NCBI GenBank assembly: GCA_016183535.1
Contig: JACPEK010000004.1
Span: forward strand, 141,807-205,806
From: Candidatus Brennerbacteria bacterium
GTDB taxonomy: Bacteria > Patescibacteriota > Minisyncoccia > UBA6257 > GWB1-50-10
Direction: 5' to 3'
DNA length: 64,000 nucleotides
Part shown: in pieces, positions 1 through 64,000 of the stretch
Layout of the letters: every line of letters begins with the position of its first letter
How positions within the stretch are numbered: the first letter of the stretch is position 1
The notes under the pieces: model-generated
Seen by the model: only the letters and a program-made list of their open reading frames with translations
Told to the model about the DNA's origin: nothing
Database searches by the model: none
Program-made: the position numbers and the translations under genes

Positions 1-1
1 G

Positions 2-364
2 GATGCATTCGCGCGAGAACTTGCGCGCGCGCTCCCCGGCGTGAAAAAAAATACCCCGACGTCCGGCCGGCCGGCCGGCGGACGGGCGCCCCACCTCTTA
101 AATATCGCGTTTCCGCCGGGAGTTTTGTCCGAGGATCTCTTAGTGCTCTTTGACCGCGAAGGGATTGCGGCAAGTCCGGGCGCGGCGTGCCGTGCCCGCG
201 CGCTTGCGCTCTCGCACGTACTCCGCGCGATCGACATCCCGGACGAGCGCATCAAGCGGAGCGTTCGTTTCAGTTTTGGCCGCGGCGTAACGGTTCCTGA
301 TGCGCAACGGGCGGCGCGGATTGTAGCCCGCGCCGCCCGCTCTCTTTTCCGGAAAGCGCGATGA
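2..364 (+). CDS. Cysteine desulfurase (class V aminotransferase, IscS/NifS-like), C-terminal fragment; 5' end lies outside the window
   Basis: Frame is open from the window start. The C-terminal segment ...AASPGAACRARALALSHVLRAIDIPDERIKRSVRFSFGRG... matches the conserved C-terminal pattern of cysteine desulfurases. Confidence 0.55.
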   Translation, partial: DAFARELARALPGVKKNTPTSGRPAGGRAPHLLNIAFPPGVLSEDLLVLFDREGIAASPGAACRARALALSHVLRAIDIPDERIKRSVRFSFGRGVTVPDAQRAARIVARAARSLFRKAR

Positions 365-415
365 TGGTAATATGAAAGAAAAGTCGACCGTAAATCGTAT
401 CAATCCAAAGAGAAT

Positions 416-1192
416 ATGAATGAAAAAGTGAAGAACGCTATGGGGAGTGCAGTGGTGATTGGTGTGCTTGCCGTGTCGTATGCGGCGGTATCGTATGTGC
501 AAACGTATTCGCAGTCCATCGAGCCGTCGTCATTCCGTAGTTTTTCGGTAACGGCGGATGCGAAGGTGGTGGCAGTGCCGGACGTTGCGGCGTTCACCGC
601 GAGCGTGATTACCGAGGGCGGTCTGGATCTCGGCGCGCTTCAGACGATGAATGTGGAGAAAACAAACGCGGTTATCGCCTACGTGAAAGAGCAAGGGGTG
701 GACGAGAAAGACGTAAAGACGGAGGGGTATGCGGTCGAGCCGCGGTACCAGTATTACGGATGCGAGACGGGAGCGTGTCCGCCGCCAAGAATCGTCGGGT
801 ATACCGTACGCCAGACGGTGGCGGTGAAAGCCCGCGATTTCACGAAAGCCGGAACGATTTTGAGCGGGGTGGTGGAAAACGGCGCAAACTCCGTGTCGTC
901 CTTGAATTTCACGATTGACGATCTGACGGAGGTGCAAAACCGCGCGCGCGCGGAGGCGATCGCGAAAGCGAAGGTAAAGGCGAAATTGGTGGCGGCCGCC
1001 GGCGGGTTTGGCGTTGGGCGGCTCCTCTCAATCGAGGAAAACGGATATCCCTCCTATCCCCAGCCCGCGTACGTGATGAGGGAGGCATACGGACGGGGCG
1101 GTGCAAGAGATGACGCGAAGATGGTTTCTTCCATCGAACCGGGATCCGAAGATGTGAGGGTAACGGTTACGTTGCGGTACGAAATCCGGTAA
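416..1192 (+). CDS. SIMPL-domain (DUF541/YggE-like) secreted or membrane-anchored protein
   Basis: 258 aa with an N-terminal hydrophobic segment. The architecture and composition are typical of the 26 kDa periplasmic immunogenic protein family. Confidence 0.55.
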   Translation: MNEKVKNAMGSAVVIGVLAVSYAAVSYVQTYSQSIEPSSFRSFSVTADAKVVAVPDVAAFTASVITEGGLDLGALQTMNVEKTNAVIAYVKEQGVDEKDVKTEGYAVEPRYQYYGCETGACPPPRIVGYTVRQTVAVKARDFTKAGTILSGVVENGANSVSSLNFTIDDLTEVQNRARAEAIAKAKVKAKLVAAAGGFGVGRLLSIEENGYPSYPQPAYVMREAYGRGGARDDAKMVSSIEPGSEDVRVTVTLRYEIR

Positions 1193-1220
1193 TACGTTGC
1201 GGGGCAATTTACGATCGACA

Positions 1221-2456
1221 ATGAAGAGAAGCGTATTCTTACTCATTCTTCTCGCGGGGCTTTTGGGCGGGGTCGCCGGAGGCGCCGCGGCGCCTTCTTT
1301 CGCGTCTGCCGGTTTTTTTGAAGATTTAAAATCGTTCTTTGGAATTTCTGCGCCGGCGAAAGAAGAATTGAAAAATTCCACAGAACCGATGAGTCGGACG
1401 GATCAAAACGTTCCGCTCTACAAACCCGTCATTGATTATGAAGAGGCGGTGGTGAAGGCGGTCGAGTTAGCCTCTCAAAGCGTGGTTTCGATCGTCATAT
1501 CGAAAGACGTGCCGAAGATTGAACAATGTCCGTACGATCCGTTCGGCGGTTTTCCGTTGGAGCTCCGCGATCTTTTGGGCGGCGCGGGCGAATTCACCGC
1601 GCCTTGCGCAAAAGGCACGGAGCGGCGCGAGGTGGGCGGCGGCTCCGGCTTCATTGTTTCCGCGGAAGGTCTTGTGGTGACGAATAAACACGTGGTGGCG
1701 GACGAGAAGGCCGCCTACACGGTTTTCACGAGCGACGGGAAAAAATACGATGCAACGGTGGTGGCGCGCGACCCTCTGCAAGATCTCGCGGTTTTGAAAA
1801 TATCGGGCGATGCATTCATTCCTGCCCGACTCGGCGACTCCGATTCGTTGAAACTCGGGCAGACGGCGATCGCGATCGGTAATTCGCTCGGCGAGTTCCG
1901 GAACACGGTATCGGTGGGGGTAATCTCGGGTCTCGCGCGCACCATCACGGCGGCAGGAGAAGGTGTAACGGGCGTTGAAACGATCCGGGGGGTGATTCAA
2001 ACCGACGCCGCCGTGAACCCCGGGAACTCCGGTGGTCCCCTCTTGAATCTCAAAGGAGAAGTGGTCGCCATTAATGTGGCGATCGCTTCCGGAGCGGAAA
2101 ATATAGGATTCGCGATTCCGGTGAACCGCGCGCGGCGCGCGATCGAATCGGTGAAAAAAACCGGCGCCATCTCTGCGCCCTATCTTGGAGTTCGCTACGA
2201 GATGACGGAGGAGGGCGCCTTGGTGCGCGGCACGAAGGACGGGCCCGGGGTGATTTCTAGTTCGCCTGCCGCGGCCGGAGGTATCCGCGCGGACGATCTC
2301 ATTGTGGCGATGAACGGAGAGAAGTTGGGAGAAGAAAATCCGCTCGGCGGGGTCATTCAGAAATACGGTGTGGGAGACACGGTCACGCTTACGATCAAAA
2401 GAGGGGACGAAACGCTCGCAATTTCCATAACTTTGGGGGAACGCCCGAAGGAATGA
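1221..2456 (+). CDS. htrA: HtrA/DegP-family serine protease with C-terminal PDZ domain
   Basis: Signal peptide present. Trypsin-like catalytic triad residues are seen in TNKHVV, DLAVLK and GNSGGPL. A PDZ-like C-terminus is present. The ATG at 1221 is preferred over the TTG at 1197. Confidence 0.85.
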   Translation: MKRSVFLLILLAGLLGGVAGGAAAPSFASAGFFEDLKSFFGISAPAKEELKNSTEPMSRTDQNVPLYKPVIDYEEAVVKAVELASQSVVSIVISKDVPKIEQCPYDPFGGFPLELRDLLGGAGEFTAPCAKGTERREVGGGSGFIVSAEGLVVTNKHVVADEKAAYTVFTSDGKKYDATVVARDPLQDLAVLKISGDAFIPARLGDSDSLKLGQTAIAIGNSLGEFRNTVSVGVISGLARTITAAGEGVTGVETIRGVIQTDAAVNPGNSGGPLLNLKGEVVAINVAIASGAENIGFAIPVNRARRAIESVKKTGAISAPYLGVRYEMTEEGALVRGTKDGPGVISSSPAAAGGIRADDLIVAMNGEKLGEENPLGGVIQKYGVGDTVTLTIKRGDETLAISITLGERPKE

Positions 2457-2477
2457 TCTGTTTACAAAATGTGCGTA

Positions 2478-2504
2478 TTAGCACCCAAGAGGTGGTATTG
2501 CTAA
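2478..2504. promoter_or_regulatory. Degenerate CIRCE-like inverted repeat (TTAGCACCC-N9-TATTGCTAA) upstream of clpB
   Basis: The left half matches the CIRCE consensus TTAGCACTC at 8 of 9 positions. The arms pair only over TTAGCA/TGCTAA. It lies in the 250-bp AT-rich leader of clpB. Confidence 0.3.
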
Positions 2505-2706
2505 CAGTTTTAAAATGGTGTAGGGTAGGAAAAATCCTAAATCCTAAGCGCTAAATCCTAAATACCGATTTCATCGAGTATCCTCGACACGGTCGGGACA
2601 AATTCCAAATCACAAATCTTAAATCACAAACGTTTGGAATTTAGAATTTGGAGCATTATGGTTTGTTTAGATTTTAGGATTTCAGGTTTAGAGTTTCTAT
2701 AAAAGC

Positions 2707-5406
2707 ATGTCCAACTTCCACCGATTTACCCTCAAAGCCCAGGACGCGCTTCAGGCCGCGCAAGAACTTGTCGCGGAGCTGAATCATGGGGAGCTCAAAG
2801 GCCTCCACCTTCTCTCGGCGCTCCTTGAGGACGAATCCACACTCGTGCGGCCGCTTCTCACGAAGGGTCAGGTGGATCTCCCGCTTCTCGAAGCGGAGCT
2901 CGAACGGGCGCTCGCCTCGCTTCCGAAAATCATCGCCGCGCGCGGCGCGGTGGGCCAGCTTTATCTCTCGACGGAACTCATGCGTATTTTGGATCGCGCG
3001 GCGGAAACGGCGAAGCGCCAAAAAGACGATTTTATTTCATGTGAACACCTCGTGCTCGCACTTCTCGACGTGCCGGGGACTGTTTCCGAACTTTTGACGC
3101 GCACAGGTGCGCGTCGCGAAATTTTATTCCGAACGCTTGCCGAACTGCGAGGTTCTGTGCGCGTGACCGACGAGATGCCGGAATCGAAGTTTCAAGTTTT
3201 GGACAAATATGCGGTGAATCTCACCGACAAAGCGAAGGAGGGAAAGCTTGATCCCGTGATCGGGCGCGAGAACGAACTCGAGCGCGTCATGCAAATTCTG
3301 TCGCGGCGCACGAAGAATAACCCGGTTTTGATTGGCGAGCCGGGCGTGGGGAAAACCGCGATTGTGGAAGGTTTGGCACAGATGATCGTGTCGGGGAACG
3401 TGCCAGAATCGCTTAAAGAGAAGGAAATTGTGATGCTCGATATCGGATCGCTCATCGCCGGCACGAAGTTCCGGGGCGAATTCGAGGATCGCCTCAAAGC
3501 GTTTTTAAAAGAACTCCAGAACGCGCAGGGGCGCATCATTCTCTTCATCGACGAGATTCATATGATCGTGGGGGCGGGCGCCGCGGAGGGCGCGGTGGAC
3601 GCCGCGAATCTTTTGAAACCCGCGCTCGCACGCGGCGAACTTCATGCGATCGGCGCGACGACCTTGAAGGAATACCAAAAGCACATCGAGAAGGACCCCG
3701 CGCTCGAGCGACGGTTCCAGCCGGTGATGGTGGAGGAACCTTCGACTGAAGATTCGATCGCCATTCTGCGGGGTCTCAAGGAGAAATATGAGACGCATCA
3801 CGGACTACGCATCACGGACGACGCCATCGTGGCGGCGGTGGAGCTTTCCGCGCGGTACATCACCGATCGCTTTCTCCCCGACAAAGCGGTGGATCTCGTG
3901 GACGAGGCCGCCGCGGCACGCCGGCTCGAATCTGACAGTGTTCCCTTGGAGCTCGCGAAGGTGCAGAAAGAGCTTACCCGTCGCGAGATCGAGTGGGCGG
4001 CGCTTGAGAAGGAACAACAGAAATCGCCGCGCATGAAAACGCTCGCGCGGGAAATCGCAAAACTCAAAGAGCGACACGAAACGCTCGCTGGCGAATGGCA
4101 CGCGGAGAAGCTTGTGTTCGAAAATCTCCACGCGGCGCGAAAAAAGATAGAGGATTTAAAACGCGAGGCGGAGAAGGCGGAGCGGGACGGCAATCTTGAG
4201 CGGGTGGCGCAGATACGCTACGGCGAGCTTCCGGAGGCGGAGAAACAGTATCGCACGTTTGAGAAACGCTACGACGCGGCCGCGGCCGCACCCATCCGAA
4301 AGGGCGCGCGCGCTTCATCGAAGCATTCGTCGGCCGGTCAGCTCGGCTCGAGGAAAGGGCCGGAACGGCGGTTCATCCGCGAGACAGTGGAGCAGTCGGA
4401 TATCGCCGCGGTCGTCGCGCGCTGGACCGGCATCCCTACCGCGAAAATGCTCGAATCGGAACTCAAAAAACTCTCCCGCATCGAGGAGGTGCTCGCGACG
4501 CGCGTGGTGGGTCAGAATGAGGCGGTCTCGGCCGTGGCCTGCGCTTTGCGGCGCTCGCGCGCAGGCCTCGCCGACGAAGATCGTCCCGCGGGTTCTTTTA
4601 TGTTTCTCGGTCCCACGGGGGTGGGGAAGACCGAACTCGCGCGCACCTTGGCGGAATTCATGTTTAACGACGAAAAAGCCCTGATTCGCATCGATATGTC
4701 GGAATATATGGAGCGGCACGCCATCGCGCGCCTCATCGGGAGCCCGCCGGGCTATGTGGGGCACGAGGAGGGCGGTCAGCTTACCGAACTGGTGCGCCAC
4801 CGCCCCTACTCCTTGATCCTTTTTGACGAGATCGAGAAGGCGCACCCCGAGGTGTTCAACATTCTTCTCCAGATGCTTGACAACGGACGCCTCACGGACG
4901 GCAAGGGGAAGCAGGTGAATTTCAAGAACGCCATCATCATCCTTACCTCGAACGTGGGGAGCGAGTATTTCCGCGAGATGTCGGGAGTCGGATTCACGAC
5001 GGCGAGTGAGGAAGAATTTCACAATAAAGAAGAACAGTTCCGCGACAAGGTCGAAGAAGCGCTGAAGGATACCTTCAAGCCGGAATTTTTGAACCGTTTG
5101 GACGAGGTAATTATTTTCAACGCTCTCACCCCGAAGGATGTGGGACACATCGTTGATATCCAACTTTCGAAACTCGCGACCCGAGTTCAAAAAAAAGGAC
5201 TCGCGCTTGTTGTGCATCCCGAAGTGCGACGTTACCTCGTCGCGCACGGGTTCGATCCCGACTACGGCGCCCGGCCGGTGAAGCGCCTCATCGAAAAAAC
5301 AATCGTGGACGCGCTTGCCGACAGCGTGGTGAAGGGCGTCGTGAGTCATGGTCACACCGTTATCGTTTCGCTTACCAAGTCGAACCGCGTGGCGATCAGC
5401 GCTTAG
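2707..5406 (+). CDS. clpB: ATP-dependent chaperone ClpB (two AAA+ modules, middle coiled-coil domain)
   Basis: 899 aa with a Clp N-domain. Two Walker A motifs are present ([15 protein letters not shown] and [15 protein letters not shown]). A long coiled-coil M-domain lies between the NBDs. The sensor-2 region reads [10 protein letters not shown]. Confidence 0.95.
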
Positions 5407-6097
5407 CGCCGCCGCCGTCGCGCTCTTTGTTTACTGGCGCGGCGCACGCGGTTTCGGCGCGGTTTCTTTTCTCGCGCTCGTTTTACTCCTCTACGCGCTC
5501 GCTTCGAGGTTTTCCGAATGGCGGGGGGTGCGGTATTCTTTTCTCGCGCTCGCGGTAATGGCGGCGGCGTTTTTTGCGCCCGCGGTGGCGGGAGGTACGG
5601 ACGTTTCAGTTTTATTTTCCGGAGCGGCGCGCGCATTCGCGGCGGGCGCGCTCGCTCTGCTTCTTTTCGTTTCCGCCGCGCCGCGCGGCGATCACCGCCG
5701 CATCGCGCGCCGTATCTTCGGCACGGCATTGCCTTTTTTTTCTTCTCTCGCGTTCTTTTTAAATCCCGGATTTCTTTCTTTCACCGGCTTCGTGGCGGCG
5801 CTCGCGCTCCTTGTGCGTGACGAGGCGCGGGAGTGGGAAACGCTCCGCGTGGGATCGGGGAAGCTCGTGAGTGCGGCGGTGGGGCTTGTCGGGGCCGAGG
5901 TCGCCGCCTTTGCGGCTCTTCTCCCTTTAGGACCAACGCGCGCCGCCGTTTTCGTGGCGCTTGTATTTCTCATGGTTCGCGAAGGCGTGGGGGCGGCATA
6001 TCGGGGATGGCTCCGACCCGCGCTGGCGTTTCAGGGGATTGCGGCGTTTTTTGCGTTTTCCGTACTTATTTTCTCTTCGGTTTCATGGACACCATAG
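5348..6097 (+). CDS. Hypothetical Ala-rich polytopic membrane protein (start uncertain; it overlaps the clpB 3' end as drawn)
   Basis: It is the only long ORF in the 5.4-6.1 kb gap and contains several hydrophobic helices. The high-GC context makes a spurious ORF possible. Confidence 0.3.
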   Translation: MVTPLSFRLPSRTAWRSALSAAAVALFVYWRGARGFGAVSFLALVLLLYALASRFSEWRGVRYSFLALAVMAAAFFAPAVAGGTDVSVLFSGAARAFAAGALALLLFVSAAPRGDHRRIARRIFGTALPFFSSLAFFLNPGFLSFTGFVAALALLVRDEAREWETLRVGSGKLVSAAVGLVGAEVAAFAALLPLGPTRAAVFVALVFLMVREGVGAAYRGWLRPALAFQGIAAFFAFSVLIFSSVSWTP

Positions 6098-6347
6098 GTT
6101 TGCCACGTCGTTCCGTAACTCTTGATCGGTGGATATCGTTGTAGCTAGTGAGCGTCGAAAAACTTGAGTTTTTCAAACGCGTTGTGTATTTTGAAAGCAG
6201 TCCGGCGTTGAGCCGGGTACCGGCGGGAACGCCGGGGGAGTAGTCCGAAACTTTCAGTGTGAGGCTGGAAGTCGCGGAATTACGGAAAGAGCCGCCGCCC
6301 GCGATCGTTCGTGTGAGCGCAAGGGGTCGCCGCGGCGCGTCCGCTTC

Positions 6348-6417
6348 GAAAAAGAGCGGAACGCTTTTTCTTCGTATTCCACGCAACCTCGCACCGAAAG
6401 GCGAGGATTTTTATTTC
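6348..6417 (+). terminator. Two consecutive hairpins, the second followed by a T-run, in the long leader/gap ahead of the surface-protein gene
   Basis: Hairpin 1 is gaaaaagagcg-gaa-cgctttttc at 6348-6370. Hairpin 2 is cctcgc-accgaaag-gcgagg followed by atttttatttc at 6387-6417. Confidence 0.35.
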
Positions 6418-6554
6418 ATTACTTACCCTTTTCCCGTTCTTCGTGCCGCCGATCCTCACTTAGGTTGGTCACACGTCGAACAGGGCGGGAGAAGCATCCA
6501 GAATATCGCAAAGGTCGAATCACAGCACATTAGTTTGGTCGATTAATTAACTCA

Positions 6555-9500
6555 ATGAGTAAATCATTCAAAAAAATCGCGTCCATAGGGCTCTCCGTCT
6601 CAACGGCGGTGTACCTCTTTGGCGCCACGGCGATTCCGGCGGGCGCACAGTCCACCGCGGATCTCCAGGCCCAAATTGCGGCCCTCTTGGCGCAGATCAA
6701 CGCATTGCAAGCCCAACTCGCGGCGCAGACCGGCACTCCGGCGGCTCCGTCTTCGTACAGCTTCACCCGCTCCCTCACGGTGGGTTCGGTTGGCGATGAC
6801 GTGAAGGCGCTCCAGCAATGGCTGAACGCGAATGGGTACAAAGTTTCGGCGAGCGGCGCCGGTAGCCCCGGCAGCGAGACGCGGACCTTCGGTCCTGCGA
6901 CCCGCGCGGCCCTCGCCAAATACCAGGCGGCGGTGGGAATCTCCCCCGCGGCAGGGTATTTCGGTCCGGTCACGCGCGCGAAGCTCGCTTCGGCGGGCGG
7001 CACGCCTGTGACGCCGGGCACGACCCCTCCGGTCACGACGGTTCCCGCGGGTACTGACCTCGTGGTGTCCTTGGCGTCCGACACGCCCGCTTCGCGGACG
7101 ATCGGCTCCGGCACCGCGTTCAACCCTGCGGCGAAGTTTGCGTTGACCGCGGGTGCGAAAGCGGTGAAGATCACCGGCATCACAGTCGCGAAGAGCGGCT
7201 TCGTGGCAAACACGAACCTGAACGGCGTCGACATCGTCGACTCGAAGGGCGTGCGCCACGGCAACGTGGTGACCGGCGTGAACGCCGACAACACCGTCTT
7301 GATCACCATGACGACCGACCCCATCACCGTGGCGGCGGGTTCCACCGAGTACATTACGATTCGGTACAACCTCCTCTCGGGGAACTACACGGGGACGGTT
7401 TCTTTCGGTATCAACGCGGTTTCGGCGATCACCGCCGACACCTCGGCGATCTCGGGAGCGTTTCCGCTCTCGGGCGCCACGATGAACATCGTGAACGGCG
7501 GCTCGTCCTTGGCCTCAACGACCTTGGACGTGCTCACCTCCACGGGTTCGTCTTCCTTGAACGTAGATCCGAACAGCTTGCAGGAGATCACACGCTTCCG
7601 CATCCAGGAAACCTCCTCGAATGAGGGCGCGTACCTCCACTCGCTCTCGCTCTACAACTACGGGAACGCGGGCGACAAGGATTACAAGGACGTCACGCTC
7701 GAAGCCCAGGACGGCACGGTCCTCGCGACCGCCCAGCCCTCGGGCCAGTACGTGAAGTTCGCGCTCGCGACCCCCTACTTCATCGACAAAGGCCTCACGA
7801 AGGACTTTACAGTGAAGGCGAAGCTCGTCGACGGCACGACGAAGACGATCCAGCTCGTGGTTTACAACAACTACGACATCGATCTCCGCGGCGCGGCGAC
7901 CTCGGTCTCGGTCATTCCGGGCGCGGGCACGAACGACACTTCGTTCCCGATCGGTAACGGCTTCAACATCCAGACGATCGGCTCGGGCTCGATCACGCTC
8001 ACGCGTGCATCGGATTCCCCGTCGTCCGCGGTAACGCCGGGCGCGACGAGCATCGTGCTCGCGAAGTTCAACGCGAAGCCGACCGGCGAGGACTACGAGC
8101 TCCGGCAGGTCAGCTTCTACGTGGCCACCTCCTCGTCAGGCATCGACCTCACCGGCACGATCTTCGTGAAGGTGAATGGTGCGACGGTCTACAGCGTGGC
8201 GGCCTCGGACAGCTCAAACACGACGGCCTCGACCGTTACCCTCACGTCGTACCCCACGCTCACGCGCGGGACGAACAACGTGATCACGGTGGAAGGTTCC
8301 GTGAACTCGACCGCGACCACGGCCTCGAACTACACCGTTACGAACTTCGACCTCATCCAGGCGAAGCGTTTGGTGACGAACGATCTCGTGGATCCGGGCG
8401 TGGGGACCGTGAACGGTCTCCAGATTGCAGTGAACGCCGCGGTGCTCACCGTCACGACGCTCTCGACGCCGACCGCAAACTCGGTCGTCGCGGGAGTGGT
8501 TGGCTATGAGTACGCGACGATCCAGCTTTCGGCCGGATCGGGCGGCGAGGATGTGAAGGTGACGAAGATTGTGGTAACGCACGCGGGCGGCACCGCAGGC
8601 GAGGTGGGGAACCTCCTCCTCTACAAGGGCTCCGACGCGTCGCCACTCTCGACGACGGCCTCGACGGCGACGAACGCCGCGACCGTAACCTTCAATCTCT
8701 CGGATGCGCTCGTCGTAACGCGCGCGACACCGGTTACGCTCCACCTCAAGGCGGACGCGCTCTCCGGCACGGGTGCGCACACCTTCTCGGTCGCCTCATC
8801 TACCTCGGCGGTAACGGCGACGGGCTTGAACACCGGCAACACCTTGACGAACGGATCTGACATCACGTTCGCGGGCGTCGGCCAGGCGCAGACGCACGTG
8901 GCGGCGGGCACGCTCACGTTGTCCTTGGTTTCCGGCTCGGGCGCTTCGCCCTCGGCGGACCAGGTGATCACGGCGGGCACCTCGAACGCGGTGGTGTTTG
9001 CCTTCAAACTCACCTCGCAGTACGAGGCGCAGAAGATCACGAGCTTGAAGCTCACGGCGACAAGCTCGGGCTCGACCGGCATCGCGACCTCGACCCTGCA
9101 GAACGTCCGCCTCTATGAGGGGACGTCCGGCACGGCGATCTATCCGACGACGGCGTGGGCCTGCGTGGCCGCGGGTTGTACCGCGACGTGGGGCGGCTCG
9201 GGCGTCGACAACATCTTCTCGCAGGCGGTGCCGACGACCGGCATGACAGTCTACGCGAAGGCGGACGTCGCCGCGGGCGGCACGTCGGACCTCGGCAACA
9301 GCTACAAGTTCCTCATCGCGTCTTCGACAGGCGACGTCGCGGTGAAGGGCGTGTCGTCCGGCTCGACCTCGGGTACCCGCACGGGGACCCCGACGGCGTC
9401 CGGCTTCAGCTTTGTGGTGCCGCAGAACGTAACGATTACCGCGGTGGATCCCACGACCGCAACGGATCGCGGGACGAGCTCGGGCATCAACGTGGCGGTC

Positions 9501-9974
9501 TTCAAGGTGACGAACAACGGCACGGCGCCGATCCTCCTCTCGACCTCGACCTTGAGCTTCACGAATGGCGGCTCTGCCACCACGACGACAGCTTTCAAGA
9601 TCTACGCGTCGGCGGTGGGCGGCGGCTCGGCTGACACCTCCGGATGGAACAGCGGCAACGGGTATCTCTCGAGGGCGGGCGACACAGGCGCTTCCTCCAC
9701 GATCTCGTTTGCCACCACGACCATCACGGCGGCGGAGCAGAAGATCGACGGCGGTTCATGGCGGTACCTGACGATCAAGACCACGGCGGCATCGGCGAAC
9801 AACAACACGTACCAGTTCTCCGTGTCGGCATTGGGCAACATCTTGTTCAATGCGGCCGAGTCCGATCTCGGGTTCTCCGGGAACCCCTCGTCCGATTCCG
9901 ATCTCTCCGACACGAGCCTCGGTCTCTACGCGGACGGTTTGCCGTCACTGGCGACCATCACCGCGAAGAACTAG
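6555..9974 (+). CDS. Large secreted cell-surface protein with coiled coil, PG_binding_1-like peptidoglycan-binding domain and a >800-aa Ser/Thr/Ala/Gly-rich beta-rich region (S-layer/adhesin-like)
   Basis: Signal peptide present. Heptad-like segment LQAQIAALLAQINALQAQLAAQ. A peptidoglycan-binding motif reads VGDDVKALQQWLNANGY...FGPATRAALAKYQAAVGI. The rest is a long low-complexity T/S/A/G-rich stretch. Confidence 0.8.
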   Translation: MSKSFKKIASIGLSVSTAVYLFGATAIPAGAQSTADLQAQIAALLAQINALQAQLAAQTGTPAAPSSYSFTRSLTVGSVGDDVKALQQWLNANGYKVSASGAGSPGSETRTFGPATRAALAKYQAAVGISPAAGYFGPVTRAKLASAGGTPVTPGTTPPVTTVPAGTDLVVSLASDTPASRTIGSGTAFNPAAKFALTAGAKAVKITGITVAKSGFVANTNLNGVDIVDSKGVRHGNVVTGVNADNTVLITMTTDPITVAAGSTEYITIRYNLLSGNYTGTVSFGINAVSAITADTSAISGAFPLSGATMNIVNGGSSLASTTLDVLTSTGSSSLNVDPNSLQEITRFRIQETSSNEGAYLHSLSLYNYGNAGDKDYKDVTLEAQDGTVLATAQPSGQYVKFALATPYFIDKGLTKDFTVKAKLVDGTTKTIQLVVYNNYDIDLRGAATSVSVIPGAGTNDTSFPIGNGFNIQTIGSGSITLTRASDSPSSAVTPGATSIVLAKFNAKPTGEDYELRQVSFYVATSSSGIDLTGTIFVKVNGATVYSVAASDSSNTTASTVTLTSYPTLTRGTNNVITVEGSVNSTATTASNYTVTNFDLIQAKRLVTNDLVDPGVGTVNGLQIAVNAAVLTVTTLSTPTANSVVAGVVGYEYATIQLSAGSGGEDVKVTKIVVTHAGGTAGEVGNLLLYKGSDASPLSTTASTATNAATVTFNLSDALVVTRATPVTLHLKADALSGTGAHTFSVASSTSAVTATGLNTGNTLTNGSDITFAGVGQAQTHVAAGTLTLSLVSGSGASPSADQVITAGTSNAVVFAFKLTSQYEAQKITSLKLTATSSGSTGIATSTLQNVRLYEGTSGTAIYPTTAWACVAAGCTATWGGSGVDNIFSQAVPTTGMTVYAKADVAAGGTSDLGNSYKFLIASSTGDVAVKGVSSGSTSGTRTGTPTASGFSFVVPQNVTITAVDPTTATDRGTSSGINVAVFKVTNNGTAPILLSTSTLSFTNGGSATTTTAFKIYASAVGGGSADTSGWNSGNGYLSRAGDTGASSTISFATTTITAAEQKIDGGSWRYLTIKTTAASANNNTYQFSVSALGNILFNAAESDLGFSGNPSSDSDLSDTSLGLYADGLPSLATITAKN

Positions 9975-10097
9975 CTCGTTTCCGTAACTGGTTTCCCGAT
10001 AGCGCAAATCGGACAACCAAAATCCCCGGCTTCGGCCGGGGTTTTGGTTCGCGGATTTATGCAGATAACCGCGGATAGATATTGATGCCGTGGTACA

Positions 10098-11588
10098 ATG
10101 ATTCCAATGCCACTCCCATTCAAAGTTTCCAAATCCTTCCTGATTATCGCGGTGTTCTTCATCGCGATCGTCACCCCCTCCACGCTCTTCCCCTTCATCG
10201 TGGGGAAATACGTATGGTTTCGTGCGGCGGTGGATGTGGCGCTCCTCGTGTTCGCGCTTGGCTTTTTGTTTCATCCGCATCAATCGGCGGTCATCAGCAT
10301 TCATCAGCGGCTCGTCTCTCTCTATAAAAATCCGCTTGTGATCGCGGTATCAGCTTTCGTTGTGATATTTCTCCTCGCGGGATTTTTCGGTGTGGATCCC
10401 GCGATGTCTTTCTGGTCCAACTTCGAGCGGGGTGAGGGAGGAATACAAATCCTCCACCTCTATGTATTTTTTATGCTCCTCGCGGTGCTGTTCCGAGAGG
10501 AACATGATTGGCAAAAACTTTTTGCGTGCTCACTCGTGGCAGGGCTTTTTATGACGTTCTACGGGCTCGGCGCGGGACTCCGCTACACGGATGCCGAGCT
10601 TGCCACGCGCCACCTTCCCCAGGGCGGCGTCGAGGAGACCTTCACGGGGAAGGGCGGGCCGTGGTACCAGACTTTCAAGAGCTATATCGGCCCCTCTTTC
10701 AAAAGCGACGGATATCGCTTCCAAGGATCCATCGGGAATGCCGCCTACGTCGCCGCCTACGCTATTTTTATGCTCTTCTACGCGGCCTACCTCCTTGCGA
10801 CGAAATACCGCGCGCGGCTCCACTCGTTCGGGGCATTCGTGCTTTTCTTTCTTCTTGCGGTCTTCCTCGCGGTTTTCTGGTTCGCCGCGACTCGCGGCGC
10901 CTTCCTTGGTCTCGTGGGGGCCGTGCTTGCCTTCCTCGGATACTTCATCTACGCCCATAAAAAGTGGCGCCGATGGCTCCTCGCAGGCAGCGCCGTAGTA
11001 GTGATTATGGTCGGGCTTCTCGTGAGTTTTAAAGATGCTCCTTTTGTGAAAGCGATACCCGGCTCGCGTATTTTCGATCTCTCGTTCACCGCGGAGACGT
11101 TTCAGCACCGCACCATCATGTGGGGCATCGCGCTCGAGGGGTGGAAGGAGCGCCCGCTCCTCGGGTGGGGTCCGGAGAACTATATCCAGGTGTTCGACCG
11201 GCGTTTCGATCCCGCCTACTTTGAGCCGACGAAGGGGTTTGGGGCGTGGTTTGACCGGGCACACAGCATCTACTTCGACTATCTCGTGGAAACCGGCGCG
11301 CTCGGCATTGTAAGTTTCCTCGCGATATTCGTAGTGCTCTACCGCTATCTTTTCCGTTCTCTGAAGCGGGAGAACGGAGATGCGCCAACGCAGGAGGGTC
11401 ATCGTGGGAAGGAAACGCCCCCCGCCTTTCGGGCGCTTCCCTCGGCGCTCGCGTTTGCGCTCCCGGTTGCCTACCTCATCCAGGGCATCGTGCTTTTCGA
11501 CGTGCTCCCCATCTACGTGAACGTGTTTCTTTTCCTCGCGTTCATGGTGTATCGGATGGTCGAACGGCCCCTCGCGCCAAAGGCATAG
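10098..11588 (+). CDS. Wzy_C-family polytopic membrane protein (O-antigen ligase WaaL / O-oligosaccharyltransferase PglL / WsaB-like)
   Basis: 496 aa with about 10-12 TM helices. A large loop carries RTIMWGIALEGWKERPLLGWGPENY. A Wzy_C-like motif reads AHSIYFDYLVETGALG. Confidence 0.7.
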   Translation: MIPMPLPFKVSKSFLIIAVFFIAIVTPSTLFPFIVGKYVWFRAAVDVALLVFALGFLFHPHQSAVISIHQRLVSLYKNPLVIAVSAFVVIFLLAGFFGVDPAMSFWSNFERGEGGIQILHLYVFFMLLAVLFREEHDWQKLFACSLVAGLFMTFYGLGAGLRYTDAELATRHLPQGGVEETFTGKGGPWYQTFKSYIGPSFKSDGYRFQGSIGNAAYVAAYAIFMLFYAAYLLATKYRARLHSFGAFVLFFLLAVFLAVFWFAATRGAFLGLVGAVLAFLGYFIYAHKKWRRWLLAGSAVVVIMVGLLVSFKDAPFVKAIPGSRIFDLSFTAETFQHRTIMWGIALEGWKERPLLGWGPENYIQVFDRRFDPAYFEPTKGFGAWFDRAHSIYFDYLVETGALGIVSFLAIFVVLYRYLFRSLKRENGDAPTQEGHRGKETPPAFRALPSALAFALPVAYLIQGIVLFDVLPIYVNVFLFLAFMVYRMVERPLAPKA

Positions 11589-11660
11589 ATCCTAAACACT
11601 AAATCCTAAATAAACTTTAAATTTGACATTTCTTCCCTTGATTAGAAATTTCCACCCCCC

Positions 11661-12230
11661 ATGTCAAAAGCGGTTATAAAAAATTCGGCAATGGTCACGT
11701 TTGTGATACTCGCCGCGCTCGCGCTCATTTTCGGCGCGTATCTGCCGTTTATAAAAGCGCGGGGTTATATCACTTCCATCAACACGCTTGCCTCGGTGAA
11801 TTCGCTTGAATCGTTCTACGCGCATTTCGATCGCCTCCTCCTTCACCCGTCTCCCGTCGGCCAGGAAGAGGCGGTAAAGTACCTCGGGAGCGACATTGCA
11901 AATTTTATCTCCGCGGAGGACCAGCCGGAGCCGGTCGCCCGCGCGATTGTCGCGTATCTCGAGCCGTACCTTTTCCGTAATAACGTGCGTCATCTTCTTA
12001 TGGGTGGCCAGTTCTATGAGACATTATGGAGACGCTTTGGCCAGCAGGAAGCGGACTTGAGAAGCGCCGAAGCATATTACCTCGCCGCGCGCGCGATTGG
12101 GCCCAAGCTCCCACCCGTGCTCTATTCGCTCTACGATCTCTACGGAACGTCGGAACAGCTCGAGAAACGCGCCGAGGTGCGCGACGCGATCATCCGCCTT
12201 TGGCCGGAGGAAGTAAATCGCCTTGAATAG
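11661..12230 (+). CDS. Hypothetical N-terminally membrane-anchored protein
   Basis: 189 aa with a single N-terminal TM helix. No recognisable motifs. Confidence 0.45.
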   Translation: MSKAVIKNSAMVTFVILAALALIFGAYLPFIKARGYITSINTLASVNSLESFYAHFDRLLLHPSPVGQEEAVKYLGSDIANFISAEDQPEPVARAIVAYLEPYLFRNNVRHLLMGGQFYETLWRRFGQQEADLRSAEAYYLAARAIGPKLPPVLYSLYDLYGTSEQLEKRAEVRDAIIRLWPEEVNRLE

Positions 12231-12247
12231 CGTTCTAAGGAATTTTT

Positions 12248-13303
12248 ATGAAGATACTTTTTCTAACCACAGACTTGAAAAATTTCGGAGGAATTCAGCA
12301 GTACAATCGGCAGTTACTGCGGGTACTATCTGAGCAAAACGAAAATGTATTCGTGCTTGAACGGAAAAGCGGTTTTTGGGGCAAGATGAAATTTACTGTG
12401 GGTGTCTTTTTTTATGCATGGCGGGATCGACCGGATGTTATTTTTTGCGGACACATAAATTTTTCTCCGCTCGCGTTGGTTTTATTCAAGCTTAAGAATC
12501 AGAGGTTTGTGGTATTTGTTCATGGAGTGGACGCGTGGGATATTCACGGCACATGGCGGCGCGTTGCGCTGGAGAAGGCAGAAAAGGTGGTAACGGTTTC
12601 CTGGTATACCGCGGAGAAAGTTATCCATCAACTGCCGGGCGTAAAAGAACGTTTTTTTATAATTCCCAATAGTGTCGACGGCAAAAAATTTTTTATAAAG
12701 GAGAAACCTCGTTACCTATTTGAAAGGCACGGTATATCGGATACAAAAATTATCCTTACCGTTTCCCGTCTTTCGAAAGTAGAAGCCGGTTTTAAGGGGT
12801 ACGATAGGGTTATCGAATCGTTACCCCGGATTTCGGCGGCTGTACCTAACGTGAAGTATGTATTGGTCGGCGGAGGAGACGATATGCCGCGAATTCGGGA
12901 ATTGGTGAAAAATTTGAAACTAGAAACACAAGTAATTCTCGCAGGCAAAGTGGGGGGAGAGGAACTCATTGATTATTACAATCTCGCGGATGTATTTGTC
13001 ATGCCGTCCAAGTGCGAAGGATTCGGCATTGTTTTCCTGGAAGCGCTCGCGTGCGGGCTCCCGGTTATTGCGGGGAATCGCGATGCTTCTCCTGAAACGC
13101 TTTTGCAGGGGAAGCTCGGCTTTTTGGTGGATCCGGATAATAAGGAAGAAATTGCGGATGCGGTAGTCGGCGTTCTTAATAAAAAATCCTCCTCCCGCTT
13201 ATTAGATCGAGAACATTTGCGGTGGGAAACATTGAAGCATTATGGGCGGGAAAAATTTGATGAAAGGGTGAAATTATTTCTTCATGAAAATCTTCGAAAA
13301 TAA
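12248..13303 (+). CDS. Glycosyltransferase family 4 (GT-B, retaining)
   Basis: C-terminal EX7E-type region reads PSKCEGFGIVFLEALACGLPVIAG. Confidence 0.85.
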   Translation: MKILFLTTDLKNFGGIQQYNRQLLRVLSEQNENVFVLERKSGFWGKMKFTVGVFFYAWRDRPDVIFCGHINFSPLALVLFKLKNQRFVVFVHGVDAWDIHGTWRRVALEKAEKVVTVSWYTAEKVIHQLPGVKERFFIIPNSVDGKKFFIKEKPRYLFERHGISDTKIILTVSRLSKVEAGFKGYDRVIESLPRISAAVPNVKYVLVGGGDDMPRIRELVKNLKLETQVILAGKVGGEELIDYYNLADVFVMPSKCEGFGIVFLEALACGLPVIAGNRDASPETLLQGKLGFLVDPDNKEEIADAVVGVLNKKSSSRLLDREHLRWETLKHYGREKFDERVKLFLHENLRK

Positions 13304-14159
13304 AATTTCCAAGGCGGCCATAACACAGGAGGAAAATTACCGCTGGTGGAATGACAATCCCATGCGATACGATTGGGGAGAGAGAATACCCTTTCCCGAG
13401 TTTAGTAGGGAATTTTTCAACGAGATTGATAGGCGCTTCTTCCTGAATTCAAAAGAATACCTCCCGTGGAAGGCGATTCCCTTCGATCGGCTCATTGATT
13501 TCGCGGCGTTGAAGGATAAGGAGGTATTAGAGATTGGTGTCGGCAATGGAAGCCATGCGCAACTGTTGGCGGCGCACGCCAAGTCTTTCACTGGCATCGA
13601 CCTCACCGAGTATGCGGTCAAAAGTACCGCGGAGAGGTTCAAGGTTTTTGGTTTGCCCGGAATAATCATCCGTATGGACGCGGAGCGCCTGTCGTTCCCG
13701 GATAATAGCTTTGATCTGGTATGGTCGTGGGGCGTGATCCATCACTCCTCCGACACAAAGAAGATCCTGAAAGAAATCAGGCGCGTGTTGAAGCCGGGCG
13801 GAACCGCGTCCATTATGGTCTACCATCGCGGTTGGTGGAATTATTACGTGATGGGGTTCCTTCGCGCGCTTATATTCGGGGATCTGGTGAAGGGCAGATC
13901 GCTCTTTGAAAGTATTCAACGGTTCACTGACGGCGCCATTGCGAGATATTACCGCCGTTCGGACTGGAAGGAATTGAACGAGCCGATGTTCAGCGTGCGC
14001 GACATCTTTATTCTCGGACCGAAAAGTGATTTTATACCTTTGTCCGCGGGAGCGTTGAAAGATATCATTACAAAATACATTCCGAACTCGCTCGCTCGGT
14101 TGCTCACCGAGAAGTTTAAAATGGGCGTTTTTCTCTACTCGACCCTTCAGAAACCATGA
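13284..14159 (+). CDS. Class I SAM-dependent methyltransferase
   Basis: Motif I reads VLEIGVGNGSHAQLL. The post-I acidic residue is in GIDLTE. Motif III reads VLKPGGTASIMV. Confidence 0.8.
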   Translation: MKIFENKISKAAITQEENYRWWNDNPMRYDWGERIPFPEFSREFFNEIDRRFFLNSKEYLPWKAIPFDRLIDFAALKDKEVLEIGVGNGSHAQLLAAHAKSFTGIDLTEYAVKSTAERFKVFGLPGIIIRMDAERLSFPDNSFDLVWSWGVIHHSSDTKKILKEIRRVLKPGGTASIMVYHRGWWNYYVMGFLRALIFGDLVKGRSLFESIQRFTDGAIARYYRRSDWKELNEPMFSVRDIFILGPKSDFIPLSAGALKDIITKYIPNSLARLLTEKFKMGVFLYSTLQKP

Positions 14160-14878
14160 ATTATCAGGATAAATTTTATGCACAATACGTTTCTACGCAC
14201 ACCCTCTCCCTTTATGGCGCGGAGTCTTTGGAAAGCATCAGAGAGAGGTTCTTTGCTTGGAAGAAGTATTTCGGAGAATTCTTACCGAAGGATAGTAATG
14301 CTCGGATTCTCGATCTTGGTTGCGGGAGCGGAAGTTTGGTGTACTGGCTCCACGAGATGGGATTTAGAAATGCTGAAGGAATCGACGTGAGCGGCGAGCA
14401 GGTGGCGCAAGCGTCCACATTAGGAATCAAGCACATCCGACGTGGGAACGTGTCCGAATTTTTGAAGGCGAACGTGGGCATCTATGACGCGATTTTCGCG
14501 CAGGATCTCATGGAACATCTTACCAAGCCAGAGATTTTGGATATCGCTGAAAGCGTTCATAAGTCGTTGAAAGAGAACGGAGTTTTTATCATTCAAACCC
14601 TCAATGCAGAGAATCTCCTTTGGGGAAGATTGCGATGGGGGGATTTCACACACGAGACGGCCTTTACGAAAAGCGGCATCGGTCAGGTACTGAGGGTTTC
14701 TGGTTTCCGCGCAATTGAGGTGCATCCACAGAGACCTGTGGTGCATGGGCTGAAATCCCTCGCGCGTTATGTGGTGTGGAGAGTTTTTGAGCTCATCATG
14801 CACGCGTATTTGATCGTCGAGACGGGTTCTTCGCATGGGATATTCACGCAAAACCTCATCGTAGCCGCTCACAAGTGA
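14156..14878 (+). CDS. Class I SAM-dependent methyltransferase
   Basis: Motif I reads ILDLGCGSGSLVYWL. The start overlaps the upstream stop (ATGA). Confidence 0.8.
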   Translation: MNYQDKFYAQYVSTHTLSLYGAESLESIRERFFAWKKYFGEFLPKDSNARILDLGCGSGSLVYWLHEMGFRNAEGIDVSGEQVAQASTLGIKHIRRGNVSEFLKANVGIYDAIFAQDLMEHLTKPEILDIAESVHKSLKENGVFIIQTLNAENLLWGRLRWGDFTHETAFTKSGIGQVLRVSGFRAIEVHPQRPVVHGLKSLARYVVWRVFELIMHAYLIVETGSSHGIFTQNLIVAAHK

Positions 14879-16029
14879 AACAATACAAGCTTGCCATACT
14901 CGCATCGCACCCAATCCAATATCAGGCTCCGTTATTCAAAGCGATCACGGAGAGCGGCGAGTTCGATCTTATGGTGTATTTTGCGGGGAAGGGAAACGCG
15001 GCGGCCAAGGCCTACGATTCCGAGTTCGGAAGAGATATCAAATGGGATATCCCTCTCCTCGAGGGGTATCGACACGAGTTCCTCGATTCCAAGTTTGAAT
15101 TACCCCGGCGTCTTCTTTTAGGAAAAGTGCCAATCAATGCCGTCCTGATTCTCGGGTGGAACCTCCTAGAGTTCATCCTCGTGTTCCTTGCGGCGATCGT
15201 TTCCCGAACGCCGATCTTTTTACGCGCCGAAAACCCACTAAAGCAAGAGCTGTTGAAAAAGGGATTCGCCCAGCCGATAAAGCGGTCTGTTCTACGTGTT
15301 CTTTTTCATTTTGTTTCGGCGTTCTTGTACATAGGGAAGGAGAATAAGGAATTTTATGAGCATCTTGGCGCTCCGCCCCGGAAACTGTTCTTTGTTCCCT
15401 ACGCGGTGGACAATGAAAGATTTTTGGATGACCGGAAACGTTTTTCCCCACGGAGAAGCGAGCTACGGAAGGAGCTCGACATTTCAAAGAACGCCTCGGT
15501 GACCCTTTTTGTTGGCAAGTTTATACCAAAAAAGCGTCCCATAGATCTTCTCCGGGCGTACGCCGCCCTCACGGTTGATAACAAGGCGCTCGTGTTTGTG
15601 GGCGAGGGGGAGTTGCTTGGAGCCATGAAAGATTTTGTAAAGGAAAATAAATTGAGCGATGTCCATTTCGTCGGATTCAAGAATCAGACAGAAGTAGGAA
15701 AATACTACGCGATAGCCGACGTTTTTGTTCTGCCATCCGGCATCGGCGAAACGTGGGGGCTCGTGGTAAACGAAGCGATGTGTTTTGGGCTTCCTATTGT
15801 AACTTCCGATATGGTGGGGTGTGTTCCCGATCTCATCATCCCCGGTGCTACCGGCTATACATTTCCACTAGGGGACGTTCCTAATTTAGGAAAGATTCTT
15901 GGTGATTTGCTAAACAACAAAGAAATGAGGAAGAAATTAGGTGAGAGATCCGTTCGACACATCTTCTCTTACAGCTTTAAAGAGGACATCAAAGGGATAA
16001 AAAGCGCATTATTGAGAACAGCACCATGA
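14875..16029 (+). CDS. Glycosyltransferase family 4
   Basis: Contains PSGIGETWGLVVNEAMCFGLPIVTSD. GTG start overlapping the upstream stop. Confidence 0.85.
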   Translation: MKQYKLAILASHPIQYQAPLFKAITESGEFDLMVYFAGKGNAAAKAYDSEFGRDIKWDIPLLEGYRHEFLDSKFELPRRLLLGKVPINAVLILGWNLLEFILVFLAAIVSRTPIFLRAENPLKQELLKKGFAQPIKRSVLRVLFHFVSAFLYIGKENKEFYEHLGAPPRKLFFVPYAVDNERFLDDRKRFSPRRSELRKELDISKNASVTLFVGKFIPKKRPIDLLRAYAALTVDNKALVFVGEGELLGAMKDFVKENKLSDVHFVGFKNQTEVGKYYAIADVFVLPSGIGETWGLVVNEAMCFGLPIVTSDMVGCVPDLIIPGATGYTFPLGDVPNLGKILGDLLNNKEMRKKLGERSVRHIFSYSFKEDIKGIKSALLRTAP

Positions 16030-17054
16030 AAGTACTGCTGGGAGGATTTCCGGGGAGCGGGACATCGGAACACTTCGCCCGTAGAGCGTTCGAAAACTTG
16101 GGGGTAGAATTGGAATTCTTCGATTTTTCCTCCTACCACACCTCCCCTTTTAATAAGGCGGTGAACAGATTTCGGGAGGTCCCTCTTTATTTCGGAACGC
16201 AGAAATTGAACGCTGAATTAATTGAAGCCGCTCGAAAATTTAAACCTGACTTCATCCTTCTTTTTAAGCCTATTCTTATTAATCCAAGGGTCGTTCTCGC
16301 CCTAAAGGAGACGCCATGCAAGGTATTTTCGTGGTATCCCGATTATGTCTCGTTTCCCAAAACCGCGAGTGTTCTTTTCTACGCTTCTATCTCGGCCTAT
16401 GATTGCCATTTTTCTTTTAATTACGCGAACGCAGAAGAATTAAAAAATATGGGTGCCGTGCGCTCACTTTTTATTCCGTGCGGAGCGGATTCCGAGTGTC
16501 ATAAGCCGACCCTCGTTCCCGAAAAAGAAAGGACACAATGGGCCGCTGATATTGCGTTTGTAGGCACCTACGCACCAGAGAAACGCGTGGAGTTTCTTGA
16601 GAAACTATGCGGTGAAGGATACCACATAAAGATTTGGGGAAATGCATGGGAGGGGCTCCCCAAAGATTCATGCCTCGCCAAGAGGGGGTGTGTGCAATAT
16701 CGTGCCGTGAATTGCGAAGAAATGGGGAAGGTCGTCGCGGCATCCAAGATCATCCTTGCCTTTGTGCGTGGTCACAACAAAGAGACGCTCGCCTGCCGTA
16801 CGTTCGAAATCCCCGCCTATGGAGGTTTTATGTTGCATGAGCGTACCGCGAAGACGGGGGAGTTTTTGAAAGAGGGAGAAGAGGCGGAGTTTTTCGCCGA
16901 CTACCACGAGCTTAAGAGAAAGATAGATTTTTATCTCTCGCATGGAGAAGCAAGGAAAATAATTGCGGAGCGGGGACGGCGGCGCGTGGTAGAAGGAGGA
17001 AATTTAATGGTGGACCGGGTTCGTGCCATCATTGAAGTTTTTAAGACTCTCTAA
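16026..17054 (+). CDS. Glycosyltransferase-like protein (CgeB / Glyco_trans_1_2-like)
   Basis: C-terminal half reads FVGTYAPEKRVEFL...KIWGNAWEG...RTFEIPAYGGFMLHE, resembling the CgeB-type GT-B C-domain. Confidence 0.55.
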   Translation: MKVLLGGFPGSGTSEHFARRAFENLGVELEFFDFSSYHTSPFNKAVNRFREVPLYFGTQKLNAELIEAARKFKPDFILLFKPILINPRVVLALKETPCKVFSWYPDYVSFPKTASVLFYASISAYDCHFSFNYANAEELKNMGAVRSLFIPCGADSECHKPTLVPEKERTQWAADIAFVGTYAPEKRVEFLEKLCGEGYHIKIWGNAWEGLPKDSCLAKRGCVQYRAVNCEEMGKVVAASKIILAFVRGHNKETLACRTFEIPAYGGFMLHERTAKTGEFLKEGEEAEFFADYHELKRKIDFYLSHGEARKIIAERGRRRVVEGGNLMVDRVRAIIEVFKTL

Positions 17055-17060
17055 TATAAT

Positions 17061-18128
17061 TTGAACGCTATGAAGAAAAAAAAGACCATTCTTATCACCG
17101 GGGCTGCTGGCTTCATCGGGAGCAATGCCCTTGATTATCTTTTTGGGAAGTACCCCCACTATCGGTTCATCGTGCTTGATGCGCTCACCTATTCCGCAGA
17201 CGTAAAAAATATTCCCGACTACATAAAACAGAGCAATCGATTCGTCTTTTGGTATGGCGACGTGAAGAATGCGAAGATTGTGGACCATCTTGTCAGCCAA
17301 GTGGATGTGGTAGTGCACTTCGCCGCCGAGACCCACGTGACCCGCTCCATTTTTGACGATTCCGCCTTTTTTGAAACCGACGTAATCGGCACGCAACGGG
17401 TTGCGAACGCGGTCTTGAAGCATCGTGCGCGCGTGAAGCGTTTTATACATATTTCCACGAGTGAGGTGTATGGCACGGCCGAGACGCGAAAAATGAGCGA
17501 AACGCACCCACTGAATCCCCAGAGTCCTTATGCGGCCGCAAAAACAGGCGCCGATCGTCTCGTGTATTCCTACCTTATGACGTATAAGATTCCCGCGACT
17601 ATCATCCGCCCCTTCAATATGTATGGACCACGTCAGCACCTTGAAAAACTCATTCCGCGCTTCATCACGAGTTTTATTTTGAATGAGCCTCTCACTATTC
17701 ACGGCACAGGGGACAGCAGCCGCGATTTTACCTACGTGGATGACCTGGTTCGCGCGATTGATCTCGTAATTCATGCTCCAGGAAAAAAGGTAGAGGGAGA
17801 GGTGTTTAATGTGGGTTCGGAGAAAAGCTATTCCGTAAATGCGATTGCAAAGCTTATTACCCGCATGATGGACCACCAAACAGAGAAAAAGACGAAGCAT
17901 ACGACCTATGCGTTGAATGTGGGAGATCGGCCGGGACAGGTATTTAGGCATACTGCGGACACATCAAAAATACGGCGGGTGCTCGGCTGGAAACCGCTTA
18001 TCTCATTCGAAGAGGGGCTCGAGCGTACCGTTGAGTGGTACGTAAAAAATGGAGAGTGGTGGCGCGATAAGGTTTGGATGCGGCACGTTCCGATAGAAAC
18101 GGAGGGGGGCAAAAGAGAGCTTCACTAA
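17061..18128 (+). CDS. NDP-hexose 4,6-dehydratase (RfbB-like extended SDR)
   Basis: Contains ILITGAAGFIGSN...LDALTYSADVKNI and a YAAAKTGAD catalytic Tyr-x3-Lys motif. This matches the dTDP-glucose 4,6-dehydratase pattern (GxxGxxG, LTYAGN-like, YxxxK). Confidence 0.8.
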   Translation: MNAMKKKKTILITGAAGFIGSNALDYLFGKYPHYRFIVLDALTYSADVKNIPDYIKQSNRFVFWYGDVKNAKIVDHLVSQVDVVVHFAAETHVTRSIFDDSAFFETDVIGTQRVANAVLKHRARVKRFIHISTSEVYGTAETRKMSETHPLNPQSPYAAAKTGADRLVYSYLMTYKIPATIIRPFNMYGPRQHLEKLIPRFITSFILNEPLTIHGTGDSSRDFTYVDDLVRAIDLVIHAPGKKVEGEVFNVGSEKSYSVNAIAKLITRMMDHQTEKKTKHTTYALNVGDRPGQVFRHTADTSKIRRVLGWKPLISFEEGLERTVEWYVKNGEWWRDKVWMRHVPIETEGGKRELH

Positions 18129-18140
18129 AAATCTGCGAGG

Positions 18141-19397
18141 ATGAGGAAAAAACAGTTTCGAGCTGGCAAAGATTGGATATGGTACGCGCCGAATACTACC
18201 GATGTGTTCGGAGAGAAAGAAATACGCGCGGTAGAGAAAACGCTTCGTGCGGGGTGGCTTACGACTGGGAAAGTGACCGCCGAATTCGAACGAAAGATCG
18301 CGAAACTGTTCGGCAAGAAATACGGGCTTTTTGTGAACTCCGGTTCTTCTGCGAACCTTCTCGCGTTCGCGGCAAGTAAATTTTCGAAAGGGAGCGAAGT
18401 CATCACGCCCGCCTGCACGTTCAACACCACCATTGCGCCCATCGTCCAAATGGGTCTAGTGCCGGTACTGGTGGATGTGGTGGCGGGAAAGTACACCCTT
18501 AACACGCGCGAACTTGAAAAGGCCCGCTCACGGAAAACCGTTGCGGTCATGGTACCCCACCTTATCGGAAACTTTGTGGATATGGTCGCCGTTCGTGCAT
18601 TCTGTAGAAAACATGAATTGGTTTTCATTGAGGATAGTTGTGATACGATCGGGGGTCTTTATCACGGGAAGCCGTCTGGAATGTGGAGTGATATTGTGAC
18701 TACCAGCTTCTATGCGTCCCATTTGGTGACTGCGGGAGGAGCCGGCGGCATGCTTATGACGAACGACAAGAAACTTCGTGAGCGGGCGAGAGTGATACGC
18801 GACTGGGGGAGAGGTATTTCGCGGCACGACGAAAAGATACGTTCCCGCCTTGCGACATTCCGTATTGACGGGAAACCCTACGACAGCGCATTCGTGTTCG
18901 TGGAGCGCGGATACAACTTCCGGCCGACCGAGATGCAGGCAGCATTCGCGCTGGAACAACTAAAACGTCTTTCTGGTTTTGCCGCGGCACGAAGGAGAAA
19001 CTTCAAAGTACTCCATTCGTTCTTCCGTCGTTACGAAGAGTTCTTCATTCTTCCCGAAGAACTTCCGAAAACGCGTACGAATTGGCTCGCATTTCCACTC
19101 ACCTTAAGAGAAGGAGCGCCGTTCAAGCGAAACGACCTCGTGCGCTATCTTGAGGACCACAAGATCCAGACGCGGCCGCTTTTTTCCGGCAATGTACTGA
19201 AGCAACCGGCGTATCGCGGTGTTTCTCATCGCGTGATAGGAAAGCTTCCGCATTCGAACCTCATTCTCCGGAACTCGTTCCTCATCGGTGTTCACCACGG
19301 TATTACTCAAGAGATGCTCGACTATCTTTTCCGGGCGTTTGAAGCGTTTGTTGTAAAATACGACACCATATTAAGAGGCGCGAAGCTTGCTCCTTAG
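18141..19397 (+). CDS. DegT/DnrJ/EryC1-fold sugar 3-dehydratase-like enzyme (ColD / E1(DdhC)-like; His replaces the PLP lysine; no Fe-S cysteine motif)
   Basis: Contains WYAPNTTDVFGEKEIRAV...VNSGSSANLLAF...SFYASHLVTAGGAGG (His where aminotransferases have Lys). The region after RDWGR lacks the CxC...C cluster of E1. The C-terminus reads IQTRPLFSGN. Confidence 0.75.
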   Translation: MRKKQFRAGKDWIWYAPNTTDVFGEKEIRAVEKTLRAGWLTTGKVTAEFERKIAKLFGKKYGLFVNSGSSANLLAFAASKFSKGSEVITPACTFNTTIAPIVQMGLVPVLVDVVAGKYTLNTRELEKARSRKTVAVMVPHLIGNFVDMVAVRAFCRKHELVFIEDSCDTIGGLYHGKPSGMWSDIVTTSFYASHLVTAGGAGGMLMTNDKKLRERARVIRDWGRGISRHDEKIRSRLATFRIDGKPYDSAFVFVERGYNFRPTEMQAAFALEQLKRLSGFAAARRRNFKVLHSFFRRYEEFFILPEELPKTRTNWLAFPLTLREGAPFKRNDLVRYLEDHKIQTRPLFSGNVLKQPAYRGVSHRVIGKLPHSNLILRNSFLIGVHHGITQEMLDYLFRAFEAFVVKYDTILRGAKLAP

Positions 19398-19922
19398 CGT
19401 TTTGAGTAGTGTCTTGTGTTCTTCAATTACATCTTTTGGTAACTCAGTAAGAAGGAAAAACACTCCGGTTTTGGAATCTTTAATTCCCCTCTTTTTCCGG
19501 CTCAAAAAAATAAGAGAGACTTCCTGTCCTCGCGGCGTTTCTTTTTCTTCAAGCGCGAAGAATCGAGGTTTTGTGAGTGAAAATTTCACCTCTTGCTTCT
19601 GAATTCTTAGAAGTGCGTCTCTAATCTTTTCGCCGGGGCGAAGCACGCTCCCCGGAATATGCCATCCCTTCCAGTATCTGTCGTTTCGATAAGTGAGAAG
19701 CGCCTCCATTTTTTTTCCTGAACCTTTTGTTACAACGAGTTCTATGGGGTTCACGGTGAATGTTTTGCACCACGCGTCAAAAAGAGCAGGCGAAACAGGG
19801 AAACGAACTTTTCGGAGCAAGCCTATCAATACGCGTTCTTCGCGGAAACTTAACAATGAGTTTTGTTTGTGGTTTTGCATTTTGGGAAATTGTAACACGG
19901 ATTCCTCTTTCCGGCGTGCCAT
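19371..19922 (-). CDS. Hypothetical basic protein (183 aa) encoded antisense to the operon, in an AT-richer gap
   Basis: It fills the 567-bp gap between two + strand genes. It is the only minus-strand ORF in 30 kb. No recognisable motif. Confidence 0.35.
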   Translation of the reverse strand: MARRKEESVLQFPKMQNHKQNSLLSFREERVLIGLLRKVRFPVSPALFDAWCKTFTVNPIELVVTKGSGKKMEALLTYRNDRYWKGWHIPGSVLRPGEKIRDALLRIQKQEVKFSLTKPRFFALEEKETPRGQEVSLIFLSRKKRGIKDSKTGVFFLLTELPKDVIEEHKTLLKTLRSKLRAS

Positions 19923-19963
19923 ATTTGTTGTACGGTTATATGGTAATTGTGTTCCCGCATATC

Positions 19964-20911
19964 ATGAATAAAGTAAAATATTTGATCACGGGAGGAACGG
20001 GTTTTGTGGGAGCGAATTTCATTCGAACGTTCGTTGCGCGCGGGGATGAGGTGTATGTCACGGTACGGTCCCACTCAAACCCATGGCGCCTTTCCGATAT
20101 CAAAGATCGTGTTCATTTCTGTGAGGTAAATCTTGAAGAAGAGGCGGAAGTGGCCCGCGTAGTAAGGTTGGTCGCTCCCGAGGTTATCCTCCATTTTGCA
20201 ACGTACGGAGGATCCCAAGGGCGCGAGCAGGATGTTCGAACGACCATAGCGATGAATGTGCTCGGCACCATTAACCTTATGCGCGCTTCGGTGGAAACGG
20301 GGTTCTCGTGTTTCATAAACACCGGCACCTCCTCCGAATATGGCGAGAAGGACCATCCTATGTGTGAGAACGAGCTTCCCGAACCTAATAACCTCTACGG
20401 CGTCACGAAAGCCGCCGCAACCATGTTCGGGCGTTTTTTAGGTAGGAAGCACAACCTTTCTCTCGTTACCATGCGTCTCTTCTCGGTGTATGGATACTAC
20501 GAAGATCCTAGACGGTTGGTGCCGGTGGTGATAAAGGCGTGTTTGAAGAACGGCGAGCTCGCTCTTGCGTCCTCCTCTTTCGTGCGCGATTTTGTCTTTA
20601 TCGAAGACGTGATCGGAGCATATGATGCCGCGATAGCCCACCGTGAAGATATCAAGGGCGAGGTGTTCAACGTGGGTACCGGAATGCAGCGCACACTTGG
20701 CGATGTGGTGACGATCGTGAAACGCGTCACTGGTGCGACTATCGAGCCGTCGTACGGAGCCGCTACGCCCGTTCAGCACGAACCCGCGATGTGGACCGCA
20801 AACGTCTCGAAGATCAAGCGGATGCTCGGCTGGGAACCGGAATATTCGTTGGAGGATGGGATAGCGAAGAATGTGGAATGGTTCAAACAGAATCCTTCGC
20901 TGTATCAATGA
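19964..20911 (+). CDS. NAD-dependent epimerase/dehydratase (extended SDR)
   Basis: Contains YLITGGTGFVGANFI and YGVTKAAATMF (YxxxK). The ATG at 19964 is preferred, since the upstream extension overlaps the antisense ORF. Confidence 0.85.
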   Translation: MNKVKYLITGGTGFVGANFIRTFVARGDEVYVTVRSHSNPWRLSDIKDRVHFCEVNLEEEAEVARVVRLVAPEVILHFATYGGSQGREQDVRTTIAMNVLGTINLMRASVETGFSCFINTGTSSEYGEKDHPMCENELPEPNNLYGVTKAAATMFGRFLGRKHNLSLVTMRLFSVYGYYEDPRRLVPVVIKACLKNGELALASSSFVRDFVFIEDVIGAYDAAIAHREDIKGEVFNVGTGMQRTLGDVVTIVKRVTGATIEPSYGAATPVQHEPAMWTANVSKIKRMLGWEPEYSLEDGIAKNVEWFKQNPSLYQ

Positions 20912-21738
20912 AAGTTTCGCACTCTCCAACTACCCACCAACTGCAAAGTGTCGCGCGTACCGTGCGGCAGTTGGTTTTGGATATGGTGACGCAGAGCAAA
21001 AGCGCTCACCTCGGGAGCAGTTTCTCTGTAGTGGATATCCTCGTCGCACTCTATTTCAATGCGATGAGGGTCTTCCTGAAAAATCCGAAGCATCCAAATC
21101 GGGATCGTCTTCTTTTGAGTAAGGGCCATGCGGGTGCCGCTCTCTATGCTGTGCTGGGTGTGCGAGAGTTTTTCAATGTGAAACTGCTCAAAAAATATCT
21201 TCGGAACGGAACCGCACTTGCGGGACACGCGAGTCAAGCCGCGGTTCCCGGCGTTGAACTTTTTACCGGCTCATTGGGTCATGGTCTTCCGATTGGGACG
21301 GGGATGGCGTTCGCGGGGAAACTCGATAAGAAATCATACCGGGTGTTCGTGGTGATGAGTGACGGAGAATGTGACGAAGGGTCCAACTGGGAAGCCATCC
21401 TTTTCGCGGGGCACCATCAACTGGATAATCTTGTGGCGGTGGTGGATTACAACAAGTGGCAGTCGTTCGGGCGGACTAAGGACATTCTGGACCTCGAACC
21501 GTTCGCGAAGAAATGGAGGGATTTCGGTTGGAATGTAAAAGAGTGCAATGGGCACGATTTTAAGGCGCTCACGAAGGCATTCGCCAAAATCCCGTTCGCA
21601 AAAGGAAAGCCAAGCGTGCTCATCGCCCATACCGTGAAAGGGAGGGGACTTCCCTACGAAAACGAGCTTCGCTCGCACTATAATTCTCCCACCGAGGAAG
21701 AATATCGGTTGGCGAAAGAGCGCATCAAGCATCTATGA
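20908..21738 (+). CDS. Transketolase, N-terminal (ThDP pyrophosphate-binding) subunit, pair 1
   Basis: Contains SKGHAGAALYAV and GSLGHGLPIGTGMA, plus the ThDP/Mg motif VMSDGECDEGSNWEA. The start overlaps the upstream stop (ATGA). Confidence 0.9.
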   Translation: MKVSHSPTTHQLQSVARTVRQLVLDMVTQSKSAHLGSSFSVVDILVALYFNAMRVFLKNPKHPNRDRLLLSKGHAGAALYAVLGVREFFNVKLLKKYLRNGTALAGHASQAAVPGVELFTGSLGHGLPIGTGMAFAGKLDKKSYRVFVVMSDGECDEGSNWEAILFAGHHQLDNLVAVVDYNKWQSFGRTKDILDLEPFAKKWRDFGWNVKECNGHDFKALTKAFAKIPFAKGKPSVLIAHTVKGRGLPYENELRSHYNSPTEEEYRLAKERIKHL

Positions 21739-22664
21739 GAATAGCCTTTATGAAGGCGCTCACGCGTCTTGTAAAAAAAGACAAGCGGGTAATGCTTCTC
21801 ACCGGAGACCTTGGATTCTCGGTCTTTGAGGACTTTGCGCGTCAGTTCCCAAAACAATACCTCAACTGTGGGCTCGCCGAGCAGAATATGGTGGGCATGG
21901 CGGCGGGGCTCGCGTTGAGCGGCAAAAAAGTGTTTGCGTACTCCATCGTCCCCTTTGCAACAATGCGACCATTCGAGCAGGTTCGTGACGATGTGTGTCT
22001 CCACAATCTGGACGTAAAAATAGTGGGAGTAGGCGGTGGGTATAGCTATAGTCAGCTCGGCGCGACGCACCACTCCATCGAAGACATCGCCATCATGAAG
22101 GTGCTGCCGAACATGAAAGTGTTGGTTCCTGCCGACCCCATAGAAACGGAGTTGGCGGTGAAAGCGATGGCGCGCGACCGCGGTCCGGCGTATCTTCGTT
22201 TGGGTAAGAGCAAGGAAGAAAATTTGCACCGCAGAACCTTTCCGTTCGCGATCGGACGATCCAATGTTCTGCGGAAAGGAAGCTCTGTGACCGTCATAGG
22301 ATGCGGTCCGATCCTCAAAAATGTGCTGCGGGCGGCGGAGATCCTGGCGAGGAAGAACATATTCTGCAAGGTCATTTCCATGCCGACCGTGAAACCATTG
22401 GACGAACGCGTGGTCATGAGCGCGACGAAGACCGGACTTGTTATCACTGTGGAGGAGCACAGCGTGATTGGCGGACTGGGGGATTCAGTGGCATCTGTGC
22501 TAGCCCAAGCGGCTCTTCCTAAGAAATGTCGACTCAAAAAAATCGGTGTCGAGGACCGGTTTATGAAGATCGTGGGTGACCAGGAATATTTAAGGTCACA
22601 AAATGGCCTTTCTCCGGAACAGATCGCGAGGTCAATAACTTCACTGATTAAAAAAAGAAGTTAG
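21735..22664 (+). CDS. Transketolase, C-terminal (pyrimidine-binding + C-terminal domain) subunit, pair 1
   Basis: Contains LTGDLGFSVF...GLAEQNMVGMAAGLA and EEHSVIGGLGDSV. Confidence 0.9.
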   Translation: MRIAFMKALTRLVKKDKRVMLLTGDLGFSVFEDFARQFPKQYLNCGLAEQNMVGMAAGLALSGKKVFAYSIVPFATMRPFEQVRDDVCLHNLDVKIVGVGGGYSYSQLGATHHSIEDIAIMKVLPNMKVLVPADPIETELAVKAMARDRGPAYLRLGKSKEENLHRRTFPFAIGRSNVLRKGSSVTVIGCGPILKNVLRAAEILARKNIFCKVISMPTVKPLDERVVMSATKTGLVITVEEHSVIGGLGDSVASVLAQAALPKKCRLKKIGVEDRFMKIVGDQEYLRSQNGLSPEQIARSITSLIKKRS

Positions 22665-22670
22665 TCGCGC

Positions 22671-23819
22671 ATGAGCAAGAATAATGGTCCACTGGTAAGC
22701 ATCTGCGTGACTTTTTCGAGCGCAGAAGAATTCATTCATAGGGTTTTTGACAGTTGCCTCAACCAAACCTACCGGAACATCGAAGTGGTGGTGGTTGATA
22801 ATGCGAGCACCGATGGAAGCGAAAGAGTGGTGAGGAAATACGCGGCACAAGACCCGCGTATAAAATATTTCAGGCGCGCACAGATGGCGGGTCTCTCATC
22901 GCGCTTATTGGAGATGTTTCAACAAGCAGGCGGAGAATTTGTGATGATGATAGGGGCAGACGACTGGCTCGCGCGCGATTACATTAAAAACGGCGTACAG
23001 AGCTTCCTCGACCATCCTGGAGTAGCGGGCATCGTACCGCGGCTGATAAATCTTTCAGAGATTGGCGGGAATCAGTTCAAATTTCTCAGCGAGACCTTCG
23101 GTGATTTTTCCCCTCCCCGCGCATACTCTGCAAAATGGTTTGTAAAGCGCATGTACCGATCGGAGCACCTCTACATAAGCGCACTCGCGCTTATGCGAAA
23201 AGAAGATGCGGTGAAAGCGATGGATTATTTTGTGGGGCATTATTGCAATAAACCGCTCGTGGGTGTTCCGTCCGAGCTCAAAGGTTTTTGGGAGAACGGA
23301 TTTGGTGTTGACGCAATACTATTTTTGGAGGTTTTGACGAGGTACCACAATTTCGTTTTTGACAGTTCACTACGCTATTTAAAAGTGGCGCACGGCAAAA
23401 ATCTTCGTTTTGATCTCGGTAGCGATTCTCTGGCGGAGATATTCAAGAACGCCTACTATTACCTTCTCACGTTTAAAGGGATGTACGCGCCGTTGTGGAA
23501 TGATTTTTATCGCGAGATGAAGATATTTTGGGGTGCCGAAACGATCGTGTCAGCCGGTATCTATCTTTTCAGGTTTGGTATGCGTTCACGGGACGTGGGG
23601 GGCTATAGAACCACAACGTTCCGACGCGCATTTTTCGGAGAACTGTCACTTTTTGAAACGGTAGCGGCGGGCGGAAGGGCGATGATAAGGCTGTCCCCGC
23701 GAGGCACCCGTTTCATAATACGGAAGCTTTTGGGAACGCGGGGACAGAAAAATACAGAGCGCATAGCGTTCAAACCGGAGAATTTTTTGGACCAAGAGGG
23801 GCGTTTTAAGGTGAGTTGA
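22671..23819 (+). CDS. Glycosyltransferase family 2
   Basis: N-terminus reads VSICVTFSSAEE...EVVVVDNASTDGS (GT-A, DxD region). Confidence 0.75.
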   Translation: MSKNNGPLVSICVTFSSAEEFIHRVFDSCLNQTYRNIEVVVVDNASTDGSERVVRKYAAQDPRIKYFRRAQMAGLSSRLLEMFQQAGGEFVMMIGADDWLARDYIKNGVQSFLDHPGVAGIVPRLINLSEIGGNQFKFLSETFGDFSPPRAYSAKWFVKRMYRSEHLYISALALMRKEDAVKAMDYFVGHYCNKPLVGVPSELKGFWENGFGVDAILFLEVLTRYHNFVFDSSLRYLKVAHGKNLRFDLGSDSLAEIFKNAYYYLLTFKGMYAPLWNDFYREMKIFWGAETIVSAGIYLFRFGMRSRDVGGYRTTTFRRAFFGELSLFETVAAGGRAMIRLSPRGTRFIIRKLLGTRGQKNTERIAFKPENFLDQEGRFKVS

Positions 23820-23825
23820 TTACTT

Positions 23826-24764
23826 ATGAAAGAACACCATATTTTCAGTCCTGATGATTTTTCCTCGGCCATAGGTGAGCCCTTAAGCGAGCGGGTGAAG
23901 AGTAAGATAGAGGAGTTGAATATCGAGTATGCACGGATGACACCGCAGGAGAGGGATGAATGCATTAAAACCAGCGTGAAGATACTACTGGACCCGGAAT
24001 TCGACGCGTCCGGAGCGCACCGGTTGGGCAAGTGGGAAAAGGGATGGTCAGAAAACCTGCAGGCATTCCGAGAGAGGGGGAAGGGGGGCCTTGTGCCGGG
24101 CTACTTTTCTGCCACCCGCGATTTGGTCAAGTGGGGAAAGTGGAAGCAAGAGTATATCCGCCCCCTTCAGGGAAACCTCGACTATAAGTTTCTCTCCATA
24201 ATTTTGGAGTGGCTTTTTGAGAAATATATTCCTGCCGCGAGCTCCGTGTACGAGTTTGGGTGCGGCACGGGCCACCACCTTCTGAAGGTGCGGGAATTCA
24301 ACCCGGAAGCAAAGATCTACGGCTTGGATTGGGCCGAAGCGTCCCAGGAGATTATCAAAGAAATGGTTGCAAAAGATGTAGCCAAGAATACCTACGGAAA
24401 GAAATTTGATTTTTTTAATCCCGACGAATCGTTCGCGCTCGACGCCAACAGTGTGGTGTATACCGTAGGCGCTTTAGAGCAGGTTGGAGAAAAACATGAG
24501 AAGTTCATCGCGTATTTGCTCAAGAACAGGCCTAAAATATGTTTCCATGTGGAGCCGATTGGGGAACTGTTGGACGATTCAAATCGCACGGATTTTCTTA
24601 CCCAATCGTACTACCGGAAGAGAAACTATCTCTCGAATTTTGTGAACCACCTCAAGGCGCTGGAGAAAGAGGGGAAAATAAAGATTGAAAAAGCACAAAG
24701 GACCTATTTGGGAGGGAGCTTGCTCACGGAGTATGCGGTGGTCATGTGGAGTCCGGTGGCATAG
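23826..24764 (+). CDS. Class I SAM-dependent methyltransferase
   Basis: Motif I reads VYEFGCGTGHHLL, followed by GLDWAE. Confidence 0.7.
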   Translation: MKEHHIFSPDDFSSAIGEPLSERVKSKIEELNIEYARMTPQERDECIKTSVKILLDPEFDASGAHRLGKWEKGWSENLQAFRERGKGGLVPGYFSATRDLVKWGKWKQEYIRPLQGNLDYKFLSIILEWLFEKYIPAASSVYEFGCGTGHHLLKVREFNPEAKIYGLDWAEASQEIIKEMVAKDVAKNTYGKKFDFFNPDESFALDANSVVYTVGALEQVGEKHEKFIAYLLKNRPKICFHVEPIGELLDDSNRTDFLTQSYYRKRNYLSNFVNHLKALEKEGKIKIEKAQRTYLGGSLLTEYAVVMWSPVA

Positions 24765-24766
24765 CT

Positions 24767-25735
24767 ATGAATTACCGGACATTAGGCGCTACTGGCATTT
24801 CGGTTTCCGAGATAGGTTTTGGCACGTGGGGAATCGGCGGGCTCACCGAGGGCGCCACCTCGTACGGCGAGACCGACGACGCGGTGTCGCTTCGCGCGCT
24901 CGCGCGGGCCCTCGAACTCGGCATGAATTTTTACGACACCTCGAACATCTACGGCCACGAGGGGCACGCGGAGGCACTTCTTGGGGAGGCATTTGGTAAC
25001 CAACGCGAAAGAGTTGTGCTTGCGACAAAAGTCGGATGTGTAAAGCACGGAGGGCCATACGACGTGTCACCGTCCTATATCCGTAGCTGCCTCGAAGCAA
25101 GCCTGCGCCGCCTCAAAACTGACTACGTCGACGTGTACCAACTTCATAGCGTGCCGCTTGAACTTGTGCGGGAGACCCCCGAATGTTTTGCAACATTGAG
25201 AGAGCTAAAGAAGGAAGGAAAGATCCGCGCGATCGGATATTCGGTGAAAAACCCCTCCGATGCCAAGACGGCGATAGAAGAATTCGGCGTGGATGTAGTG
25301 CAACTAAACTTCAACATGATGGACCAGCGCGCGCTTACCGAAGGAATCTTTGATGTGGCCCGTGTGCGCGGCGTTGGCATCATCGTACGGACACCCTTCG
25401 CCTTCGGATTCCTTACCGGAAAAGTCACCGACACTCAGTTCGATTCTCGGGACCATCGTTCCGTGTGGTCGCCGGCACAACTCGCGCGATGGAGGGAGTC
25501 CCCGAACGTTTTTTCCCCGGTGAACGATAAGGGCATCTATACTCCCGCGCAGTTCGCGCTGAAGTTCTGCGTCGCGTTTCCGGAGGTGTCCACGGTGGTC
25601 GCGGGCATGCTCACGGAAACCCAGGCGGAGGAGAACGCGACGGCGAGCGATCTCCCTCCGCTCACCGCCGCACAGCTCGCGGCGATCCGAAAGATCAGAG
25701 AGGTGAACACGTTTTTCGTAAGCGAAAAGAAATAA
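24767..25735 (+). CDS. Aldo/keto reductase family oxidoreductase
   Basis: Contains YRTLGATGISVSEIGFGTW, NFYDTSNIYG and IRAIGYS (AKR catalytic tetrad context). Confidence 0.85.
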   Translation: MNYRTLGATGISVSEIGFGTWGIGGLTEGATSYGETDDAVSLRALARALELGMNFYDTSNIYGHEGHAEALLGEAFGNQRERVVLATKVGCVKHGGPYDVSPSYIRSCLEASLRRLKTDYVDVYQLHSVPLELVRETPECFATLRELKKEGKIRAIGYSVKNPSDAKTAIEEFGVDVVQLNFNMMDQRALTEGIFDVARVRGVGIIVRTPFAFGFLTGKVTDTQFDSRDHRSVWSPAQLARWRESPNVFSPVNDKGIYTPAQFALKFCVAFPEVSTVVAGMLTETQAEENATASDLPPLTAAQLAAIRKIREVNTFFVSEKK

Positions 25736-25825
25736 CCCGCGTAGCCGTCAGTGATTGTCAAGGCAAGAATATTGGTATATAACCAAGGCAAAAGACATTA
25801 CACAATCATAAAGAGACCTCATTCT

Positions 25826-26347
25826 ATGGAAGCACATAAAACGACACTGGACGGCGTATTGCTCATACGGCCCGACTCTCCCATCCACGAGGATTTTCGA
25901 GGCAGGTACGTGACCGCGTACCGCAAAGCCGAGTTCGAAAAGATGGGCATTAACGTGGAGTTTGTGAACGAAAGCTACTCCACCTCTTCAAAGGGGGTGC
26001 TTCGCGGCATCCATGCAGAGACGGATAATTGGAAGCTCATCTCCTGCAGGCGCGGGTGCTTCTACTTGGTGGTGGTCGTGTGCGACGAGCAGTCGAAAGA
26101 TTTCGGAAAATGGGAGTCATTCACGCTCACCGAGCATAATGCGCTCCAAGTGCTCATACCTCCGGGATTCGGGAACGCCCATCTCGCCTTGAGCGACGAC
26201 ATTATGTTTCACTACTTGCAATCCAACTATTTCGATCCCGCCCGTCAGACCACGTACCGCTACGATGACCCGAGGTTCGCCATCTGGTGGCCGATAAAAA
26301 ATCCACTTCTTTCTCCGCGCGATGAAGCGGGGAAGTATGTGGAATGA
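25826..26347 (+). CDS. NDP-4-keto-6-deoxy-sugar 3,5-epimerase (RfbC-like cupin)
   Basis: Contains DFRGRY, SKGVLRGIHAE, LISCRRGCFYLVVV and IPPGFGNAHLALSDD, matching the RfbC signature pattern. Confidence 0.85.
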   Translation: MEAHKTTLDGVLLIRPDSPIHEDFRGRYVTAYRKAEFEKMGINVEFVNESYSTSSKGVLRGIHAETDNWKLISCRRGCFYLVVVVCDEQSKDFGKWESFTLTEHNALQVLIPPGFGNAHLALSDDIMFHYLQSNYFDPARQTTYRYDDPRFAIWWPIKNPLLSPRDEAGKYVE

Positions 26348-26466
26348 TCGACCTCATAGCTCTCGCGCCCCGCATATCAATGCGGGGCGTTTTTTATGCT
26401 CTTGCCAAAATCCCATCGGTGGTATATAACCAAGTCAGAAAACTTTTATAACCAAAGGAGACATTA

Positions 26467-27261
26467 ATGGAGAACTTAGCGGCAATAGCGAAGCAGTGCC
26501 GGCAGAAGGTTCTGGAAATGGCATATGCCGCGAAGGATTCGCACATCGGATGTGCGCTATCTTCCGTGGACGTGTTGGTCCTGCTTTTCTTTCGTGTGAT
26601 GAACGTAAATCCCGAAGACCCGCGTTTTTCCGAAAGGGATCGGTTCATTTTGAGCAAGGGGCACGCGGCAGCGGCACTCTATGCGGTCATGTCCGCGCGC
26701 GGATTTTTCCCCCGGGAAGCGCTCGCAACCTTCGCACAGAACGGAAGTGAACTCGCGAGCCATGTGGAACGGAAGCTTCCTGGCGTGGAGACCAATGGCG
26801 GCTCCGGCGGGCACGGACTTTCGATTGGTGCCGGTATGGCGCTTGCCGCACAGGCGGACGGCGCGAACTATCGCATCTTCATTCTCATGGGAGACGGGGA
26901 ATTGCAGGAAGGGTCTGTGTGGGAAGCGGCAATGTTCGCCTCATCGCGCAACCTTAGCAACCTCACCCTTATCGTGGACCGGAACGGGTTCCAAACGTGG
27001 AACAAGGTGGACGATATCGTCGCCGTAGAATCCCTTGTGGAGAAATTCAGGGCGTTCGGGTGGGATGCGGACGAGGTTAACGGTCACGATTTCGAACGGC
27101 TCGGCAGCGTCATCGAACGAACGGGCGACCGTCCACATGCCATCATTGCACGCACCGTGAAAGGGAAAGGTGTTTCTTTCATGGAAGGTGATGGCGTCTG
27201 GCACTCCAAATCGATGTCGGACGAACACTATCATCGTGCTATGAAGGAGGTGCAATCATGA
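26467..27261 (+). CDS. Transketolase, N-terminal subunit, pair 2 (paralog of 20908-21738)
   Basis: Contains SKGHAAAALYAV, GSGGHGLSIGAGMA and ILMGDGELQEGSVWEA. Confidence 0.9.
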   Translation: MENLAAIAKQCRQKVLEMAYAAKDSHIGCALSSVDVLVLLFFRVMNVNPEDPRFSERDRFILSKGHAAAALYAVMSARGFFPREALATFAQNGSELASHVERKLPGVETNGGSGGHGLSIGAGMALAAQADGANYRIFILMGDGELQEGSVWEAAMFASSRNLSNLTLIVDRNGFQTWNKVDDIVAVESLVEKFRAFGWDADEVNGHDFERLGSVIERTGDRPHAIIARTVKGKGVSFMEGDGVWHSKSMSDEHYHRAMKEVQS

Positions 27262-28166
27262 GAACCGCTTTCGTGGAAACACTCTATGAAGAGGCTCTTC
27301 GTGACCCACGTATCTTCTTCATCACCAGCGATTTTTGGCATGTGAAGGAGGAGGAATTCCGGGCTCTCGGAGCGCGATACCAGAATGGCGGCATGGCCGA
27401 ACAAAACATTATCAGCCTTGCAGTTGGCGCCGCACTCTCAGGGAAGAAGGTTTTTGTGTATTCCATCGTTCCTTTCATCACGCTCCGTTGCATCGAGCAG
27501 GTAAAAGTGGACGTGTGTTCACACGAAGCCGATGTCACCATCGTTGGTGGCGGAGCCGGTTTCACGTACGGAACATGCGGCATAACCCACCTTGCGATCG
27601 AGGACATTGCAATGATGCGCTCACTTCCCCACATGAGAATAATCTCACCTTCAGGATCGGCGGAAGCAAGCGCCCTCTTACGAGAGACCATTCGACTTGG
27701 GGGGCCGACTTACTTTCGCCTCAATATGAGGGAAGATGGTGATCTCACGAGCATGAAGCCCGAAGTAGGAAAGGGAATGATTGTTCGGGAAGGCGTGGAC
27801 GTATGCATCATCGCTACTGGGACCATTCTCGCGGAAGCATTCGGCGTTGCGGACATGCTCGCGGAGAAGGGGATTTCCGTTGAAGTGGTCAACATGCACA
27901 CGATCAAACCTCTCGATGAGGGCCTTGTTCGGGAGCGTGTGCGGTCCCGTCGCGCTGTTTGTACTCTTGAAGAGCACAGCATCATCGGAGGACTTGGTGG
28001 TGCGGTAGCGGAGGTGTTCGCGGAGTCCGGCGGTACGGCCCGATTCAGGCGTTTCGGCATCAAGGATGCATGGCCGACCGTAGTGGGGAGCCAGAAATAT
28101 CTGCGCACCGTGACCGGTATTTCCCAGGAATACCTTGCGGTCGCGATAGAGAAGCTCCTTCAGTAG
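27258..28166 (+). CDS. Transketolase, C-terminal subunit, pair 2
   Basis: Contains GGMAEQNIISLAVGAA and EEHSIIGGLGGAV. Confidence 0.9.
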   Translation: MRTAFVETLYEEALRDPRIFFITSDFWHVKEEEFRALGARYQNGGMAEQNIISLAVGAALSGKKVFVYSIVPFITLRCIEQVKVDVCSHEADVTIVGGGAGFTYGTCGITHLAIEDIAMMRSLPHMRIISPSGSAEASALLRETIRLGGPTYFRLNMREDGDLTSMKPEVGKGMIVREGVDVCIIATGTILAEAFGVADMLAEKGISVEVVNMHTIKPLDEGLVRERVRSRRAVCTLEEHSIIGGLGGAVAEVFAESGGTARFRRFGIKDAWPTVVGSQKYLRTVTGISQEYLAVAIEKLLQ

Positions 28167-28183
28167 TAATATTCATTCGTTCA

Positions 28184-28220
28184 AAAACCTCGGTGTTTCA
28201 CACCCGAGGTTTTTTATTTT
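28184..28220 (+). terminator. Rho-independent terminator after transketolase pair 2
   Basis: Hairpin acctcggtg-tttca-cacccgaggt followed by tttttatttt. Confidence 0.6.
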
Positions 28221-28241
28221 TCACGTCCGCATGCGAGACCA

Positions 28242-28270
28242 TTGACTAAAGCTCGATTTGAGGATATTCT
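28242..28270 (+). promoter_or_regulatory. Sigma70-like promoter TTGACT-17-TATTCT for the SDR gene
   Basis: -35 at 28242-28247. 17-bp spacer. -10 at 28265-28270. RBS aaggaa lies ahead of the ATG at 28300. Confidence 0.4.
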
Positions 28271-28299
28271 ATTCCAAATAAAACTAACAACCTAAAGGA

Positions 28300-29124
28300 A
28301 TGACCATGAAAAACGCAGCGGAAAAGGACCTCGCCGGTCGCGTCGCGCTCATCACGGGAGGCAGTAAGGGCATTGGGAAGACGATAGCCCTGACCCTCGC
28401 GCGGCGAGGCGCCGACATCGTTATCTGCGGCCGAGGCGCATCTGCTCTGGAAACGGCGGCGGAAGAGATACGCGCGTGCGGTTCGACCGTGCATGCCCAC
28501 CCACTTGACGCTACAAAGCTCGAGGGAGTGCGGGATTTTTTTCGCAAGGTTATCGAACCCATTGGACGCCTTGATATTCTCGTGAACAATATCGGGGGAG
28601 TGCGAGAAGTCGCGAAATTTCCCGATCTCACCGATGATGACTGGTACGGAATCTTCGATACCAATCTCATGACCATGGTGCGTGTCACGCGGGAAGCGCT
28701 CAGTTACCTCACAAAATCTCCGTATGCCCGCATCATCAACATTGCGAGCGTGGCAGGGAAACAGCCCGGCGACTGGAACCCTCACTACGGCGCGGTAAAA
28801 GCGGCGATGATCCACCTCTCTAAATCGCTTTCGCGCACCTTGGGACCGGAACACGTGCGGGTAAACGCGATTTGCTCCAGCACCATTAAGGGCGAAGGCG
28901 CGTGGAAGCGGGACGTTGAGAGTAGGATGCGGAGTGGGAACGTCTCGTTTGAGGAAGCGGAGCGCGTACTGGAAGCGGAAGTAAGAGCAAAAGCGCCGCT
29001 CGGAGAGATAGGTACTCCTGCGGATGTCGCGGAACTCGTTGCATTTCTTGCATCGAATCAAGCTTGCTTCATCACCGGCACCTGCATCGAGGTTGATGGT
29101 GGGACGGTTCGATCCATCTTTTAG
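28300..29124 (+). CDS. Short-chain dehydrogenase/reductase (classical SDR, 3-oxoacyl-ACP reductase-like)
   Basis: Contains ALITGGSKGIGK (TGxxxGxG), NNIG and YGAVKAA (YxxxK). Confidence 0.85.
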   Translation: MTMKNAAEKDLAGRVALITGGSKGIGKTIALTLARRGADIVICGRGASALETAAEEIRACGSTVHAHPLDATKLEGVRDFFRKVIEPIGRLDILVNNIGGVREVAKFPDLTDDDWYGIFDTNLMTMVRVTREALSYLTKSPYARIINIASVAGKQPGDWNPHYGAVKAAMIHLSKSLSRTLGPEHVRVNAICSSTIKGEGAWKRDVESRMRSGNVSFEEAERVLEAEVRAKAPLGEIGTPADVAELVAFLASNQACFITGTCIEVDGGTVRSIF

Positions 29125-29139
29125 TATTTTCAATTCGGG

Positions 29140-29176
29140 AAACGCCTCTGTAAAAATCCAGAGGCGTTTTATTTTA
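29140..29176 (+). terminator. Rho-independent terminator after the SDR gene
   Basis: aaacgcctctg-taaaaatc-cagaggcgttt followed by tatttt. Confidence 0.6.
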
Positions 29177-29189
29177 CATTTTGTCTCAA

Positions 29190-29218
29190 TTGACAAAGAG
29201 ACAAAAATTGACATAATC
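29190..29218 (+). promoter_or_regulatory. Sigma70-like promoter TTGACA-17-ATAATC for radical SAM gene 1
   Basis: -35 at 29190-29195 and -10 at 29213-29218. Strong RBS gaaggagg at 29254-29261. ATG at 29268. Confidence 0.45.
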
Positions 29219-29267
29219 ACGCTAGATAATTTAAACAATCACTATAGATCACAGAAGGAGGAACAGG

Positions 29268-31259
29268 ATGAGAACCACAGAGCTTGTGGTAGGGCTGGTG
29301 CAGATCAACAACGGCTACACCGGCCAGTATTATCTCCCGTACTCGGTGGCGATGCTCGAAGCATATGCGAGGAAGAATCTTTCCCGACCGGATCGGTATC
29401 GTTTTCTCGTCCCTATTTATCGCAGGGAGCCGGTCGCGGATGCGGTGGCGAAGTTGCTCGGTGCGGATATCGTAGGGTTCAGCATCTATGTGTGGAACGA
29501 GCAGCTAAGCCTTGCGATCGCGCGAGAACTGAAAAGGCAAAAGCCCGAAGTGCTCGTGGTGTTCGGAGGTCCCCAGGTTCCGGATAACCCGGAGCGTTTC
29601 ATGGAAGAGAACCCCTTCATTGATATCGCGTGTCATGGCGAAGGCGAGAGGGTATTTTGCGCTCTTCTTGAACGATGGGAAGATAAAGAACATATCCCCG
29701 CCATCAGTTATCGGTACAACGGACAGCTCGTGCGGAACCCGCGTTTACCGCGCGTGGAGAACCTAAACGAATTTCCATCCCCATATTTGGACGGGGTTCT
29801 TGATCCTCTCATGCGCGAGAATCCCAACGGGAAATGGAACGCCATTTGGGAAACAAACCGTGGATGCCCCTTCAGTTGCACGTTTTGCGACTGGGGTTCC
29901 GCGGTCAATGCCACGAAGGTGAGGAAATGGGAAGAGGAACGGCTTTTCCGCGAGATAGATTGGTTCGCGGAGCATAAGGTCGATTTCATCTTCGGCGCCG
30001 ATGCCAATTTCGGCATCTTCGAACGTGATATTGGTATCGCAGAGCGTCTTGCGGATTCAAGGCGAAGAACCGGTTTTCCCCGTGCATTCAGCGTTTCAAG
30101 CACCAAGAATGCCACGGAAAGGTCCTTTGCGGCACAGAAAATACTTTCTGACGCCGGATTGAATACTGGTGTAACCGTTTCCATGCAATCCATGGACGTG
30201 GGAACGCTCGTGGCGATCAAGCGGGACAACATTCAGTTGGAGGGCCCAAAGGGTTTCAAGGAACTTCAGCGGAAATTCACGCTTGCAGGAATCCAAACCT
30301 CAACTGATCTCGTCCTGGGATTGCCGGGAGAGACGTACGAATCGTTCGTGCGCGGCGTGAGCGATCTTATCGCGAACGGCCAGCATAATCGCATTCTATT
30401 CTTCAACCTGACCGTCCTTCCGAACGCCGAAATGGGCGATCCGGAATACCAGAAGAAGTACGGGATGGAAACGGTGGAAACGCGCATCATCACGATCCAT
30501 GGCAATCTTCACGATAAGGAAGACGAGGTCGCGGAGTTACAACAGCTGGTGGTCGCGACGAGTACGATGCCGCGAGAGGATTGGGTGCGAGTACGTGCAC
30601 TTTCCTGGATGACTGCGTTTCTGCACTTCGACAAGGTGCTCCAGATTCCGCTTGTGGTCATACATGAGATGACCGGCATTGATTACCGGACGCTCATCGA
30701 GCTATTCTCGGAAGGCTGTTTTGGAAGCGAAGAAGAATTTCCAACCCTTTCCAAGATTCGGAAATTCTTCATTAAGAAGGCCGAGGAGATCCAGGGTGGA
30801 GCGGAGGAGTTCTGTCGTGCGCCCCAGTGGCTTGATCTGTGGTGGCCGACCGATGAGTATATGCTCATCGAACTGGCGACCAGCGGCAATCGCCTCGCGT
30901 TCTATGAGGAAGCCGAACGGGCACTCTCAGTATTTTTGATGGAGAGAGGGATGGGAAGCTGTTGCGGGGTATTGCGCGAAGCGGTCTATCTGAACGAAAG
31001 GATGTTCAAGATGCCGTTTCAGAACGAAAATCGTCGCGTGGAGCTCTCCCATAATCTATGGGAATTCTATTACACTGCGATCTGTGGCAAGCCCATTCCA
31101 TTGGAAGAGAGGGAAACGGTCGTTACCGTTGACTGCACCACCGAACGGTGGGATTCATGGGATGGCTGGTGCCGGTTCGCGGTGTGGTATGCGAGCCATC
31201 CCGGCGCATTCTTCTTTGGTATTACCCCCGACAAGAAGCAGATTGCGGGGCATTGGTAG
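29268..31259 (+). CDS. Cobalamin (B12)-binding-domain radical SAM enzyme (class B rSAM), 663 aa
   Basis: N-terminal B12-binding-like domain with VVFGGPQV. Radical SAM cluster motif CPFSCTFCDW (CxxxCxxC). Long C-terminal extension. Confidence 0.85.
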   Translation: MRTTELVVGLVQINNGYTGQYYLPYSVAMLEAYARKNLSRPDRYRFLVPIYRREPVADAVAKLLGADIVGFSIYVWNEQLSLAIARELKRQKPEVLVVFGGPQVPDNPERFMEENPFIDIACHGEGERVFCALLERWEDKEHIPAISYRYNGQLVRNPRLPRVENLNEFPSPYLDGVLDPLMRENPNGKWNAIWETNRGCPFSCTFCDWGSAVNATKVRKWEEERLFREIDWFAEHKVDFIFGADANFGIFERDIGIAERLADSRRRTGFPRAFSVSSTKNATERSFAAQKILSDAGLNTGVTVSMQSMDVGTLVAIKRDNIQLEGPKGFKELQRKFTLAGIQTSTDLVLGLPGETYESFVRGVSDLIANGQHNRILFFNLTVLPNAEMGDPEYQKKYGMETVETRIITIHGNLHDKEDEVAELQQLVVATSTMPREDWVRVRALSWMTAFLHFDKVLQIPLVVIHEMTGIDYRTLIELFSEGCFGSEEEFPTLSKIRKFFIKKAEEIQGGAEEFCRAPQWLDLWWPTDEYMLIELATSGNRLAFYEEAERALSVFLMERGMGSCCGVLREAVYLNERMFKMPFQNENRRVELSHNLWEFYYTAICGKPIPLEERETVVTVDCTTERWDSWDGWCRFAVWYASHPGAFFFGITPDKKQIAGHW

Positions 31260-31266
31260 AGTTATT

Positions 31267-31304
31267 GATCGACCGGCGCTTGTTGCACCGGTCGATTTTA
31301 TTTT
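31267..31304 (+). terminator. Rho-independent terminator after radical SAM gene 1
   Basis: gatcgaccggcg-cttgttg-caccggtcgat followed by tttatttta. Confidence 0.55.
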
Positions 31305-31314
31305 ATAGGTAATA

Positions 31315-31343
31315 TTGCCAAAATTTGACATATGTGTTATGGT
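31315..31343 (+). promoter_or_regulatory. Sigma70-like promoter TTGCCA-17-TATGGT for radical SAM gene 2
   Basis: -35 at 31315-31320 and -10 at 31338-31343. RBS gagagg. ATG at 31394. Confidence 0.4.
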
Positions 31344-31393
31344 TGCGACAGTTAATTTCAATAACCAAATAATAACCAAAACGAGAGGCAGGA

Positions 31394-33382
31394 ATGGAAA
31401 AGGAGAAGATAGTCATCGGGCTGGTGCAGGTGAACAGCGGATTCTCCGGCCAGCATTACTTCCCGTATTCCGTGGGAGTGCTCCAAGCGTATGCGAAGGA
31501 GCATCTCCCCGGAGTGGAACGTATCGATTTTTTGCTCCCCGTCTACCGCCGCATTCGTGTGGCGGAAGCGGCGGAACAGCTGGAAGGTGCGGACATCGTG
31601 GCATTCAGCACGTATGTCTGGAACATCCGTTTATCACTGGCCATAGCCGCAGAGCTGAAACGGCGCAGACCGAAAACGCTCATCGTGTTCGGTGGGCCGC
31701 AAGTACCGCGTCATGATCGCCCATGGGAAGTCAAAGCGTTCCTCACGAAGAACCCCCAGATTGATGTCGCGATCCATGGCGCAGGCGAAGAGCCGTTCTT
31801 GGGAATTCTCACGCACGGACTCGGGGGAAATTGGGAGCGCATCCCTTCCGCAAGTTTTTTACGTGACACCATGCTTCAACAGAACGCTCCCGCGACCTCG
31901 CTTTCTGATCTTTCCAAAGTCCCTTCCCCATATCTGAGAGGCGTTTTTGATCCGCTCATCGCGGCGAACCCTTCGGAGCGATGGATCGTGCTTTGGGAGA
32001 CCGATCGTAATTGCCCGTTCAGCTGCACGTTTTGTGGCTGGGGACTGCTTGAAAATAAACCCACCGTGTGGCCGATGGACCGTGTCATGAAAGAGGTCGA
32101 CTGGTTCGCGGAACATGAGATTAATTTTGTGTTCTGCGCCAATGCAAACTTTTTTCTGACAAAGCGTGATTTGGAAATTGCGCGCTATGTGGCCGAGACG
32201 AAACTGAAGAGAGGTTTCCCGAGGTTTCTTTCGGTGCAGGACGCAAAGAACTCCGTGGAGCGCGTGTTTGAGGGCAGGATGGTGATGGAGAAAGCGGGAT
32301 TGAACACCGGAGTGGTTATTTCGCTCCAGGCGGTAGATCCTGAAACGCTTCGCATTATTCGACGTAATAACATCAAACTCGACGCGTATCAGGAAGTTCA
32401 ACGGAAGTTCCGCGCGAACGGCATCGAGACCATGACCGACCTCATTCTTCCTTTGGCGGGACAAACGTACCCGAGCTTTGCGAACGGAGTTTCCGAGGTC
32501 ATCGACCACGGCCAGCACAACAGGATTCAGTTCAATTTGTGTTGTTCGGTTCCTGATGCCGAGATGTCCCACCGTGATTATATGGCGCAATACGGTCTTG
32601 AAACGGTAACGACGAAGATGGTCAACATCCATGGCAAGGTCGAAAATGAAGAGGTTCCCGAAACCCAGGACCTCATTATTGCGACTGCGGCCATGCCGAG
32701 AGAGGATTGGGTGCGTGCACGCGCGTTCAGTTGGATGGTGGGACTTCTGCATTTCGACAAACTCCTGCAGATTCCTATTGTGCTCATCCGAAAGCTCGCG
32801 AACGCGAGCTACCGGGAGATCGTAGAATTTTTCTCCGAAGGCCAATTTGGTTCTCGGGAAGCATTTCCCAGCCTGACCAGGATCCGCGAGTTTTTCCTCG
32901 AGAAAGCTCGTGATATCCAGAACGGCGGGACCGAGTACGTTCATTCGAAGGAATGGCTCGACATCTACTGGCCTGCTGACGAGTTCATCTTTATTGAGCT
33001 CGCCATCAAAGGAAAACTCGAGGAGTTCTATGTTGAAGCGGAACTGGCGTTGAAGCGTTTTCTGGAACAGCGGGAAGTTTCCATCCAGGGGAAATTGCTT
33101 CGCGACGCATTTCGTCTCAACCAGAGCTTGCTGAAGCAACCATTCCAAACGCGGGATGTGACCGTGGATCTCACCTACAATGTGTGGGAATTCTACCGTG
33201 GTGTGATGGATGGGAGGGAGGTTCCAATCGAGGAAGGGAAATTCCAGTATCACATTGATCGCACTAGCGTTCGATGGGAGACATGGGAGACCTGGTGCCG
33301 CGAGGTGGTGTGGTTCGGTAACAAGCGCGGCGCATATCTCTACGGGAACATTCCTGTCGAGCAGATCGCCGGACACTACTAA
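31394..33382 (+). CDS. Cobalamin (B12)-binding-domain radical SAM enzyme, paralog of 29268-31259 (662 aa)
   Basis: Contains IVFGGPQV and CPFSCTFCGW (CxxxCxxC). Colinear with gene 1 at roughly 50% identity by eye. Confidence 0.85.
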   Translation: MEKEKIVIGLVQVNSGFSGQHYFPYSVGVLQAYAKEHLPGVERIDFLLPVYRRIRVAEAAEQLEGADIVAFSTYVWNIRLSLAIAAELKRRRPKTLIVFGGPQVPRHDRPWEVKAFLTKNPQIDVAIHGAGEEPFLGILTHGLGGNWERIPSASFLRDTMLQQNAPATSLSDLSKVPSPYLRGVFDPLIAANPSERWIVLWETDRNCPFSCTFCGWGLLENKPTVWPMDRVMKEVDWFAEHEINFVFCANANFFLTKRDLEIARYVAETKLKRGFPRFLSVQDAKNSVERVFEGRMVMEKAGLNTGVVISLQAVDPETLRIIRRNNIKLDAYQEVQRKFRANGIETMTDLILPLAGQTYPSFANGVSEVIDHGQHNRIQFNLCCSVPDAEMSHRDYMAQYGLETVTTKMVNIHGKVENEEVPETQDLIIATAAMPREDWVRARAFSWMVGLLHFDKLLQIPIVLIRKLANASYREIVEFFSEGQFGSREAFPSLTRIREFFLEKARDIQNGGTEYVHSKEWLDIYWPADEFIFIELAIKGKLEEFYVEAELALKRFLEQREVSIQGKLLRDAFRLNQSLLKQPFQTRDVTVDLTYNVWEFYRGVMDGREVPIEEGKFQYHIDRTSVRWETWETWCREVVWFGNKRGAYLYGNIPVEQIAGHY

Positions 33383-33386
33383 CGTG

Positions 33387-33418
33387 AAAAGAGGCGTTGT
33401 AAAACGCCTCTTTTTTAT
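33387..33418 (+). terminator. Rho-independent terminator after radical SAM gene 2
   Basis: aagaggcgtt-gtaa-aacgcctctt followed by ttttttatt. Confidence 0.6.
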
Positions 33419-33458
33419 TGCAAATTTCGACTCAATCATTTACGATACCAAAGCATTT

Positions 33459-34451
33459 ATGATCCTTACACGAACGCCCTACCGCATCTCGTTCTTCGGC
33501 GGTGGGACCGACTATCCGGCGTGGTTCGAAAACTTCGGCACCGGCGCCGTACTTTCCACCACTATCGACAAATATTGCTATCTGGCATGCCGTTTTTTGC
33601 CGCCTTTCTTCGAGCACAAGAGCAGGATCGTGTGGTCGAAGATAGAAGTGGTGAATCACCACGACGATATCGAACATCCGACCGCGCGCGAAGCGCTCAA
33701 GCTTCTCGACGTTAAAGACGGCGTGGAGATACACCACTATGGCGACTTGCCCGCGCGGAGCGGCATGGGATCCAGCTCGGCCTTTGCGGTGGGACTACTC
33801 CACGCCTTAAATGTGCTCCACGGACGTCCCGTCACTAAAAAGCAGCTCGCGATGGATTCGATCCATATCGAGCAGGAACGGCTGGGACATAGCGTGGGGT
33901 GCCAGGACCAGACTGCGGCGGCGTACGGAGGGTTCAATCGCATAACCTTCGGAGGATCCGAGAAGATCAACGTCCGTCCCGTCACCGCCTCTCCGGAAAC
34001 CAAAGAGGTGCTTCAAGAGCGGCTCCTCATGTTCTTCACGGGTCTCTCACGGGACGCGTTCGAGGTAGCGGAGCAACAAGTTCGCGTGACCGGTCAAAAA
34101 AAAGAAGAACTCACAAAAATGCTCTCTTTGGTGGACCAAGCGGAAAAAATTCTACAGGAAACCCCGCACCACATTGATGAATTCGGCAGACTTCTTCATG
34201 AAACCTGGACGCTCAAAAGGAGTTTGACAGATGTGATCTCCAATTCTCGGATTGATGACATCTATGAGCGTGCTCGCGCGGCGGGTGCGCTCGGCGGTAA
34301 GTTGTTGGGAGCGGGAGGTGGAGGATTTTTATTGTTGTATGTGAAGCCGGAGGAACAAGAAACCGTGAAGAGCGCACTCAAAGATCTTTTACATGTGCCG
34401 TTTTCATTCGAGAATGAGGGTACTAAACTTATATATCAAGACGGTTCGTAG
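33459..34451 (+). CDS. GHMP-family sugar kinase (D-glycero-D-manno-heptose 7-phosphate kinase HddA-like)
   Basis: N-terminus reads MILTRTPYRISFFGGGTDYP. GHMP ATP motif reads PARSGMGSSSAFAVG. ATG at 33459, since the longer ORF overlaps the upstream gene and terminator. Confidence 0.8.
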   Translation: MILTRTPYRISFFGGGTDYPAWFENFGTGAVLSTTIDKYCYLACRFLPPFFEHKSRIVWSKIEVVNHHDDIEHPTAREALKLLDVKDGVEIHHYGDLPARSGMGSSSAFAVGLLHALNVLHGRPVTKKQLAMDSIHIEQERLGHSVGCQDQTAAAYGGFNRITFGGSEKINVRPVTASPETKEVLQERLLMFFTGLSRDAFEVAEQQVRVTGQKKEELTKMLSLVDQAEKILQETPHHIDEFGRLLHETWTLKRSLTDVISNSRIDDIYERARAAGALGGKLLGAGGGGFLLLYVKPEEQETVKSALKDLLHVPFSFENEGTKLIYQDGS

Positions 34452-34453
34452 CA

Positions 34454-35506
34454 ATGAGTAACGTCGTACGCATTATGACCATCCTTATTACTGGAAATCG
34501 TGGGTATATCGGACCTATTCTCGTCGAAATGCTCTTAGCGAAAGGGTATGAGGTGGTAGGTTATGATGCCGGCTATTACGCTGGCAATGAGCTCTACACA
34601 ACCAAGAACGAAATAAAACAAATCACAAAAGACGTAAGAGAAATCAAGGAAGAAGATCTGAACGGCGTTGATGTGGTCATACATCTGGCGGGGCTTAGCA
34701 CCGATCCGCTGGGGGAATTAGACGAACGCCTCACCGAGGAGATTAATTTTAGAGCGACTATCAAACTTGCAAGACTTGCAAGAAGCGCGGGAGTTAAGCG
34801 TTTTGTGTATGCTTCTTCCCAGAGCATGTACGGAGTGGCGGACACCGATTACGAGTTGGATGAAGATGCGCCAAAAAATCCCGTTACGGCCTATGCCCGC
34901 ACCAAATGGGAGGCGGAGCAAGAATTGGGAAAGCTCGATAGTGATGATTTTACAGTGACGTCGTTCAGGCCTTCAACGGTGTTCGGTCCGAGCCCAAACT
35001 TGAGGTGTGATATTGTATTTAATAGTCTTGTGGCGTCGGCGTATACCACCGGCAACATTGAGATCAAAAGTGACGGCACTCCGTGGAGGCCCGTGGTTCA
35101 CATCAAGGACGTTTCAAGGGCTTTTATCGCGGGCATAGAAGCTCCGCGGGAGTTGGTGGGAGGCCAATCCTTCAACGTCGGCATTCCGAACGGGAATTAT
35201 ACCGTGAGGGAACTTGCGGAGGCCGCACAGCGCGCGGTTCCCGGGAGCAAGTTGAAATTCACAGGCGAACACGGCCCCGACTCGAGGACGTACCGAGTCT
35301 CATTCAAAAAGATACTCTCGGTTCTTAAAGATTATTACAAGCCGGAGTGGGATTTAGATAAAGGAGGGGAGGAGCTTATAGCTTTCTTCAAGCGAGTGAA
35401 TTTCACTGAGGCGCAATTTCGAGGAAGACCGGCGATACGCCTTGAGCAGATCAAATATCTTTTGCGTGGAAAGAAATTAGACGAGAATTTGTTATGGCGC
35501 ACGTAA
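34454..35506 (+). CDS. NAD-dependent epimerase/dehydratase family protein (extended SDR)
   Basis: Contains ILITGNRGYIGP and YARTKWEAE (YxxxK). Confidence 0.8.
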   Translation: MSNVVRIMTILITGNRGYIGPILVEMLLAKGYEVVGYDAGYYAGNELYTTKNEIKQITKDVREIKEEDLNGVDVVIHLAGLSTDPLGELDERLTEEINFRATIKLARLARSAGVKRFVYASSQSMYGVADTDYELDEDAPKNPVTAYARTKWEAEQELGKLDSDDFTVTSFRPSTVFGPSPNLRCDIVFNSLVASAYTTGNIEIKSDGTPWRPVVHIKDVSRAFIAGIEAPRELVGGQSFNVGIPNGNYTVRELAEAAQRAVPGSKLKFTGEHGPDSRTYRVSFKKILSVLKDYYKPEWDLDKGGEELIAFFKRVNFTEAQFRGRPAIRLEQIKYLLRGKKLDENLLWRT

Positions 35507-36240
35507 CTCGTATTACTCAAGCGGTTATACTTGCGGGAGGCGCAGGAACCCGTCTCAAACCCCTCACCGATCACACGCCAAAGCCGATGATACTCATGAA
35601 CGGCAAGCCCTTTCTTGAGTATTTAATTAAACAATTAAAGGAAAACGGTATTGAAGAAGTTCTCCTCCTTCTCGGCTACTTACCGGAGAAAACCATTGCT
35701 CATTTTGGAGATGGAGCGAAGTTTGGTGTGAGAATAAAATATTCCGTCACCCCCGTGGAAGACAGCATTGGCACGCGTATCCGAAAGGCGGCTGATCTTA
35801 TGGAGGACTATTTTATCCTCTTGAACTGTGACAACTTCTGGCCTCTTCGCATCGAGGAATTGGTGAAGTTTCACAATAAAATGAATTCTCTCATAACTAC
35901 GGTCGTATATACCAACAAGAATGGCATCACAAAGAACAATGTATTGGTGGATGACGAAGGATATATTGTGCGGTTTGATCCGTCCCGTACCGATCCGGAT
36001 TTGAACGGAGTGAATCTTGTATACGCCATTACCAGTAAGGAAGTGATTGGTCTTATGCCGACAGGAGATTTTGACTATGAGAAGGTAATGTTTCCCATGC
36101 TCATTGCCCAACGCAAACTCGCGGGATATCGGAGCGATGAGCGACATCATAGTATTGGAAGCTTGGAACGTCTCCCCGGGACCGAACAGTTTTTGAAAAC
36201 GCTCGATGAAAAAAATAAAAACGAAAGCAATCTTTCTTGA
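35494..36240 (+). CDS. Sugar-1-phosphate nucleotidyltransferase (HddC / mannose-1-P guanylyltransferase-like)
   Basis: Contains AVILAGGAGTRLKPLTDHTPKPM (the G-x-G-T-R-L motif of NTP-transferases). About 248 aa. Confidence 0.8.
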   Translation: MAHVTRITQAVILAGGAGTRLKPLTDHTPKPMILMNGKPFLEYLIKQLKENGIEEVLLLLGYLPEKTIAHFGDGAKFGVRIKYSVTPVEDSIGTRIRKAADLMEDYFILLNCDNFWPLRIEELVKFHNKMNSLITTVVYTNKNGITKNNVLVDDEGYIVRFDPSRTDPDLNGVNLVYAITSKEVIGLMPTGDFDYEKVMFPMLIAQRKLAGYRSDERHHSIGSLERLPGTEQFLKTLDEKNKNESNLS

Positions 36241-36784
36241 TAGGGACGGTACAATCGTTCGTCACACGAAAAAATTTATTGTTCGCGCTTCCCAACTACG
36301 TCTTCTCGCGGGCGTTCCGGAGGCACTCCGGGCGTTCAATGAAATGGGTTTCTTAGCCGTCCTTATTACGAATCAACCGGTTATCTCTCGCGGTCTTATA
36401 ACGCCGCGCGGCATGGAGAAACTCCACGCTTCTCTTTTTGAGAGACTTAAACGTCGTGGTGCGCGTATTGATGCCGCATACGTATGTCCCCACCATCCCG
36501 ACGGGAAAATTCCTCCTTACGGCAGAAAATGTCGTTGCAGAAAACCGGAGCCCGGGATGATTTTACAGGCGATAAAAGATATGAATATAGATCCAAGAAA
36601 AAGCTTTATGATAGGCGACGCGTTGATAGATATAGTGACAGGAAAGAAGGCGCACACGCGCACTATTTTGGTAAAAACCGGACCGGGCCATTCACGCTTA
36701 GATAAATTTTACCAACGCACCAAGCCGAATTTTGTCGCAAAAAACCTCCTTGTCGCCGCAAGGATAGTTAAAAAAGTGAAATAA
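36206..36784 (+). CDS. gmhB: D,D-heptose 1,7-bisphosphate phosphatase (HAD-IIIA, GmhB-like)
   Basis: Contains AIFLDRDGTIV (the DxDGT motif). The Zn-binding insert reads CPHHPDGKIPPYGRKCRCRKP. Also contains MIGDALIDI. Confidence 0.85.
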   Translation: MKKIKTKAIFLDRDGTIVRHTKKFIVRASQLRLLAGVPEALRAFNEMGFLAVLITNQPVISRGLITPRGMEKLHASLFERLKRRGARIDAAYVCPHHPDGKIPPYGRKCRCRKPEPGMILQAIKDMNIDPRKSFMIGDALIDIVTGKKAHTRTILVKTGPGHSRLDKFYQRTKPNFVAKNLLVAARIVKKVK

Positions 36785-36831
36785 GGTTTCGTTTTGTTGA
36801 CGGACGCCCTCGTGCATAATAGATTTAAGCA

Positions 36832-37518
36832 ATGAAGATCGCAGATCATAACTCGCTAATGAGCGAACTCGATTCGTGGGTTCGCGAGATGGGGAACGGC
36901 GAATATATTCCACAAGAAGATTCCCGCGCCGCTACGAATTCCGGCCTTTTGCCAGATTACGGTATTCAGCAGGTTCGTGAGGAAATTTCCGAGTTCTCAA
37001 AGTTTCTCATCAATCGTGGTAAAAATGGGAGCATTTTAGAAATAGGGTTAGGATACTTCGGGAGCACCCACTTTCTATGGAGATTACTATTCGATCGAGT
37101 GGCCACGGTGGAGAGCAACCATAGCCGCTTCCTTACATTCGGGAAAAATACTCGCGAGTATTATAAAAAATGGATTTTGGACGACGGAAAAAGTTCCTTC
37201 TTTGGGGGATTTTCGAGCGAGCCTTCCATCATCGAGCGGGTATACAAATCCTTCAAAGAGGGGATCGACGTGCTCTTCATAGATGCCGACCATAGTTATG
37301 GTGGTATTCTCTCGGATTGGTTGATATATGCTCCGCTTGTGAAATCCGGCGGCATCGTTGCTTTTCACGATCTTGAATTGGATTACGATCATGATAGGGG
37401 ACCGAAAGGATTTTTTGAGGATTTGGAGAGCGGGAACGTCGTCCCAGGAAAGCAGTTCAAACTTGAGAGGATCCTTCATTCGAAATACCACGGTATCGGA
37501 TTTTATGTGAAGGAATGA
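36832..37518 (+). CDS. Class I SAM-dependent methyltransferase (Methyltransf_24 / cephalosporin-hydroxylase-like O-MT fold)
   Basis: Contains ILEIGLGYFGST and DVLFIDADHSYGGILSDWLIYAPLVKSGGIVAFHD. Confidence 0.65.
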   Translation: MKIADHNSLMSELDSWVREMGNGEYIPQEDSRAATNSGLLPDYGIQQVREEISEFSKFLINRGKNGSILEIGLGYFGSTHFLWRLLFDRVATVESNHSRFLTFGKNTREYYKKWILDDGKSSFFGGFSSEPSIIERVYKSFKEGIDVLFIDADHSYGGILSDWLIYAPLVKSGGIVAFHDLELDYDHDRGPKGFFEDLESGNVVPGKQFKLERILHSKYHGIGFYVKE

Positions 37519-37586
37519 ACATTCGAGAGCGCTGGCATAGGAAGGGGTTCAACTGCAAATAGCGCTTGGAAGGCGCTATTAGCGTT

Positions 37587-38351
37587 ATGGAAAATCTTCT
37601 TGTAAAAATATTCGGTCATATCGGTACCGTTTTACACGGGGACGCGGCTGTTTTTGATCGGTGGCGGTGGCTAAGAAAAAACCTCCGTCACGGACAGCTA
37701 CATACCCTGGACGCGGGTTGTGGTTCTGGCGCATTCGCGCTCTATGCGGCGAAGATCGGGAATGAGGTGGTCGGCATCTCTTTTGATGAGAGGAACAACG
37801 GAGTGGCGCAAGCCCGAGCGGGTATCCTAGGGTTTACCGACGCGCGATTCGTCACGGGAGATTTAAGGAGACTCGACGAGTTTGCCTCGTCGCTCGGAGA
37901 ATTCGACCAGATCATCTGTTTTGAAACCATTGAGCATATCCTCGGGGACAGAAAGCTCATTAAAGACCTCTCCGATCTCTTGAGGCCGGGCGGCCGTCTC
38001 CTGCTCACCACGCCTTATAAACACTATTCAAAACGGTTACTGGGCGACGATAAGGTTCCGCTCTCAACCCATGAAGATGGGGGACACGTGAGGTGGGGAT
38101 ATACCCACGAAGAGTTGGAGCGAATATTTAACGGAGCCGGTCTTTCTGTTGTGAGAAAAGATTACGTTTCCGGCATTATCTCCCAACTCAACATCGTTCT
38201 CTACCGGATCCTGCAGTCGAAAATAAATTACAAGATTGCCTGGGGTCTTTCTTTCCCCTTTAGAATATTGGTAGTGTTCGATTCGCTCGTCACGGAGCTC
38301 ATAGGGTTTCCGCATCTGTCGGTCGCGGTGGTGGGGGAGAAAAAAACATGA
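37587..38351 (+). CDS. Class I SAM-dependent methyltransferase
   Basis: Contains TLDAGCGSGAFALYAA and LRPGGRLLLTTP. The ATG at 37587 is preferred over the TTG at 37566. Confidence 0.75.
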   Translation: MENLLVKIFGHIGTVLHGDAAVFDRWRWLRKNLRHGQLHTLDAGCGSGAFALYAAKIGNEVVGISFDERNNGVAQARAGILGFTDARFVTGDLRRLDEFASSLGEFDQIICFETIEHILGDRKLIKDLSDLLRPGGRLLLTTPYKHYSKRLLGDDKVPLSTHEDGGHVRWGYTHEELERIFNGAGLSVVRKDYVSGIISQLNIVLYRILQSKINYKIAWGLSFPFRILVVFDSLVTELIGFPHLSVAVVGEKKT

Positions 38352-39502
38352 AGGTCGCTATATCGGTGGGGGGGAGATTCCACCTTTTCAATCTTGCTCA
38401 GCAGTTGTTGAAACGCGGATTGCTATCGCAACTCATAACTTCCTACCCAAAATTCGAAGTGATGAAATATGAGATTCCCCGCGAGAAAATCGACTCCGTG
38501 ATCGTCAAAGAAATTTTTGAGCGCGGATGGAAAAAACTCCCATCATTTCTACAGAATCTATACAATCCGCAATTTTGCATTCATGAGGTGTTTGATAAAA
38601 TAGCGTTCCGCCACCTTGTTCGCGCCGACATCGTAGTCGGAGGCTCCTCAATGTTTCTCCATACACTACAAAAAGCAAAGAACGCGGGTTCGGTAGCGAT
38701 TGTGGAACATGGTAGTTCGCATATTGTTTTCCAAAACAACATCCTAGAAGAGGAATATAGGCGGTTTAACGTGAAAATACGGCCATTCTATCTGCCTCAC
38801 CCAAAAATAATTGAGAAAGAATTGAAAGAATATGAAGAGGCTGATTACATCTCGATTCCCTCGCAATTTGTGAAGCGTACGTTTTTGGAAAAGGGAATTC
38901 CGGAATCAAAACTCATCCAAGTTCCCTACGGCGTGGACCTCTCGCAGTTCCGGCAGGTTCCAAAAACCGATAAAGTGTTTCGCGTTGTTTTCGCCGGCGG
39001 CATCAGTTTGAGGAAAGGAGTTCCCTATCTTCTCCATGCGTTTGAGGAGCTGAATCTTCCAAATTCAGAACTGCTTCTCGTGGGCGGTATCAACGATGAA
39101 ATGGCACCATTTTTAAAAAAACACGAAGGGAAATTCAAATGGGTGGGGCGGGTACCACAGGCAAATCTTTATAAGTACTACTCACAAAGTTCGGTGTTTG
39201 TGCTCCCGTCCATCGAAGAAGGTCTCGCCATGGTACAACTTCAGGCAATGGCATGCGGGCTCCCCGTCATCGCGACCACGAATACCGGCGCGGAGGACGT
39301 TGTGCGCGATGAGAAAGACGGATTCATTATTCCTATACGTAACGTGGAGGTGTTGAAATCGAAGATCCTTTACTTATATGAACATCCGGAGGAACGGGAA
39401 CTGATGGGGCGTTTTGCGAAAGAACATGTCGCTTCAGGGTTCACATGGAGTGACTATGGAGAAAAGATGATAAATGAATATGGAAAGGTGTTGAAGGAGT
39501 AA
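38348..39502 (+). CDS. Glycosyltransferase family 4
   Basis: Contains PSIEEGLAMVQLQAMACGLPVIATTN. Confidence 0.85.
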   Translation: MKVAISVGGRFHLFNLAQQLLKRGLLSQLITSYPKFEVMKYEIPREKIDSVIVKEIFERGWKKLPSFLQNLYNPQFCIHEVFDKIAFRHLVRADIVVGGSSMFLHTLQKAKNAGSVAIVEHGSSHIVFQNNILEEEYRRFNVKIRPFYLPHPKIIEKELKEYEEADYISIPSQFVKRTFLEKGIPESKLIQVPYGVDLSQFRQVPKTDKVFRVVFAGGISLRKGVPYLLHAFEELNLPNSELLLVGGINDEMAPFLKKHEGKFKWVGRVPQANLYKYYSQSSVFVLPSIEEGLAMVQLQAMACGLPVIATTNTGAEDVVRDEKDGFIIPIRNVEVLKSKILYLYEHPEERELMGRFAKEHVASGFTWSDYGEKMINEYGKVLKE

Positions 39503-39504
39503 AC

Positions 39505-40725
39505 ATGAAGATTCTTCACGTCGCGCCTTCTTATTTTCCCGCTCACCGGCACGGGGGACCCATTGCAAGCGTACATGCGATGAATAAGGCGCTGGTAGCG
39601 GCCGGTGTGGACGTGACGGTCTACACCACGAACATCGACGGGCGCGGCGCGCTGGACGTTCCCCTCGAGAAGGAAACCATCCTTGACGGCGTAAAGATAA
39701 TTTATTTTCCGCTCACGTGGCGCGCATGGGAATATTCGCGGAGCCTACACCGCGCGCTCGAGAAAAATATAGAGAACTTCGATCTGGTGCATCTCACCTC
39801 GGTGTTCCTTTCGGCGTCTACGCTCGGCGCGTACTACGCGAAGAAGTTCGGAGTGCCGTACCTTATCTCGCCCCGCGGGAGCTTGATGAAAGAACCGCTC
39901 GCGATGAAAAGCGCGCTTTTGAAGCGTATCTATCTTGCGTTTATCGAGCGGAGAAACCTTGCCCACGCCGCCGCCATTCATTTCACCGTGAAGGGGGAAG
40001 AGGAAGAATATATTGCGGCGGAACTCCCGCTTCGCAGGTCGTTTGTTATACCAAACAGTTTTGAATTGCCGGAGGAAACGAAAGACGCGGACGGCGAGGC
40101 ATTTCGGAAAAAGCTTGAAGTTTCCTCCGGCGTAAAGATGGTGCTGGCGCTCGGCCGTATCAACTGGAAAAAGGGTTTCGACACGCTGATTCCCGCGTTT
40201 GCGGAAGTGGTGTGTGAGATTCCCCGTGCCGTATTGGTGATCGCGGGGAGTGATGAGGAAGGATACCAAAAGAATGTTCAATTATCAATTATCAATTATC
40301 AATTACCCAACAAGGTTATTTTTACCGGAATGCTCACCGGAGCGGAAAAATGGAGCGCGTTTGCGGGAAGCGACGTATTTGCGCTCCCGTCCTATTCGGA
40401 GAATTTTGGCATGGCGGTGGTAGAGGCGATGGCGATGGGCATTCCGGTCGTAGTGAGTGATAAGGTCGGGATCGCTCCCGAGATTGCGGCCGCGGACGCC
40501 GGCAAAGTGACCGAGAAAGAGCCGCAAACGTTTGCGCGCGCCGTCTTGGAACTTCTCCGAGACGATAAAAAAAGTCGCGCGATGGGCGAACGCGGGCGCG
40601 CGCTCGTTAGAAAACGGTTCGCGCCGGAGAAAGTGGCGCAGGTCTTTATGTCTGCCTATAATGAGCTTGTTCAATCATGGCCTCAAAAATCGACACCGTC
40701 ATCCTTACGAAGGACGAGGAGGTGA
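39505..40725 (+). CDS. Glycosyltransferase family 4
   Basis: Contains PSYSENFGMAVVEAMAMGIPVVVSD. It has an internal heptanucleotide repeat. Confidence 0.85.
   Translation: MKILHVAPSYFPAHRHGGPIASVHAMNKALVAAGVDVTVYTTNIDGRGALDVPLEKETILDGVKIIYFPLTWRAWEYSRSLHRALEKNIENFDLVHLTSVFLSASTLGAYYAKKFGVPYLISPRGSLMKEPLAMKSALLKRIYLAFIERRNLAHAAAIHFTVKGEEEEYIAAELPLRRSFVIPNSFELPEETKDADGEAFRKKLEVSSGVKMVLALGRINWKKGFDTLIPAFAEVVCEIPRAVLVIAGSDEEGYQKNVQLSIINYQLPNKVIFTGMLTGAEKWSAFAGSDVFALPSYSENFGMAVVEAMAMGIPVVVSDKVGIAPEIAAADAGKVTEKEPQTFARAVLELLRDDKKSRAMGERGRALVRKRFAPEKVAQVFMSAYNELVQSWPQKSTPSSLRRTRR
40279..40306 (+). repeat. Tandem heptanucleotide repeat (CAATTAT)x3 plus CAATTAC inside the GT4 coding sequence
   Basis: Read directly: caattatcaattatcaattatcaattac. 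It encodes QLSIINYQL in the inter-domain linker. Confidence 0.85.
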
Positions 40726-41468
40726 ACCTCCCCCACGCGCTCGAGAGCGTAAAGCCGCTCGACGCGAAGGTATGGGTGGTGGATTCTGGCTCAACAGATA
40801 ACACGGAAAAAATAACGAGATTACACGGAGCCGAATTCGTTTCCCACACCGATTATCAAAACCAGGCCCAGCAGTTCAACTGGGCGTTGGATCACCTTCC
40901 CCTCAAAGGGGAGTGGGTCTTGCGGTTGGATGCGGACGAATGGCTCACACCGGAACTCGCGAAGGAAATAATGCAGAAAATCACCTCAATTCAAAGCGGG
41001 GTGAATGGATTCTATATGAAACGCCGCATGTATTTTATGGGACGGTGGATATGTCATGGGGGATATTATCCGACATGGATACTGCGTCTCTTTCGCCGCG
41101 GGAAGGGACGTTCAGAGGAAAGGGAAATGGACGAACATGTCGTACTTTCGGAAGGGTGTGCAGAGCGTTTGAAAAACGATTTCGCGGACGAGAACAGGAA
41201 ATCGCTTCCCGAGTGGCTTGCGAAACATCGGGATTACGCGGTACGGGAAGCACGGGCCGCGCTCCGCGGGCACATTTCGGATACGCGGAAGCTCAAGAAA
41301 TCTTTCTACTATTTCCTGCCGCCCTTTGTCCGTCCTGTTCTTTTTTTCATCTATCGCTATTTCTTCCGTCTCGGTTTTTTGGACGGCATCGCGGGCCTCA
41401 AGTTCCATTTTCTCCAGGGGCTGTGGTACCGTTGGCTTGTCGATAGGGAGATCGTGAAGCGGCGATAA
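40677..41468 (+). CDS. Glycosyltransferase family 2
   Basis: Contains IDTVILTKDEEVNLPHALESV...VWVVDSGSTDNT and RLDADE (DxD). Confidence 0.8.
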   Translation: MASKIDTVILTKDEEVNLPHALESVKPLDAKVWVVDSGSTDNTEKITRLHGAEFVSHTDYQNQAQQFNWALDHLPLKGEWVLRLDADEWLTPELAKEIMQKITSIQSGVNGFYMKRRMYFMGRWICHGGYYPTWILRLFRRGKGRSEEREMDEHVVLSEGCAERLKNDFADENRKSLPEWLAKHRDYAVREARAALRGHISDTRKLKKSFYYFLPPFVRPVLFFIYRYFFRLGFLDGIAGLKFHFLQGLWYRWLVDREIVKRR

Positions 41469-41470
41469 GT

Positions 41471-42442
41471 ATGAACAACTCTATTAGTGCCGTTGTTACG
41501 GTTTATAACAAACAGGAGACCATTGCTAAAACATTGGAATCTTTGTTATCCCAACCCGCGGAGCTCAAGGAAGTAATTGTCATAGATGATGGAAGTACCG
41601 ATAGTTCGGCTGAGATAGTAAAGAAATTCGCGGAGAGGTATAACAATATAAAATATATTTTCCAAAACAATCAGGGGGTGGCTCGATCGTTGAACGCGGG
41701 GTTAAGAATAGTCAACACTGATTTTGTCGCCGTGCTCGATGGAGATGTCACGCTGAGCGAAGATTGGTTCCCCGCATTAATGTCGTATTTTGGAAACCAA
41801 GAGATCGCGGCGGTTTCCGGTTTGACAAAGACAATGAACCCAAAAAATCTTTGGGCCGCATTAGCCGGTTATAACGTGGAATATCGGCAATCAAGAATAA
41901 AGGGCGAGTTCGTTGATCACCTGAGCACCACCAACGTTATCTATAGAAAATCCGTTTTGGATACCGTCGGCTTGTTTGATCCAGAGTTCAGGTATGGCCA
42001 GGATAACGAAGTGAGTTACGGGATCTTAGCGGCCGGTTACAAATTAATTCTTTCCAAGAAAGCTTTCTGCCTCCATTTTTGGCCGGAAAGCTTTATGGGC
42101 TTTATGAAACAACGGTCTCATGGCGCGTGGGCCAGAGCCATGTTGATCAAGAAATATCCGAAGCGATTGAGCGGAGATAAGATTTCCAGCCTGCGTTATT
42201 TTTTGGAATTACCACTAGGACTGGCCCTCCTCTTATCTTTGATCGCCATTTTGTTTTATCCGTATTTTTCGATTGTGGCGGGACTCGTTGCTATCTTAAT
42301 TTACATTTTTCAATGGAGCGAAATCCTTTTTTTCATTAAAAACAAAAAAACGCTCATTGGGATTTTCGCGCCTGTTTTCATCGCGCTAAAAGCCATGGCG
42401 TGGCAGAGCGGAATTATTAAATTTTACTTGGAGGGGCTATGA
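41471..42442 (+). CDS. Glycosyltransferase family 2 with C-terminal TM helices
   Basis: Contains ISAVVTVYNKQETI...VIVIDDGSTDSS and VLDGDV. Confidence 0.8.
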   Translation: MNNSISAVVTVYNKQETIAKTLESLLSQPAELKEVIVIDDGSTDSSAEIVKKFAERYNNIKYIFQNNQGVARSLNAGLRIVNTDFVAVLDGDVTLSEDWFPALMSYFGNQEIAAVSGLTKTMNPKNLWAALAGYNVEYRQSRIKGEFVDHLSTTNVIYRKSVLDTVGLFDPEFRYGQDNEVSYGILAAGYKLILSKKAFCLHFWPESFMGFMKQRSHGAWARAMLIKKYPKRLSGDKISSLRYFLELPLGLALLLSLIAILFYPYFSIVAGLVAILIYIFQWSEILFFIKNKKTLIGIFAPVFIALKAMAWQSGIIKFYLEGL

Positions 42443-44083
42443 ATAATTCTCCCCTTCGAAGTACTTCGAGAATTCTTTTTTAGCTCTGGCATACCTATCG
42501 CCCCAGCCCTTTGCGCGTTGCAGCTTTTCTTCCAGGTCAAGCATGATTTTTGTGGATGTAATAACGGAATCGATCGAGTCGCCCGGTTCGTTATTTGCGA
42601 TTTTCCGCGCGATAGTTTTGTACATATCCTTGTAGCTTGTGGGCTTTAGCACCTTTTCTTTTCTTATAATTCGCTTGGTGTCTTCGGAGGTATAGTGAGT
42701 AGCATCCAAAATTCTCACGATCTTCCCTGTTACTTTTAATTCAACGACATCTTTGGGGCCGATGCGCGGGCTGCCCTTTTCGCTGAAAGTGGAAGTTAAG
42801 GTGGCGCCGTTTTCCAATTCTATCCATGTCACGATGGTATTATCGCTGAGAAGCTTGAGGTCAAAATCCTTCGGTTTACTGAAGTTATTGAGATACAAGA
42901 AGTGATCGATCTGATGGCAGGCGTTCGCGTAAAAAGTGCTACGGGAAACCGGCCAGTTGTACCAGAAAAATTCCGGCTGCTTTAATTCGTAGACAATAGA
43001 GTTGTAGAAGATCGGTTCCCCATGCCGCACCCCCAGGTCTTTCAGGGCCCACTTGTTGAAGGGGCCATAACGTTTTTGAAAGCCGATAAAGAGACGCGGA
43101 CCCGATTTCTTGAGCGCTGCTTCCAACTCATCCAATTCCTCGTAATCGTTCACTGCCGGCTTCTCCACCAGGGCGTACGCGCCTTGATTCAAGGCGTGAA
43201 TGGCCAAAAGCGCGTGAAAATGATTGTAGGTTGCTATGAAATACGCGTCTGCTTTTTCCCCCTTTCGCGGGATAGGAGAAGAATCCCACTTTTGAATTCT
43301 TTGCTCCAAAAATATTTCAGTAGGGTCAATCTCGTGGACCGTTTGTATATCCACGAAGGGGCGAGTGTAGGGAATGATATTGATCTTGGCGTAGTTGCCG
43401 TAGCCGAACAAAATTCCGGTTTTTTTGCCACCTTCTGCCTTAGGAAGAGAACCTTTTGTTTCCGAGATGGGCTTGGGGTCCAAGGCATCAATCGCTTCTG
43501 CCCCAGCCCAGTGAGCGTTTTTAAGTTCTTTGACTAGGCAGTCTGATATTTTTTTCTGGATTTCGGGAGAAACAGCCACGCCGGAATAAACGCTCCAAGC
43601 GAGAAGGTCTTTCCACCAACCACCCTCCGTTTTTTGGCCGGAGACCGGCAAATGGAGGATTTTATTGGCGTGGGGTTGAGGCAGATCGGAACGATCAATT
43701 TTTAAAATGAGATTCTCAGGCAAAACAATTCTTTCCGCAAGAGCCGGATGCCAAGGCGCCAAAAAGCCGACCAAGTCCCCCACAGAAAAACTGCCATCCT
43801 GGGCGGTTTCAATGATCTCTCCAAAACCGCAAGAAATATATTTTTCATTCCGATAATCCTCGCGGAGCCGCGACCAGGTCTTGTAAAACGTCCCCTCAAG
43901 CCCCATTACGGGAAAGTAGTTCAAGAGCAGGCGCAAACTCTTCGGCCGTATATGGTATACGTTTTCCAGCTTTTCTAAGTTTTTGAAACCCAAAACTTTT
44001 ACCCGATATTCCTTTCGGTTTTTGGGATAATCCACAAAACCATCCCGCCATTTTTTATTGGCTAAAATTCTCATATTCACCAA
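42437..44083 (-). CDS. Bi-domain oxidoreductase: Gfo/Idh/MocA-type NAD(P)-binding Rossmann domain plus extra domain
   Basis: The central region reads GILFGYGNYAKINIIP...FIATYNHFHALLAIHALNQGAYALVEKP (GFO_IDH_MocA pattern). AT-richer sequence. Confidence 0.65.
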   Translation of the reverse strand: MVNMRILANKKWRDGFVDYPKNRKEYRVKVLGFKNLEKLENVYHIRPKSLRLLLNYFPVMGLEGTFYKTWSRLREDYRNEKYISCGFGEIIETAQDGSFSVGDLVGFLAPWHPALAERIVLPENLILKIDRSDLPQPHANKILHLPVSGQKTEGGWWKDLLAWSVYSGVAVSPEIQKKISDCLVKELKNAHWAGAEAIDALDPKPISETKGSLPKAEGGKKTGILFGYGNYAKINIIPYTRPFVDIQTVHEIDPTEIFLEQRIQKWDSSPIPRKGEKADAYFIATYNHFHALLAIHALNQGAYALVEKPAVNDYEELDELEAALKKSGPRLFIGFQKRYGPFNKWALKDLGVRHGEPIFYNSIVYELKQPEFFWYNWPVSRSTFYANACHQIDHFLYLNNFSKPKDFDLKLLSDNTIVTWIELENGATLTSTFSEKGSPRIGPKDVVELKVTGKIVRILDATHYTSEDTKRIIRKEKVLKPTSYKDMYKTIARKIANNEPGDSIDSVITSTKIMLDLEEKLQRAKGWGDRYARAKKEFSKYFEGENYS

Positions 44084-44148
44084 CGAGGTTCGGTTATTTG
44101 GTAATTTTGTTTCAATATATCAAACCCGTCAATATTTAGCAAAACCGA

Positions 44149-46008
44149 TCATCCGAACCAGCGGTCGTACCACAAAGAAAGCGTGATGAGGTTCCACAGT
44201 TTGAAACTTTGGTCCGGTTTTCCACTGCGGTGTATGCGGAACAAGTTACGCGCCTGTTCATAATCCAGCAGGCCCGTATTCTTAAGCTTCGATGCCATCA
44301 CCATATTCTCCATCTGTTTCGAGAGAGGAGATTCAGTCCGGAGCCACTCGGAAATCGGCGTGCCGAAACCCCGCTTCTTCCGCGCGATTGTCTCGCGGGG
44401 GATAATGCCCTCCACCGCCTTTTTGAGGACGTATTTAGTCGTTCCACCTTTCAGTTTGATATCTTGGGGCGTATTGAATGCGAGCTCCACGAGGCGCGTA
44501 TCAAGGAACGGGACGCGTCCTTCTACGGAATGTGCCATGGTCATCCGCTCCGCGCGTGCGAGAAGAAATTCCGGCAGGCGATGCTTCAGCTCTACATAGG
44601 TCATTTGCTTCAAGAGGTCCGCGCGTGCATCCCTATTTTCTAATTCGCGGTACCAACTCTCCACGATATCGGAGCTTTTTCCGCGGTCTCCAAATGCGGT
44701 CGCGAGCCCCCAAAACGGCCTCCCGCCTGCGATCATACGTCGCGCAAACTCCTTTCGGGGGCCTTCAGCAAGGAATGCGAGACCGAGGTTTGCTATGCCG
44801 CGTACGTGCTTTAGCCAGCCCCACCGCTCCTGTGCGCGGAGCGCCCTGAGGTAGACTTCATATCCCGCAAAGAGTTCATCGGAGCCCTCGCCGATCTGTA
44901 CCACGGTGACGCCCGAGTCGCGCGTGAATTTCGAGAGCCAGAATATGGGGAACGAGGCGGGGTCGCCGTTCGGATCGTCAAAATGATGCGCGTAACGCTC
45001 CAGGAAATCGGCAAAGTGCGATTCACCGAGAAGAAGTTCGTGCGGTACTATACCGAGCGATTTGGCGGTCTCACGCGAATGTGCAAACTCGTTCATTGTG
45101 GGGAAATCCCGGTATCCCACGGAGAACGTTTCCACAGGGTGGCCGAGTGCTTCACTCATCAACTTTGCGTTCGTGGACGAATCAATGCCGCCGGAGAGGA
45201 AGCAACCGAAGGGAACGTCGGAGACCATCTGGCGGCGGATGGAGTCGCGGAGAAAGAAGCGGACTTCTTCGATGTATTCTGCTTCTGTCGAAGGCCCGCC
45301 CGCATCCCTACGCGAAGCGTTGCGGGCGGGATTCCAATACTCAATTTCGTTCACGGCGCCGTCTTTTGTGATCGTGAGCGAATGTCCCGCGGTGAGTTTT
45401 CGGATGCCGCGGAAAAGCGTGCGCGGAGCGGGAGTCGAGGAAAAGGTAAGATAGTGGGAAAGCGTTTCTTCGTCGAGCTCGCGCGGTACGTCGGGGTGGG
45501 CGAGAATTGCTTTGATTTCGGAGCCGAAATAGAAACTGCCGTTCTGGAGCGCGTAGTAAAACGGCTTGATGCCCATGTGATCGCGCACGGCGAATAGCAG
45601 TTCCCTTTTTTTATCCCAAATTACGAACGCAAACATGCCATTCAGGCGTTTTACGAAATCGGGACCCCAGGCGAGATAGGCGTTCAAGATCACTTCAGTA
45701 TCGCCTTTCGATTTGAACGAGTAACCAAGCGTCTTGAGCTCTTCCCGCAAGTCTTGGAAGTTGTAAATCTCGCCGTTGTAGGTGATCCACGCGCGCCCCG
45801 AGGCGTCCGTCATCGGCATGTGGCCGGCGGGCGAAAGGTCGATGATCTTCAAGCGGCGCGTGCCGAGTCCCACCTTGCGATCGGGAGAGAGATAAATCCC
45901 CGCGTCGTCGGGGCCGCGATGGACGAGCGTGTCGCGCATCGCGACGAGCGTCCGCTCGTCGGCAGTCTTGGAATTTTTATAGTGATAGACGCCGGCGATG
46001 CCGCACAT
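44149..46008 (-). CDS. Asparagine synthase (glutamine-hydrolysing) family amidotransferase (AsnB/WbpS-like)
   Basis: MCGIAG provides the N-terminal nucleophile Cys2. The PP-loop reads FLSGGIDSS. 619 aa. Confidence 0.9.
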   Translation of the reverse strand: MCGIAGVYHYKNSKTADERTLVAMRDTLVHRGPDDAGIYLSPDRKVGLGTRRLKIIDLSPAGHMPMTDASGRAWITYNGEIYNFQDLREELKTLGYSFKSKGDTEVILNAYLAWGPDFVKRLNGMFAFVIWDKKRELLFAVRDHMGIKPFYYALQNGSFYFGSEIKAILAHPDVPRELDEETLSHYLTFSSTPAPRTLFRGIRKLTAGHSLTITKDGAVNEIEYWNPARNASRRDAGGPSTEAEYIEEVRFFLRDSIRRQMVSDVPFGCFLSGGIDSSTNAKLMSEALGHPVETFSVGYRDFPTMNEFAHSRETAKSLGIVPHELLLGESHFADFLERYAHHFDDPNGDPASFPIFWLSKFTRDSGVTVVQIGEGSDELFAGYEVYLRALRAQERWGWLKHVRGIANLGLAFLAEGPRKEFARRMIAGGRPFWGLATAFGDRGKSSDIVESWYRELENRDARADLLKQMTYVELKHRLPEFLLARAERMTMAHSVEGRVPFLDTRLVELAFNTPQDIKLKGGTTKYVLKKAVEGIIPRETIARKKRGFGTPISEWLRTESPLSKQMENMVMASKLKNTGLLDYEQARNLFRIHRSGKPDQSFKLWNLITLSLWYDRWFG

Positions 46009-46012
46009 GGAT

Positions 46013-47488
46013 TTATATCGCTGACGCTTCGCGCTTTCTCACAATGGACAAAAGTTCCTCGAGGAGCGTTTCTTGAAACAGGTGGAGTGCGATGAAGTAG
46101 ATGAGTGCGCCGGCGGCGATCGTGAAAAGTACGGGGATCCCCAGAAGGTTAAGCCCGAACGTTGCGACGCCCATCATGAGCGCGGCCATCGTGATTCGTG
46201 AGAGGTGCGCTATTACCTTAAACTCAAGGATGCGGCGGGAACGCCACCACATGAATGTGTTGTAGGAAAATTGTGTAACGATGGTTGCCACCGCGGCTCC
46301 CACGATGCCGTAGAGGGGGATAAGGAGCGTGTTCAGCGCGACGTTTATTAAGGACACGCCGAGTACCGCGGGGGCGAGTTTCTTATGCTCATTGTGCGCG
46401 AACACTAAATTTCCGAAGAATGTTCCGGGAAATATGAAGAGTGTGGTGACGAGGAGCGCTTGAAAGACAATCGTGGAAGGCGTGTAGCCGTCTCCGTAGA
46501 GGAGCGCGATGATGGGAGACGCGAGCACCACCCCTCCCACCACAATCGGCATTGCGAGGAGAAAGAGGATGCCGAGCGAGCGTTCGACGAGGATTTTTTC
46601 CTTCTCTTCCTCGCGTTGTCCGATGAGCCGCGAGAGCGCGGGGAAAATACTCGAGGCGATGATGGCCGGAACGGTATAGAGCACCTGAACGATTTTTTGC
46701 GCGGCGGAATAGAACCCCACCTCCGAAGCGGTGCGCCACCACCCCAGCATAATAAGGTCGACGTTCAAGGAAAGCGCGCCGAAGAGCGCGATGAGGGCAA
46801 TAGGAACGGCGGCGCGTAGCACGGGTCGTACGAGTTCGGGGGAGAAAGAACGAACTATTGAGGCAAACTCACGCCGCAGGATGAACATTCCCGCGAGCGC
46901 GCCTACGGCGGCGCTCACCACGTAAGAAGCGGTGAGCGCGCCGGCGGTCGTGTAATACGAAAGGATGACGAATCCCGCCGCGGTGATTGCAACATTAGTG
47001 ACGGCGGTCACGAGCGCCTCGAGCTCCATTTTTTCTTTGGCGCGGAAAAACGCGTTTGAGAATTCGCGGAGCCCGTCGGCGATCGCAAGGATGGCGACGA
47101 AGGGGATCAGCGGCACCGCGGCGTCTATTTTTGAGAAGTGCGGGGCGAGAAAAATGACGGCGAGCGCGGTCAAGATCAGCAACACTATTTTCATCCAGAA
47201 GATAGTGGCGAAGTAGCGGGTTCCCTCTTCGGGTCTCTTCGCGATTTCTCTCGTAAGAATAGAAGTGATTCCCACGTCGGCGAAGATGGTGAAGAATCCG
47301 GCGAGTCCCAGGACGTAGGAAAAAACGCCGTACTCGGACGCGCCGAGCACGCGCGCGGCGTAGATAATGATGGAAGCGCGAATAAGCCGTCCGCCCATCT
47401 GGCTCACCGAGAGCCATATCGTGTTTTTCACGACTGTCTGACGCACGCTCCGATTTTGGAAAAGCAACTCTCTCAATTTCTGCACCAT
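46013..47488 (-). CDS. Polysaccharide flippase (Wzx, MOP superfamily)
   Basis: 491 aa, about 12-14 TM helices. Typical Wzx N-terminus reads VKNTIWLSVSQMGGRLIRASIIIYAAR. Confidence 0.8.
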   Translation of the reverse strand: MVQKLRELLFQNRSVRQTVVKNTIWLSVSQMGGRLIRASIIIYAARVLGASEYGVFSYVLGLAGFFTIFADVGITSILTREIAKRPEEGTRYFATIFWMKIVLLILTALAVIFLAPHFSKIDAAVPLIPFVAILAIADGLREFSNAFFRAKEKMELEALVTAVTNVAITAAGFVILSYYTTAGALTASYVVSAAVGALAGMFILRREFASIVRSFSPELVRPVLRAAVPIALIALFGALSLNVDLIMLGWWRTASEVGFYSAAQKIVQVLYTVPAIIASSIFPALSRLIGQREEEKEKILVERSLGILFLLAMPIVVGGVVLASPIIALLYGDGYTPSTIVFQALLVTTLFIFPGTFFGNLVFAHNEHKKLAPAVLGVSLINVALNTLLIPLYGIVGAAVATIVTQFSYNTFMWWRSRRILEFKVIAHLSRITMAALMMGVATFGLNLLGIPVLFTIAAGALIYFIALHLFQETLLEELLSIVRKREASAI

Positions 47489-47491
47489 GCG

Positions 47492-48805
47492 TTATGAATG
47501 ATTCATGAAAAAATATCGGATCGTTTTGAGGATAATGAGGAGGTCGAGAAAGAGCGAGCGGTTCTTCACGTAGTAGAGGTCGTACTTCAGTTTCTCGTAC
47601 GCCTCCTCGAGCGACGCGGACGGCTGGTAGTTGATCTGCGCCCAGCCGGTCAAGCCCGGTTTCACCACGTGGCGCATTTCGTAGTGAGAAAACCTCTCGT
47701 ATTCCCGCGTGAGCCCCACGTTCTCGGGGCGGGGGCCGGTGAATGAAATGTCGCCGCGGATGATGTTCCAAAGCTGGGGAAATTCGTCCAGATGGGTTGC
47801 GCGGAGGAACGTACCAATCGGCGTGATGCGGGCGTCGTTCTTTTCCGTCCAGAGCGGGCCGCCATTCCCGTTCCTCATCGTGCGGAACTTGTTCAATATG
47901 AACGAGCGGCCGCCTTTCCCCGTGCGTTCCGCACGATAGAGTGCCCCGCCGCGGGAAGTGGCGACAATGAAGATTCCGATGAGGAAGGAAAGCGGGAGCG
48001 TGACCGCAAAAAGTATGGTAGCGAGTGTCACGTCAATGACGCGCTTCACGCGGTCGTACACTGGCCGGCGCGCCGTGATGTTCTCTATAAACCATTCCTC
48101 CGAAAGGTCTTCGAGCGGCACTTTTTCGAACACGGCCTCATAGAATGCGGCGAAGGGAATAACGTTCACTTCGTGCGGGATGATGCGGTAGATTTGGCGC
48201 GCCGCGCGAGCGTCGTGCGCGAGCGCGGGATCAATGACGAGAAGCGCCACGTTCCCGGCGTTTGCGAGCGACTCGAGCATGCTTCCGTTCGCGCCCTTGA
48301 GCGTCTCGTAGTGTTGCGCAACGCGGTACCCAAGGTGGGGTGTGCGGCGCACTTCCTCGATGAGCTCGGTGATGCGCGGGGAAGTTCCCACAAACACGAC
48401 CGGGATCGCGCTTGCTTTGAAACGGACACGAAGGAGCGTTCTCCATGCATAGGAGAGAACGACGGTGAATCCCACGAACATCGCGAGGTTCGTTTTTGGT
48501 GTGAGTTCAAAATAGTCCGGAAAAAGATAGAAAGCGCCCATAGAGACGATGCCGGCGGTGATGGCCGCGACCGCGACCGCGCGGAAGAGTATGAGGGAGG
48601 AGAGGAACGTCCGAAGGTGGTAAAGATCGAAGAGATAGAAAACAAGGAGAAAGACGGTGAATATAAGTAAGAACGGCCCTTTGTGGCCGGCGAATGCGAA
48701 AGAGAACCCGCTTGTTCCATAACGGACGAGAAGCGCTCCCGCGAGCGCCGCATAGAGAATTACGATGTCTCCCGCGAAGAGAAGCCCCTTTTTCCAGCCG
48801 GACAT
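47492..48805 (-). CDS. Initiating polyprenyl-phosphate hexose-1-phosphate transferase (WbaP/CpsE/WsaP-like bacterial sugar transferase)
   Basis: N-terminal TM helices. The C-terminal catalytic domain reads KRVIDVTLA...RGGALYRAERTGKGGRSFILNKFRTM...DEFPQLWNIIRGDISFTGPRP. Confidence 0.85.
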   Translation of the reverse strand: MSGWKKGLLFAGDIVILYAALAGALLVRYGTSGFSFAFAGHKGPFLLIFTVFLLVFYLFDLYHLRTFLSSLILFRAVAVAAITAGIVSMGAFYLFPDYFELTPKTNLAMFVGFTVVLSYAWRTLLRVRFKASAIPVVFVGTSPRITELIEEVRRTPHLGYRVAQHYETLKGANGSMLESLANAGNVALLVIDPALAHDARAARQIYRIIPHEVNVIPFAAFYEAVFEKVPLEDLSEEWFIENITARRPVYDRVKRVIDVTLATILFAVTLPLSFLIGIFIVATSRGGALYRAERTGKGGRSFILNKFRTMRNGNGGPLWTEKNDARITPIGTFLRATHLDEFPQLWNIIRGDISFTGPRPENVGLTREYERFSHYEMRHVVKPGLTGWAQINYQPSASLEEAYEKLKYDLYYVKNRSLFLDLLIILKTIRYFFMNHS

Positions 48806-48900
48806 AATTAATAGGGTATAGGGTTTAGAGGCTAGGGTCTAGACCGGAAAGTATAAACAGTGGGGTTGACTTTCATGCGTCGGAATCTACGATAGTTCGT

Positions 48901-49725
48901 ATGGATAACGAAACAAATAGCGTTGGTCAGAAGAAGCGCGACGTGCTCCTGCCCGCCTCCATCATCATTGCGGGAGTTCTCGTCGCGGGGTCCGTGATTT
49001 GGAGCGTGGGTAAGCGCGCGGAGACTGTGCCGGCGGATTCGGCGAATGCGGGCGCTCTCGAAGGTCCCGCCATCGCCGCCATGCGCGCGGTGAACGAGAA
49101 TGATCAGGTGCGGGGAAGCCGCGACGCGAAGGTGGTGATCGTCGAGTATTCGGATTTCGAGTGTCCGTTTTGCAAGCGGTTTCACGACACCATGAAAGCG
49201 ACACTCGAGGCGTACGGGGATAAGGTGGCGTGGGTCTACCGCCACTATCCTATCGCAACGCTCCATACGAAGGCGGCGAAGGAATCGGAAGCATCGGTGT
49301 GCGTCGCCGAGCTTGGCGGCAACGATGCGTTTTGGAAATTCGCGGACCGCATTTTCGAACTCACGCCGTCGAATAACGGGCTCGATCCGGCACAGCTTCC
49401 CGTGATCGCGGAGTATGCGGGTGTCGCGCGGGATGCGTTCGAATCGTGTCTCGCGAGCGGGCGGCACGCGGGCGTGATTGCCGCTTCGGTCGCGGAAGCG
49501 GAATCAATCGGCGTGAGCGGAACGCCGTACGCGGTGTTCATCGCAAACGACGACCTCGATAAAGCGGATTTTGGTTTTCTCGCCGAGGTGAACCGGCAGT
49601 TCGAGCTCCAGTATCCGGGTCAACCCGGGCCTTTCACGATAGACGACGCAAGCGATCGGATCGGCATGAGTGGGGCTTTCCCCTTTGAAACGGTCCGGCA
49701 GATCATGGAGGTTTTGATCCGATGA
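48901..49725 (+). CDS. Membrane-anchored DsbA-like thiol:disulfide oxidoreductase (thioredoxin fold)
   Basis: N-terminal TM anchor. CPFC active site reads EYSDFECPFCKRFH. Confidence 0.75.
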   Translation: MDNETNSVGQKKRDVLLPASIIIAGVLVAGSVIWSVGKRAETVPADSANAGALEGPAIAAMRAVNENDQVRGSRDAKVVIVEYSDFECPFCKRFHDTMKATLEAYGDKVAWVYRHYPIATLHTKAAKESEASVCVAELGGNDAFWKFADRIFELTPSNNGLDPAQLPVIAEYAGVARDAFESCLASGRHAGVIAASVAEAESIGVSGTPYAVFIANDDLDKADFGFLAEVNRQFELQYPGQPGPFTIDDASDRIGMSGAFPFETVRQIMEVLIR

Positions 49726-49766
49726 CTGAGGGTGGACGCTCGGAGGATTTTTGAAATTTCCGGTCC

Positions 49767-49943
49767 ATGAAAGAGAAAAAATTTTTGCGGTGGGTGTTCC
49801 TTGCGGGGGGGCTATGGATCGCCGCCTCTCCGTGGATTCTCGGTTTTGCGTCGGCGAATCTCGGCAGATGGTCAAATGTGATGGTCGGCGGGTTGGTGGC
49901 GCTCGCCGCGCTCTATCTTTCAGCATCCGAAAAGGAAAGTTAG
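49767..49943 (+). CDS. Small (58 aa) two-helix membrane protein with SPW motif (SPW-repeat-like); not in the supplied ORF track
   Basis: Translation is MKEKKFLRWVFLAGGLWIAASPWILGFASANLGRWSNVMVGGLVALAALYLSASEKES. This frame is chosen over the 49751-49966 frame because of its coherent TM character. Confidence 0.4.
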   Translation: MKEKKFLRWVFLAGGLWIAASPWILGFASANLGRWSNVMVGGLVALAALYLSASEKES

Positions 49944-49970
49944 GAAAGGTCGCGAATCCCTTTTAAAACC

Positions 49971-50099
49971 ATGTACACATGTCCGGAATGCGGCTATGCC
50001 GCGGAAGAAAACGGAAAATGTCCCGCGTGCGACGTCACGATGGTGCGGAGCGATGAGGGGGAGGCAGAGAAGCAAAACGGGGAAGAGGAAAATCTCTGA
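49971..50099 (+). CDS. Small (42 aa) zinc-ribbon protein; not in the supplied ORF track
   Basis: Translation is MYTCPECGYAAEENGKCPACDVTMVRSDEGEAEKQNGEEENL. It has two CxxC pairs and an acidic tail. It lies immediately upstream of trxB. Confidence 0.35.
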   Translation: MYTCPECGYAAEENGKCPACDVTMVRSDEGEAEKQNGEEENL

Positions 50100-50105
50100 T
50101 CGCCG

Positions 50106-51062
50106 ATGCGTTACGATTTGGTAATTATCGGAGGCGGCCCCGCCGGCGTAGCTGGTGCGGTCTACGCCGCGCGGAAGAAGCTCAAAACGAGAATCATCGC
50201 CGAAGCGTTTGGCGGACAGTCGCTCGTGTCCGCGTCGGTCGAGAACTGGATTGGCACGCCGAAAGCGTCGGGATTTGATCTGGGGGAGATGTTCAAGGCC
50301 CATCTCAAGGCGCAGGAAGGTCTCGAGATCGGAGAGGGAGAACATGTTGAGCGCATCGAGCCGATAGCGGAGGGATTTCGCGTTCTCACGGAACGCGGCG
50401 ACTCCTATGAGACAAACGGGGTGCTCCTCGCGACGGGGAGCGTGCGGCGCAAACTCGGCGTTCCCGGCGAGCGGGAACTCGAAGGGAGAGGGGTGGCCTA
50501 CTGCTCGATCTGTGACGCGCCGCTCTTTGGAGGGAAGGATGTCGCGGTTGTGGGGGGCGGGAATTCCGGCCTTGAAGCGGTGGGGGATCTCTTGCCGTAT
50601 GCGAAACATGTGTTTTTGTTCCACCACGCGGCGGCGCTCGCGGGGGATCCCGCCACGCGCGATCGGGTGCTTGCCGACAAAGAAAAAGTTACGGTGATCC
50701 TGAACGCCGAGACGACGATGGTCGCGGGAGATGCGTGGGTGACGGGTATACGGTACCGTCTTCCTGCCGCGCCGTCCGCGGCCGGCGCGGACGAAACGAG
50801 AGAACTCTCCGTTGAGGGAGTGTTTGTCGAAGTGGGACTTGACCCCGCGAGCGCGCTTGTGAAGGATCTCGTGGCGCTGAACGATCGGGGGGAAGTTATT
50901 ACGGATCCGCACACGCAGGCAACTTCGCGCCCGGGCATTTGGGCGGCGGGGGATGTGACGGACGGGCGCTACCGTCAGAATAATATCTCGGCGGGCGACG
51001 CGGTGAAGGCGGTGCTCCACATCTACGAAACATTCACAAAGGCGGCGGGTGTGCTACAATGA
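50106..51062 (+). CDS. trxB: Thioredoxin-disulfide reductase
   Basis: Contains IIGGGPAGVAGAVYAA (FAD), redox-active CSICDAPLF and VVGGGNSGLEA (NADPH). Confidence 0.9.
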   Translation: MRYDLVIIGGGPAGVAGAVYAARKKLKTRIIAEAFGGQSLVSASVENWIGTPKASGFDLGEMFKAHLKAQEGLEIGEGEHVERIEPIAEGFRVLTERGDSYETNGVLLATGSVRRKLGVPGERELEGRGVAYCSICDAPLFGGKDVAVVGGGNSGLEAVGDLLPYAKHVFLFHHAAALAGDPATRDRVLADKEKVTVILNAETTMVAGDAWVTGIRYRLPAAPSAAGADETRELSVEGVFVEVGLDPASALVKDLVALNDRGEVITDPHTQATSRPGIWAAGDVTDGRYRQNNISAGDAVKAVLHIYETFTKAAGVLQ

Positions 51063-51069
51063 AAAGACT

Positions 51070-51480
51070 ATGAAGAACAATAAAGTGCTGGCGTGGCTTG
51101 TGGCGGTACTCGCGGTGGCGCTCGTGGCTGTCCTGGTGTGGCAATTTACGGGAAGCGGTTCGTCATATTATGCGGTGAGTCTCAAAACGGGCGAGCTGTA
51201 TTTCGGGAAGATTACGCGCGTGCCTTCGTTCGGATTGAAGCGGGTGTATTTTCTCCAGAAAACCGCGGACGCAGAAAACCCCTTGAGCGTTCAAAAATTC
51301 TCGAACGCGTTTTGGGGGCCGGAAGATTTTCTTAAAATCAATCGTGATGAAGTAGTGTGGATCGCGCGCCTTCGCGTGGACGGATCGCTTGCGGGCGTGT
51401 TTCGCGACAATCCCGATCTCCTTTCGGCGCCCTCATCCGTTCCTTCGGCGCAGAATCCCTCGGTGCGCGCGGAGGAGTAA
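51070..51480 (+). CDS. Hypothetical N-terminally anchored or secreted protein
   Basis: Single N-terminal TM or signal segment VLAWLVAVLAVALVAVLVWQF. No motifs recognised. Confidence 0.4.
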   Translation: MKNNKVLAWLVAVLAVALVAVLVWQFTGSGSSYYAVSLKTGELYFGKITRVPSFGLKRVYFLQKTADAENPLSVQKFSNAFWGPEDFLKINRDEVVWIARLRVDGSLAGVFRDNPDLLSAPSSVPSAQNPSVRAEE

Positions 51481-51549
51481 ATAAAAATCCTGCGCATCGC
51501 TCCGTCGCGCCATGGCGCGGCGGGTTTTTTGCTATCATAAGAGAGCGAT

Positions 51550-51990
51550 ATGCGCGAACACGCTCTTCGACAACGTTCGGGGCAGGCGACCCTTTCTTTC
51601 ATCCTTCTCGTGTCGGGGGTCATCTTGGAGGTTGCCATCGCCGGCTCGTTCGTCGCATATTTCTTCAGTGCGTCGGGGTACGGGGAGCGGGTTTCTTCGC
51701 GCGCGCTCGCGGCGGCCCGCGCGGGCTTCGCCGATGCGGAGATCCAGATCGGGCGGAACAAGGAATACGGCGGCGGCGTGACCACGCGGTACACTTTCGC
51801 GGTGGGAAGCGATACGGTCGAGGTAACGGTGTCGCGGATGACGGACGCGGGCGCGAACGCCTATGTATTCACGGTGAGCGCCGTCGGCACCTCTTTCACC
51901 CGGACGCGGGAGCTTACCGCGGCCATCGTGGTTGACCGCACGACCGGTGTGGCGCGCGTCCAGAGTCTTCGGGAAAAGAGCGTTGACTGA
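51550..51990 (+). CDS. Hypothetical protein with pilin/TadE-like N-terminal hydrophobic segment (possible minor pilin/pseudopilin)
   Basis: Contains RSGQATLSFILLVSGVILEVAIAGSF, resembling prepilin-type leader plus hydrophobic helix. The canonical G-F-T-L-I-E is not present. Confidence 0.3.
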   Translation: MREHALRQRSGQATLSFILLVSGVILEVAIAGSFVAYFFSASGYGERVSSRALAAARAGFADAEIQIGRNKEYGGGVTTRYTFAVGSDTVEVTVSRMTDAGANAYVFTVSAVGTSFTRTRELTAAIVVDRTTGVARVQSLREKSVD

Positions 51991-51997
51991 CGGTAGT

Positions 51998-53497
51998 ATG
52001 CAAAAAAATTTTTTTCGCGTTTTTCACAGGTTTCTTGAACGTCTCTCATCCGCGCCTAAGGTGGGCGCCCTCCACCTGCAAAGCGGGGCGTTTTCCTACC
52101 TTCGTTTGGACGGCGCGACCGAAGCGTTTTCCGTAAAGGTGGAACCCGGGGCGCTCCGAGAGGGCAGGATCGCGGATCGCGGCAGGGTGCTCGCCGCGCT
52201 CGTGGAACTCCGCGCGCAGATCGGGGGGGGCGCGAAGAAGGGCGAAGAGGCGAAAATAGTCGCCATCATTCCTTCGGACCCCATCTATACCCAAAGCGTC
52301 AACATTCCAAACGTCGGGAAAGAACGTCTTGCGGAATCGGCGTCTTTGAATCTCCAGATGATTTCACCGATGGGCCGCGACGATGCCTATATGCGCTACG
52401 AACTTCTTGGGGAGGTTGACGATCATTACGAGCTCCTCGCCGCGTTTGCGGAGAAGCGCATCATTGATGAATTTCAAAGCGTGTTCAGGGAGGCGGGATT
52501 TACCCCCGTCATCTTCGAATTTTCGAGCCTTTCCCTTGCGAGGCTCATCGCGCGTGTGCGGGGTCTTCAAGACGACATCACGCTCGGGTGTTATGTTTCG
52601 TCGGACGGACTCGAGTTTTTCATTGTGAAACACGGGAAGCTCCACTTCAGCTATTTCCATTCGTGGGCATCGCTCCAAGGGGAGGCACGCGAGATTTCGC
52701 GCGAACTTTTCGAGGAGGTGGTAACCCGCGAGGTGCAGAAGGTGGTGAATTTCTCGCTTGGCAAATTCAAAGAGCGCCCTCGCGAGATGGTACTTGTCAC
52801 GCAGGGTCTCGAAGCGGAGATTAAGGCGCTCATCGCAAACCGATTCGGATTTTCCGCCACCACCCTTGAAACGGGGGGAGGGTTTACCCCGCCATGGTAT
52901 GTGGCGCTTGGCGCCGCGCTTCGCGCGAAAGAGGGTCTCGAGGGGGATGAGGGTATCAACCTTGCGCCGCTGTCATCACGCGACCGAATGTTCCAGGAAC
53001 AGACGATCGGTTTCGTGAGGCTCTGGAGGAACGTGATCGTGGGCGCGCTCGCGCTCTTTGTGGTGTTTTTTTCTGGCGCGGCGTATTCCCTGAATCGGAT
53101 GGACCGCTCAACCGAGGCGCGTCTTGTCGAATTCACCGCCCACTTCAACGCCGGCGAGCTTACGACACTTGCCGCGCGCGCGGACGAATTCAATACGCTC
53201 GTCCGATCCGTGGCCAGTGCCGCGGGCGACCGCGCGCCGTGGGATCGCCTGTTGCGGACGCTCGAGCGCACCATGAAAGAACACAGCGTAACACTTGACC
53301 GCATCGAGATAGCGGGGAGGGGGAGTGGCGCGACGCTTGCCGCGCGCGCGCCGTCGAATGAGCGTCTCCTCTCGTTTAAGAACGCACTCGCGTCCGCCGA
53401 GGGATTTGCGGCCGTGAATCTGTCGGTGGCGCGGATCGCGACTTTGGAGGATGGTTCGGTTGGATTCGCGCTCACCTTCACCCCGACCGTTCCGTGA
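51998..53497 (+). CDS. PilM-like actin-fold pilus assembly protein fused to a TM + periplasmic (PilN-like) C-terminal region
   Basis: A PilM-like pattern runs through ...AEKRIIDEFQSVFREAGFTPVIFEFSSLSLARL. A TM helix at about residue 350 reads VIVGALALFVVFF, followed by about 140 aa. Confidence 0.5.
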   Translation: MQKNFFRVFHRFLERLSSAPKVGALHLQSGAFSYLRLDGATEAFSVKVEPGALREGRIADRGRVLAALVELRAQIGGGAKKGEEAKIVAIIPSDPIYTQSVNIPNVGKERLAESASLNLQMISPMGRDDAYMRYELLGEVDDHYELLAAFAEKRIIDEFQSVFREAGFTPVIFEFSSLSLARLIARVRGLQDDITLGCYVSSDGLEFFIVKHGKLHFSYFHSWASLQGEAREISRELFEEVVTREVQKVVNFSLGKFKERPREMVLVTQGLEAEIKALIANRFGFSATTLETGGGFTPPWYVALGAALRAKEGLEGDEGINLAPLSSRDRMFQEQTIGFVRLWRNVIVGALALFVVFFSGAAYSLNRMDRSTEARLVEFTAHFNAGELTTLAARADEFNTLVRSVASAAGDRAPWDRLLRTLERTMKEHSVTLDRIEIAGRGSGATLAARAPSNERLLSFKNALASAEGFAAVNLSVARIATLEDGSVGFALTFTPTVP

Positions 53498-53501
53498 CGC
53501 G

Positions 53502-54116
53502 TTAATTTTTTGAGGTATTGAGGTAACGTTGTTGGAACTCTTCTGCGGCCGAGCGTATTGCCGTTTCGGCGGCGCGCGTCATCGGACGGAGCACAAACCT
53601 TCCTGCCGGAAGGCAAGGCGCGTCTACCTTTTCTCTTTCCATTTGCGGGGGTCGGATGCCGATGCGGAGACGCCAGAATTCTTTGGTCCCGAAGGCGCGA
53701 ATCACCGACTCCACGCCATGGTGGCCCGCGCTCCCGCGTCCGTATTGAAGACGAAACGCGCCGAGGGGAAGATCCGCATCGTCGTGGATGACGAGGCACG
53801 CTTGCGGTTTTGCGCGGAAGGCGCGCCGCGCCGCCGCCGCGCCCCTCCCCGATTCGTTCATGAACGTTTGAGGGATCACAAATGTCCGCGCGGGGGTGCG
53901 ATGGGAGAGAAAATTTTCGCGCGCGTGGAATTTGGATTCCGGTATCCCCGCGAACGCGCGCGCGACGAGGCGCCCCGCGTTGTGGTAGGTGCGGGCATAG
54001 GCGGCACCCGGGTTGCCGAGCCCGATCACGAGTTTTATCGTTTCCGCCCTAAACTCACGTGGCGAGTCGGCCGAACCGCCTGCGGTTTTAAGCTTGAATT
54101 CCGCTCCCATGATCAT
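53502..54116 (-). CDS. pth: Peptidyl-tRNA hydrolase
   Basis: Contains LVIGLGNPGAAYARTYHNAGRLV and the canonical H-N-A-G. Confidence 0.85.
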   Translation of the reverse strand: MIMGAEFKLKTAGGSADSPREFRAETIKLVIGLGNPGAAYARTYHNAGRLVARAFAGIPESKFHARENFLSHRTPARTFVIPQTFMNESGRGAAAARRAFRAKPQACLVIHDDADLPLGAFRLQYGRGSAGHHGVESVIRAFGTKEFWRLRIGIRPPQMEREKVDAPCLPAGRFVLRPMTRAAETAIRSAAEEFQQRYLNTSKN

Positions 54117-54140
54117 TAGAATTATCGCATATTTCTTTTC

Positions 54141-54680
54141 ATGAAAAAGGTTTTACACGCTCTTCTCGAAGTGTTTCAGACGGTGGTGCTTGCGGTAGTG
54201 GCGGTGCTTTTCGTCCGGGCGTTCGTCGCCCAGCCGTTTCTCGTCTACGGTGCCTCCATGGAGCCGACGTTCTCGGACGGGGATTACCTTCTCGTGGACG
54301 AACTCACGCCCCGTTTTCGGGAGCTCGCGCGCGGCGAGGTGGTGGTATTCCGTTATCCCGGCGACGAGCGTTCGTTCTATATCAAGCGGGTGATCGGGTT
54401 GCCCGGAGAACATATCACGATTGAGAACGACCTGGTGACGGTGACGAAGGGTGGAATTTCCACCGTGCTTGCGGAGCCTTATGTGGCGCGGAACCTCGCG
54501 ATGGGGAACGTTGACGTCGCGCTCCGCGACGGAGAGTACTATGTGCTCGGGGACAATCGCGGTTTCAGCTTCGACTCGCGGAGCTGGGGGCCGCTCGCGG
54601 ACGATCACGTGGTCGGACTCGTGCGGATGCGTCTGTGGCCATTCTCTTCGGCGCTCGCGTTTTCGGCGCCAACCTATTAA
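54141..54680 (+). CDS. lepB: Signal peptidase I
   Basis: Box B reads GASMEPTF (Ser nucleophile). Box D reads YIKRVIGLPGE (Lys). Box E reads VLGDNRGFSFDSRSWG. Confidence 0.85.
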   Translation: MKKVLHALLEVFQTVVLAVVAVLFVRAFVAQPFLVYGASMEPTFSDGDYLLVDELTPRFRELARGEVVVFRYPGDERSFYIKRVIGLPGEHITIENDLVTVTKGGISTVLAEPYVARNLAMGNVDVALRDGEYYVLGDNRGFSFDSRSWGPLADDHVVGLVRMRLWPFSSALAFSAPTY

Positions 54681-54685
54681 TTAAT

Positions 54686-56011
54686 ATGTCGACCACAAAG
54701 AAAACGGATCCTAAGAAACAAGAGAAAAAAGCGGAGGGCTCGCAGGCGCTTCAGGCGGTAAAAGGCATGCCGGATATCCTCCCCAAGGAAGAGGGTTGGT
54801 GGAAATCCTTTCGCGCCGCCGGCGCCACCGTTGCCGAACTTCATGATTTTCATCGCATCGAGACGCCGATTCTCGAGCCGGCGGAACTTTTTGAGCGGGG
54901 AGTGGGCGCCGCGACCGACATCGTGGAGAAACAGATGTACGCTTTCCGCACCAAGGGCGGCGAGCGGGTGGCGCTCCGTCCAGAGGGAACCGCCGCGGTG
55001 ATGCGGGCGTATTTTGAACACCACCTCGGGTACTTCGCCTCCCCCCTCAAGGCGTTTTACGAGGGACCGATGTTTCGCTACGAGCGACCGCAAGCCGGTC
55101 GCGACCGCCAGTTTCATCAATGGGGATTTGAAATCGTGGGAGATGGCGATTCCGTGTACGACGTCGAAGTGATGCTCGCCACCCTCGCAATATTCCGCGA
55201 GCTTAAATTCCCCGCCTTCACGGTAAAGATCAATTCCATGGGATGTAAGGTGTGTCGCGCGTCCTACCGCGAGAAACTCAAAAATTATTACCGCGCCCGC
55301 GAAAAGAAACTCTGTAAAGATTGCGCGCGGCGCCTCGATAAGAATCCATTCCGACTTCTCGATTGCGAGGAAGAGGATTGCAAAGCGCTTCGTGGCGAGG
55401 CGCCCATCATCCTCGATTATCTCTGCCAGACTTGCAACGCGCACTTCAAATCAGTGCTCGAGCTCGTGGAAGAGAACGGCATTCCCTACGAGCCTGATCC
55501 GTTCCTCGTGCGTGGTCTGGATTACTACAATCGCACTGTTTTTGAAGTGTGGGGGGTCGGCGCGCCGCACGCGCTCGCGGGCGGCGGCCGCTACGATTAC
55601 CTGGGCGAGCTCATCGCCGGTCGGGCGGTACCCGCGGTGGGCGCCGCGATCGGTATGGAACGTTCCATCGCGTTTCTGAAGTCCGCTACGCCGCCCGTGG
55701 CGCTCTCGAAAGAGCGCCCCCGCGTATTTTTCACCGCGGTAGGCGATCAGGCGAAACGGGCGAGCCTGAAGCGTATGGAAGAGTTGCGCCGCGCCGGCGT
55801 GCCGGTGGTGGAAGCTTTGGGGAAGCGATCATTAAAAGGTCAGCTCAAAGTGGCAGGGAAGCTCAAAGTTCCGCTCGCTTTGATCTTCGGACAGAAAGAG
55901 ATGTTTGAGGGTTCGATCATTATGCGCGACATGGTAACCGGCGCCCAAGAAACGGTGCTTCTTGATCGCTTGGTGGAGGCGGTGAAGCAGGATCTGAAGA
56001 AAAAATCATAA
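54686..56011 (+). CDS. hisS: Histidyl-tRNA synthetase (class II)
   Basis: Contains GMPDILP, FRYERPQAGRDRQFHQWG (motif 2) and GGGRYD (motif 3). Confidence 0.9.
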   Translation: MSTTKKTDPKKQEKKAEGSQALQAVKGMPDILPKEEGWWKSFRAAGATVAELHDFHRIETPILEPAELFERGVGAATDIVEKQMYAFRTKGGERVALRPEGTAAVMRAYFEHHLGYFASPLKAFYEGPMFRYERPQAGRDRQFHQWGFEIVGDGDSVYDVEVMLATLAIFRELKFPAFTVKINSMGCKVCRASYREKLKNYYRAREKKLCKDCARRLDKNPFRLLDCEEEDCKALRGEAPIILDYLCQTCNAHFKSVLELVEENGIPYEPDPFLVRGLDYYNRTVFEVWGVGAPHALAGGGRYDYLGELIAGRAVPAVGAAIGMERSIAFLKSATPPVALSKERPRVFFTAVGDQAKRASLKRMEELRRAGVPVVEALGKRSLKGQLKVAGKLKVPLALIFGQKEMFEGSIIMRDMVTGAQETVLLDRLVEAVKQDLKKKS

Positions 56012-56015
56012 TATT

Positions 56016-56396
56016 ATGGAAAACCCGCAAGAGAATTGCGTATTCTGCCGGATTCTAAAAAAAGAAATTTCCGCGGATTTTGCGTATGAAGACGACGCGG
56101 TGGCGGTGTTCGCCGATATCAAGCCGTCCGCGCCGGTGCACTATCTCGTCGTGCCGAAGCGGCACGTGGATTCGGTAATGGCACTTGATGATACTGACGG
56201 CGTGCTCGCGGGCGCGCTTATCCTCGCCGCGAAGAAAGTGGCCGCCGCGAAAGGACTCAAAGGATACCGGCTTGTATTCAACGTTGGCCGCGAGGGTGGT
56301 CAGGTGGTGGATCACCTCCATCTCCACCTCATTGGAGGATGGACGAAGCCGGAGGAAGGCACGGTGTTTGAAGCGGAGATCCTTCGCGCGCCGTGA
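56016..56396 (+). CDS. HIT-family (histidine triad) nucleotide hydrolase
   Basis: Contains HLHLHLIGG (the HxHxHxx motif). Confidence 0.85.
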   Translation: MENPQENCVFCRILKKEISADFAYEDDAVAVFADIKPSAPVHYLVVPKRHVDSVMALDDTDGVLAGALILAAKKVAAAKGLKGYRLVFNVGREGGQVVDHLHLHLIGGWTKPEEGTVFEAEILRAP

Positions 56397-56448
56397 GTCG
56401 AAAAAGATTGACTAATTGTTGACTACCCGTTACTAATTATTACTACCC

Positions 56449-56676
56449 ATGCCAATAAAAGTAAAAAAGCGTGAAGGTGAGAGCGTGAACACGCTCCTCT
56501 ATCGCTTCAATAAGCGGGTTCAGCAGAGCGGTCTCGTGCGCGAGGTGCGCAAGCGCCAGTTTCGGAAGCGGGTCGAGAACCGGCGGAAGCGTAAAGACGC
56601 CGCCCTCTACCGGAAGAACAAGCAGGAAGCCACGGCGCGCGACCGAAAGTTGGGGCTTGTGTCCCGCGAGCGATAA
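56449..56676 (+). CDS. rpsU: 30S ribosomal protein S21
   Basis: Translation begins MPIKVKKREGESVNTLLYRFNKRVQQSGLVREVRKRQF..., colinear with the bacterial S21 pattern MPxIxVREnE...ALRRFKR...G...E.RRR. Confidence 0.75.
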   Translation: MPIKVKKREGESVNTLLYRFNKRVQQSGLVREVRKRQFRKRVENRRKRKDAALYRKNKQEATARDRKLGLVSRER

Positions 56677-56678
56677 CC

Positions 56679-57158
56679 ATGGCGAACCTTCACGAACGGA
56701 TCGCCGCTGACGCCGCCTCCGCCGCGAAAGCGGGCGATGATGTGCGACGCGACGCGCTTCGTTTCCTTCTCGCCTCGCTCCACAATCGTAAAATAGAGAA
56801 AAAAGGAAAAGGAGACGCCGCCGCGCTTACCGATGACGATGTACGTGCGGTAATCGAGCGCGAGGCGAAAAAACGAAAAGAAGCGATCGAGTTTTTTGAA
56901 AAAGGAGGTCGTCCCGCGCAGGCGGTGAAGGAGCGCGCCGAGCTCGGAGTGCTTGAGGAATATCTTCCCGCCGCGCTTCCCGATGCGGAAATTGCGCGTT
57001 TGATAGAAGAGGCGATCCGCGTGTCGGGCGCCTCGGACGTGAAAGAGATGGGTAAGGCGATGGCCGCGTTCCGCGAGCTTTTAGGAAAAACAGCGCCGGG
57101 ATTCCGCGCAGATGCGGGCGCGGTAAGCGCGAAGATTAAAGTTCGCCTGTCCGCGTAG
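56679..57158 (+). CDS. GatB/YqeY-domain protein
   Basis: YqeY-like layout: N-terminal helix bundle, LTDDDVRAVIEREAKKRKEAIEFFEKGGR, LEEYLP. Confidence 0.8.
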   Translation: MANLHERIAADAASAAKAGDDVRRDALRFLLASLHNRKIEKKGKGDAAALTDDDVRAVIEREAKKRKEAIEFFEKGGRPAQAVKERAELGVLEEYLPAALPDAEIARLIEEAIRVSGASDVKEMGKAMAAFRELLGKTAPGFRADAGAVSAKIKVRLSA

Positions 57159-57178
57159 GCACGTCCATTATTGGAGCG

Positions 57179-57631
57179 ATGGTAAAACCTCCCCGCGCGT
57201 CCATTGTTTTCCATGCGTCGGAACCTCGTTTCGCTTGCTTCGCGGCTTCGGTGCGCCGTGTATTGCGCACTTCGCTTTTACGCCTCTCAAAACACCCCGC
57301 CGCCCTCGGCGTTTTTTTGGTTTCCGACGCCGAGATGAGACGCATTAACCGCCGCGCGAAGGGGAAAGATCGCCCGACGAACGTCTTGTCTTTTGTGGAG
57401 CCGCCGCAGATGCCCCACCCGGAACTCCCGCGCGCGGTGCGCGCGCGGGGGGAAATATTTCTCGCGCCAGATTTCATCGCGCGCCGTAACGAGGACATTA
57501 AACTGCTCGCGGTGCACGGACTTCTCCACCTTTTCGGGTATACGCACGGAAGCGCGCGTGATAGGATGAGGATGGAACGCAAGGAACGTCAACTTCTCAT
57601 CCCTCATGTCGTACGTGGTAACCGGTATTGA
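57179..57631 (+). CDS. ybeY: rRNA maturation endoribonuclease YbeY
   Basis: Zn-binding motif reads HGLLHLFGYTH (HxxxHxxxxxH). Confidence 0.85.
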   Translation: MVKPPRASIVFHASEPRFACFAASVRRVLRTSLLRLSKHPAALGVFLVSDAEMRRINRRAKGKDRPTNVLSFVEPPQMPHPELPRAVRARGEIFLAPDFIARRNEDIKLLAVHGLLHLFGYTHGSARDRMRMERKERQLLIPHVVRGNRY

Positions 57632-58823
57632 TATTGGTTCGAGCGCGGTGCGCGGCGCGGTCGCGGAGATCGGACAGGACGGAAAACTGGCCGTGCGGCA
57701 CACGTTCGCGCGCCCTTCGGCGGGATTCCGCCGCGGCGTGCTTGTGGACGCGGAGGAAGCGACACACGTGCTTCGCGACGCCGCGCTCATTTTGAAAAAC
57801 ATTTCGCGGCGCGCCATGCAGAACGTATTTGTGAACGTCGCGAGTGAACACGTCCGCGCCCGTCCCTCGCGGGGTATTGTGGCGGTCGCGCGCGCGGATC
57901 AGGAGATTCAAGAGGAAGACATCGGGCGTGTTATCGAGGCGTCCCGCGCGGTGAAACTTCCGCCGAATGCGACGGTGCTTCATCACATCGTACGCGAATA
58001 TTTTGTGGACGATGTGGGTGATATCGCGAATCCTCTCGGTATGAACGGGAGCCGTCTTGAGGTGTCCGCGTTGGTGGTGGAGGCGTTTGGGCCTCACGTG
58101 AACGTGCTCGTGAAGGCGCTCGAGCGGGTAGGACTCAAAGTGGGCGGCCTTATCGTGAATCCTCTTGCGGCGGCGCAGAGCACGCTCTCGAAACGCCAGA
58201 AGGAACTCGGGTGTTTGCTCGTTGATTTCGGTTTCGGCACGACCTCGCTTGTGATGTATGAAGAGGGCAAGGTGGCGCACGTAAAGGTTATTCCCGTGGG
58301 AGCGGGCCACGTGACGAACGATATCGCGGTAGGCCTCCGAACGTCGGTGGACGTCGCGGAGCGCCTCAAACTTGAGTTCGGCGCCGCGTCGGCGCGCGAT
58401 GTGAATCGGAAGGAAACGGTGCCCCTCAAAGAATTCGATCCTTCGGCGGATGCCGAAGTAACGCGGAGATTTCTCGCGGAAATCATCGAGGTACGGATCG
58501 AGGAGATTGTGGGGCTCATTAAAGCCGAGATAAAGGCGGTAGGGCGCGATCTTGAATTTCCCGGCGGCGCGGTGCTTGTGGGCGGCGGCGCGCGCCTCGC
58601 GGGTCTCCCCGCGCTCGTGAAGGAAGAGCTCAAAATTCCCGTCCAAGTCGGGGTCCCGTATCTCAACGAGTTTTCAATAGAGCGGACGGAGCATCGCGAT
58701 CTCCTTGAAGACCCGCGCGCGGCGACTCTCACGGGCCTCATGCTCTGGGGCGCGACCGAACAGCCCACCTCCCCGCTTTCGGGAAATCCAGTGAAGAAGT
58801 TGCTTAAGTACTTCATTCCATAG
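57606..58823 (+). CDS. ftsA: Cell division protein FtsA (actin fold)
   Basis: Contains VTGIDIGSSAVRGAV (phosphate 1), LVDFGFGTTSL and VLVGGGARLAGL. Confidence 0.85.
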   Translation: MSYVVTGIDIGSSAVRGAVAEIGQDGKLAVRHTFARPSAGFRRGVLVDAEEATHVLRDAALILKNISRRAMQNVFVNVASEHVRARPSRGIVAVARADQEIQEEDIGRVIEASRAVKLPPNATVLHHIVREYFVDDVGDIANPLGMNGSRLEVSALVVEAFGPHVNVLVKALERVGLKVGGLIVNPLAAAQSTLSKRQKELGCLLVDFGFGTTSLVMYEEGKVAHVKVIPVGAGHVTNDIAVGLRTSVDVAERLKLEFGAASARDVNRKETVPLKEFDPSADAEVTRRFLAEIIEVRIEEIVGLIKAEIKAVGRDLEFPGGAVLVGGGARLAGLPALVKEELKIPVQVGVPYLNEFSIERTEHRDLLEDPRAATLTGLMLWGATEQPTSPLSGNPVKKLLKYFIP

Positions 58824-58864
58824 TAGGCTGAACTGGATATTAGATAACGATTTCTCTCGTCGTC

Positions 58865-60103
58865 ATGAAAAAAAGAAGCGTGAAAAAGCGAGAACCAAAA
58901 AGAAAAAAAACGCTTGCGTCTCGCGTGAAACAGGGGAAGGGAACCTTCACGCGCATCAAAGTGGTGGGCGTGGGGGGCGGCGGTGGGAACGCGGTGAGCC
59001 GCATGATGGCGGAGAGCGACCGCATTCGTGGTGTGGAATTTATCGCCGTGAATACCGACGCGCAGGATTTGGACCACGCGAACGCGCATAAAAAAATTTA
59101 TATCGGCCGCGCGCTCACCCACGGTTTGGGCGCCGGCATGAACCCGGAGATCGGAAAGCAGGCGGCGGAGGAAAACCGTTCGGAGATCGGCGAGGCGTTG
59201 GACGCGGCGGACGTGGTATTCCTCACGGCAGGCTTCGGAGGCGGCACGGGCACCGGCGCTCTGCCGGTGATTGCCGAGGTCGCGCGTGAGAAGGGGATTC
59301 TCACGCTTGCGGTCGTTACGCGCCCCTTCTCCTTCGAGGGGAGTCAGCGAATGACGATTGCGCAGGAGGGGCTCGTGCGGCTCAAAGACAAGGTGGACGC
59401 GCTGGTGGTCATTCCGAACGACCGCATTTTCAGCATCATCGACAAGGACACGTCGGTCACACGGGCGTTCACCCACATTGACGATGTGTTAAAGAGCGCC
59501 GTGAAGGCCATCGCGGACCTCGTGAACGTGCCCGGTATCATCAATATTGATTTTGCGGACATTAAGACGACTTTGAAAGACGCTGGCACAACCCTCATCG
59601 GTATTGGCGTGGCGTCGGGTCCCGAGCGGGGTGTGAAGGCGGTGGAAGCCGCGGCAAATTCCCCGCTCCTCGAGACGGCGATGGAGGGAGCGAAAGGACT
59701 TCTCTTTAGTATCGCCGGCGGGCGAGATCTCAAAATGGCGGAGGTGTACGACATTGCAAAGGCGATCGCGGGAACCCTCGACGCCGGCGCGCGGGTCATC
59801 TTCGGTGCCTATTACGACCGCGGTCTCTCGGAGAAGAGTATTAAAGTGACGGTGATCGCGACGGGCTTCAACGGCGGCTGGTCGGAAGGAAACCGTCTCC
59901 CGCTCCATTCGCTCTTCGCGAAAGACGCGGGAGGTTCGCCGGGTTCCATGAAAGTGAAGAAGGAAATCCTCGTTCCGGCACAGAACAAAAAAGAAGAGGA
60001 ACTAAGAGAAGAGGAAGGAGACGCGATTTCTTCGGCGAAGCCGCTTTCGAAGGAAGAAGCGTGGGAAATCCCGGCGTTTCTCCGGAAAAAGAAACGAAGA
60101 TAA
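58865..60103 (+). CDS. ftsZ: Cell division GTPase FtsZ
   Basis: Contains VVGVGGGGGNAV and the tubulin signature GGGTGTGALPV. T7 loop region reads NVPGIINIDFADI. Confidence 0.95.
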   Translation: MKKRSVKKREPKRKKTLASRVKQGKGTFTRIKVVGVGGGGGNAVSRMMAESDRIRGVEFIAVNTDAQDLDHANAHKKIYIGRALTHGLGAGMNPEIGKQAAEENRSEIGEALDAADVVFLTAGFGGGTGTGALPVIAEVAREKGILTLAVVTRPFSFEGSQRMTIAQEGLVRLKDKVDALVVIPNDRIFSIIDKDTSVTRAFTHIDDVLKSAVKAIADLVNVPGIINIDFADIKTTLKDAGTTLIGIGVASGPERGVKAVEAAANSPLLETAMEGAKGLLFSIAGGRDLKMAEVYDIAKAIAGTLDAGARVIFGAYYDRGLSEKSIKVTVIATGFNGGWSEGNRLPLHSLFAKDAGGSPGSMKVKKEILVPAQNKKEEELREEEGDAISSAKPLSKEEAWEIPAFLRKKKRR

Positions 60104-60106
60104 TAA

Positions 60107-60133
60107 AAACCGCCCGAGGGCGGTTTTTCTTTT
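60107..60133 (+). terminator. Rho-independent terminator after ftsZ (abuts the 3' end of the convergent tRNA-Lys)
   Basis: aaaccgccc-gag-ggcggttt followed by ttcttttac. Confidence 0.5.
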
Positions 60134-60142
60134 ACTGTCATC

Positions 60143-60218
60143 TGGTGCCTCCTGCAGGGATCGAACCTGCGACCGTCTCCTTAAAAGGGAGCTGCTCTAC
60201 CAACTGAGCTAAGGAGGC
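60143..60218 (-). tRNA. tRNA-Lys (anticodon UUU), CCA encoded
   Basis: Reverse complement is GCCTCCTTAGCTCAGTTGGTAGAGCAGCTCCCTTTTAAGGAGACGGTCGCAGGTTCGATCCCTGCAGGAGGCACCA. Fully paired 7-bp acceptor stem. D-loop AGTTGGTA. Anticodon loop CTTTTAA. T-loop TTCGATC. Confidence 0.85.
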
Positions 60219-60283
60219 AAAACGTTTTTTGTATAGTACCCCGTGATTTCGATTTCGGCAACGATTCGGGTAGGATAGAGCGA

Positions 60284-60672
60284 ATGCCGCTTTCGAACCC
60301 GTTCACGCGCGAAGAGGAAGTCGTTCATACGTTCACATTCTCGGCCGTATCGTTCCGCGACGTGAAGGCGATCTATATTATATGACCGCCGCGGTCGCGG
60401 CCGTGGTGTGCCAAACACTGGAGAGCGGCAAAGCTTTCATGAACGCCTCATCAACCGCCATCGTCCGGCCATGGCTCCAGGATTTCGATATTGGCGCGAC
60501 GTATGATGTGCCGATGGTACGTGCGGAAATCCAGGCGGTGAAAGATGTGGGAGCGGAGGACACGTGGATGATCTGGAACCCCGCGAACGTGTACGAGTGG
60601 AACGAATTCCTCCCGGCGATCAAACGTGCTAGGGTGGGGTGCCGACGCCGCGCTTCACCGCGCTTATGGTGA
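60284..60672 (+). pseudogene. Possible frameshifted or truncated gene remnant (two adjacent short ORFs, 60284-60385 and 60382-60672; the latter resembles the C-terminus of a putative glycoside-hydrolase-like family)
   Basis: The 35-aa ORF MPLSNPFTREEEVVHTFTFSAVSFRDVKAIYII overlaps the next ORF by ATGA in a different frame. That next ORF ends in ...VRPWLQDFDIGATYDVPMVRAEIQ...WMIWNPANVYEWNEF. No N-terminal catalytic part is present. Confidence 0.25.
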
Positions 60673-60904
60673 CGCTCGTGACGTCGATGAGACGCCCAAT
60701 CTTCTGGTAGCTCATGCCGCGTTCGAGGAGCACGGTGATCGCGAGGCGTTTTTCAAGCGCGATGATCTCGGCGGGGGTTAAGACCCTGCGGAGCGCAGTG
60801 AGAAGCGCGTCCTCCGAGTGCGCGTTTCCTACAAGGTGGGAGAAGCGTTTCCATGCTTCTTTCTTTAGGTCTCCTTTGATGCGGTTTTTATTCACGCGGA
60901 CCAT
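60629..60904 (-). CDS. TrpR-related YerC/YecD-family DNA-binding protein
   Basis: Contains LLTALRRVLTPAEIIALEKRLAITVLLERGMSYQKIGRLIDVTSVTISAVKRG, matching the Trp-repressor-like HTH pattern. Confidence 0.7.
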   Translation of the reverse strand: MVRVNKNRIKGDLKKEAWKRFSHLVGNAHSEDALLTALRRVLTPAEIIALEKRLAITVLLERGMSYQKIGRLIDVTSVTISAVKRGVGTPP

Positions 60905-60954
60905 ATCGTTGCTCTAGTATATCATATTATAGTAGGCAGAGGATGAAGGGCGGG

Positions 60955-60974
60955 CCTGCCTGCCGGCAGGCAGG
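60955..60974. promoter_or_regulatory. Perfect 20-bp GC-rich palindrome CCTGCCTGCCGGCAGGCAGG between divergent yerC-like and HNH genes (operator candidate)
   Basis: Read directly. The reverse complement of the first half equals the second half. It is flanked by TATAAT-like boxes for both divergent genes. Confidence 0.4.
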
Positions 60975-61018
60975 TTGAAAAGGGGAGATACCTTAACACA
61001 TTGTGCTATAATGATTGT

Positions 61019-61381
61019 ATGCTGAAGCATTGCAGGCGGCATGGCGATGTAAACCACTTCAAGCGGCTTGACGGGTCCCTTCGCTGTGGAAAATGTGCTT
61101 CAGAATGGGTTGTAGCGAGCAGGATTCGAAAGAAAGAACGGTTAGTAAAGCAGTGCGGCGGTAAATGTAGAATCTGCGGATATGGAAAATATGTAGGCGC
61201 ACTCGATTTTCATCATAAAGATCCCTCGAAGAAGTCTTTTGCGTTAAGTGTTCGTGGCCTCTGCTACTCCTGGGATGCCATCGAGCGAGAGGCAAAGAAA
61301 TGCGTACTTCTTTGCAAGAATTGCCATGCAGAGGTTGAAAACGGTATAACGGTGTTGCACAATAAGCGCATTCCCCGGTAG
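61019..61381 (+). CDS. HNH endonuclease-family protein with Cys-rich zinc-binding motifs
   Basis: Contains CGKCASEW, CGGKCRICGY, DFHHKDP and LLCKNCHAEVENG (HNH: H-H...N...CxxCH). An extended -10 TGCTATAAT at 61004-61012 lies directly upstream. The 3' end overlaps the start of tRNA-Asn. Confidence 0.6.
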   Translation: MLKHCRRHGDVNHFKRLDGSLRCGKCASEWVVASRIRKKERLVKQCGGKCRICGYGKYVGALDFHHKDPSKKSFALSVRGLCYSWDAIEREAKKCVLLCKNCHAEVENGITVLHNKRIPR

Positions 61382-61446
61382 CACAGTGGTAGTGCAACTC
61401 CCTGTTAAGGAGTGGGTCGTAGGTTCGAATCCTACCCGGGGAGCCA
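61372..61446 (+). tRNA. tRNA-Asn (anticodon GUU), CCA encoded
   Basis: Sequence is TCCCCGGTAGCACAGTGGTAGTGCAACTCCCTGTTAAGGAGTGGGTCGTAGGTTCGAATCCTACCCGGGGAGCCA. Paired 7-bp acceptor stem. Anticodon loop CTGTTAA. T-loop TTCGAAT. Confidence 0.85.
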
Positions 61447-63060
61447 AGATGTACTTTTTACTAAATTTTCCCCAATAACCCCTGGGGCTATTGGGTTTTC
61501 GGAGGTTCGAGCAGAAACAGTTACAGCTCCAACTTTAGAAGTATTCCCAAAGAGAGTTTGGAACACGGGACGCAGTTGTATCTTCAATTTTCCGCCTTCA
61601 ACGAGGAGGTTCGAGCCGAGGCAAGCAAGAATGGCTCGTTTTACATCCAGGTCTCCCTTCTCAAACCAGGCACGCGCGTATCGCGCAAAATTGAATGTGC
61701 GTTCGCTTAGTTCAACCCACTGCTCTAATTCACTGCCCTGGCTCCGAAGAGCGCTCTCAAGCGATTCTTTGCGCTTTAGGAGGGTACTCTTAAGGGAGTC
61801 GTATTCGGCATCGGAAATGAGTTTCCCGTCTTTGTTTTGGACTGAAGTGTACTTGAGTAGCAACGAGCCAAGTTGTTCCGATACTTCTTCTAAATCTTTC
61901 TGCTTATTCTGGAAAGCAATGTGCTGGGTGGTAGCTTCATTCGTTCTAATTTCGTGGAGATACTTTATAGCCCAATTCTTGAACTCCTCCGAAACCGTAA
62001 TACCCTCCAACGCCCCATCTATTTGGCGGTGTAATTCCTTTACCTCAACGGATTTTTCAAGACAGTTTGGGTTCTTTTTCTTCGTGCAGTGATAGTAGAT
62101 ATAGTGGTGCACATTCCCATTTTTCTGATGTTTGAACTTTTCTTCTGCTGTAACAGCAGACCCGCAAACAGCGCACCTCATCAAGCCAGTGAAGGCGAAT
62201 AGGTGGGATTTTGGGGCTGGCTTTCCTTTCCTTCCTAAAATCACTTGCACCCGTTGATATTCTTCTTCGGTAATCATAGGTTTATGTCCTCCCTTAATCC
62301 AGTTACCACTACCTACGGGGAACTCAAAATAGCCATAATAAAATGGACTGGTAAAGAGTTTATAAATTGCACTGCGAGACATAGGTTTTCCACCCTCGTT
62401 TCTTCTTTGAACGGTTCGATAGCCCCACTCTGTATTTGCTATTTTCCAAATGCGGGGAGCAGTGTAGTTTCCAGTTAACATCAAGTCCCACATCCTACGC
62501 ACTAAAGGAAAGCGCTCTGGGTCTTCCACAATTGTTTTATAACCCTTGTTTCTATCTGGCGTGTTTAAGTACCCAGCTGGCGCAACGCTTGGTAGCCACC
62601 CTGCTTTAGCTTTATTTCTCAAACCACGCTTAACATTTGTAGAAAGGTCTCGAACAAATTGATTTGCCATTCCAAATTCAACACTCATCATCAAAACATT
62701 GTCTGTCGGATAATAACTTCGCTCAAAGGTTTGAATGTGCTGTATCACGCCTTGTTGGAGCATCCAGTTAATAGTTCCGCCATCTACAGGATTACGAGCA
62801 AGTCGGTCTAATTTCCAACAGATAATTCCCTGCGCTTCACCTTTGTATATGCGCTGAATCATATCGTTGAAAATAGGTCTCCCAGGAGCTTTTGCGGATT
62901 GTGCTTCAGAGAGAATATCCAACACTTCCAAGTTTGCACCCCGCGCGAGTTTAGTTAATTCTTCAATTTGTGCCTCAATAGAAGCAACCTGTCTATCCTC
63001 CGCCTCACTGGATTTACGAGGATAGACGAAATATTTAATTTTTTGTTGTGCGTTTTTCAC
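61432..63060 (-). CDS. Large serine recombinase (resolvase/invertase N-domain + recombinase domain + zinc ribbon)
   Basis: N-terminus reads YFVYPRKSSEAEDRQVASIEAQ (catalytic Ser context Y-x-R-x-S-S), followed by ICWKLDRLARN. C-terminal Zn ribbon reads CAVCGSAVTAEEKFKH...YYHC. The 3' end overlaps tRNA-Asn by about 15 nt. Confidence 0.85.
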   Translation of the reverse strand: MKNAQQKIKYFVYPRKSSEAEDRQVASIEAQIEELTKLARGANLEVLDILSEAQSAKAPGRPIFNDMIQRIYKGEAQGIICWKLDRLARNPVDGGTINWMLQQGVIQHIQTFERSYYPTDNVLMMSVEFGMANQFVRDLSTNVKRGLRNKAKAGWLPSVAPAGYLNTPDRNKGYKTIVEDPERFPLVRRMWDLMLTGNYTAPRIWKIANTEWGYRTVQRRNEGGKPMSRSAIYKLFTSPFYYGYFEFPVGSGNWIKGGHKPMITEEEYQRVQVILGRKGKPAPKSHLFAFTGLMRCAVCGSAVTAEEKFKHQKNGNVHHYIYYHCTKKKNPNCLEKSVEVKELHRQIDGALEGITVSEEFKNWAIKYLHEIRTNEATTQHIAFQNKQKDLEEVSEQLGSLLLKYTSVQNKDGKLISDAEYDSLKSTLLKRKESLESALRSQGSELEQWVELSERTFNFARYARAWFEKGDLDVKRAILACLGSNLLVEGGKLKIQLRPVFQTLFGNTSKVGAVTVSARTSENPIAPGVIGENLVKSTSWLPG

Positions 63061-63396
63061 TTATTTCTTGTGCTCAACGGTAGAGCCGTACTTTTTGGCT
63101 AATTCCTCTTTTGCTTGTTCCAGAAGTAGTAATTTTTCATTTGCGTATGAGCGAGCCTCCTCCTTTTCTTCCATTGAACCATAAGCGAGATTGTGCATCT
63201 CGTAACGCAACAAAGTTATTTCCTCCTCCTTTTCTTCTATAGAGTTAAACATTAATGCTAGTCCGAGAAGTATAAAGAAAGCTGTCCATCCGAAGTTTTC
63301 TCCGACCAACACAGTATCCACTCTCAAAAACCATATAAGCGCCAACACCGCTATGGCTATAAATACCTTCTTAATTGTTTTTGGCTTGTAATTCAT
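63061..63396 (-). CDS. Hypothetical small membrane protein (2 TM helices + charged coiled-coil tail) within the putative element
   Basis: Translation is MNYKPKTIKKVFIAIAVLALIWFL...WTAFFILLGLALMF followed by an EEKEEE-rich tail. Start chosen at internal Met (63396). The ORF could extend to 63444. Confidence 0.4.
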   Translation of the reverse strand: MNYKPKTIKKVFIAIAVLALIWFLRVDTVLVGENFGWTAFFILLGLALMFNSIEEKEEEITLLRYEMHNLAYGSMEEKEEARSYANEKLLLLEQAKEELAKKYGSTVEHKK

Positions 63397-63433
63397 AAGT
63401 GCTTGGAAAATCAAAAAGGGACTACCCGCCGAC

Positions 63434-63548
63434 TTGCGTCCCACATTTCAGAACACCGTGAGGTGTCCTTAGTGGAAGTCGGGAGTAGCCCCTTCCTGCC
63501 CGCTAAGGACACAAAAACCTCACGAATATACTGAAATATGGGACGCAA
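63434..63548. repeat. Long imperfect inverted repeat (about 40-bp arms, about 30-bp spacer) between two minus-strand genes
   Basis: Arm 1 is ttgcgtcccacatttcagaacaccgtgaggtgtccttag. The reverse complement of arm 2 is ttgcgtcccatatttcagtatattcgtgaggtttttgtgtccttag. About 32 positions pair, arranged in blocks. Confidence 0.6.
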
Positions 63549-63561
63549 ATTAATAATAGCA

Positions 63562-63936
63562 CTATTCTGGTTGATTTTGAAGTAAGATTTTTTTGATAAT
63601 TCCATACAAATAAGCTGGCGGATTATCTATTCTTTTCCCGCCTTGTCTGTCCTCGCGGTATCTGCCCCAAGCGTTATCTATGATTCGTATTCCGTGCTTT
63701 CGTAGTACATTAAGAAGTGGGTTTATGTATTCTTCCCCGACTTCCGTTGCTATTTCTTTGCAACGCGACTCTTCCGTTGATTGAGGCTCAAAATCTGCTA
63801 CGAGCGTTCTCTTAAAAGTTTTTTTACTTAGCGTAAATTCAATATCTTTGTAAGTGTTCGTGTCGTTATAGAGACCTCTGGGTTGGTCTTTTGCTGAATC
63901 AGGGGAAAAGCGTTTTATTAATTCGCTTTTTGCCAC
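63562..63936 (-). CDS. Hypothetical protein (may extend beyond the listed start toward the window end)
   Basis: 124-aa ORF in the AT-rich element region. No motif recognised. Confidence 0.3.
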   Translation of the reverse strand: MAKSELIKRFSPDSAKDQPRGLYNDTNTYKDIEFTLSKKTFKRTLVADFEPQSTEESRCKEIATEVGEEYINPLLNVLRKHGIRIIDNAWGRYREDRQGGKRIDNPPAYLYGIIKKILLQNQPE

Positions 63937-64000
63937 TTCAAATCTCTGATTCGCAACACCAAAGGTCTGTGGAACTTCTGACTCGGTTTCTACCTCACCT

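What the first reader, a model, noticed from the sequence alone, without database searches (positions are those of the whole stretch)
6555..48805. Surface protein, then a Wzy_C ligase/OTase homologue, then a ~36 kb glycan island: candidate S-layer or general protein O-glycosylation locus
Seen in sequence. A 1139-aa exported protein has a coiled coil, a PG_binding_1-like domain and >800 aa of Ser/Thr-rich sequence. It is followed immediately by a 496-aa polytopic Wzy_C-family protein (the WaaL/PglL/WsaB type). A contiguous island follows with 8 GTs, 6 MTases, sugar-nucleotide enzymes, a Wzx flippase and a WbaP/WsaP-type initiating phosphoglycosyltransferase. Established knowledge: in Geobacillus stearothermophilus and Paenibacillus the S-layer structural gene is directly followed by the slg cluster. 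That cluster includes a Wzy_C O-oligosaccharyltransferase (WsaB) and a WbaP-like initiating enzyme (WsaP). Neisseria and Acinetobacter PglL are also Wzy_C proteins. Inference: the same logic applies here, with the Ser/Thr-rich surface protein as the acceptor. No LPS core or lipid A genes are present, which favours protein (or teichoic-like) glycosylation over classical O-antigen ligation.
Basis: partly seen in the sequence, partly recalled or inferred. Interest (0 to 1): 0.7.

Follow-up and report, generated by a model that had tools for sequence, protein, structure and literature searches.

The report
Patescibacterial S-layer protein glycosylation locus
In an uncultivated ultra-small bacterium (Candidatus Brennerbacteria), the gene for what looks like its main surface-coat protein sits next to a two-part enzyme that probably attaches sugars to it and a 36 kb sugar-building gene cluster. 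Part or all of this arrangement recurs in hundreds of related species and has not been described for this group.

Summary
The window comes from a Candidatus Brennerbacteria (Patescibacteria/CPR) genome.

- **Surface protein (6555-9974).** It has a signal peptide, a coiled coil, a PG_binding_1 anchor, two disordered Thr/Pro/Gly linkers and a ~970-aa all-beta body. It has the strongest codon bias in the window and its own terminator. Its body is conserved across Patescibacterial classes while the N-terminal anchor swaps (PG_binding_1, SLH, other). That is the behaviour of an S-layer protein.
- **Wzy_C protein (10098-11588).** It is a 12-TM protein whose only solved structural relative is the WaaL ligase. 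It belongs to a Patescibacteria-specific family found in at least 552 species genomes.
- **Missed partner (11661-12230).** This 189-aa protein is a membrane-anchored TPR-like protein. It follows the Wzy_C gene in 77 of 80 loci and is fused to it in some genomes. The known S-layer O-oligosaccharyltransferases show the same split or fused layout (WsaA+WsaB, WsfB).
- **Glycan genes.** Close relatives keep the surface protein, Wzy_C and TPR genes at 77-90% identity but carry different downstream glycan genes. This argues for a ligase rather than a repeat-unit polymerase.
- **Limit.** Adjacency to the surface protein holds in about half of the related loci. The other half have RNase Y upstream instead.

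Verdict: a new member of a known kind, of moderate interest.

The parts
6555..9974 (+). Candidate S-layer protein (SURF, 1139 aa). Signal peptide aa 1-33, coiled-coil helix aa 34-58, Thr/Ser/Pro/Ala linker aa ~53-66, PG_binding_1 anchor aa 70-147, Thr/Pro/Gly linker aa 148-161, all-beta body aa 169-1139.
6996..7037 (+). Disordered Thr/Pro/Gly-rich linker (aa 148-161) between the anchor and the body. Together with linker aa ~53-66 (6711-6752), it is the most plausible O-glycosylation site.
   Evidence: pLDDT below 50. In 61 homologues the linker varies widely in sequence and length but is always rich in T, G, V, P, A and S (T 20%, G 18%, P 10%). The acceptor role is inferred.
10024..10041 (+). 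Intrinsic-terminator-like hairpin (CCCCGGC-TTCG-GCCGGGG followed by TTTTGGTT) between the SURF stop codon and the Wzy_C start codon.
   Evidence: Seven G-C pairs followed by a T-run. This suggests SURF is mainly a separate, strongly terminated transcript.
10098..11588 (+). Wzy_C-family 12-TM enzyme. Proposed catalytic subunit of an O-oligosaccharyltransferase (ligase type).
11661..12230 (+). 189-aa partner protein with one N-terminal TM helix (aa ~10-28) and a helical TPR-like domain placed outside the membrane. Proposed acceptor-binding subunit.
   Evidence: Directly downstream of Wzy_C in 77 of 80 loci. It is 63% identical to residues 514-684 of the fused protein P0006 and 51% identical to residues 463-631 of P0055. 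The P0055 tail passes Pfam TPR_19 (25.9 bits against 25). 13 of 71 homologues carry precomputed TPR hits, and one is named 'tetratricopeptide repeat protein'. The window protein itself has no Pfam hit.
12248..19397 (+). Proximal glycan genes: GT4, two methyltransferases, GT4, GT1_2-like, dTDP-glucose-4,6-dehydratase-like, RfbH-like PLP enzyme.
   Evidence: RfbH scores 395.5 bits against a cut-off of 423, and the dehydratase TIGR01181 scores 322 against 365. GT4a, GT4b and GT1_2 are partly shared with close relatives at 31-47% identity.
19760..37518 (+). Sugar-modification block. It holds an epimerase/dehydratase, two split transketolase pairs (20791-22664 and 26467-28166), GT2, a methyltransferase, an aldo-keto reductase, an RmlC-like enzyme, an SDR and two KedN5-like B12-radical-SAM C-methyltransferases (29268-33382). 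It also holds HddA-like kinase, epimerase, HddC-like nucleotidyltransferase and GmhB-like phosphatase genes (33210-36784) and a CmcI-like methyltransferase.
   Evidence: GC is 0.48-0.54, below the 0.58-0.60 backbone.
37566..42442 (+). Distal transferases: a methyltransferase, two GT4 and two GT2.
42437..44083 (-). 548-aa soluble protein with a partial GFO/IDH/MocA Rossmann motif. Role unknown.
   Evidence: No TM segments, so it is not a Wzy candidate.
44149..46008 (-). Asparagine-synthase-type amidotransferase. An asparagine synthase homologue, wsfA, is also listed in the Paenibacillus alvei slg locus.
   Evidence: TIGR01536 at 497.9 bits. A homologue lies within a few genes of the TPR gene in 15 of 80 loci. 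wsfA is listed in PMC2943079.
46013..47488 (-). Wzx/MOP flippase (12 TM).
   Evidence: Polysacc_synt at 140 bits. 12 TM segments.
47492..48805 (-). Initiating polyprenyl-phosphate glycosylphosphotransferase (large WbaP/WcaJ/WsaP type).
   Evidence: Bac_transf at 191.6 bits. TIGR03025 at 308.6 bits against 295.55.

Best explanation
The locus encodes a surface-layer glycoprotein system of a monoderm-like Patescibacterium.

**Proposed mechanism**
1. The phosphoglycosyltransferase (47492-48805) starts a glycan on undecaprenyl phosphate.
2. Eight glycosyltransferases and a large set of sugar-nucleotide and methylation enzymes extend and decorate it on the cytoplasmic face.
3. Wzx (46013-47488) flips it to the outside.
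4. A two-part O-oligosaccharyltransferase transfers it en bloc from undecaprenyl diphosphate. The parts are the 12-TM Wzy_C catalytic subunit (10098-11588) and a membrane-anchored external TPR-like subunit (11661-12230).
5. The acceptor is Ser, Thr or Tyr of the abundant, peptidoglycan-anchored surface protein encoded just upstream (6555-9974). The two disordered Thr/Pro-rich linkers are the most likely sites. Other exported proteins may also be glycosylated.

**Shown:** gene identities, the fold, the split/fused TPR partnership, the conserved synteny, the anchor swapping, the codon bias, and the variability of the glycan genes.

**Inferred:** that the acceptor is a protein, that it is this particular protein, that the TPR domain binds it, and that the surface protein forms a lattice.
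For: 2. **TPR partner.** The 189-aa neighbour follows the Wzy_C gene in 77 of 80 loci and is fused to its C-terminus in several genomes. The fused tail passes Pfam TPR_19. The S-layer O-OTase literature describes the same pattern. WsfB and PglL carry a C-terminal TPR. WsaB lacks one, but the adjacent wsaA encodes a 168-aa TPR protein. An asparagine synthase homologue (wsfA) is listed in the P. alvei slg locus (PMC2943079).
3. **Ligase-like evolution.** In L083, SURF is 90.5% identical, Wzy_C 80% and the TPR partner 77%, while shared downstream GTs are only 27-47% identical and other genes differ (radical SAM, GT9). L082 shows the same pattern.
4. **S-layer-like surface protein.** It has a signal peptide and a PG_binding_1 anchor. 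The body is conserved at 40-90% across Paceibacteria, Magasanikbacteria and Peregrinibacteria, with anchors swapped to SLH or other modules. Composition is T, A, S and G rich with only two Cys. Codon bias is the strongest in the window (Nc 33.9). It has its own terminator. Cryo-EM of a Parcubacterium shows an apparent S-layer whose protein has not been identified (10.1101/2022.04.20.488981).
5. **Adjacency recurs.** 37 of 80 loci have SURF upstream on the same strand, 11 of them directly. In a Magasanikbacteria locus with a different upstream backbone, a SURF homologue is followed directly by a 674-aa Wzy_C+TPR fusion and a glycan cluster.
6. **Complete donor pathway.** A PGT and Wzx are present, and the Wzy_C protein is the only remaining polytopic candidate for the final step.
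Against: - No experiment or proteomic data show that SURF is glycosylated.
- In 25 of 80 loci the Wzy_C/TPR pair follows RNase Y, with no SURF homologue within 10 kb. The enzyme is therefore tied more tightly to the glycan cluster than to SURF. I could not check whether those genomes encode SURF elsewhere.
- Much of the SURF adjacency lies inside a conserved SIMPL-HtrA-ClpB-...-SURF backbone and could partly reflect inherited gene order.
- In 13 loci a second, larger Wzy_C+TPR paralogue sits between SURF and the small Wzy_C. It could be the SURF-specific enzyme. This window lacks it.
- A terminator separates SURF from the Wzy_C gene.
- The window's 189-aa protein has no Pfam TPR hit of its own.
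- The closest solved structure is a lipid-directed ligase (WaaL), not a protein O-OTase. No O-OTase or Wzy structure turned up for comparison.
Confidence: 0.55

Rival explanations
1. The Wzy_C/TPR pair is a general protein O-oligosaccharyltransferase like Neisseria PglL. Its main targets are other exported proteins such as type IV pilins, and the neighbouring surface protein is not a special substrate.
For: The enzyme pair is near-universal in the sampled Paceibacteria-type loci, whether or not SURF is adjacent: 25 RNase-Y-type loci have no SURF within 10 kb. A terminator separates SURF from the enzyme gene. PglL-type enzymes are known to be promiscuous (own knowledge; PMC2943079 cites this).
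Against: SURF-then-Wzy_C/TPR adjacency recurs in a Magasanikbacteria locus with a different backbone. L085 has a TM-anchored TPR gene directly after its SURF homologue. SURF has conserved disordered Thr/Pro linkers of the kind such enzymes target. No recognised pilin gene lies in the window.
Confidence: 0.15
2. The Wzy_C protein is a WaaL-like ligase that transfers the glycan to a non-protein acceptor, either a membrane glycolipid or peptidoglycan. The product would be a secondary cell-wall polymer, and the TPR subunit would act as a scaffold.
For: WaaL, a lipid-directed ligase, is the only solved structural match. The enzyme is linked to glycan clusters in nearly all loci but to SURF in only about half. 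S-layer proteins often need a wall polymer as an anchor (for Firmicutes).
Against: SURF here anchors through PG_binding_1, which binds peptidoglycan itself. An external TPR partner, split or fused, is the feature described for protein O-OTases (WsfB, PglL, WsaA/WsaB). To my knowledge WaaL does not have one. No lipid A or core genes are in the window.
Confidence: 0.15
3. The Wzy_C protein is the Wzy repeat-unit polymerase of a Wzx/Wzy-dependent capsule or wall polysaccharide. The 189-aa protein modulates chain length.
For: The island has Wzx and a PGT but no other polytopic protein that could be a Wzy. Pfam Wzy_C also covers some polymerases.
Against: The protein stays 50-80% identical across genomes whose glycan genes differ, which is unlike repeat-unit-specific polymerases. 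No Wzz-family protein appears in any Pfam scan of the window. Some related loci carry extra unannotated 8-11-TM proteins in the variable part that could be their own Wzy. Eight GTs could build a long single oligosaccharide without polymerisation.
Confidence: 0.1

Closest known systems
S-layer glycosylation (slg) loci of Geobacillus stearothermophilus NRS 2004/3a (sgsE; wsaA-wsaB...wsaP) and Paenibacillus alvei CCM 2051T (spaA; wsfA, wsfB...), as reviewed in PMC2943079
   Same: A surface-protein gene lies next to the cluster. The predicted O-OTase contains Wzy_C. The TPR element sits either on a small adjacent protein (WsaA, 168 aa, compared with 189 aa here) or is fused C-terminally (WsfB, compared with fused orthologues such as P0006 and P0055). 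The initiating enzyme is of the WsaP/WbaP type. An asparagine-synthase homologue is in the locus (wsfA). The cluster has lower GC than the chromosome.
   Different: The host is a Patescibacterium, not a Firmicute. Here the TPR gene lies downstream of the enzyme gene, not upstream. The anchor is PG_binding_1 rather than SLH. Export uses Wzx, whereas G. stearothermophilus uses an ABC transporter. The locus position is conserved across hundreds of species, with a variable cassette.
Neisseria PglL and Pseudomonas PilO (TfpO) O-oligosaccharyltransferases
   Same: They have a Wzy_C domain and a polytopic topology. They transfer en bloc from Und-PP-glycan with relaxed donor specificity. PglL is reported to have a C-terminal TPR motif. 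PilO is encoded next to its acceptor gene pilA (own knowledge).
   Different: Those hosts are diderm Proteobacteria. There was no detectable sequence match beyond the Pfam domain. NCBIfam gives only sub-threshold hits, to IctB (53.7 against 366) and PEP_O_lig_1 (33.4 against 188).
WaaL O-antigen ligase (Cupriavidus metallidurans, PDB 7TPG/7TPJ)
   Different: Sequence identity is 14-16%. A profile search of PDB sequences found nothing. The lipid A-core acceptor pathway is absent from the window and not expected in this phylum. To my knowledge WaaL has no TPR partner.
TIGR03097 (PEP_O_lig_1), named a putative O-glycosylation ligase associated with the exosortase A system
   Same: It is a Wzy_C-family protein that NCBIfam names a putative O-glycosylation ligase.
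   Different: The score is 33.4 bits against a cut-off of 188.1, so this protein is not a member. There are no exosortase or PEP-CTERM genes in the window.

Membership tests
Wzy_C superfamily (PF04932; WaaL, PglL, WsaB and some Wzy) | Pfam Wzy_C domain above the gathering threshold | tested here: met
   59.7 bits against a cut-off of 31.7, aa 252-408.
Wzy_C superfamily (PF04932; WaaL, PglL, WsaB and some Wzy) | About 12 TM helices, with a large external loop before the last three helices that carries conserved Arg and His residues | tested here: met
Protein O-oligosaccharyltransferase of the PglL/WsaB/WsfB type | TPR element, either C-terminal or on an adjacent small protein | tested here: met
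   The 189-aa neighbour is homologous (51-63% identity) to the C-terminal tails of fused orthologues, one of which passes Pfam TPR_19. The feature itself is as described in PMC2943079. The window protein alone has no Pfam TPR hit.
Protein O-oligosaccharyltransferase of the PglL/WsaB/WsfB type | Genetic linkage to the acceptor protein gene | tested here: inconclusive
   Linkage is present in this window, in 37 of 80 related loci and in a Magasanikbacteria locus. It is absent in 25 RNase-Y-type loci. Part of the adjacency may reflect a conserved backbone.
Protein O-oligosaccharyltransferase of the PglL/WsaB/WsfB type | Und-PP-linked donor pathway (initiating PGT plus flippase or ABC exporter) in the same locus | tested here: met
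   Bac_transf/TIGR03025 PGT and Wzx.
Protein O-oligosaccharyltransferase of the PglL/WsaB/WsfB type | Sequence orthology to a characterised O-OTase | not tested
   Sequences of WsaB, WsfB, PglL and PilO could not be obtained with these tools. No NCBIfam model is matched above its cut-off.
Protein O-oligosaccharyltransferase of the PglL/WsaB/WsfB type | Demonstrated en bloc glycan transfer to Ser, Thr or Tyr of a protein | not testable with these tools
   Requires glycoproteomics or reconstitution.
WaaL (LPS O-antigen ligase) | Lipid A-core acceptor pathway present in the organism | tested here: inconclusive
   There are none in the 64 kb window. The rest of the genome could not be searched. 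The organism is a Patescibacterium, and CPR groups with monoderm lineages.
Wzy repeat-unit polymerase | Sequence co-varies with the repeat-unit gene set, with high divergence between serotypes | tested here: not met
   80% identity in L083 and 65% in L082 despite different downstream glycan genes. Identity is 50-60% across candidate phyla.
Wzy repeat-unit polymerase | Wzz/PCP co-polymerase in the locus | tested here: not met
   No Wzz hit in any Pfam scan of the window.
S-layer protein | Secreted protein with a modular cell-wall anchor plus a conserved self-assembly body, where the anchor can be exchanged between lineages | tested here: met
   Signal peptide and PG_binding_1 here. SLH x3 in the Peregrinibacteria homologue P0208 (96.7 bits). 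Other N-terminal modules in P0206 and P0220. The body is 42-45% identical.
S-layer protein | Very high expression | tested here: inconclusive
   Only indirect evidence: the strongest codon bias in the window (Nc 33.9, GC3 0.86) and its own terminator. No expression data.
S-layer protein | Forms a two-dimensional lattice on the cell | not testable with these tools
IctB (TIGR00947) and PEP_O_lig_1 (TIGR03097) | Score above the curated NCBIfam cut-off | tested here: not met
   53.7 against 366.4, and 33.4 against 188.1.

The most novel reading that the evidence does not exclude
The 1100-1200-aa protein family is the so-far unidentified S-layer protein of Patescibacteria. It is shared across classes with interchangeable wall anchors. 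The Wzy_C plus TM-TPR enzyme is its dedicated O-glycosylation machine. The hypervariable, low-GC glycan cassette downstream gives each lineage a different sugar coat, a serotype-like system that could govern host attachment and phage recognition in these obligate episymbionts.
Probability: 0.35. Interest if true: 0.7.

Novelty: new member of a known kind. Interest (0 to 1): 0.55.

Why it matters
Patescibacteria (CPR) make up a large share of bacterial diversity and are mostly uncultivated. They are thought to live attached to host cells. Cryo-EM shows an S-layer-like coat on them, but in the literature I could search no protein or glycosylation system has been assigned to it.

This locus offers concrete candidates that can be tested by sequence-guided experiments:
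- a conserved coat protein;
- a two-part O-oligosaccharyltransferase found in at least 552 species genomes;
- a fixed chromosomal site where very different glycan cassettes are plugged in.

If confirmed, it would extend the S-layer glycosylation model from Firmicutes to CPR. It would give markers for surface 'serotyping' of CPR in metagenomes. It could also supply new relaxed-specificity O-OTases and unusual sugar chemistry for glycoengineering (split transketolases, B12-radical-SAM C-methylation, 3,6-dideoxyhexose-like and heptose-like pathways).

Tried and rejected
- **PDB sequence search.** A profile of the Wzy_C family found no relative at E<=10. Only fold comparison found WaaL.
- **NCBIfam.** It gave only far sub-threshold hits for the Wzy_C protein and none for the 189-aa protein.
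- **afdb50 fold library.** It was unavailable. I could not compare the model with predicted PglL, WsaB or Wzy structures.
- **Promoter scan.** No sigma-70-like promoter was found upstream of SURF. The scan may not suit this phylum.
- **Rfam.** Only the two tRNAs were found. There is no known RNA element in the 457-nt region upstream of SURF.
- **Literature.** Four searches found no prior description of this family, or of any CPR S-layer protein or O-OTase. The useful hits were the S-layer glycome review and a Nealsonbacteria cryo-EM note.
- **Unexplained ORFs.** I considered that ORFs at 48832-51020 and 53529-54119 might encode pilins or other acceptors. They are Arg-rich antisense artefacts of DsbA-like, TrxB-like and Pth genes.
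- **GFO-like protein as hidden Wzy.** The 548-aa protein has no TM segments, so I rejected this.
- **ClpB versus Wzy_C identity.** The correlation across loci was weak (r = 0.29, n = 26) and is not used as evidence.
- **Magasanikbacteria fusion.** It could not be assigned to the 'small' or 'big' paralogue group, being roughly equidistant from both.

Full report
**Observation.**
- 6555-9974 (+) encodes a 1139-aa protein with a signal-peptide-like N-terminus, a helix at aa 34-58 and PG_binding_1 at aa 80-144.
- 10098-11588 (+) encodes a 496-aa, 12-TM protein with Wzy_C at 59.7 bits against a cut-off of 31.7.
- From 12248 to 42442 (+) and 42437 to 48805 (-) lie eight glycosyltransferases, five class-I methyltransferases and two B12-radical-SAM C-methyltransferases. 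The same stretch holds many sugar-nucleotide enzymes, a Wzx flippase and a large WbaP/WcaJ-type phosphoglycosyltransferase.
- The flanks are housekeeping genes: SIMPL, HtrA and ClpB upstream; DsbA-like, TrxB-like, Pth, signal peptidase, HisRS, FtsA and FtsZ downstream.
- The inner island has GC 0.46-0.54, against 0.58-0.60 for the backbone.

**Source.**
The identical Wzy_C protein is deposited as a Candidatus Brennerbacteria MAG protein. The window matches a Logan assembly contig from SRR12113420. Patescibacteria/CPR group with monoderm lineages (10.1101/2020.07.15.205187). A classical LPS ligase role is therefore unlikely, although I could not search the rest of the genome.

**The Wzy_C protein.**
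- Homologues are 50-60% identical across Jorgensen-, Nomura-, Wolfe-, Brennerbacteria and other Paceibacteria.
- A pattern scan of one genome per species found at least 552 genomes with a relative.
- Alignments show many invariant residues: K37, the SNFERGEGG motif, R207, T265-R266-G267, R324, R338, GWGPEN and D386-R387-A-H389. From the hydropathy profile and the AF2 helices, I place all of these in extracytoplasmic loops of a protein with both termini inside the cell.
- The AF2 model is confident (pLDDT 89, pTM 0.91).
- A sequence-profile search of the PDB found nothing. NCBIfam hits are far below their cut-offs. This is a distinct, unnamed subfamily.

**The missed partner.**
The 189-aa ORF at 11661-12230 has no Pfam hit, but several lines tie it to the Wzy_C protein.
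- A homologue lies directly downstream of the Wzy_C gene in 77 of 80 fetched loci.
- In several genomes the two genes are fused. The window protein is 63% identical to residues 514-684 of the 685-aa P0006 and 51% identical to residues 463-631 of P0055.
- The P0055 tail passes Pfam TPR_19. Thirteen of 71 stand-alone homologues carry TPR hits.
- The fusion point follows TM12, whose end I place in the cytoplasm. The partner begins with its own TM helix. The TPR-like domain should therefore sit outside, on the same side as the catalytic loop. This placement is an inference.
- The S-layer glycome review describes the same pattern for known S-layer O-OTases. WsfB and PglL carry a C-terminal TPR. WsaB lacks one, but the adjacent wsaA encodes a 168-aa TPR protein. 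The review also lists an asparagine-synthase homologue, wsfA, in the P. alvei locus (PMC2943079). An AsnB-type gene is in this island (44149-46008), and one lies near the TPR gene in 15 of 80 loci.

**The surface protein.**
- The AF2 model (pLDDT 84.8) shows a signal peptide, a helix, a disordered linker, a three-helix PG-binding domain, a second disordered linker (aa 148-161) and then an all-beta region from aa 169 to 1139.
- There are 787 homologues. The ~950-aa body is conserved at 40-90% identity and the total length stays near 1100-1250 aa. The N-terminal module changes: PG_binding_1 in Paceibacteria, three SLH domains in a Peregrinibacteria protein, and unrelated modules in Magasanikbacteria and others.
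- Composition is rich in T, A, S and G, with two conserved Cys.
- The gene has the strongest codon bias in the window (Nc 33.9, GC3 0.86, against 42-56 and 0.45-0.73).
- A seven-GC-pair hairpin with a T-run follows the gene.
- Both linkers vary widely in sequence but are always Thr/Gly/Pro/Ser/Ala-rich.
- Together these point to an abundant, wall-anchored coat protein. Cryo-EM of a Parcubacterium shows an apparent S-layer that has not been assigned to a protein (10.1101/2022.04.20.488981).

**Synteny.** Counts are from 80 loci.

| Upstream context of the small Wzy_C gene | Loci |
|---|---|
| SURF directly upstream | 11 |
| SURF, then a larger Wzy_C+TPR paralogue (750-920 aa, ~28% identity), then the small Wzy_C | 13 |
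| SURF upstream with other genes between | 13 |
| RNase Y directly upstream, no SURF within 10 kb | 25 |
| Other | 8 |
| Too little upstream sequence | 10 |

- The SURF-type loci share a SIMPL-HtrA-ClpB-(7-TM protein)-SURF backbone. Part of the adjacency could therefore be inherited gene order.
- Against that, a Magasanikbacteria contig has a different upstream backbone (sigma factor, DUF5667). There a SURF homologue (42% identity in the body) is followed directly by a 674-aa Wzy_C+TPR fusion (30% identity) and a glycan cluster.
- Another lineage has a TM-anchored TPR gene right after its SURF homologue.

**Ligase versus polymerase.**
- L083 keeps SURF at 90.5%, Wzy_C at 80% and the TPR partner at 77% identity. 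L082 keeps them at 81%, 65% and 63%.
- Their downstream genes differ from the window's, for example a radical SAM enzyme, GT9 and Methyltransf_21. The shared GTs are only 27-47% identical.
- That pattern fits an enzyme that recognises a constant acceptor and the lipid-linked end of the donor. It does not fit a repeat-unit-specific Wzy.
- No Wzz-family protein is present. No other polytopic protein in the island could serve as ligase or polymerase.
- Some related loci carry extra PMT_2-type GT-C proteins and unannotated 8-11-TM proteins in the variable part.

**Mechanism proposed.**
The PGT primes undecaprenyl phosphate. The GTs and modifying enzymes then build a heavily modified oligosaccharide. 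The modifying set includes an RfbH-like enzyme, a dTDP-glucose dehydratase-like enzyme and HddA/GmhB/HddC-like heptose enzymes. It also includes two split transketolases, two KedN5-like C-methyltransferases and five O/N-methyltransferases. Wzx flips the product. The Wzy_C/TPR pair then transfers it to the surface protein, probably on its linkers.

My confidence estimates:
- transfer to the neighbouring surface protein: 0.55;
- a general O-OTase with other main targets: 0.15;
- a ligase to a lipid or peptidoglycan acceptor: 0.15;
- a polymerase: 0.10.

**Novelty.**
The logic matches Firmicute slg loci, so this is a new member of a known kind. Three things are new:
- the phylum;
- the size and conservation of the enzyme family, and its fixed chromosomal site with variable cassettes;
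- a candidate identity for the Patescibacterial S-layer protein.

I found no prior description in the searchable literature.

Noticed in passing
window 60143-63060: tRNA-Lys (60143-60218, -) and tRNA-Asn (61372-61446, +) are followed by a 542-aa large serine recombinase (61432-63060, -). GC drops to 0.42 here, against ~0.59 for the backbone. This looks like the edge of an integrated mobile element at tRNA-Asn.
   Followed up: no
window 18141-36784: The glycan island has unusual sugar chemistry. It holds an RfbH-like 3-dehydrase (395 bits, just under the cut-off) and two separate split transketolase N/C pairs. It also holds two KedN5-family B12-radical-SAM C-methyltransferases and an HddA/GmhB/HddC-like heptose set without an obvious GmhA isomerase. 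Together these suggest branched or C-methylated deoxy and heptose sugars.
   Followed up: partly
window 5348-6097 (+): A 249-aa, 7-TM protein with no Pfam hit sits between ClpB and the surface-protein gene. Weak homologues hold the same position in 9 related loci and in L082 (44% identity). Function unknown.
   Followed up: partly
L023:7613-9988, L039:7035-9806 and 11 other loci: Many relatives carry a second, larger Wzy_C paralogue (750-920 aa, ~28% identity). It has a fused TM plus a multi-repeat TPR domain and lies between the surface-protein gene and the small Wzy_C gene. This window lacks it. It may be a second O-OTase with a different acceptor or donor.
   Followed up: partly
L085:13772-16965: In a distant Patescibacterium the SURF homologue is followed by a 239-aa TM-anchored TPR protein and two secreted Thr/Ala-rich proteins, one with a long (TP)n run. 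No Wzy_C gene is adjacent.
   Followed up: no
L083:4072-4362: A 96-aa GIY-YIG domain ORF is inserted between the surface-protein gene and the Wzy_C gene in the closest relative (80% identity). It is possibly a homing-endonuclease-like insertion.
   Followed up: no
window 48832-49467, 49920-51020, 53529-54119: These long Arg-rich ORFs look like antisense artefacts of the high-GC DNA. The real genes on the opposite strand are DsbA-like (48901-49725), thioredoxin-reductase-like (50106-51062) and peptidyl-tRNA hydrolase (53502-54116).
   Followed up: yes
window 51932-53497 (+): A 521-aa protein with a single TM segment near aa 361-379 and no Pfam hit. It lies next to small unannotated ORFs at 51049-51935. 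Unknown function.
   Followed up: no
L027, L054 and many loci titled 'uncultured Candidatus Saccharibacteria': Several records carrying this Paceibacteria-type gene pair are labelled Nanoarchaeota archaeon, Gammaproteobacteria or Saccharibacteria. These are probably binning or labelling errors rather than true occurrences outside the group.
   Followed up: no
L016:12445-14058, L024:14970-16715, L059:14371-16167, L068:13056-14543: PMT_2-type (GT-C) polytopic glycosyltransferases occur in the variable glycan clusters of several related loci. This hints at extra sugar additions on the outer face. L025 and L033 have unannotated 8-11-TM proteins of 405-417 aa that could be cluster-specific Wzy or Wzx.
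   Followed up: partly

Follow-up and report, generated by a model that had tools for sequence, protein, structure and literature searches.

The window, i.e. the whole 64-kb stretch of DNA that was analysed, contains at positions 17061-19397 two co-directional ORFs: an RmlB-like 4,6-dehydratase gene and, directly downstream, the gene of a DegT-fold protein predicted to be a 3-dehydratase, a pairing already pointed out in a preliminary description of this DNA. The conserved neighbours of this pair are a NUDIX gene, an SDR gene and a split transketolase. The genes concerned are the following:

16026-17054, + strand: glycosyltransferase (Glyco_trans_1_2; PF13524, 89 bits), candidate transferase for the special sugar
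17070-18128, + strand: NDP-sugar 4,6-dehydratase, RmlB-like overall (TIGR01181), with TSE (HISTSEVYG) and YAAAK motifs
18141-19397, + strand: predicted Fe-S-free E1-like PMP-dependent NDP-4-keto-6-deoxy-sugar 3-dehydratase, with the dyad Ser193-His194
19371-19922, - strand: NUDIX hydrolase (PF00293, 30.5 bits), possible NDP-sugar hydrolase or regulator
19964-20911, + strand: extended SDR of the Epimerase family (PF01370, 154 bits), candidate YerF-like branch ketoreductase or C4 reductase
20908-21738, + strand: split transketolase-like ThDP enzyme 1, N-terminal (PP-domain) subunit (PF00456, 147 bits)
21735-22664, + strand: split transketolase-like ThDP enzyme 1, C-terminal (Pyr + C domain) subunit (PF02779, PF02780)

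A homologue of the glycosyltransferase gene was found directly upstream of the 4,6-dehydratase gene in the related loci L001, L006, L034 and L038 and in the P0019 context. In four contexts (P0019, L002, L033 and L037) a NUDIX gene adjoins the E1-like gene, and an SDR gene lies between the E1-like gene and the transketolase in L003, L004, L006 and L034. For the window SDR, the likely start is ATG 19964 and not 19760; the PF01370 domain begins at residue 75 of the long ORF.

The gene at 17070-18128, for which the ATG at 17070 is a likelier start than the upstream TTG at 17061, encodes a 352-aa extended SDR. It reaches 322 bits (3e-96) against TIGR01181 (dTDP-glucose 4,6-dehydratase; cutoff 365) and 86 bits against the profile of CDP-glucose-type 4,6-dehydratases (cutoff 278), and the closest solved structures are RmlB enzymes (2hun, 237 bits). 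The YxxxK motif is kept as YAAAK. It had been described as RfbB-like, which is correct for the protein overall, but its score stays below the TIGR01181 cutoff and the catalytic TDE of RmlB is replaced by TSE, as it is in 8/8 CPR partner proteins. TSE is also the catalytic motif of GMD. Because STSEVYG is the motif of UXS/ArnA, a reading of this protein as a UDP-glucuronate decarboxylase was considered; it was rejected, RmlB structures scoring about twice as high (237 vs. ~120 bits for UXS).

The second gene encodes a 418-aa protein of the DegT/DnrJ/EryC1 family (PF01041, 280 bits), in which SFYASHLVTAGGAGG is present. Its residues 2-405 match positions 26-437 of the 440 of the RfbH profile NF011936 with 395.5 bits, below the equivalog cutoff of 423, and its residues 2-403 match residues 23-432 of E1 (PDB 3bcx; 2.4e-85), so that the colinearity with RfbH along the whole length that had been noticed beforehand is confirmed over ~400 residues. 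By sequence, E1 is nearer than ColD (37-38% vs. ~27% identity; 290 bits for reductive E1 vs. 167 bits for ColD), and the entry 9wvy ("putative NDP-4-keto-6-deoxyglucose-3-dehydratase") scores 154 bits. An AF2 model (pLDDT 90.5) has E1 3bcx as its top PDB fold match (TM 0.87); perosamine synthase, an aminotransferase, gives a TM of 0.81.

In this protein, the counterpart of the catalytic His220 of Yersinia E1 (Lys in the H220K entry 3bb8) is His194, and MAFFT places it in the column of the residue mutated in ColD H188N (3b8x). The HMMER alignment to ColD was one residue off, 3b8x being the H188N mutant, which was settled by the entry title and MAFFT; the pair defining ColD as a dehydratase is S187/H188, in agreement with the title of PDB 3gr9. 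The proposal that a His occupies the position of the Schiff-base Lys of aminotransferases is thus borne out by both alignments and by 230/230 homologues, among which a search for a conserved substitute Lys found none; the nearby compensating Lys that the preliminary description had named as counter-evidence is thus absent. Because His194 replaces this Lys, the protein is predicted to bind PMP non-covalently. The Glu of the "GEGG" motif, conserved in E1, ColD and aminotransferases, is Ala in the window protein ("GGAGG"). The pair 17070-18128 and 18141-19397 very probably strips a nucleotide sugar of its 6- and 3-hydroxyls; the product to be expected of such a His-type DegT enzyme next to a 4,6-dehydratase is a 3,6-dideoxy-4-keto sugar.

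We then compared the [2Fe-2S] motif of E1 (C193-X57-C251-X1-C253-X7-C261) with the window protein, where it is incomplete: C193 alone is retained, and the same cysteine is found in ColD too. C251 and C261 are replaced by Ile226 and Ile233, respectively, and C253 falls in a gap. The Cys-rich loop of E1 aligns with "RDWGRGI---SRHDEKIRSRL", with a 3-residue deletion, and is replaced by "GISRHDEKIRSRL"; this is the least confident part of the AF2 model (pLDDT 67-77). Among 230 close homologues, nearly all from Patescibacteria, the His is found in 230 and the cysteines of the three cluster columns in none. The occurrence of the His without cluster cysteines is therefore not a matter of chance, and the absence of [2Fe-2S] ligands asserted in the preliminary description holds for the whole group.

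Ser193-His194 is invariant across the aligned homologues. In a neighbour-joining tree, the Fe-S-free homologues form a clade that is sister to Fe-S E1/RfbH and apart from ColD. The label "ColD/E1-like" given to the protein at first was thus right for the kind of protein, a His-type and not aminotransferase-type DegT enzyme, but the protein is neither ColD nor E1 and belongs to a third clade. From the 150 nearest clusters at 50% identity, the dyad and the Fe-S motif are strongly associated (Ser-His with a Cys-free loop, 57 vs. 4; Ala-His with the Fe-S motif, 64 vs. 9; Fisher P = 5e-23). About half of these 150 clusters are cluster-free; an E1-like sequence therefore does not imply an Fe-S/E3 mechanism, and the database name "CDP-4-dehydro-6-deoxyglucose reductase, E1" is likely wrong for the cluster-free proteins. 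In addition, Rosetta-stone fusions join a cluster-less E1-like domain to a 4,6-dehydratase-like SDR (P0232) or to RmlC+RmlD-like domains (P0275).

We also searched for an E3-type reductase. No gene with Fer2, FAD_binding_6 or NAD_binding_1 domains was found among the ~55 annotated ORFs of the window or in ten other Pfam-annotated homologue contexts. A regular expression for E3/AscD (plant-type 2Fe-2S + RxYS), applied to all locus ORFs, gave no convincing match, not even in the neighbourhood of genuine Fe-S E1 genes, so that the missing nearby E3 is weak evidence when taken alone. The genes of an E3, or of a generic ferredoxin/flavodoxin system, could lie outside the 64 kb, and SpnQ works with generic cellular reductases (PMC8987622).

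The transketolase encoded downstream of the SDR gene retains the catalytic residues of the family but has lost those that bind sugar phosphates. Both of its subunits score below the NF004559 cutoff (250 bits vs. 488 for the N-terminal one). With the numbering of E. coli TktA, the N-terminal subunit retains His26/66/100/261, Asp155 and Asn185, and the C-terminal subunit retains Glu411 and His473 and has lost Arg358, Ser385, His461 and Asp469. The window contains a second split pair further downstream, and in both pairs all ThDP/catalytic residues (H26, H66, H100, D155, N185, H261, E411, H473) are kept, while the phosphate-pocket and stereo-control residues are changed (R358 to G/S, S385 deleted, H461 to G, D469 to L/C, R520 to K/M). 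Lacking the phosphate-binding and Asp469 residues of TktA, these enzymes are unlikely to be housekeeping pentose-phosphate enzymes. It was also considered unlikely that they feed sedoheptulose-7-P into a heptose pathway: the phosphate-binding residues are gone, some loci with such transketolases have no kinase/phosphatase module, and YerE-like enzymes substitute for them elsewhere.

All 17 complete CPR loci carry exactly one type of ThDP enzyme within 10 kb of the E1-like gene, either a split transketolase (10 loci, the window included) or a YerE/ErwE-like enzyme (7 loci), and never both. Locus L001 additionally has BphJ/BphI-like genes, as in the erwiniose cluster (PMC9306805). The gene logic of yersiniose and erwiniose has been described (PMC9306805, PMC12247030), whereas sugar branching by a split transketolase has had no in vitro demonstration in any organism (PMC12247030); our literature search on Patescibacteria with dideoxy or transketolase glycan work found nothing relevant. 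Because of this 17/17 linkage, the end product is probably a yersiniose-like C4-branched 3,6-dideoxy sugar, as far as gene content can indicate. The 3,6-dideoxy sugar put forward earlier as the product of the cluster is indeed expected from the dehydratase pair, but, given the linked ThDP enzymes, it is probably only an intermediate.

Further downstream, the window carries these genes:

24746-29124, + strand: window-specific insert, not in the compact homologous cluster L034, comprising the next five entries
24746-25735, + strand: aldo-keto reductase
25751-26347, + strand: RmlC-like epimerase
26467-27261 and 27258-28166, + strand: second split transketolase-like pair
28300-29124, + strand: FabG-like SDR
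29268-33382, + strand: two tandem B12-binding radical-SAM (KedN5-like) putative C-methyltransferases (PF02310, PF04055)
33459-37518, + strand: sugar-activation module, contiguous with the dehydratase pair in L034, comprising the next five entries
33459-34451, + strand: HddA-like GHMP kinase
34454-35506, + strand: SDR
35494-36240, + strand: sugar-1-P nucleotidyltransferase
36206-36784, + strand: GmhB-like HAD phosphatase
36832-37518, + strand: CmcI-like methyltransferase

The tandem radical-SAM proteins score 252 and 179 bits against NF033712 (cutoff 700), and both are kept in L034 (43-54% identity). In the sugar-activation module, the HddA-like kinase (141 bits vs. a cutoff of 600) has heptose-7-P kinases as its top PDB matches; the GmhB-like phosphatase and the HddC-like nucleotidyltransferase score 150 bits (cutoff 178) and 82 bits (cutoff 300), respectively. 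The product may be a 3,6-dideoxyheptose, for which there is some contextual support. In L034 the kinase/nucleotidyltransferase/phosphatase module adjoins the dehydratase pair, GmhA is found in L006 and L009, and 3,6-dideoxyheptoses are real products of C. jejuni (PMC10440746). Against a heptose, tblastn found no GmhA in the 64-kb window, and the window protein is only 27% identical to ColD, whereas heptose 3-dehydratases that have been characterised share 62-67% identity with ColD (PMC10440746).

The explanation that we favour, with somewhat better than even confidence, is a pathway in which a 4,6-dehydratase and an Fe-S-free ColD-like 3-dehydratase precede C4 branching by the split transketolase. 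Judging from its family, the product of 17070-18128 would oxidise and dehydrate an NDP-hexose (or NDP-heptose) to an NDP-4-keto-6-deoxy sugar. The product of 18141-19397 would then form a PMP-ketimine with C4, His194 would abstract the C4' proton and the 3-OH would be expelled; what the protein itself shows is its family, the His and the Ser-His dyad, and the chemistry would be that of E1 and ColD by analogy. A ColD-like finish is most likely because there is neither a [2Fe-2S] site nor an E3 partner: the enamine would be released and hydrolysed to an NDP-3,6-dideoxy-4-keto sugar and ammonia, and L-glutamate would return PLP to PMP. This protein is best read as a ColD-type, glutamate-recycled, PMP-dependent NDP-4-keto-6-deoxy-sugar 3-dehydratase, although its greater sequence similarity to E1 than to ColD and the Ala of "GGAGG" speak against this. 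As the conserved gene order suggests, the 4-keto product would be the acceptor for the split transketolase (20908-22664), which would attach an acyl branch of two carbons to C4. Reduction of this branch would fall to the SDR (19964-20911), in analogy with YerE/YerF of the yersiniose pathway, and the glycosyltransferase (16026-17054) would install the sugar in the surface glycan of a roughly 38-kb island.

The plain, unbranched 3,6-dideoxy sugar of the preliminary description, with the transketolase-like genes serving another purpose, appears unlikely. In that case the 4-keto sugar would only be epimerised by the RmlC-like enzyme (25751-26347) and reduced by an SDR, and the outcome would be a hexose resembling colitose, abequose or ascarylose, or else a 3,6-dideoxyheptose. 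The window does contain the RmlC-like gene and several SDR/AKR genes, as had been noticed, and the P0275 fusion to RmlC+RmlD-like domains is what would be expected if a simple 3,6-dideoxy-L-sugar were made; the activation module contiguous with the pair in L034, the GmhA genes of L006 and L009 and the heptoses of C. jejuni can also be read this way. However, the RmlC-like gene lies outside the conserved core, the 21-kb locus L034 having no copy of it, the transketolases without sugar-phosphate-binding residues are unlikely to supply sedoheptulose-7-P, and the constant ThDP linkage with its exclusive swap of transketolase and YerE-like enzyme is hard to explain if these genes are unrelated to the pathway.

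Two other explanations concern the 3-dehydratase itself. It is improbable that the enzyme keeps the reductive mechanism of E1/SpnQ without its own cluster, receiving two electrons from a partner that docks near PMP (a ferredoxin, a flavodoxin or another partner encoded elsewhere). Its sister position to Fe-S E1, with the identity and fold similarity given above, would fit this mechanism, as would the generic reductases serving SpnQ, and our inspection covered 64 kb of the genome; but the three cluster-specific cysteines are gone in all 230 members, the Ser-His signature goes with ColD-like cluster-free proteins, and none of the eleven contexts (the window and ten relatives) contains a reductase. 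We know of no precedent in which electrons reach PMP other than through the cluster of E1. Very improbable, too, is that the protein is no dehydratase but a PMP-dependent 4-aminotransferase, or has another DegT-fold activity on the 4-keto-6-deoxy sugar. SpnQ does aminate in the absence of a reductase (PMC8987622), the fold is common to aminotransferases such as perosamine synthase, and "GGAGG" departs from all characterised dehydratases. Against this, the aminotransferases of the same loci have Asn-Lys (SFxxNK) where the E1-like clade invariantly has Ser-His, bona fide DegT aminotransferases are separately present in L001, L002 and L004, and ThDP branching requires a 4-keto acceptor, not a 4-amino sugar.

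Reviews recognise three sugar 3-dehydratases, E1, SpnQ and ColD, with two mechanisms among them (PMC8987622). The large clade of the window protein, not previously characterised, combines the scaffold of E1 with the cluster-free Ser-His site of ColD, and it may offer an experimental handle on the rise of the reductive E1 mechanism from a hydrolytic one. The strict ThDP linkage indicates yersiniose-like branched sugars in uncultured CPR bacteria, and the linked transketolases are natural candidates for the still-unproven transketolase-type ketone branching sought by biocatalysis groups (PMC12247030). A broader reading, which we put forward tentatively and as a whole, is that CPR bacteria build surface C4-branched 3,6-dideoxy hexoses or heptoses by a new trio (TSE dehydratase, cluster-free 3-dehydratase and split transketolase), that the 4-keto sugar receives a two-carbon unit from the split transketolase without a phosphate pocket, and that the cluster-free E1-like state is ancestral, Fe-S E1 having arisen by a short Cys-rich insertion. 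If true, transketolase-type branching of sugars would for the first time be known from outside Streptomyces secondary metabolism, and in the window the system would be elaborated further by the second transketolase pair and the two B12/radical-SAM C-methyltransferases.

Among known systems, E1/DdhC/RfbH/AscC (CDP-6-deoxy-L-threo-D-glycero-4-hexulose 3-dehydrase of Yersinia and Salmonella; 3bcx) is the best match in sequence and fold. The catalytic His residues of E1 and the window protein share one alignment column and both follow SFY with a two-residue spacing, and "RDWGR" occurs in both proteins. Unlike E1, the window protein has Ser-His in place of Ala-His, its clade has Leu/Ile for the second His of E1, C251, C253 and C261 are absent, no E3 gene lies nearby, and its partner 4,6-dehydratase is RmlB-like and not of the CDP-glucose type. 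In the biosynthesis of yersiniose, YerE uses the E1 product as its acceptor (PMC9306805).

With ColD (GDP-4-keto-6-deoxy-D-mannose 3-dehydratase; 2gms, 3b8x), the window protein shares the absence of an Fe-S cluster and the Ser-His dyad, and it is likewise predicted to act directly after a TSE-type 4,6-dehydratase. Hydrolytic release and glutamate-driven regeneration of PMP, the mechanism of ColD and of the C. jejuni GDP-heptose C3-dehydratases (PMC8987622, PMC10440746), are predicted for it as well. Unlike ColD, it has an additional residue between SFY and the His, its conserved "GISRHDEKIRSRL" loop is longer, "GGAGG" stands where ColD has "MEGG", and its partner dehydratase is of the RmlB lineage, not GMD.

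In the yersiniose, erwiniose and caryophyllose pathways, E1/E3 is followed by a ThDP enzyme (YerE/ErwE/MMAR_2332) and then by the reductase YerF. The CPR loci have the same order of 4,6-dehydratase, 3-dehydratase, ThDP enzyme and SDR, with a YerE-like enzyme in seven relatives; in contrast, the window and nine other loci use a split transketolase-like enzyme and not the decarboxylase-type YerE, the 3-dehydratase is cluster-free, and the hosts are Patescibacteria and not Proteobacteria or Mycobacteria. Split-gene transketolases have been proposed for hydroxyacetyl branching in the miharamycin/amipurimycin clusters and in 13 Streptomyces clusters (PMC12247030). Those are found in secondary-metabolite clusters, whereas the enzymes described here belong to CPR surface-glycan islands; the two are likened by gene organisation, both being two-subunit transketolase-like ThDP enzymes encoded beside keto-sugar-forming genes.

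The region flagged in the preliminary description contains two genes read in the same direction, listed here with their neighbours.

17070-18128, + strand: extended SDR, NDP-sugar 4,6-dehydratase-like, with TIGR01181 as best family
18141-19397, + strand: DegT/DnrJ/EryC1 protein of 418 aa, by family profile match
upstream of this pair: Glyco_trans_1_2 transferase
beside the pair, antisense: NUDIX gene
beside the pair, likely start at 19964: SDR
20908-22664: split transketolase-like pair (TK1)
26467-28166: second split transketolase-like pair, in a window-specific insert

The protein encoded at 18141-19397 aligns colinearly with the Fe-S 3-dehydrase RfbH/E1 over ~400 residues and matches the E1 structure 3bcx (2.4e-85), with an RfbH profile (NF011936) score of 395.5 bits, below the cutoff of 423. 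It shares 100% identity with an NCBI entry named 'Candidatus Brennerbacteria' (Patescibacteria/CPR). Its His194, in the motif SFYASH, falls in the column of E1 His220 (Lys in the H220K mutant entry), and MAFFT places it in the same column as the mutated residue of H188N of ColD, the cluster-free Ser-His 3-dehydratase. From the E1 cluster motif C193-X57-C251-X-C253-X7-C261, only C193 is left, a residue also kept in ColD: C251 and C261 are both replaced by Ile, and C253 lies inside a 3-residue deletion. The loop at the site of the Cys-rich loop of E1 reads GISRHDEKIRSRL. It is also the lowest-confidence part of the AlphaFold2 model (pLDDT 90.5), whose best fold match is E1 (TM 0.87), followed by perosamine synthase and ColD (~0.80). 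The preliminary description, which had proposed colinearity with RfbH, a His in place of the PLP Lys and the absence of the Fe-S Cys ligands, is thus borne out by these alignments.

We then considered how widespread this form is. Two homologue searches yielded 230 proteins, which share 50-88% identity with their query; nearly all of the named members are Patescibacteria (Jorgensen-, Wolfe-, Magasanik-, Yanofsky-, Komeili-, Pacebacteria and others). A His occupies the E1-H220 column in all 230, none has a Cys at the three E1 cluster columns, and no conserved Lys at or near the active site was found in their alignment. The cluster-free His-type form is a conserved clade and no accident. In a neighbour-joining tree without support values, built with proteins from 30 genome loci, three His-type groups were found. 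Fe-S E1/RfbH proteins (from Bacteroidales and others; motif RDWGRDCWCxxGxDNTC) form the sister clade of the CPR clade, and the ColD-like group is outside both.

To this we added an exhaustive search over 1.84 billion cluster representatives, in which the CPR clade merges into one 50% cluster. The His is present in 148 of the top 150 representatives, and the loop contains no Cys in 73 and at least three in 71. Cluster-free relatives are common. In these 150 representatives, the residue preceding the His predicts the cluster class, Ser-His going with a Cys-free loop (57 vs. 4) and Ala-His with Fe-S (64 vs. 9; Fisher P = 5e-23). Fusions to a 4,6-dehydratase-like SDR or to RmlC+RmlD-like domains occur in some of the cluster-free proteins and link them functionally to deoxysugar pathways. 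On contig JACPYS010000008.1 (locus L008), labelled Betaproteobacteria, a cluster-free E1-like gene of the CPR type (63% identity) occurs together with a YerE-like gene; either the genes were transferred horizontally or the contig was mis-binned. Inteins occur in some Fe-S-type E1 homologues: P0333 has Hint/intein-splicing and LAGLIDADG domains (Pfam), and P0284 has a long insertion within the Cys-rich Fe-S loop (RDWGRDC...CWC).

The Ser-His dyad of the window protein corresponds to S187/H188 of ColD. The PDB entry 3gr9 is entitled 'ColD H188K S187N', a double mutation that reportedly turned ColD into an aminotransferase. In a 2022 review, PMP-glucoseen is a common intermediate with two fates: E1 and SpnQ reduce it via their own [2Fe-2S] cluster with electrons from E3 or ferredoxin/flavodoxin systems, and ColD hydrolyses it, PMP being restored by L-glutamate (PMC8987622). 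No E3-like gene was found among the ~55 annotated ORFs of the window, nor in ten other Pfam-annotated contexts of relatives. Because the cluster ligands are lacking, no E3-like gene was found in these contexts and the Ser-His dyad is present, a ColD-type chemistry on an E1-like scaffold is favoured.

The partner enzyme agrees with the RfbB-like 4,6-dehydratase announced next to the 3-dehydratase, with a score under the family cutoff (322 bits for TIGR01181, dTDP-glucose 4,6-dehydratase; cutoff 365). The start first given at 17061 is a TTG upstream of the ORF. The nearest solved structures are RmlB enzymes (2hun, 237 bits). Where RmlB has the catalytic Thr-Asp-Glu, this protein has Thr-Ser-Glu (HISTSEVYG), which is kept in eight out of eight CPR-clade partner dehydratases and thus marks a distinct 4,6-dehydratase subfamily.

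The ~38-kb glycan island that holds both genes has a Wzy_C protein (10098) at one end and, at the other, a Wzx-like flippase together with a Bac_transf priming transferase (46013-48805, - strand); its GC is 0.48 vs. 0.58-0.60 in the flanks. Along positions 10000-44000, GC is 0.46-0.55 in the island vs. 0.56-0.65 in the flanks, which could reflect horizontal acquisition or different compositional constraints. At 6555-9974, a 1139-aa protein has a peptidoglycan-binding domain as its sole recognisable one. No Pfam domain was recognised in three successive ORFs at 51357-54119 (192, 521 and 196 aa). Further on are a tRNA-Lys (60143-60218, - strand), a tRNA-Asn (61372-61446, + strand) and a large serine recombinase ORF with Resolvase, Recombinase and Zn-ribbon domains (61432-63060, - strand), whose end overlaps the 3' end of tRNA-Asn; GC falls to 0.42 over the final 2 kb. 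The segment 60143-64000 resembles the border of an element that has integrated at tRNA-Asn.

We inspected 17 complete CPR-clade loci, the window included. A split transketolase is found beside the dehydratases in 10 of them (the window, the context of P0019, L003, L004, L006, L031, L032, L034, L036 and L038), and a ThDP enzyme similar to YerE/ErwE, of the yersiniose and erwiniose pathways, takes its place in the other seven (L001, L002, L005, L008, L009, L033 and L037); no locus has both or neither. L001 also encodes homologues of acetaldehyde dehydrogenase and 4-hydroxy-2-oxovalerate aldolase, the gene set defining the erwiniose cluster; ErwE of that cluster catalyses the condensation of CDP-3,6-dideoxy-4-keto-glucose with a hydroxy-keto acid (PMC9306805). 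This erwiniose-like set (L001 12083-18487: acetaldehyde dehydrogenase, HMGL/DmpG-type aldolase, 602-aa YerE/ErwE-like enzyme) adjoins the dehydratase pair. An ATP-citrate-lyase-like trio is also encoded in this relative, made up of ATP-grasp_2/citrate-binding, CoA-ligase and citrate-synthase-like genes.

Both transketolase pairs of the window keep all ThDP and catalytic residues of E. coli TktA and lack its sugar-phosphate residues and Asp469 (Arg358, Ser385, His461 and Asp469 are missing; Arg520 is Lys or Met); from these residues, they do not resemble pentose-phosphate enzymes. On the most economical reading, a 3,6-dideoxy-4-keto sugar would be an intermediate, which the transketolase would acylate at C4 and the SDR would then reduce, as in the yersiniose pathway. 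The 3,6-dideoxy sugar previously proposed would thus stand as a 4-keto intermediate and not as the end product, a ThDP enzyme being beside the pair in 17 out of 17 loci. The second pair, whose insert also encodes an aldo-keto reductase, an RmlC-like epimerase and a FabG-like SDR, may carry out another branching reaction or a chain extension. Two B12-binding radical-SAM proteins of ~660 aa each, encoded in tandem (29268-31259 and 31394-33382), match the KedN5-like C-methyltransferase family with scores under its cutoff. The compact homologous cluster L034 keeps both of them at 43-54% identity, suggesting that the unusual sugar or its side chain is C-methylated.

The 3,6-dideoxyheptose suggested earlier has circumstantial support and is not established. 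An HddA-like GHMP kinase (best PDB matches: heptose-7-P kinases), a nucleotidyltransferase and a GmhB-like phosphatase are encoded downstream in the window, each below its curated cutoff, and in L034 the module directly adjoins the dehydratase pair. Clear homologues of the sedoheptulose-7-phosphate isomerase GmhA, 42-43% identical to the E. coli enzyme, are found at most 10 kb from the cluster-free E1-like gene in L006 (18596-19150) and L009 (130-615). On the other side, GmhA was not found in the window, and those heptose C3-dehydratases that have been characterised are closely related to ColD and work with GMD-type dehydratases (PMC10440746), whereas the window pair is neither close to ColD nor GMD-type.

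Compared with E1/RfbH, the window protein shares the scaffold but has neither the Fe-S motif nor a nearby E3 partner gene and scores below the curated cutoff. With ColD, it shares a cluster-free Ser-His site, although it falls outside the ColD clade. Judging from its residues, it most likely works like ColD without being a member of that family. No description of a cluster-free 3-dehydratase on an E1 scaffold was found in the reviews and literature searches covered. Keto-sugar branching by split transketolases has been proposed, never shown, and in Streptomyces only (PMC12247030); the gene-order case for such branching in CPR bacteria would be the newer element.

Follow-up and report, generated by a model that had tools for sequence, protein, structure and literature searches.

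Two split transketolase pairs in a Brennerbacteria glycan cluster as candidate enzymes for C2 branching of nucleotide-linked keto-sugars

In vitro, the split transketolase (TK) AziC5/C6 transfers a C2 unit onto an aldehyde that is not phosphorylated (PMC9570651). A 2025 review treats sugar-branching TKs as proposals still. No transketolase of any kind is known to accept a ketone, which counts against a branching role. Four TK genes related to those described here are present in the glycan island of a SAR11 bacterium, which also carries a full-length housekeeping TK elsewhere in its genome (bioRxiv 10.1101/672428). The functional split TK from Carboxydothermus hydrogenoformans is the solved structure closest to the pairs described here, with best matches to the 6yak N chain for TK-N1 (7.6e-61) and to 6yaj for TK-C1 (7.7e-64) and TK-C2 (8.6e-48).

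Here we describe two split TK pairs from a Candidatus Brennerbacteria (CPR) MAG, which lie inside a Wzx/Wzy-type glycan cluster at ~10.1-48.8 kb of the window, the whole 64,000-nucleotide stretch of DNA that was analysed (Table 1). A sequence-only reading had placed N-/C-subunit pairs at 20908-22664 and 26467-28166; all four ORFs are confirmed on the plus strand with Pfam TK domains, and the three ThDP motifs it quoted are exact in both N subunits (TK-N1: SKGHAGAALYAV, GSLGHGLPIGTGMA and DGECDEGSNWEA; TK-N2: SKGHAAAALYAV, GSGGHGLSIGAGMA and DGELQEGSVWEA). The pairs are clearly diverged, as it stated, with 42% identity between the N subunits and 41% between the C subunits, and the GT2, methyltransferase, aldo-keto reductase (AKR) and RfbC-like epimerase genes that it listed between them are all found, the methyltransferase similarity being weak and the epimerase RmlC-like. 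ATGA overlaps occur at three junctions (SDR1/TK-N1, where the SDR1 stop overlaps the TK-N1 start codon, TK-N1/TK-C1 and TK-N2/TK-C2). The island containing both pairs has a GC content of 51%, compared to 59-60% in the flanks, so the two diverged copies look like accessory genes.

Table 1. Features of the glycan cluster, with window coordinates and domain matches
Feature	Position	Strand	Match
Wzy_C-type O-antigen ligase/polymerase-like membrane protein; left cluster end	10098..11588	+	PF04932, E 3.6e-16
NDP-hexose 4,6-dehydratase, source of the 4-keto-6-deoxy sugar, module A	17070..18128	+	PF16363 1.4e-72
RfbH/E1-like NDP-4-keto-6-deoxyhexose 3-dehydratase, module A	18141..19397	+	NF011936 RfbH 395 bits vs 423 cut-off
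Small NUDIX hydrolase-like gene	19371..19709	-	PF00293, weak
SDR1, extended SDR, proposed reductase partner of pair 1	19964..20911	+	PF01370 6.6e-45
TK-N1, TK-like N subunit 1, ThDP diphosphate-binding domain	20908..21738	+	PF00456 7.5e-43; MBI2278854.1
TK-C1, TK-like C subunit 1, pyrimidine-binding and C-terminal domains	21735..22664	+	PF02779 1.8e-36, PF02780 1.2e-24
GT2 glycosyltransferase, conserved module B member	22671..23819	+	PF00535 9.4e-26
312-aa protein, weak methyltransferase similarity, conserved module B member	23826..24764	+	PF13847 2.6e-06, barely at threshold
AKR, proposed reductase partner of pair 2	24767..25735	+	PF00248 2.2e-59
RmlC-like NDP-4-keto-sugar epimerase, module B	25826..26347	+	PF00908 2e-42; TIGR01221 125 bits vs 156 cut-off
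TK-N2, TK-like N subunit 2	26467..27261	+	PF00456 7.5e-38; MBI2278860.1
TK-C2, TK-like C subunit 2	27258..28166	+	PF02779 5e-22, PF02780 3.1e-28
FabG-like short-chain dehydrogenase of the classical type, partner conserved downstream of pair 2	28306..29124	+	PF13561, PF00106, ~1e-50
B12-binding radical-SAM enzyme, KedN5-family C-methyltransferase, module B	29268..31259	+	PF02310, PF04055; NF033712 8.4e-75, 252 bits vs 700 cut-off
Second B12-binding radical-SAM enzyme, KedN5 family	31394..33382	+	PF04055, PF02310; NF033712 1e-52
GHMP sugar kinase (HddA-like), conserved module B member	33459..34451	+	PF00288, PF08544; NF049969 HddA 142 bits vs 600 cut-off
SDR2, extended SDR, NDP-sugar epimerase/dehydratase/reductase family	34454..35506	+	PF01370 6.3e-44
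Sugar-1-phosphate nucleotidyltransferase	35494..36240	+	PF00483 2.4e-22; similarity to ManC, HddC weak
HAD-IIIA phosphatase (GmhB-like)	36206..36784	+	NF006506 150 bits vs 178 cut-off
Wzx-type flippase (46013-47488) and initiating phosphoglycosyl transferase (47492-48805); right cluster end	46013..48805	-	PF01943 1.1e-40, PF02397 1.1e-56

The conserved unit around pair 1 (module A) consists of an NDP-hexose 4,6-dehydratase, an RfbH-like 3-dehydratase, an SDR, TK-N and TK-C. The 4,6-dehydratase scores 322 bits against dTDP-glucose 4,6-dehydratase (TIGR01181), under the cut-off of 365, and its orthologues (62-70% identity) adjoin SDR-TK-N-TK-C in loci L003, L038 and L066. The best solved structure for the RfbH-like protein is E1 (3bcx, E 2.4e-85), with which it shares the active-site His (SFYASH) but not the Cys-rich loop; without this iron-sulfur loop the protein is ColD-like. 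SDR1 orthologues (49-51% identity) lie immediately upstream of TK-N in loci L003, L005 and L007, and TK-N1 homologues with 54-58% identity in Wolfebacteria, Staskawiczbacteria and a groundwater CPR all occur as SDR, TK-N, TK-C triads in glycan loci. The module recurs alongside genuine rfbF, rfbG and rfbH genes in two other bacteria, Enterovibrio baiacu and Methylovirgula. In Enterovibrio baiacu, rfbF (413 bits, cut-off 300), rfbG (501, cut-off 278) and rfbH (733, cut-off 423) are followed by TK-N and TK-C, and rfbG of loci L036, L053 and L076 is likewise above its cut-off. The gene order on Methylovirgula pHY1 is rfbF, rfbG, oxidoreductase, rfbH, TK-N, TK-C. NUDIX genes also recur in related loci (L009, L016 and L065).

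Module B, around pair 2, comprises the RmlC-like epimerase, AKR, TK-N, TK-C, a short-chain SDR, B12 radical-SAM C-methyltransferases and the GHMP kinase. TK-N2 homologues in other CPR genomes form a tight clade (60-69% identity) in AKR, TK-N, TK-C, SDR, B12-rSAM modules. Loci L009 and L011 share orthologues of the GT2 (44-47%), the RmlC-like epimerase (59-74%), the FabG-like SDR (48-69%) and the 312-aa methyltransferase-like protein (60-67%, and ~30% in Planctomycetota and Desulfobacterota loci), the last of which has no NCBIfam match. An AKR is found near the TK pair in loci L009, L010, L011, L016, L031, L044, L057 and L096, and the Brennerbacteria AKR is 49% identical to that of Azospirillum. 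The GHMP kinase is 45-54% identical to those of Desulfobacterota and Planctomycetota B-type loci, 52% to that of Azospirillum and 69% to that of L011.

A scan of species-representative genomes with clade B peptide patterns, which does not sample the subfamily without bias, retrieved 80 loci from CPR, Proteobacteria, Planctomycetota, SAR11, Chlamydiia and archaea, of which 73 have nucleotide-sugar or glycan neighbours. These include an extended SDR of the dehydratase family (53 loci), a nucleotidyltransferase (45 loci) and an RfbH-like protein at no less than 33% identity (30 loci). Gene fusions occur among family members: an SDR of the SDR1 kind is joined to TK-N in Paenibacillus (L012), a single 996-aa protein combines TK-C, TK-N and an RmlD-like SDR, and TK-C is fused either to a zinc alcohol dehydrogenase or to an NDP-sugar C-methyltransferase (PF08484); the triple fusion and the methyltransferase fusion sit in glycan loci.

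The cofactor and catalytic residues (ThDP-activating Glu, GDG...N motif and four N-subunit His) are kept in both pairs, and the equivalent of E. coli His473 is invariant (150/150 representatives). Both His residues that bind the donor C1 hydroxyl are retained, which, from TK engineering, points to a hydroxylated C2 donor rather than to pyruvate. The active-site signature of TK-C1 is R-S-E-G-Q-L-H-K, compared to the canonical R-S-E-H-E-D-H-R, while in TK-C2 the canonical Ser, His, Glu, Asp, His and Arg correspond to His, Gly, Thr, Cys, His and Met. In human numbering, His416 is replaced by Gly in both C subunits, Asp424 by Leu in TK-C1 and Cys in TK-C2, Arg474 by Lys in TK-C1 and Met in TK-C2 (the position varies between Lys and Met within clade B), and Ser345 by His in TK-C2. 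As read from the sequence, the residues through which classical TK binds its sugar phosphate and the C2 hydroxyl are largely replaced and the acceptor site is remodelled.

Both pairs are best explained as heteromeric ThDP-dependent, transketolase-fold enzymes of nucleotide-sugar pathways, not of the pentose phosphate pathway. We favour, with moderate confidence, a reaction in which both pairs would catalyze ThDP-dependent glycolyl C2 transfer to an NDP-4-keto-6-deoxy sugar, followed by ketoreduction. We infer its donor, acceptor, regiochemistry and step order as follows. A ketol donor, with a ketose phosphate or hydroxypyruvate as candidates, would give the dihydroxyethyl-ThDP carbanion, which would add to the C4 carbonyl to produce a tertiary alcohol bearing a glycolyl (hydroxyacetyl) branch, and a dedicated reductase would then turn the ketone of the branch into a 1,2-dihydroxyethyl group. 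For pair 1, the acceptor may be the NDP-4-keto-3,6-dideoxyhexose produced by the adjacent 4,6-dehydratase and RfbH-like 3-dehydratase, and the reductase the translationally coupled SDR1. Pair 2 may serve a second pathway involving the GHMP kinase, nucleotidyltransferase, RmlC-like epimerase and SDRs, whose product is probably a GDP-linked sugar and may be a heptose; the branch would be reduced by the neighbouring AKR and short-chain SDR, and the sugar further decorated by the B12 radical-SAM and SAM methyltransferases. For pair 2, the window holds no clear 4,6-dehydratase adjoining the pair, which counts against branching.

Pfam and NCBIfam assign both pairs as transketolase, the nearest solved structure is a functional split TK, and the catalytic machinery is intact, as expected of ordinary pentose phosphate enzymes lying by chance in a glycan island. 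This is nevertheless very improbable: the N and C scores against the NCBIfam equivalog sum to 450 and 408, under the 488 cut-off, substrate-binding residues are replaced, pair 1 is coupled to an SDR by the ATGA overlap, and the genes are present as two diverged copies within an island of low GC. Moreover, the orthologues of pair 1 (3/3 tested; L003, L005 and L007) and pair 2 (3/3; L009-L011) lie in glycan loci, most of the more distant relatives (the 73 of 80 above) have nucleotide-sugar or glycan neighbours, and no pentose phosphate context is seen among these orthologue loci and the 80 relatives. The sequence-only suggestion that the pairs are not housekeeping enzymes and carry out two distinct reactions is supported by these comparisons, each pair having its own conserved partner reductase. 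A still fainter prospect is that a TK-like pair oxidizes a ThDP-bound intermediate and feeds the electrons to the RfbH-type 3-dehydratase, replacing a missing E3 reductase. The TK pair often has RfbH-like genes beside it, these loci show no E3/AscD-like reductase, and transketolase can be oxidized artificially by ferricyanide; however, TK pairs often lack RfbH (e.g. L003 and L012), which is present in only 30 of the 80 loci, pair 2 has no RfbH partner, and the RfbH-like protein in the window, lacking the iron-sulfur loop, has no cluster to receive electrons.

The earlier reading also offered dedicated supply of sedoheptulose-7-phosphate to a downstream heptose module; in this case one pair, mainly pair 2, would make that compound or a related ketose phosphate. 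The GHMP kinase, HAD phosphatase and nucleotidyltransferase do resemble HddA, GmhB and HddC, a SIS/GmhA gene is present in the related cluster L011, and the metabolism of CPR bacteria is reduced, which would suit such a role; all three matches are below curated cut-offs, however, and the window contains no GmhA/SIS isomerase. Such supply is unlikely, because the phosphate-binding equivalents of His416, Arg474 and (in TK-C2) Ser345 are replaced, along with Asp424, and this subfamily is also found in CDP-hexose pathways that do not need the heptulose phosphate. In addition, Planctomycetota, Desulfobacterota and Azospirillum carry B-type modules and are expected to own a normal TK, as the SAR11 genome does, and the consistently linked AKR would have no part in it. 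Somewhat less doubtful, though still improbable, is addition of the C2 ketol to an aldehyde (sugar-derived, or small and free or phosphorylated), giving a higher-carbon ketose or sugar that is then activated and modified by the kinase, phosphatase, nucleotidyltransferase and reductases of the cluster. All characterized TKs, including AziC5/C6, which acts outside the pentose phosphate pathway, use aldehyde acceptors, and a likely counterpart in an S. parvulus AmCP/DADH-type NRPS cluster is 43% identical to TK-C1. B-type TKs co-occur with the strongly conserved GHMP kinase (45-54% across phyla) and often a HAD phosphatase and nucleotidyltransferase, company that would fit a pathway building a sugar and then activating it, and non-CPR B-type TK-C proteins retain the Glu-Asp pair by which the hydroxyl of the acceptor is read, which also counts against branching. 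Against chain extension, the most constant A-type partners are the C4-ketone makers CDP-glucose 4,6-dehydratase and RfbH, no enzyme generating a sugar aldehyde is evident, the fusions join TK to NDP-sugar-type SDRs and an NDP-4-keto-sugar C-methyltransferase, and the RmlC-like epimerase of module B requires an NDP-4-keto sugar.

C2 (glycolaldehyde) transfer to a keto-sugar, the other possibility raised from the sequence, thus gains comparative support from the nucleotide-sugar and glycan loci, the CDP-glucose 4,6-dehydratase and RfbH neighbours, and the fusions to sugar-type reductases and a C-methyltransferase. The remodelled signature tells against it in one respect, as it also occurs outside glycan loci: a catabolic split TK of Agrobacterium, which adjoins an ABC transporter and a FGGY kinase, also lacks His416 and Asp424. 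Of the 150 nearest cluster representatives, 148 depart from the canonical signature irrespective of their surroundings. A further point against branching is that, to our knowledge, no bacterial glycan has been reported with a 4-C-glycolyl or 4-C-(1,2-dihydroxyethyl) sugar. If correct, C2 branch attachment to activated keto-sugars would be a reaction never yet demonstrated for the TK family. Compared to known systems, the characterized relative AziC5/C6 uses an aldehyde acceptor, which counts against a ketone acceptor, while the proposed enzymes would be the TK-type counterpart of YerE/YerF in yersiniose synthesis, with the same gene logic in the rfbF-rfbG-rfbH loci and TK in place of YerE.

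Both split transketolase (TK) pairs that the sequence-only reading had placed in the window are recovered by ORF listing and Pfam searches as four genes on the + strand, with TK-N1 and TK-C1 forming pair 1, and TK-N2 and TK-C2 forming pair 2. PF00456, PF02779 and PF02780 are matched in both pairs far over gathering thresholds, split between an N subunit (PP) and a C subunit (Pyr and C-terminal), and the other Pfam matches of these subunits are to the DXS, E1 and XFP families only; by family assignment, the proteins are of the transketolase fold. TK-N1 is identical to MBI2278854.1, and TK-N2 to MBI2278860.1. ATGA overlaps occur at the SDR1/TK-N1 (SDR1 being an extended SDR), TK-N1/TK-C1 and TK-N2/TK-C2 junctions, and the ribosome-binding site AAAGGAGA precedes TK-N2. 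The three ThDP motifs quoted in the same reading occur literally in N1 and N2 alike, and the genes it named between the pairs are a GT2, a 312-aa weakly methyltransferase-like protein, an aldo-keto reductase (AKR) and an RmlC-like protein. The pairs are diverged from each other as claimed (N subunits 42%, C subunits 41% identical); this, together with the closer relatives (60-80%) that each has elsewhere and a related locus (L011) that has module B without module A, rules out a recent tandem duplication.

Features of the window, with nucleotide positions and domain matches
Feature	Position	Strand	Family, match or content
1139-aa ORF	6555-9974		peptidoglycan-binding domain
Glycan cluster	10098-48805
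Wzy_C protein, left end of cluster	10098
NDP-hexose 4,6-dehydratase (module A)	17070-18128
RfbH-like 3-dehydratase (module A)	18141-19397
SDR1 (module A)	19964-20911		extended SDR
TK-N1 (module A)	20908-21738	+	Transketolase_N (PF00456), E 7.5e-43
TK-C1 (module A)	21735-22664	+	Transket_pyr (PF02779) 1.8e-36; Transketolase_C (PF02780) 1.2e-24
312-aa protein (module B)	23826-24764
AKR (module B)	24767-25735
TK-N2 (module B)	26467-27261	+	Transketolase_N (PF00456), E 7.5e-38
TK-C2 (module B)	27258-28166	+	Transket_pyr (PF02779) 5e-22; Transketolase_C (PF02780) 3.1e-28
B12 radical-SAM protein (module B)	29268-31259
B12 radical-SAM protein (module B)	31394-33382
HddA-, HddC- and GmhB-like genes	33459-36784
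Right end of cluster	42437-48805	-	GFO/MocA-like protein, asparagine synthase, Wzx flippase, initiating phosphoglycosyl transferase
Large serine recombinase	61432-63060	-	Resolvase, Recombinase, Zn_ribbon_recom

A Wzx/Wzy-type glycan cluster holds both pairs. Its G+C content is ∼51%; the flanks, housekeeping DNA with ClpB, an HtrA-like protease, HisRS, FtsA and FtsZ, have 59-60%, and the contrast fits a surface-glycan island that is hypervariable and exchanged horizontally. Pentose-phosphate genes are absent from the window. The most G+C-rich part (∼65%) holds a 1139-aa ORF with peptidoglycan-binding as its sole recognisable domain. At 60-64 kb, where G+C goes down to 42-51%, the serine recombinase may mark the edge of an integrated element.

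Module A comprises the 4,6-dehydratase, the RfbH-like 3-dehydratase, SDR1 and pair 1, so that pair 1 follows enzymes making an NDP-4-keto sugar. The 4,6-dehydratase is of the dTDP type (322 bits, under cut-off) and not the CDP type. The RfbH-like protein matches E1 (3bcx) at 2.4e-85, has the dehydratase His replacing the transaminase Lys, and is without the Cys-rich [2Fe-2S] loop that Yersinia E1 has; nor does an E3 reductase gene lie near it. Given the missing loop, it is expected to act independently of an E3 reductase, which would make it a ColD-like enzyme of E1 lineage, and the product expected of it is an NDP-4-keto-3,6-dideoxyhexose. Homologues of TK-N1 at 54-58% identity (Wolfebacteria, Staskawiczbacteria and groundwater CPR) all lie in SDR, TK-N, TK-C triads in glycan loci. 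The triad comes after a 70%-identical 4,6-dehydratase in one locus (L003), and before a 47%-identical RfbH-like gene in two others (L005 and L007). Orthologous modules carry rfbF, rfbG and rfbH over curated cut-offs. SDR1, the putative reductase partner, is translationally coupled to the TK here, and the SDR is fused to TK elsewhere. In two groundwater CPR loci with the module A pair, an HNH/NUMOD3 homing-endonuclease-like ORF of the free-standing mobile type lies between TK-N and TK-C (L007, 8794-9657; L008, 8800-9657), at the split point of a two-subunit enzyme.

Module B comprises the GT2, the 312-aa protein, the RmlC-like protein, AKR, pair 2, a short-chain SDR and two B12 radical-SAM C-methyltransferases of the KedN5 family, followed by a GHMP kinase, a further SDR, a nucleotidyltransferase and a HAD phosphatase. 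Most of it recurs at 48-74% identity in three loci (L009-L011; Jorgensenbacteria and two other MAGs), two of whose contigs also turned up in the species-genome scan described below. L011 is in essence the window cluster minus module A; the window therefore joins two independent modules, one for each pair. The link of pair 2 to makers of NDP-4-keto sugars is weaker, running through the RmlC-like gene and the SDRs, and its putative reductase partner is the conserved, adjoining AKR. The adjacent B12 radical-SAM proteins (∼660 aa each) also adjoin pair-2-type TKs in further CPR genomes and, more distantly, those of Planctomycetota; their family assignment implies cobalamin-dependent C-methylation of a surface sugar. 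The 312-aa protein matches no NCBIfam model and resembles methyltransferases only marginally; it is conserved together with the TK pair and the RmlC-like gene (60-67% identity across CPR, ∼30% in Desulfobacterota and Planctomycetota). Of the heptose module that had been read downstream, the HddA-, HddC- and GmhB-like genes are present, but all score under curated cut-offs and the window has no GmhA/SIS isomerase (L011 does have this gene). What these genes activate may be something other than a standard heptose. A CDP-alditol (teichoic-acid-like) route, prompted by small CTP_transf_like genes in L009-L011, finds no support for module B of the window, which has none.

The TK active site sits between the N and C subunits of different protomers. 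We take human Arg318, Ser345, His416 and Arg474 to be the substrate-phosphate contacts, and human Asp424 (yeast Asp477) to be the reader of the acceptor aldose C2-hydroxyl, as in the yeast and human structures. In an alignment of the C subunits with human TK and the split TK of Carboxydothermus hydrogenoformans (6yaj), most of these positions are substituted.

Substrate-site residues of the two C subunits, in human TK numbering
Position	Canonical	C1	C2
345	Ser	Ser	His
416	His	Gly	Gly
423	Glu	Gln	Thr
424	Asp	Leu	Cys
474	Arg	Lys	Met

Of the four phosphate contacts of a classical TK (EC 2.2.1.1), only Arg318 is kept in both C subunits and Ser345 in C1; Asp424, replaced in both, is Asp in just 4 of the 150 representatives (the nearest 50%-identity cluster representatives). 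The bit scores for NF004559 also sum to less than the 488 cut-off (N1 250 and C1 201, 450 in total; N2 261 and C2 147, 408 in total), a plain sum being a rough measure. The catalytic apparatus is retained: both C subunits carry the cofactor-activating Glu in (L/M)AEQN (149/150 representatives) and the equivalent of E. coli His473 (150/150), and the ThDP/Mg motif is SDGE in N1 and GDGE in N2, with a conserved Asn after each (the Asp and Asn of GDG...N are invariant in 238 homologues). His37, His77, His110 and His258 (human) are all present in N1 and N2, each in 221-238 of the 238 homologues, and the N subunits have GSLGHG in place of the GSLGQG of canonical TKs (His in 236/238). From TK engineering, we assume that an enzyme keeping both of the His residues that bind the donor hydroxyl is more likely to transfer a hydroxylated C2 unit than acetyl from pyruvate.

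These substitutions extend well beyond the window. TK-C1 matches 2,348 cluster representatives at E < 1e-30, and among the nearest 150, Gly occupies position 416 in 139, two are fully canonical and 148 are non-canonical. His416 and Asp424 are also absent from a catabolic Agrobacterium split TK, and the Glu-Asp pair from the split TK of a DADH-type Streptomyces parvulus cluster. With these two enzymes and the 148 non-canonical representatives, the active-site signature is ruled out as a marker of sugar-nucleotide use; what it marks is a large non-PPP subfamily, and on its own it is no sign of action on sugar nucleotides.

The breadth of the glycan-associated members was surveyed by tblastn against plasmids and by a separate scan of one genome per species. 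On plasmids of cultured bacteria, module A occurs in Methylovirgula sp. HY1 (in order: rfbF, rfbG, oxidoreductase, rfbH, TK-N, TK-C, GT2, GtrA) and in Paenibacillus cellulosilyticus (rfbF, rfbG, methyltransferase, a 635-aa SDR::TK-N fusion, TK-C, TylF-type O-methyltransferase, GT). Azospirillum sp. B510 carries a B-type module with a GHMP kinase and an AKR 52% and 49% identical to those of the window, and no clade-B (pair-2-type) relative on plasmids exceeds 41% identity. The species scan yielded 80 loci from CPR, Gammaproteobacteria, Desulfobacterota, Planctomycetota, Bacteroidota, SAR11 (L077, L086, L091 and L096), Chlamydiia, Rickettsiella, Enterovibrio baiacu and several archaeal phyla; nucleotide-sugar or glycan neighbours are present in 73 of them, in a sample biased for the subfamily by the clade-B peptide patterns used. 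Most often the genes run nucleotidyltransferase, dehydratase-type SDR, (SDR), TK-N, TK-C, (SDR), RfbH-like. E. baiacu rfbF, rfbG and rfbH score 413, 501 and 733 bits (cut-offs 300, 278 and 423), and rfbG scores 442-489 bits, over cut-off, in L036, L053 and the Woesearchaeota locus L076. Desulfobacterota and Planctomycetota have B-type modules too; the order in L065 is TK pair, Gmd-like 4,6-dehydratase, NUDIX, B12-rSAM, RmlC-like gene, and then a nucleotidyltransferase and GHMP kinase. Two TK pairs in one locus are also found in L029, L035, L037 and L047.

Besides the Paenibacillus SDR::TK-N protein, three fusions occur among the nearest cluster representatives: a 996-aa protein of TK-C, TK-N and an RmlD-like SDR, TK-C with a zinc alcohol dehydrogenase, and TK-C with an NDP-sugar C-methyltransferase (PF08484). 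The fusions physically tie the TK step to carbonyl reduction and NDP-4-keto-sugar chemistry, and both of those looked up (the 996-aa triple and the C-methyltransferase) are housed in glycan loci. The locus of the triple fusion (L097, a metagenome contig) also has an unusual neighbour, a RuBisCO large-subunit-like protein (397 aa; 11929-13122) beside a CmcI-like methyltransferase. In Solidesulfovibrio carbinolicus pDCAR1 (L013), a TK-C of the same subfamily lies beside pseB and pseC (pseudaminic acid), methyltransferases and a radical-SAM gene; no TK-N gene is listed upstream of it, and the one frame tried contains stop codons.

On balance we lean towards transfer of a C2 unit to an NDP-4-keto-sugar by both TK pairs, with more confidence for pair 1 and less for pair 2, because the acceptor pathway of the latter is less defined. 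The proposed steps are modelled on yersiniose biosynthesis, in which a dehydratase and E1 precede YerE and YerF (PMC12247030), and we infer the acceptor, donor, regiochemistry and step order by setting this route beside the observed gene identities, residues, synteny and fusions. A ketol donor would give dihydroxyethyl-ThDP, the C2 unit would be added onto the C4 ketone of the NDP-sugar, and the glycolyl carbonyl would then be reduced by the partner reductase, a role presumably taken by SDR1 in pair 1 and by AKR, the short-chain SDR or both in pair 2. An unlikely but real competitor is chain extension, in which the C2 unit is added to an aldehyde, the sole acceptor type proven for TKs, including AziC5/AziC6 of azinomycin biosynthesis; the 2025 review likewise records no characterised ketone-accepting TK (PMC12247030). 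The fusions and the position of pair 1 after makers of an NDP-4-keto sugar bear on the same choice and point to C2 branching at the ketone.

The sequence-only reading had offered, as one option, a dedicated supply of sedoheptulose-7-phosphate (S7P) for the heptose module. More generally, the pairs might supply S7P or another ketose phosphate to the kinase, phosphatase and nucleotidyltransferase genes that do lie downstream, but we consider this quite improbable, and a housekeeping role, which that reading had also doubted, very much more so. Gene context, with the relatives in glycan loci, the replaced substrate residues and the lack of GmhA in the window rule out either as the main reading. 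A role of the TK as electron donor for RfbH was rejected as scarcely credible.

Our broader proposal, about which we are somewhat more hesitant than about C2 transfer itself, is that a large and phylogenetically widespread subfamily of split TKs marked by GSLGHG (N) and G-x-G-x-x-Y-G-x-x-G-x-T-H (C) acts on sugar nucleotides and branches surface sugars in CPR, SAR11, Planctomycetota, Proteobacteria, Firmicutes and DPANN. Its members would place glycolyl/dihydroxyethyl groups on NDP-4-keto-6-deoxy sugars and would be the first natural ketone-accepting TKs, making a class of C-branched sugars new to glycan chemists. The cluster would then make two different branched sugars; a 3,6-dideoxyhexose would carry the branch in the first, and in the second a heptose-like scaffold that B12 radical-SAM enzymes C-methylate further. 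If so, a textbook enzyme family would gain a new reaction type, of use in biocatalysis of chiral tertiary alcohols, and unknown branched sugars would be predicted on abundant uncultured lineages (CPR, SAR11 and DPANN). If not, the 'transketolase' annotation of such genes would still mislead pentose-phosphate reconstructions in reduced genomes. Tractable candidates are the rfbF-rfbG-rfbH-TK operons of the cultured E. baiacu and Methylovirgula, the P. cellulosilyticus SDR::TK and the Azospirillum sp. B510 B-type module. The Methylovirgula sp. HY1 pair has the accessions WP_255565200/WP_255565201, and the Paenibacillus pair WP_110042955/WP_110042956. Enzymatic synthesis gives access to both acceptors predicted, CDP-4-keto-6-deoxy- and CDP-4-keto-3,6-dideoxy-glucose.

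Among solved structures, the C. hydrogenoformans split TK (6yak/6yaj) is the best match for the three subunits searched (C1 7.7e-64, C2 8.6e-48, N1 7.6e-61) and shares their subunit boundaries and cofactor motifs. It differs at the substrate site, where it keeps Ser, His, Glu-Asp and Arg but Gly, Gln/Thr, Leu/Cys and Lys/Met stand in the window proteins, and in its GSLGQG, which is GSLGHG in the latter. AziC5/AziC6 and the Vzb/Fic TKs of the DADH pathway are likewise non-PPP split TKs that transfer a C2 ketol onto a non-phosphorylated acceptor, with activity shown in vitro and a DegT-family enzyme acting next for the AziC5/AziC6 type (PMC9570651). In contrast to the proposed window reaction, their acceptor is an amino-acid semialdehyde, possibly carrier-protein bound, in an NRPS context. 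The S. parvulus plasmid pSPA1 (L098, 7750-10903) has a DegT-like aminotransferase, TK-N and TK-C in an NRPS cluster with a RimK-type ligase, ArgB, ArgC and M20, which looks like an amino-group-carrier-protein/DADH-type pathway as for azinomycin or vazabitide. Its TKs (43% identical to TK-C1, 48% to TK-N1) are likely counterparts of the AziC5/AziC6 type, and its TK-C keeps the His416 and Arg474 equivalents, which the window proteins do not.

The two-component enzymes of aldgamycin, avilamycin and kibdelomycin (KbDH), which resemble the E1 of alpha-keto acid dehydrogenases, are also heteromeric ThDP enzymes that place a C2 branch on NDP-keto sugars (PMC12247030), but they are E1 alpha/beta proteins (PF00676-type) that use a pyruvate donor in actinomycete secondary metabolism, and the window proteins match E1_dh weakly (E 8e-06 and 2e-08). 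The 'incomplete transketolases' of Fonsibacter (freshwater SAR11) are four genes (two N-only and two Pyr+C, hence two split pairs) in a hypervariable glycan region among glycosyltransferases, methyltransferases and epimerases, with a separate full-length TK elsewhere in the genome. Their function was left uncertain, and they were noted without mechanism or family analysis (bioRxiv 10.1101/672428); sugar branching, if true, would account for them.

Yersiniose A biosynthesis in Yersinia pseudotuberculosis follows the same logic, with its genes in the same order: nucleotidyltransferase, 4,6-dehydratase and 3-dehydratase (RfbH/E1) come first, next the ThDP enzyme YerE, which adds C2 to the C4 ketone, and then the ketoreductase YerF (PMC12247030). 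YerE, however, is a single-chain member of the decarboxylase (acetolactate-synthase-like) superfamily that adds an acetyl branch from pyruvate, whereas the window enzymes are two-subunit proteins of the transketolase fold, without TPP_enzyme domains in Pfam searches, and with a glycolyl branch predicted from the conserved donor-hydroxyl His. The window route also differs in its dTDP-type dehydratase, where that of yersiniose is CDP-type, and in its RfbH-like enzyme without the Fe-S loop. The split-gene TKs of miharamycin and amipurimycin, and 13 putative enzymes of Streptomyces BGCs, have a proposed function on nucleoside-type core sugars in actinomycete antibiotic clusters, whereas the window enzymes, compared with them by description, belong to clusters for cell-surface glycans, in CPR as well as in many other bacteria and in archaea. 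According to the 2025 review, ThDP-dependent C2 branching of keto sugars is established for YerE- and E1-type enzymes and is a proposal, for two nucleoside antibiotics, in the case of TKs; TK-type branching is given for Streptomyces antibiotic clusters only, and cell-surface branched sugars are assigned to YerE-like enzymes (PMC12247030). A paper on a unifying scheme for acyl-branched sugars does not contain the word 'transketolase' in its full text. Because the review confines TK-type branching to those antibiotic clusters, the candidate TK-type sugar-branching system in surface-glycan clusters of many phyla would count as new, while the category itself is not. By function, the predicted window systems appear to most resemble the YerE/YerF system and the proposed miharamycin/amipurimycin split TKs.
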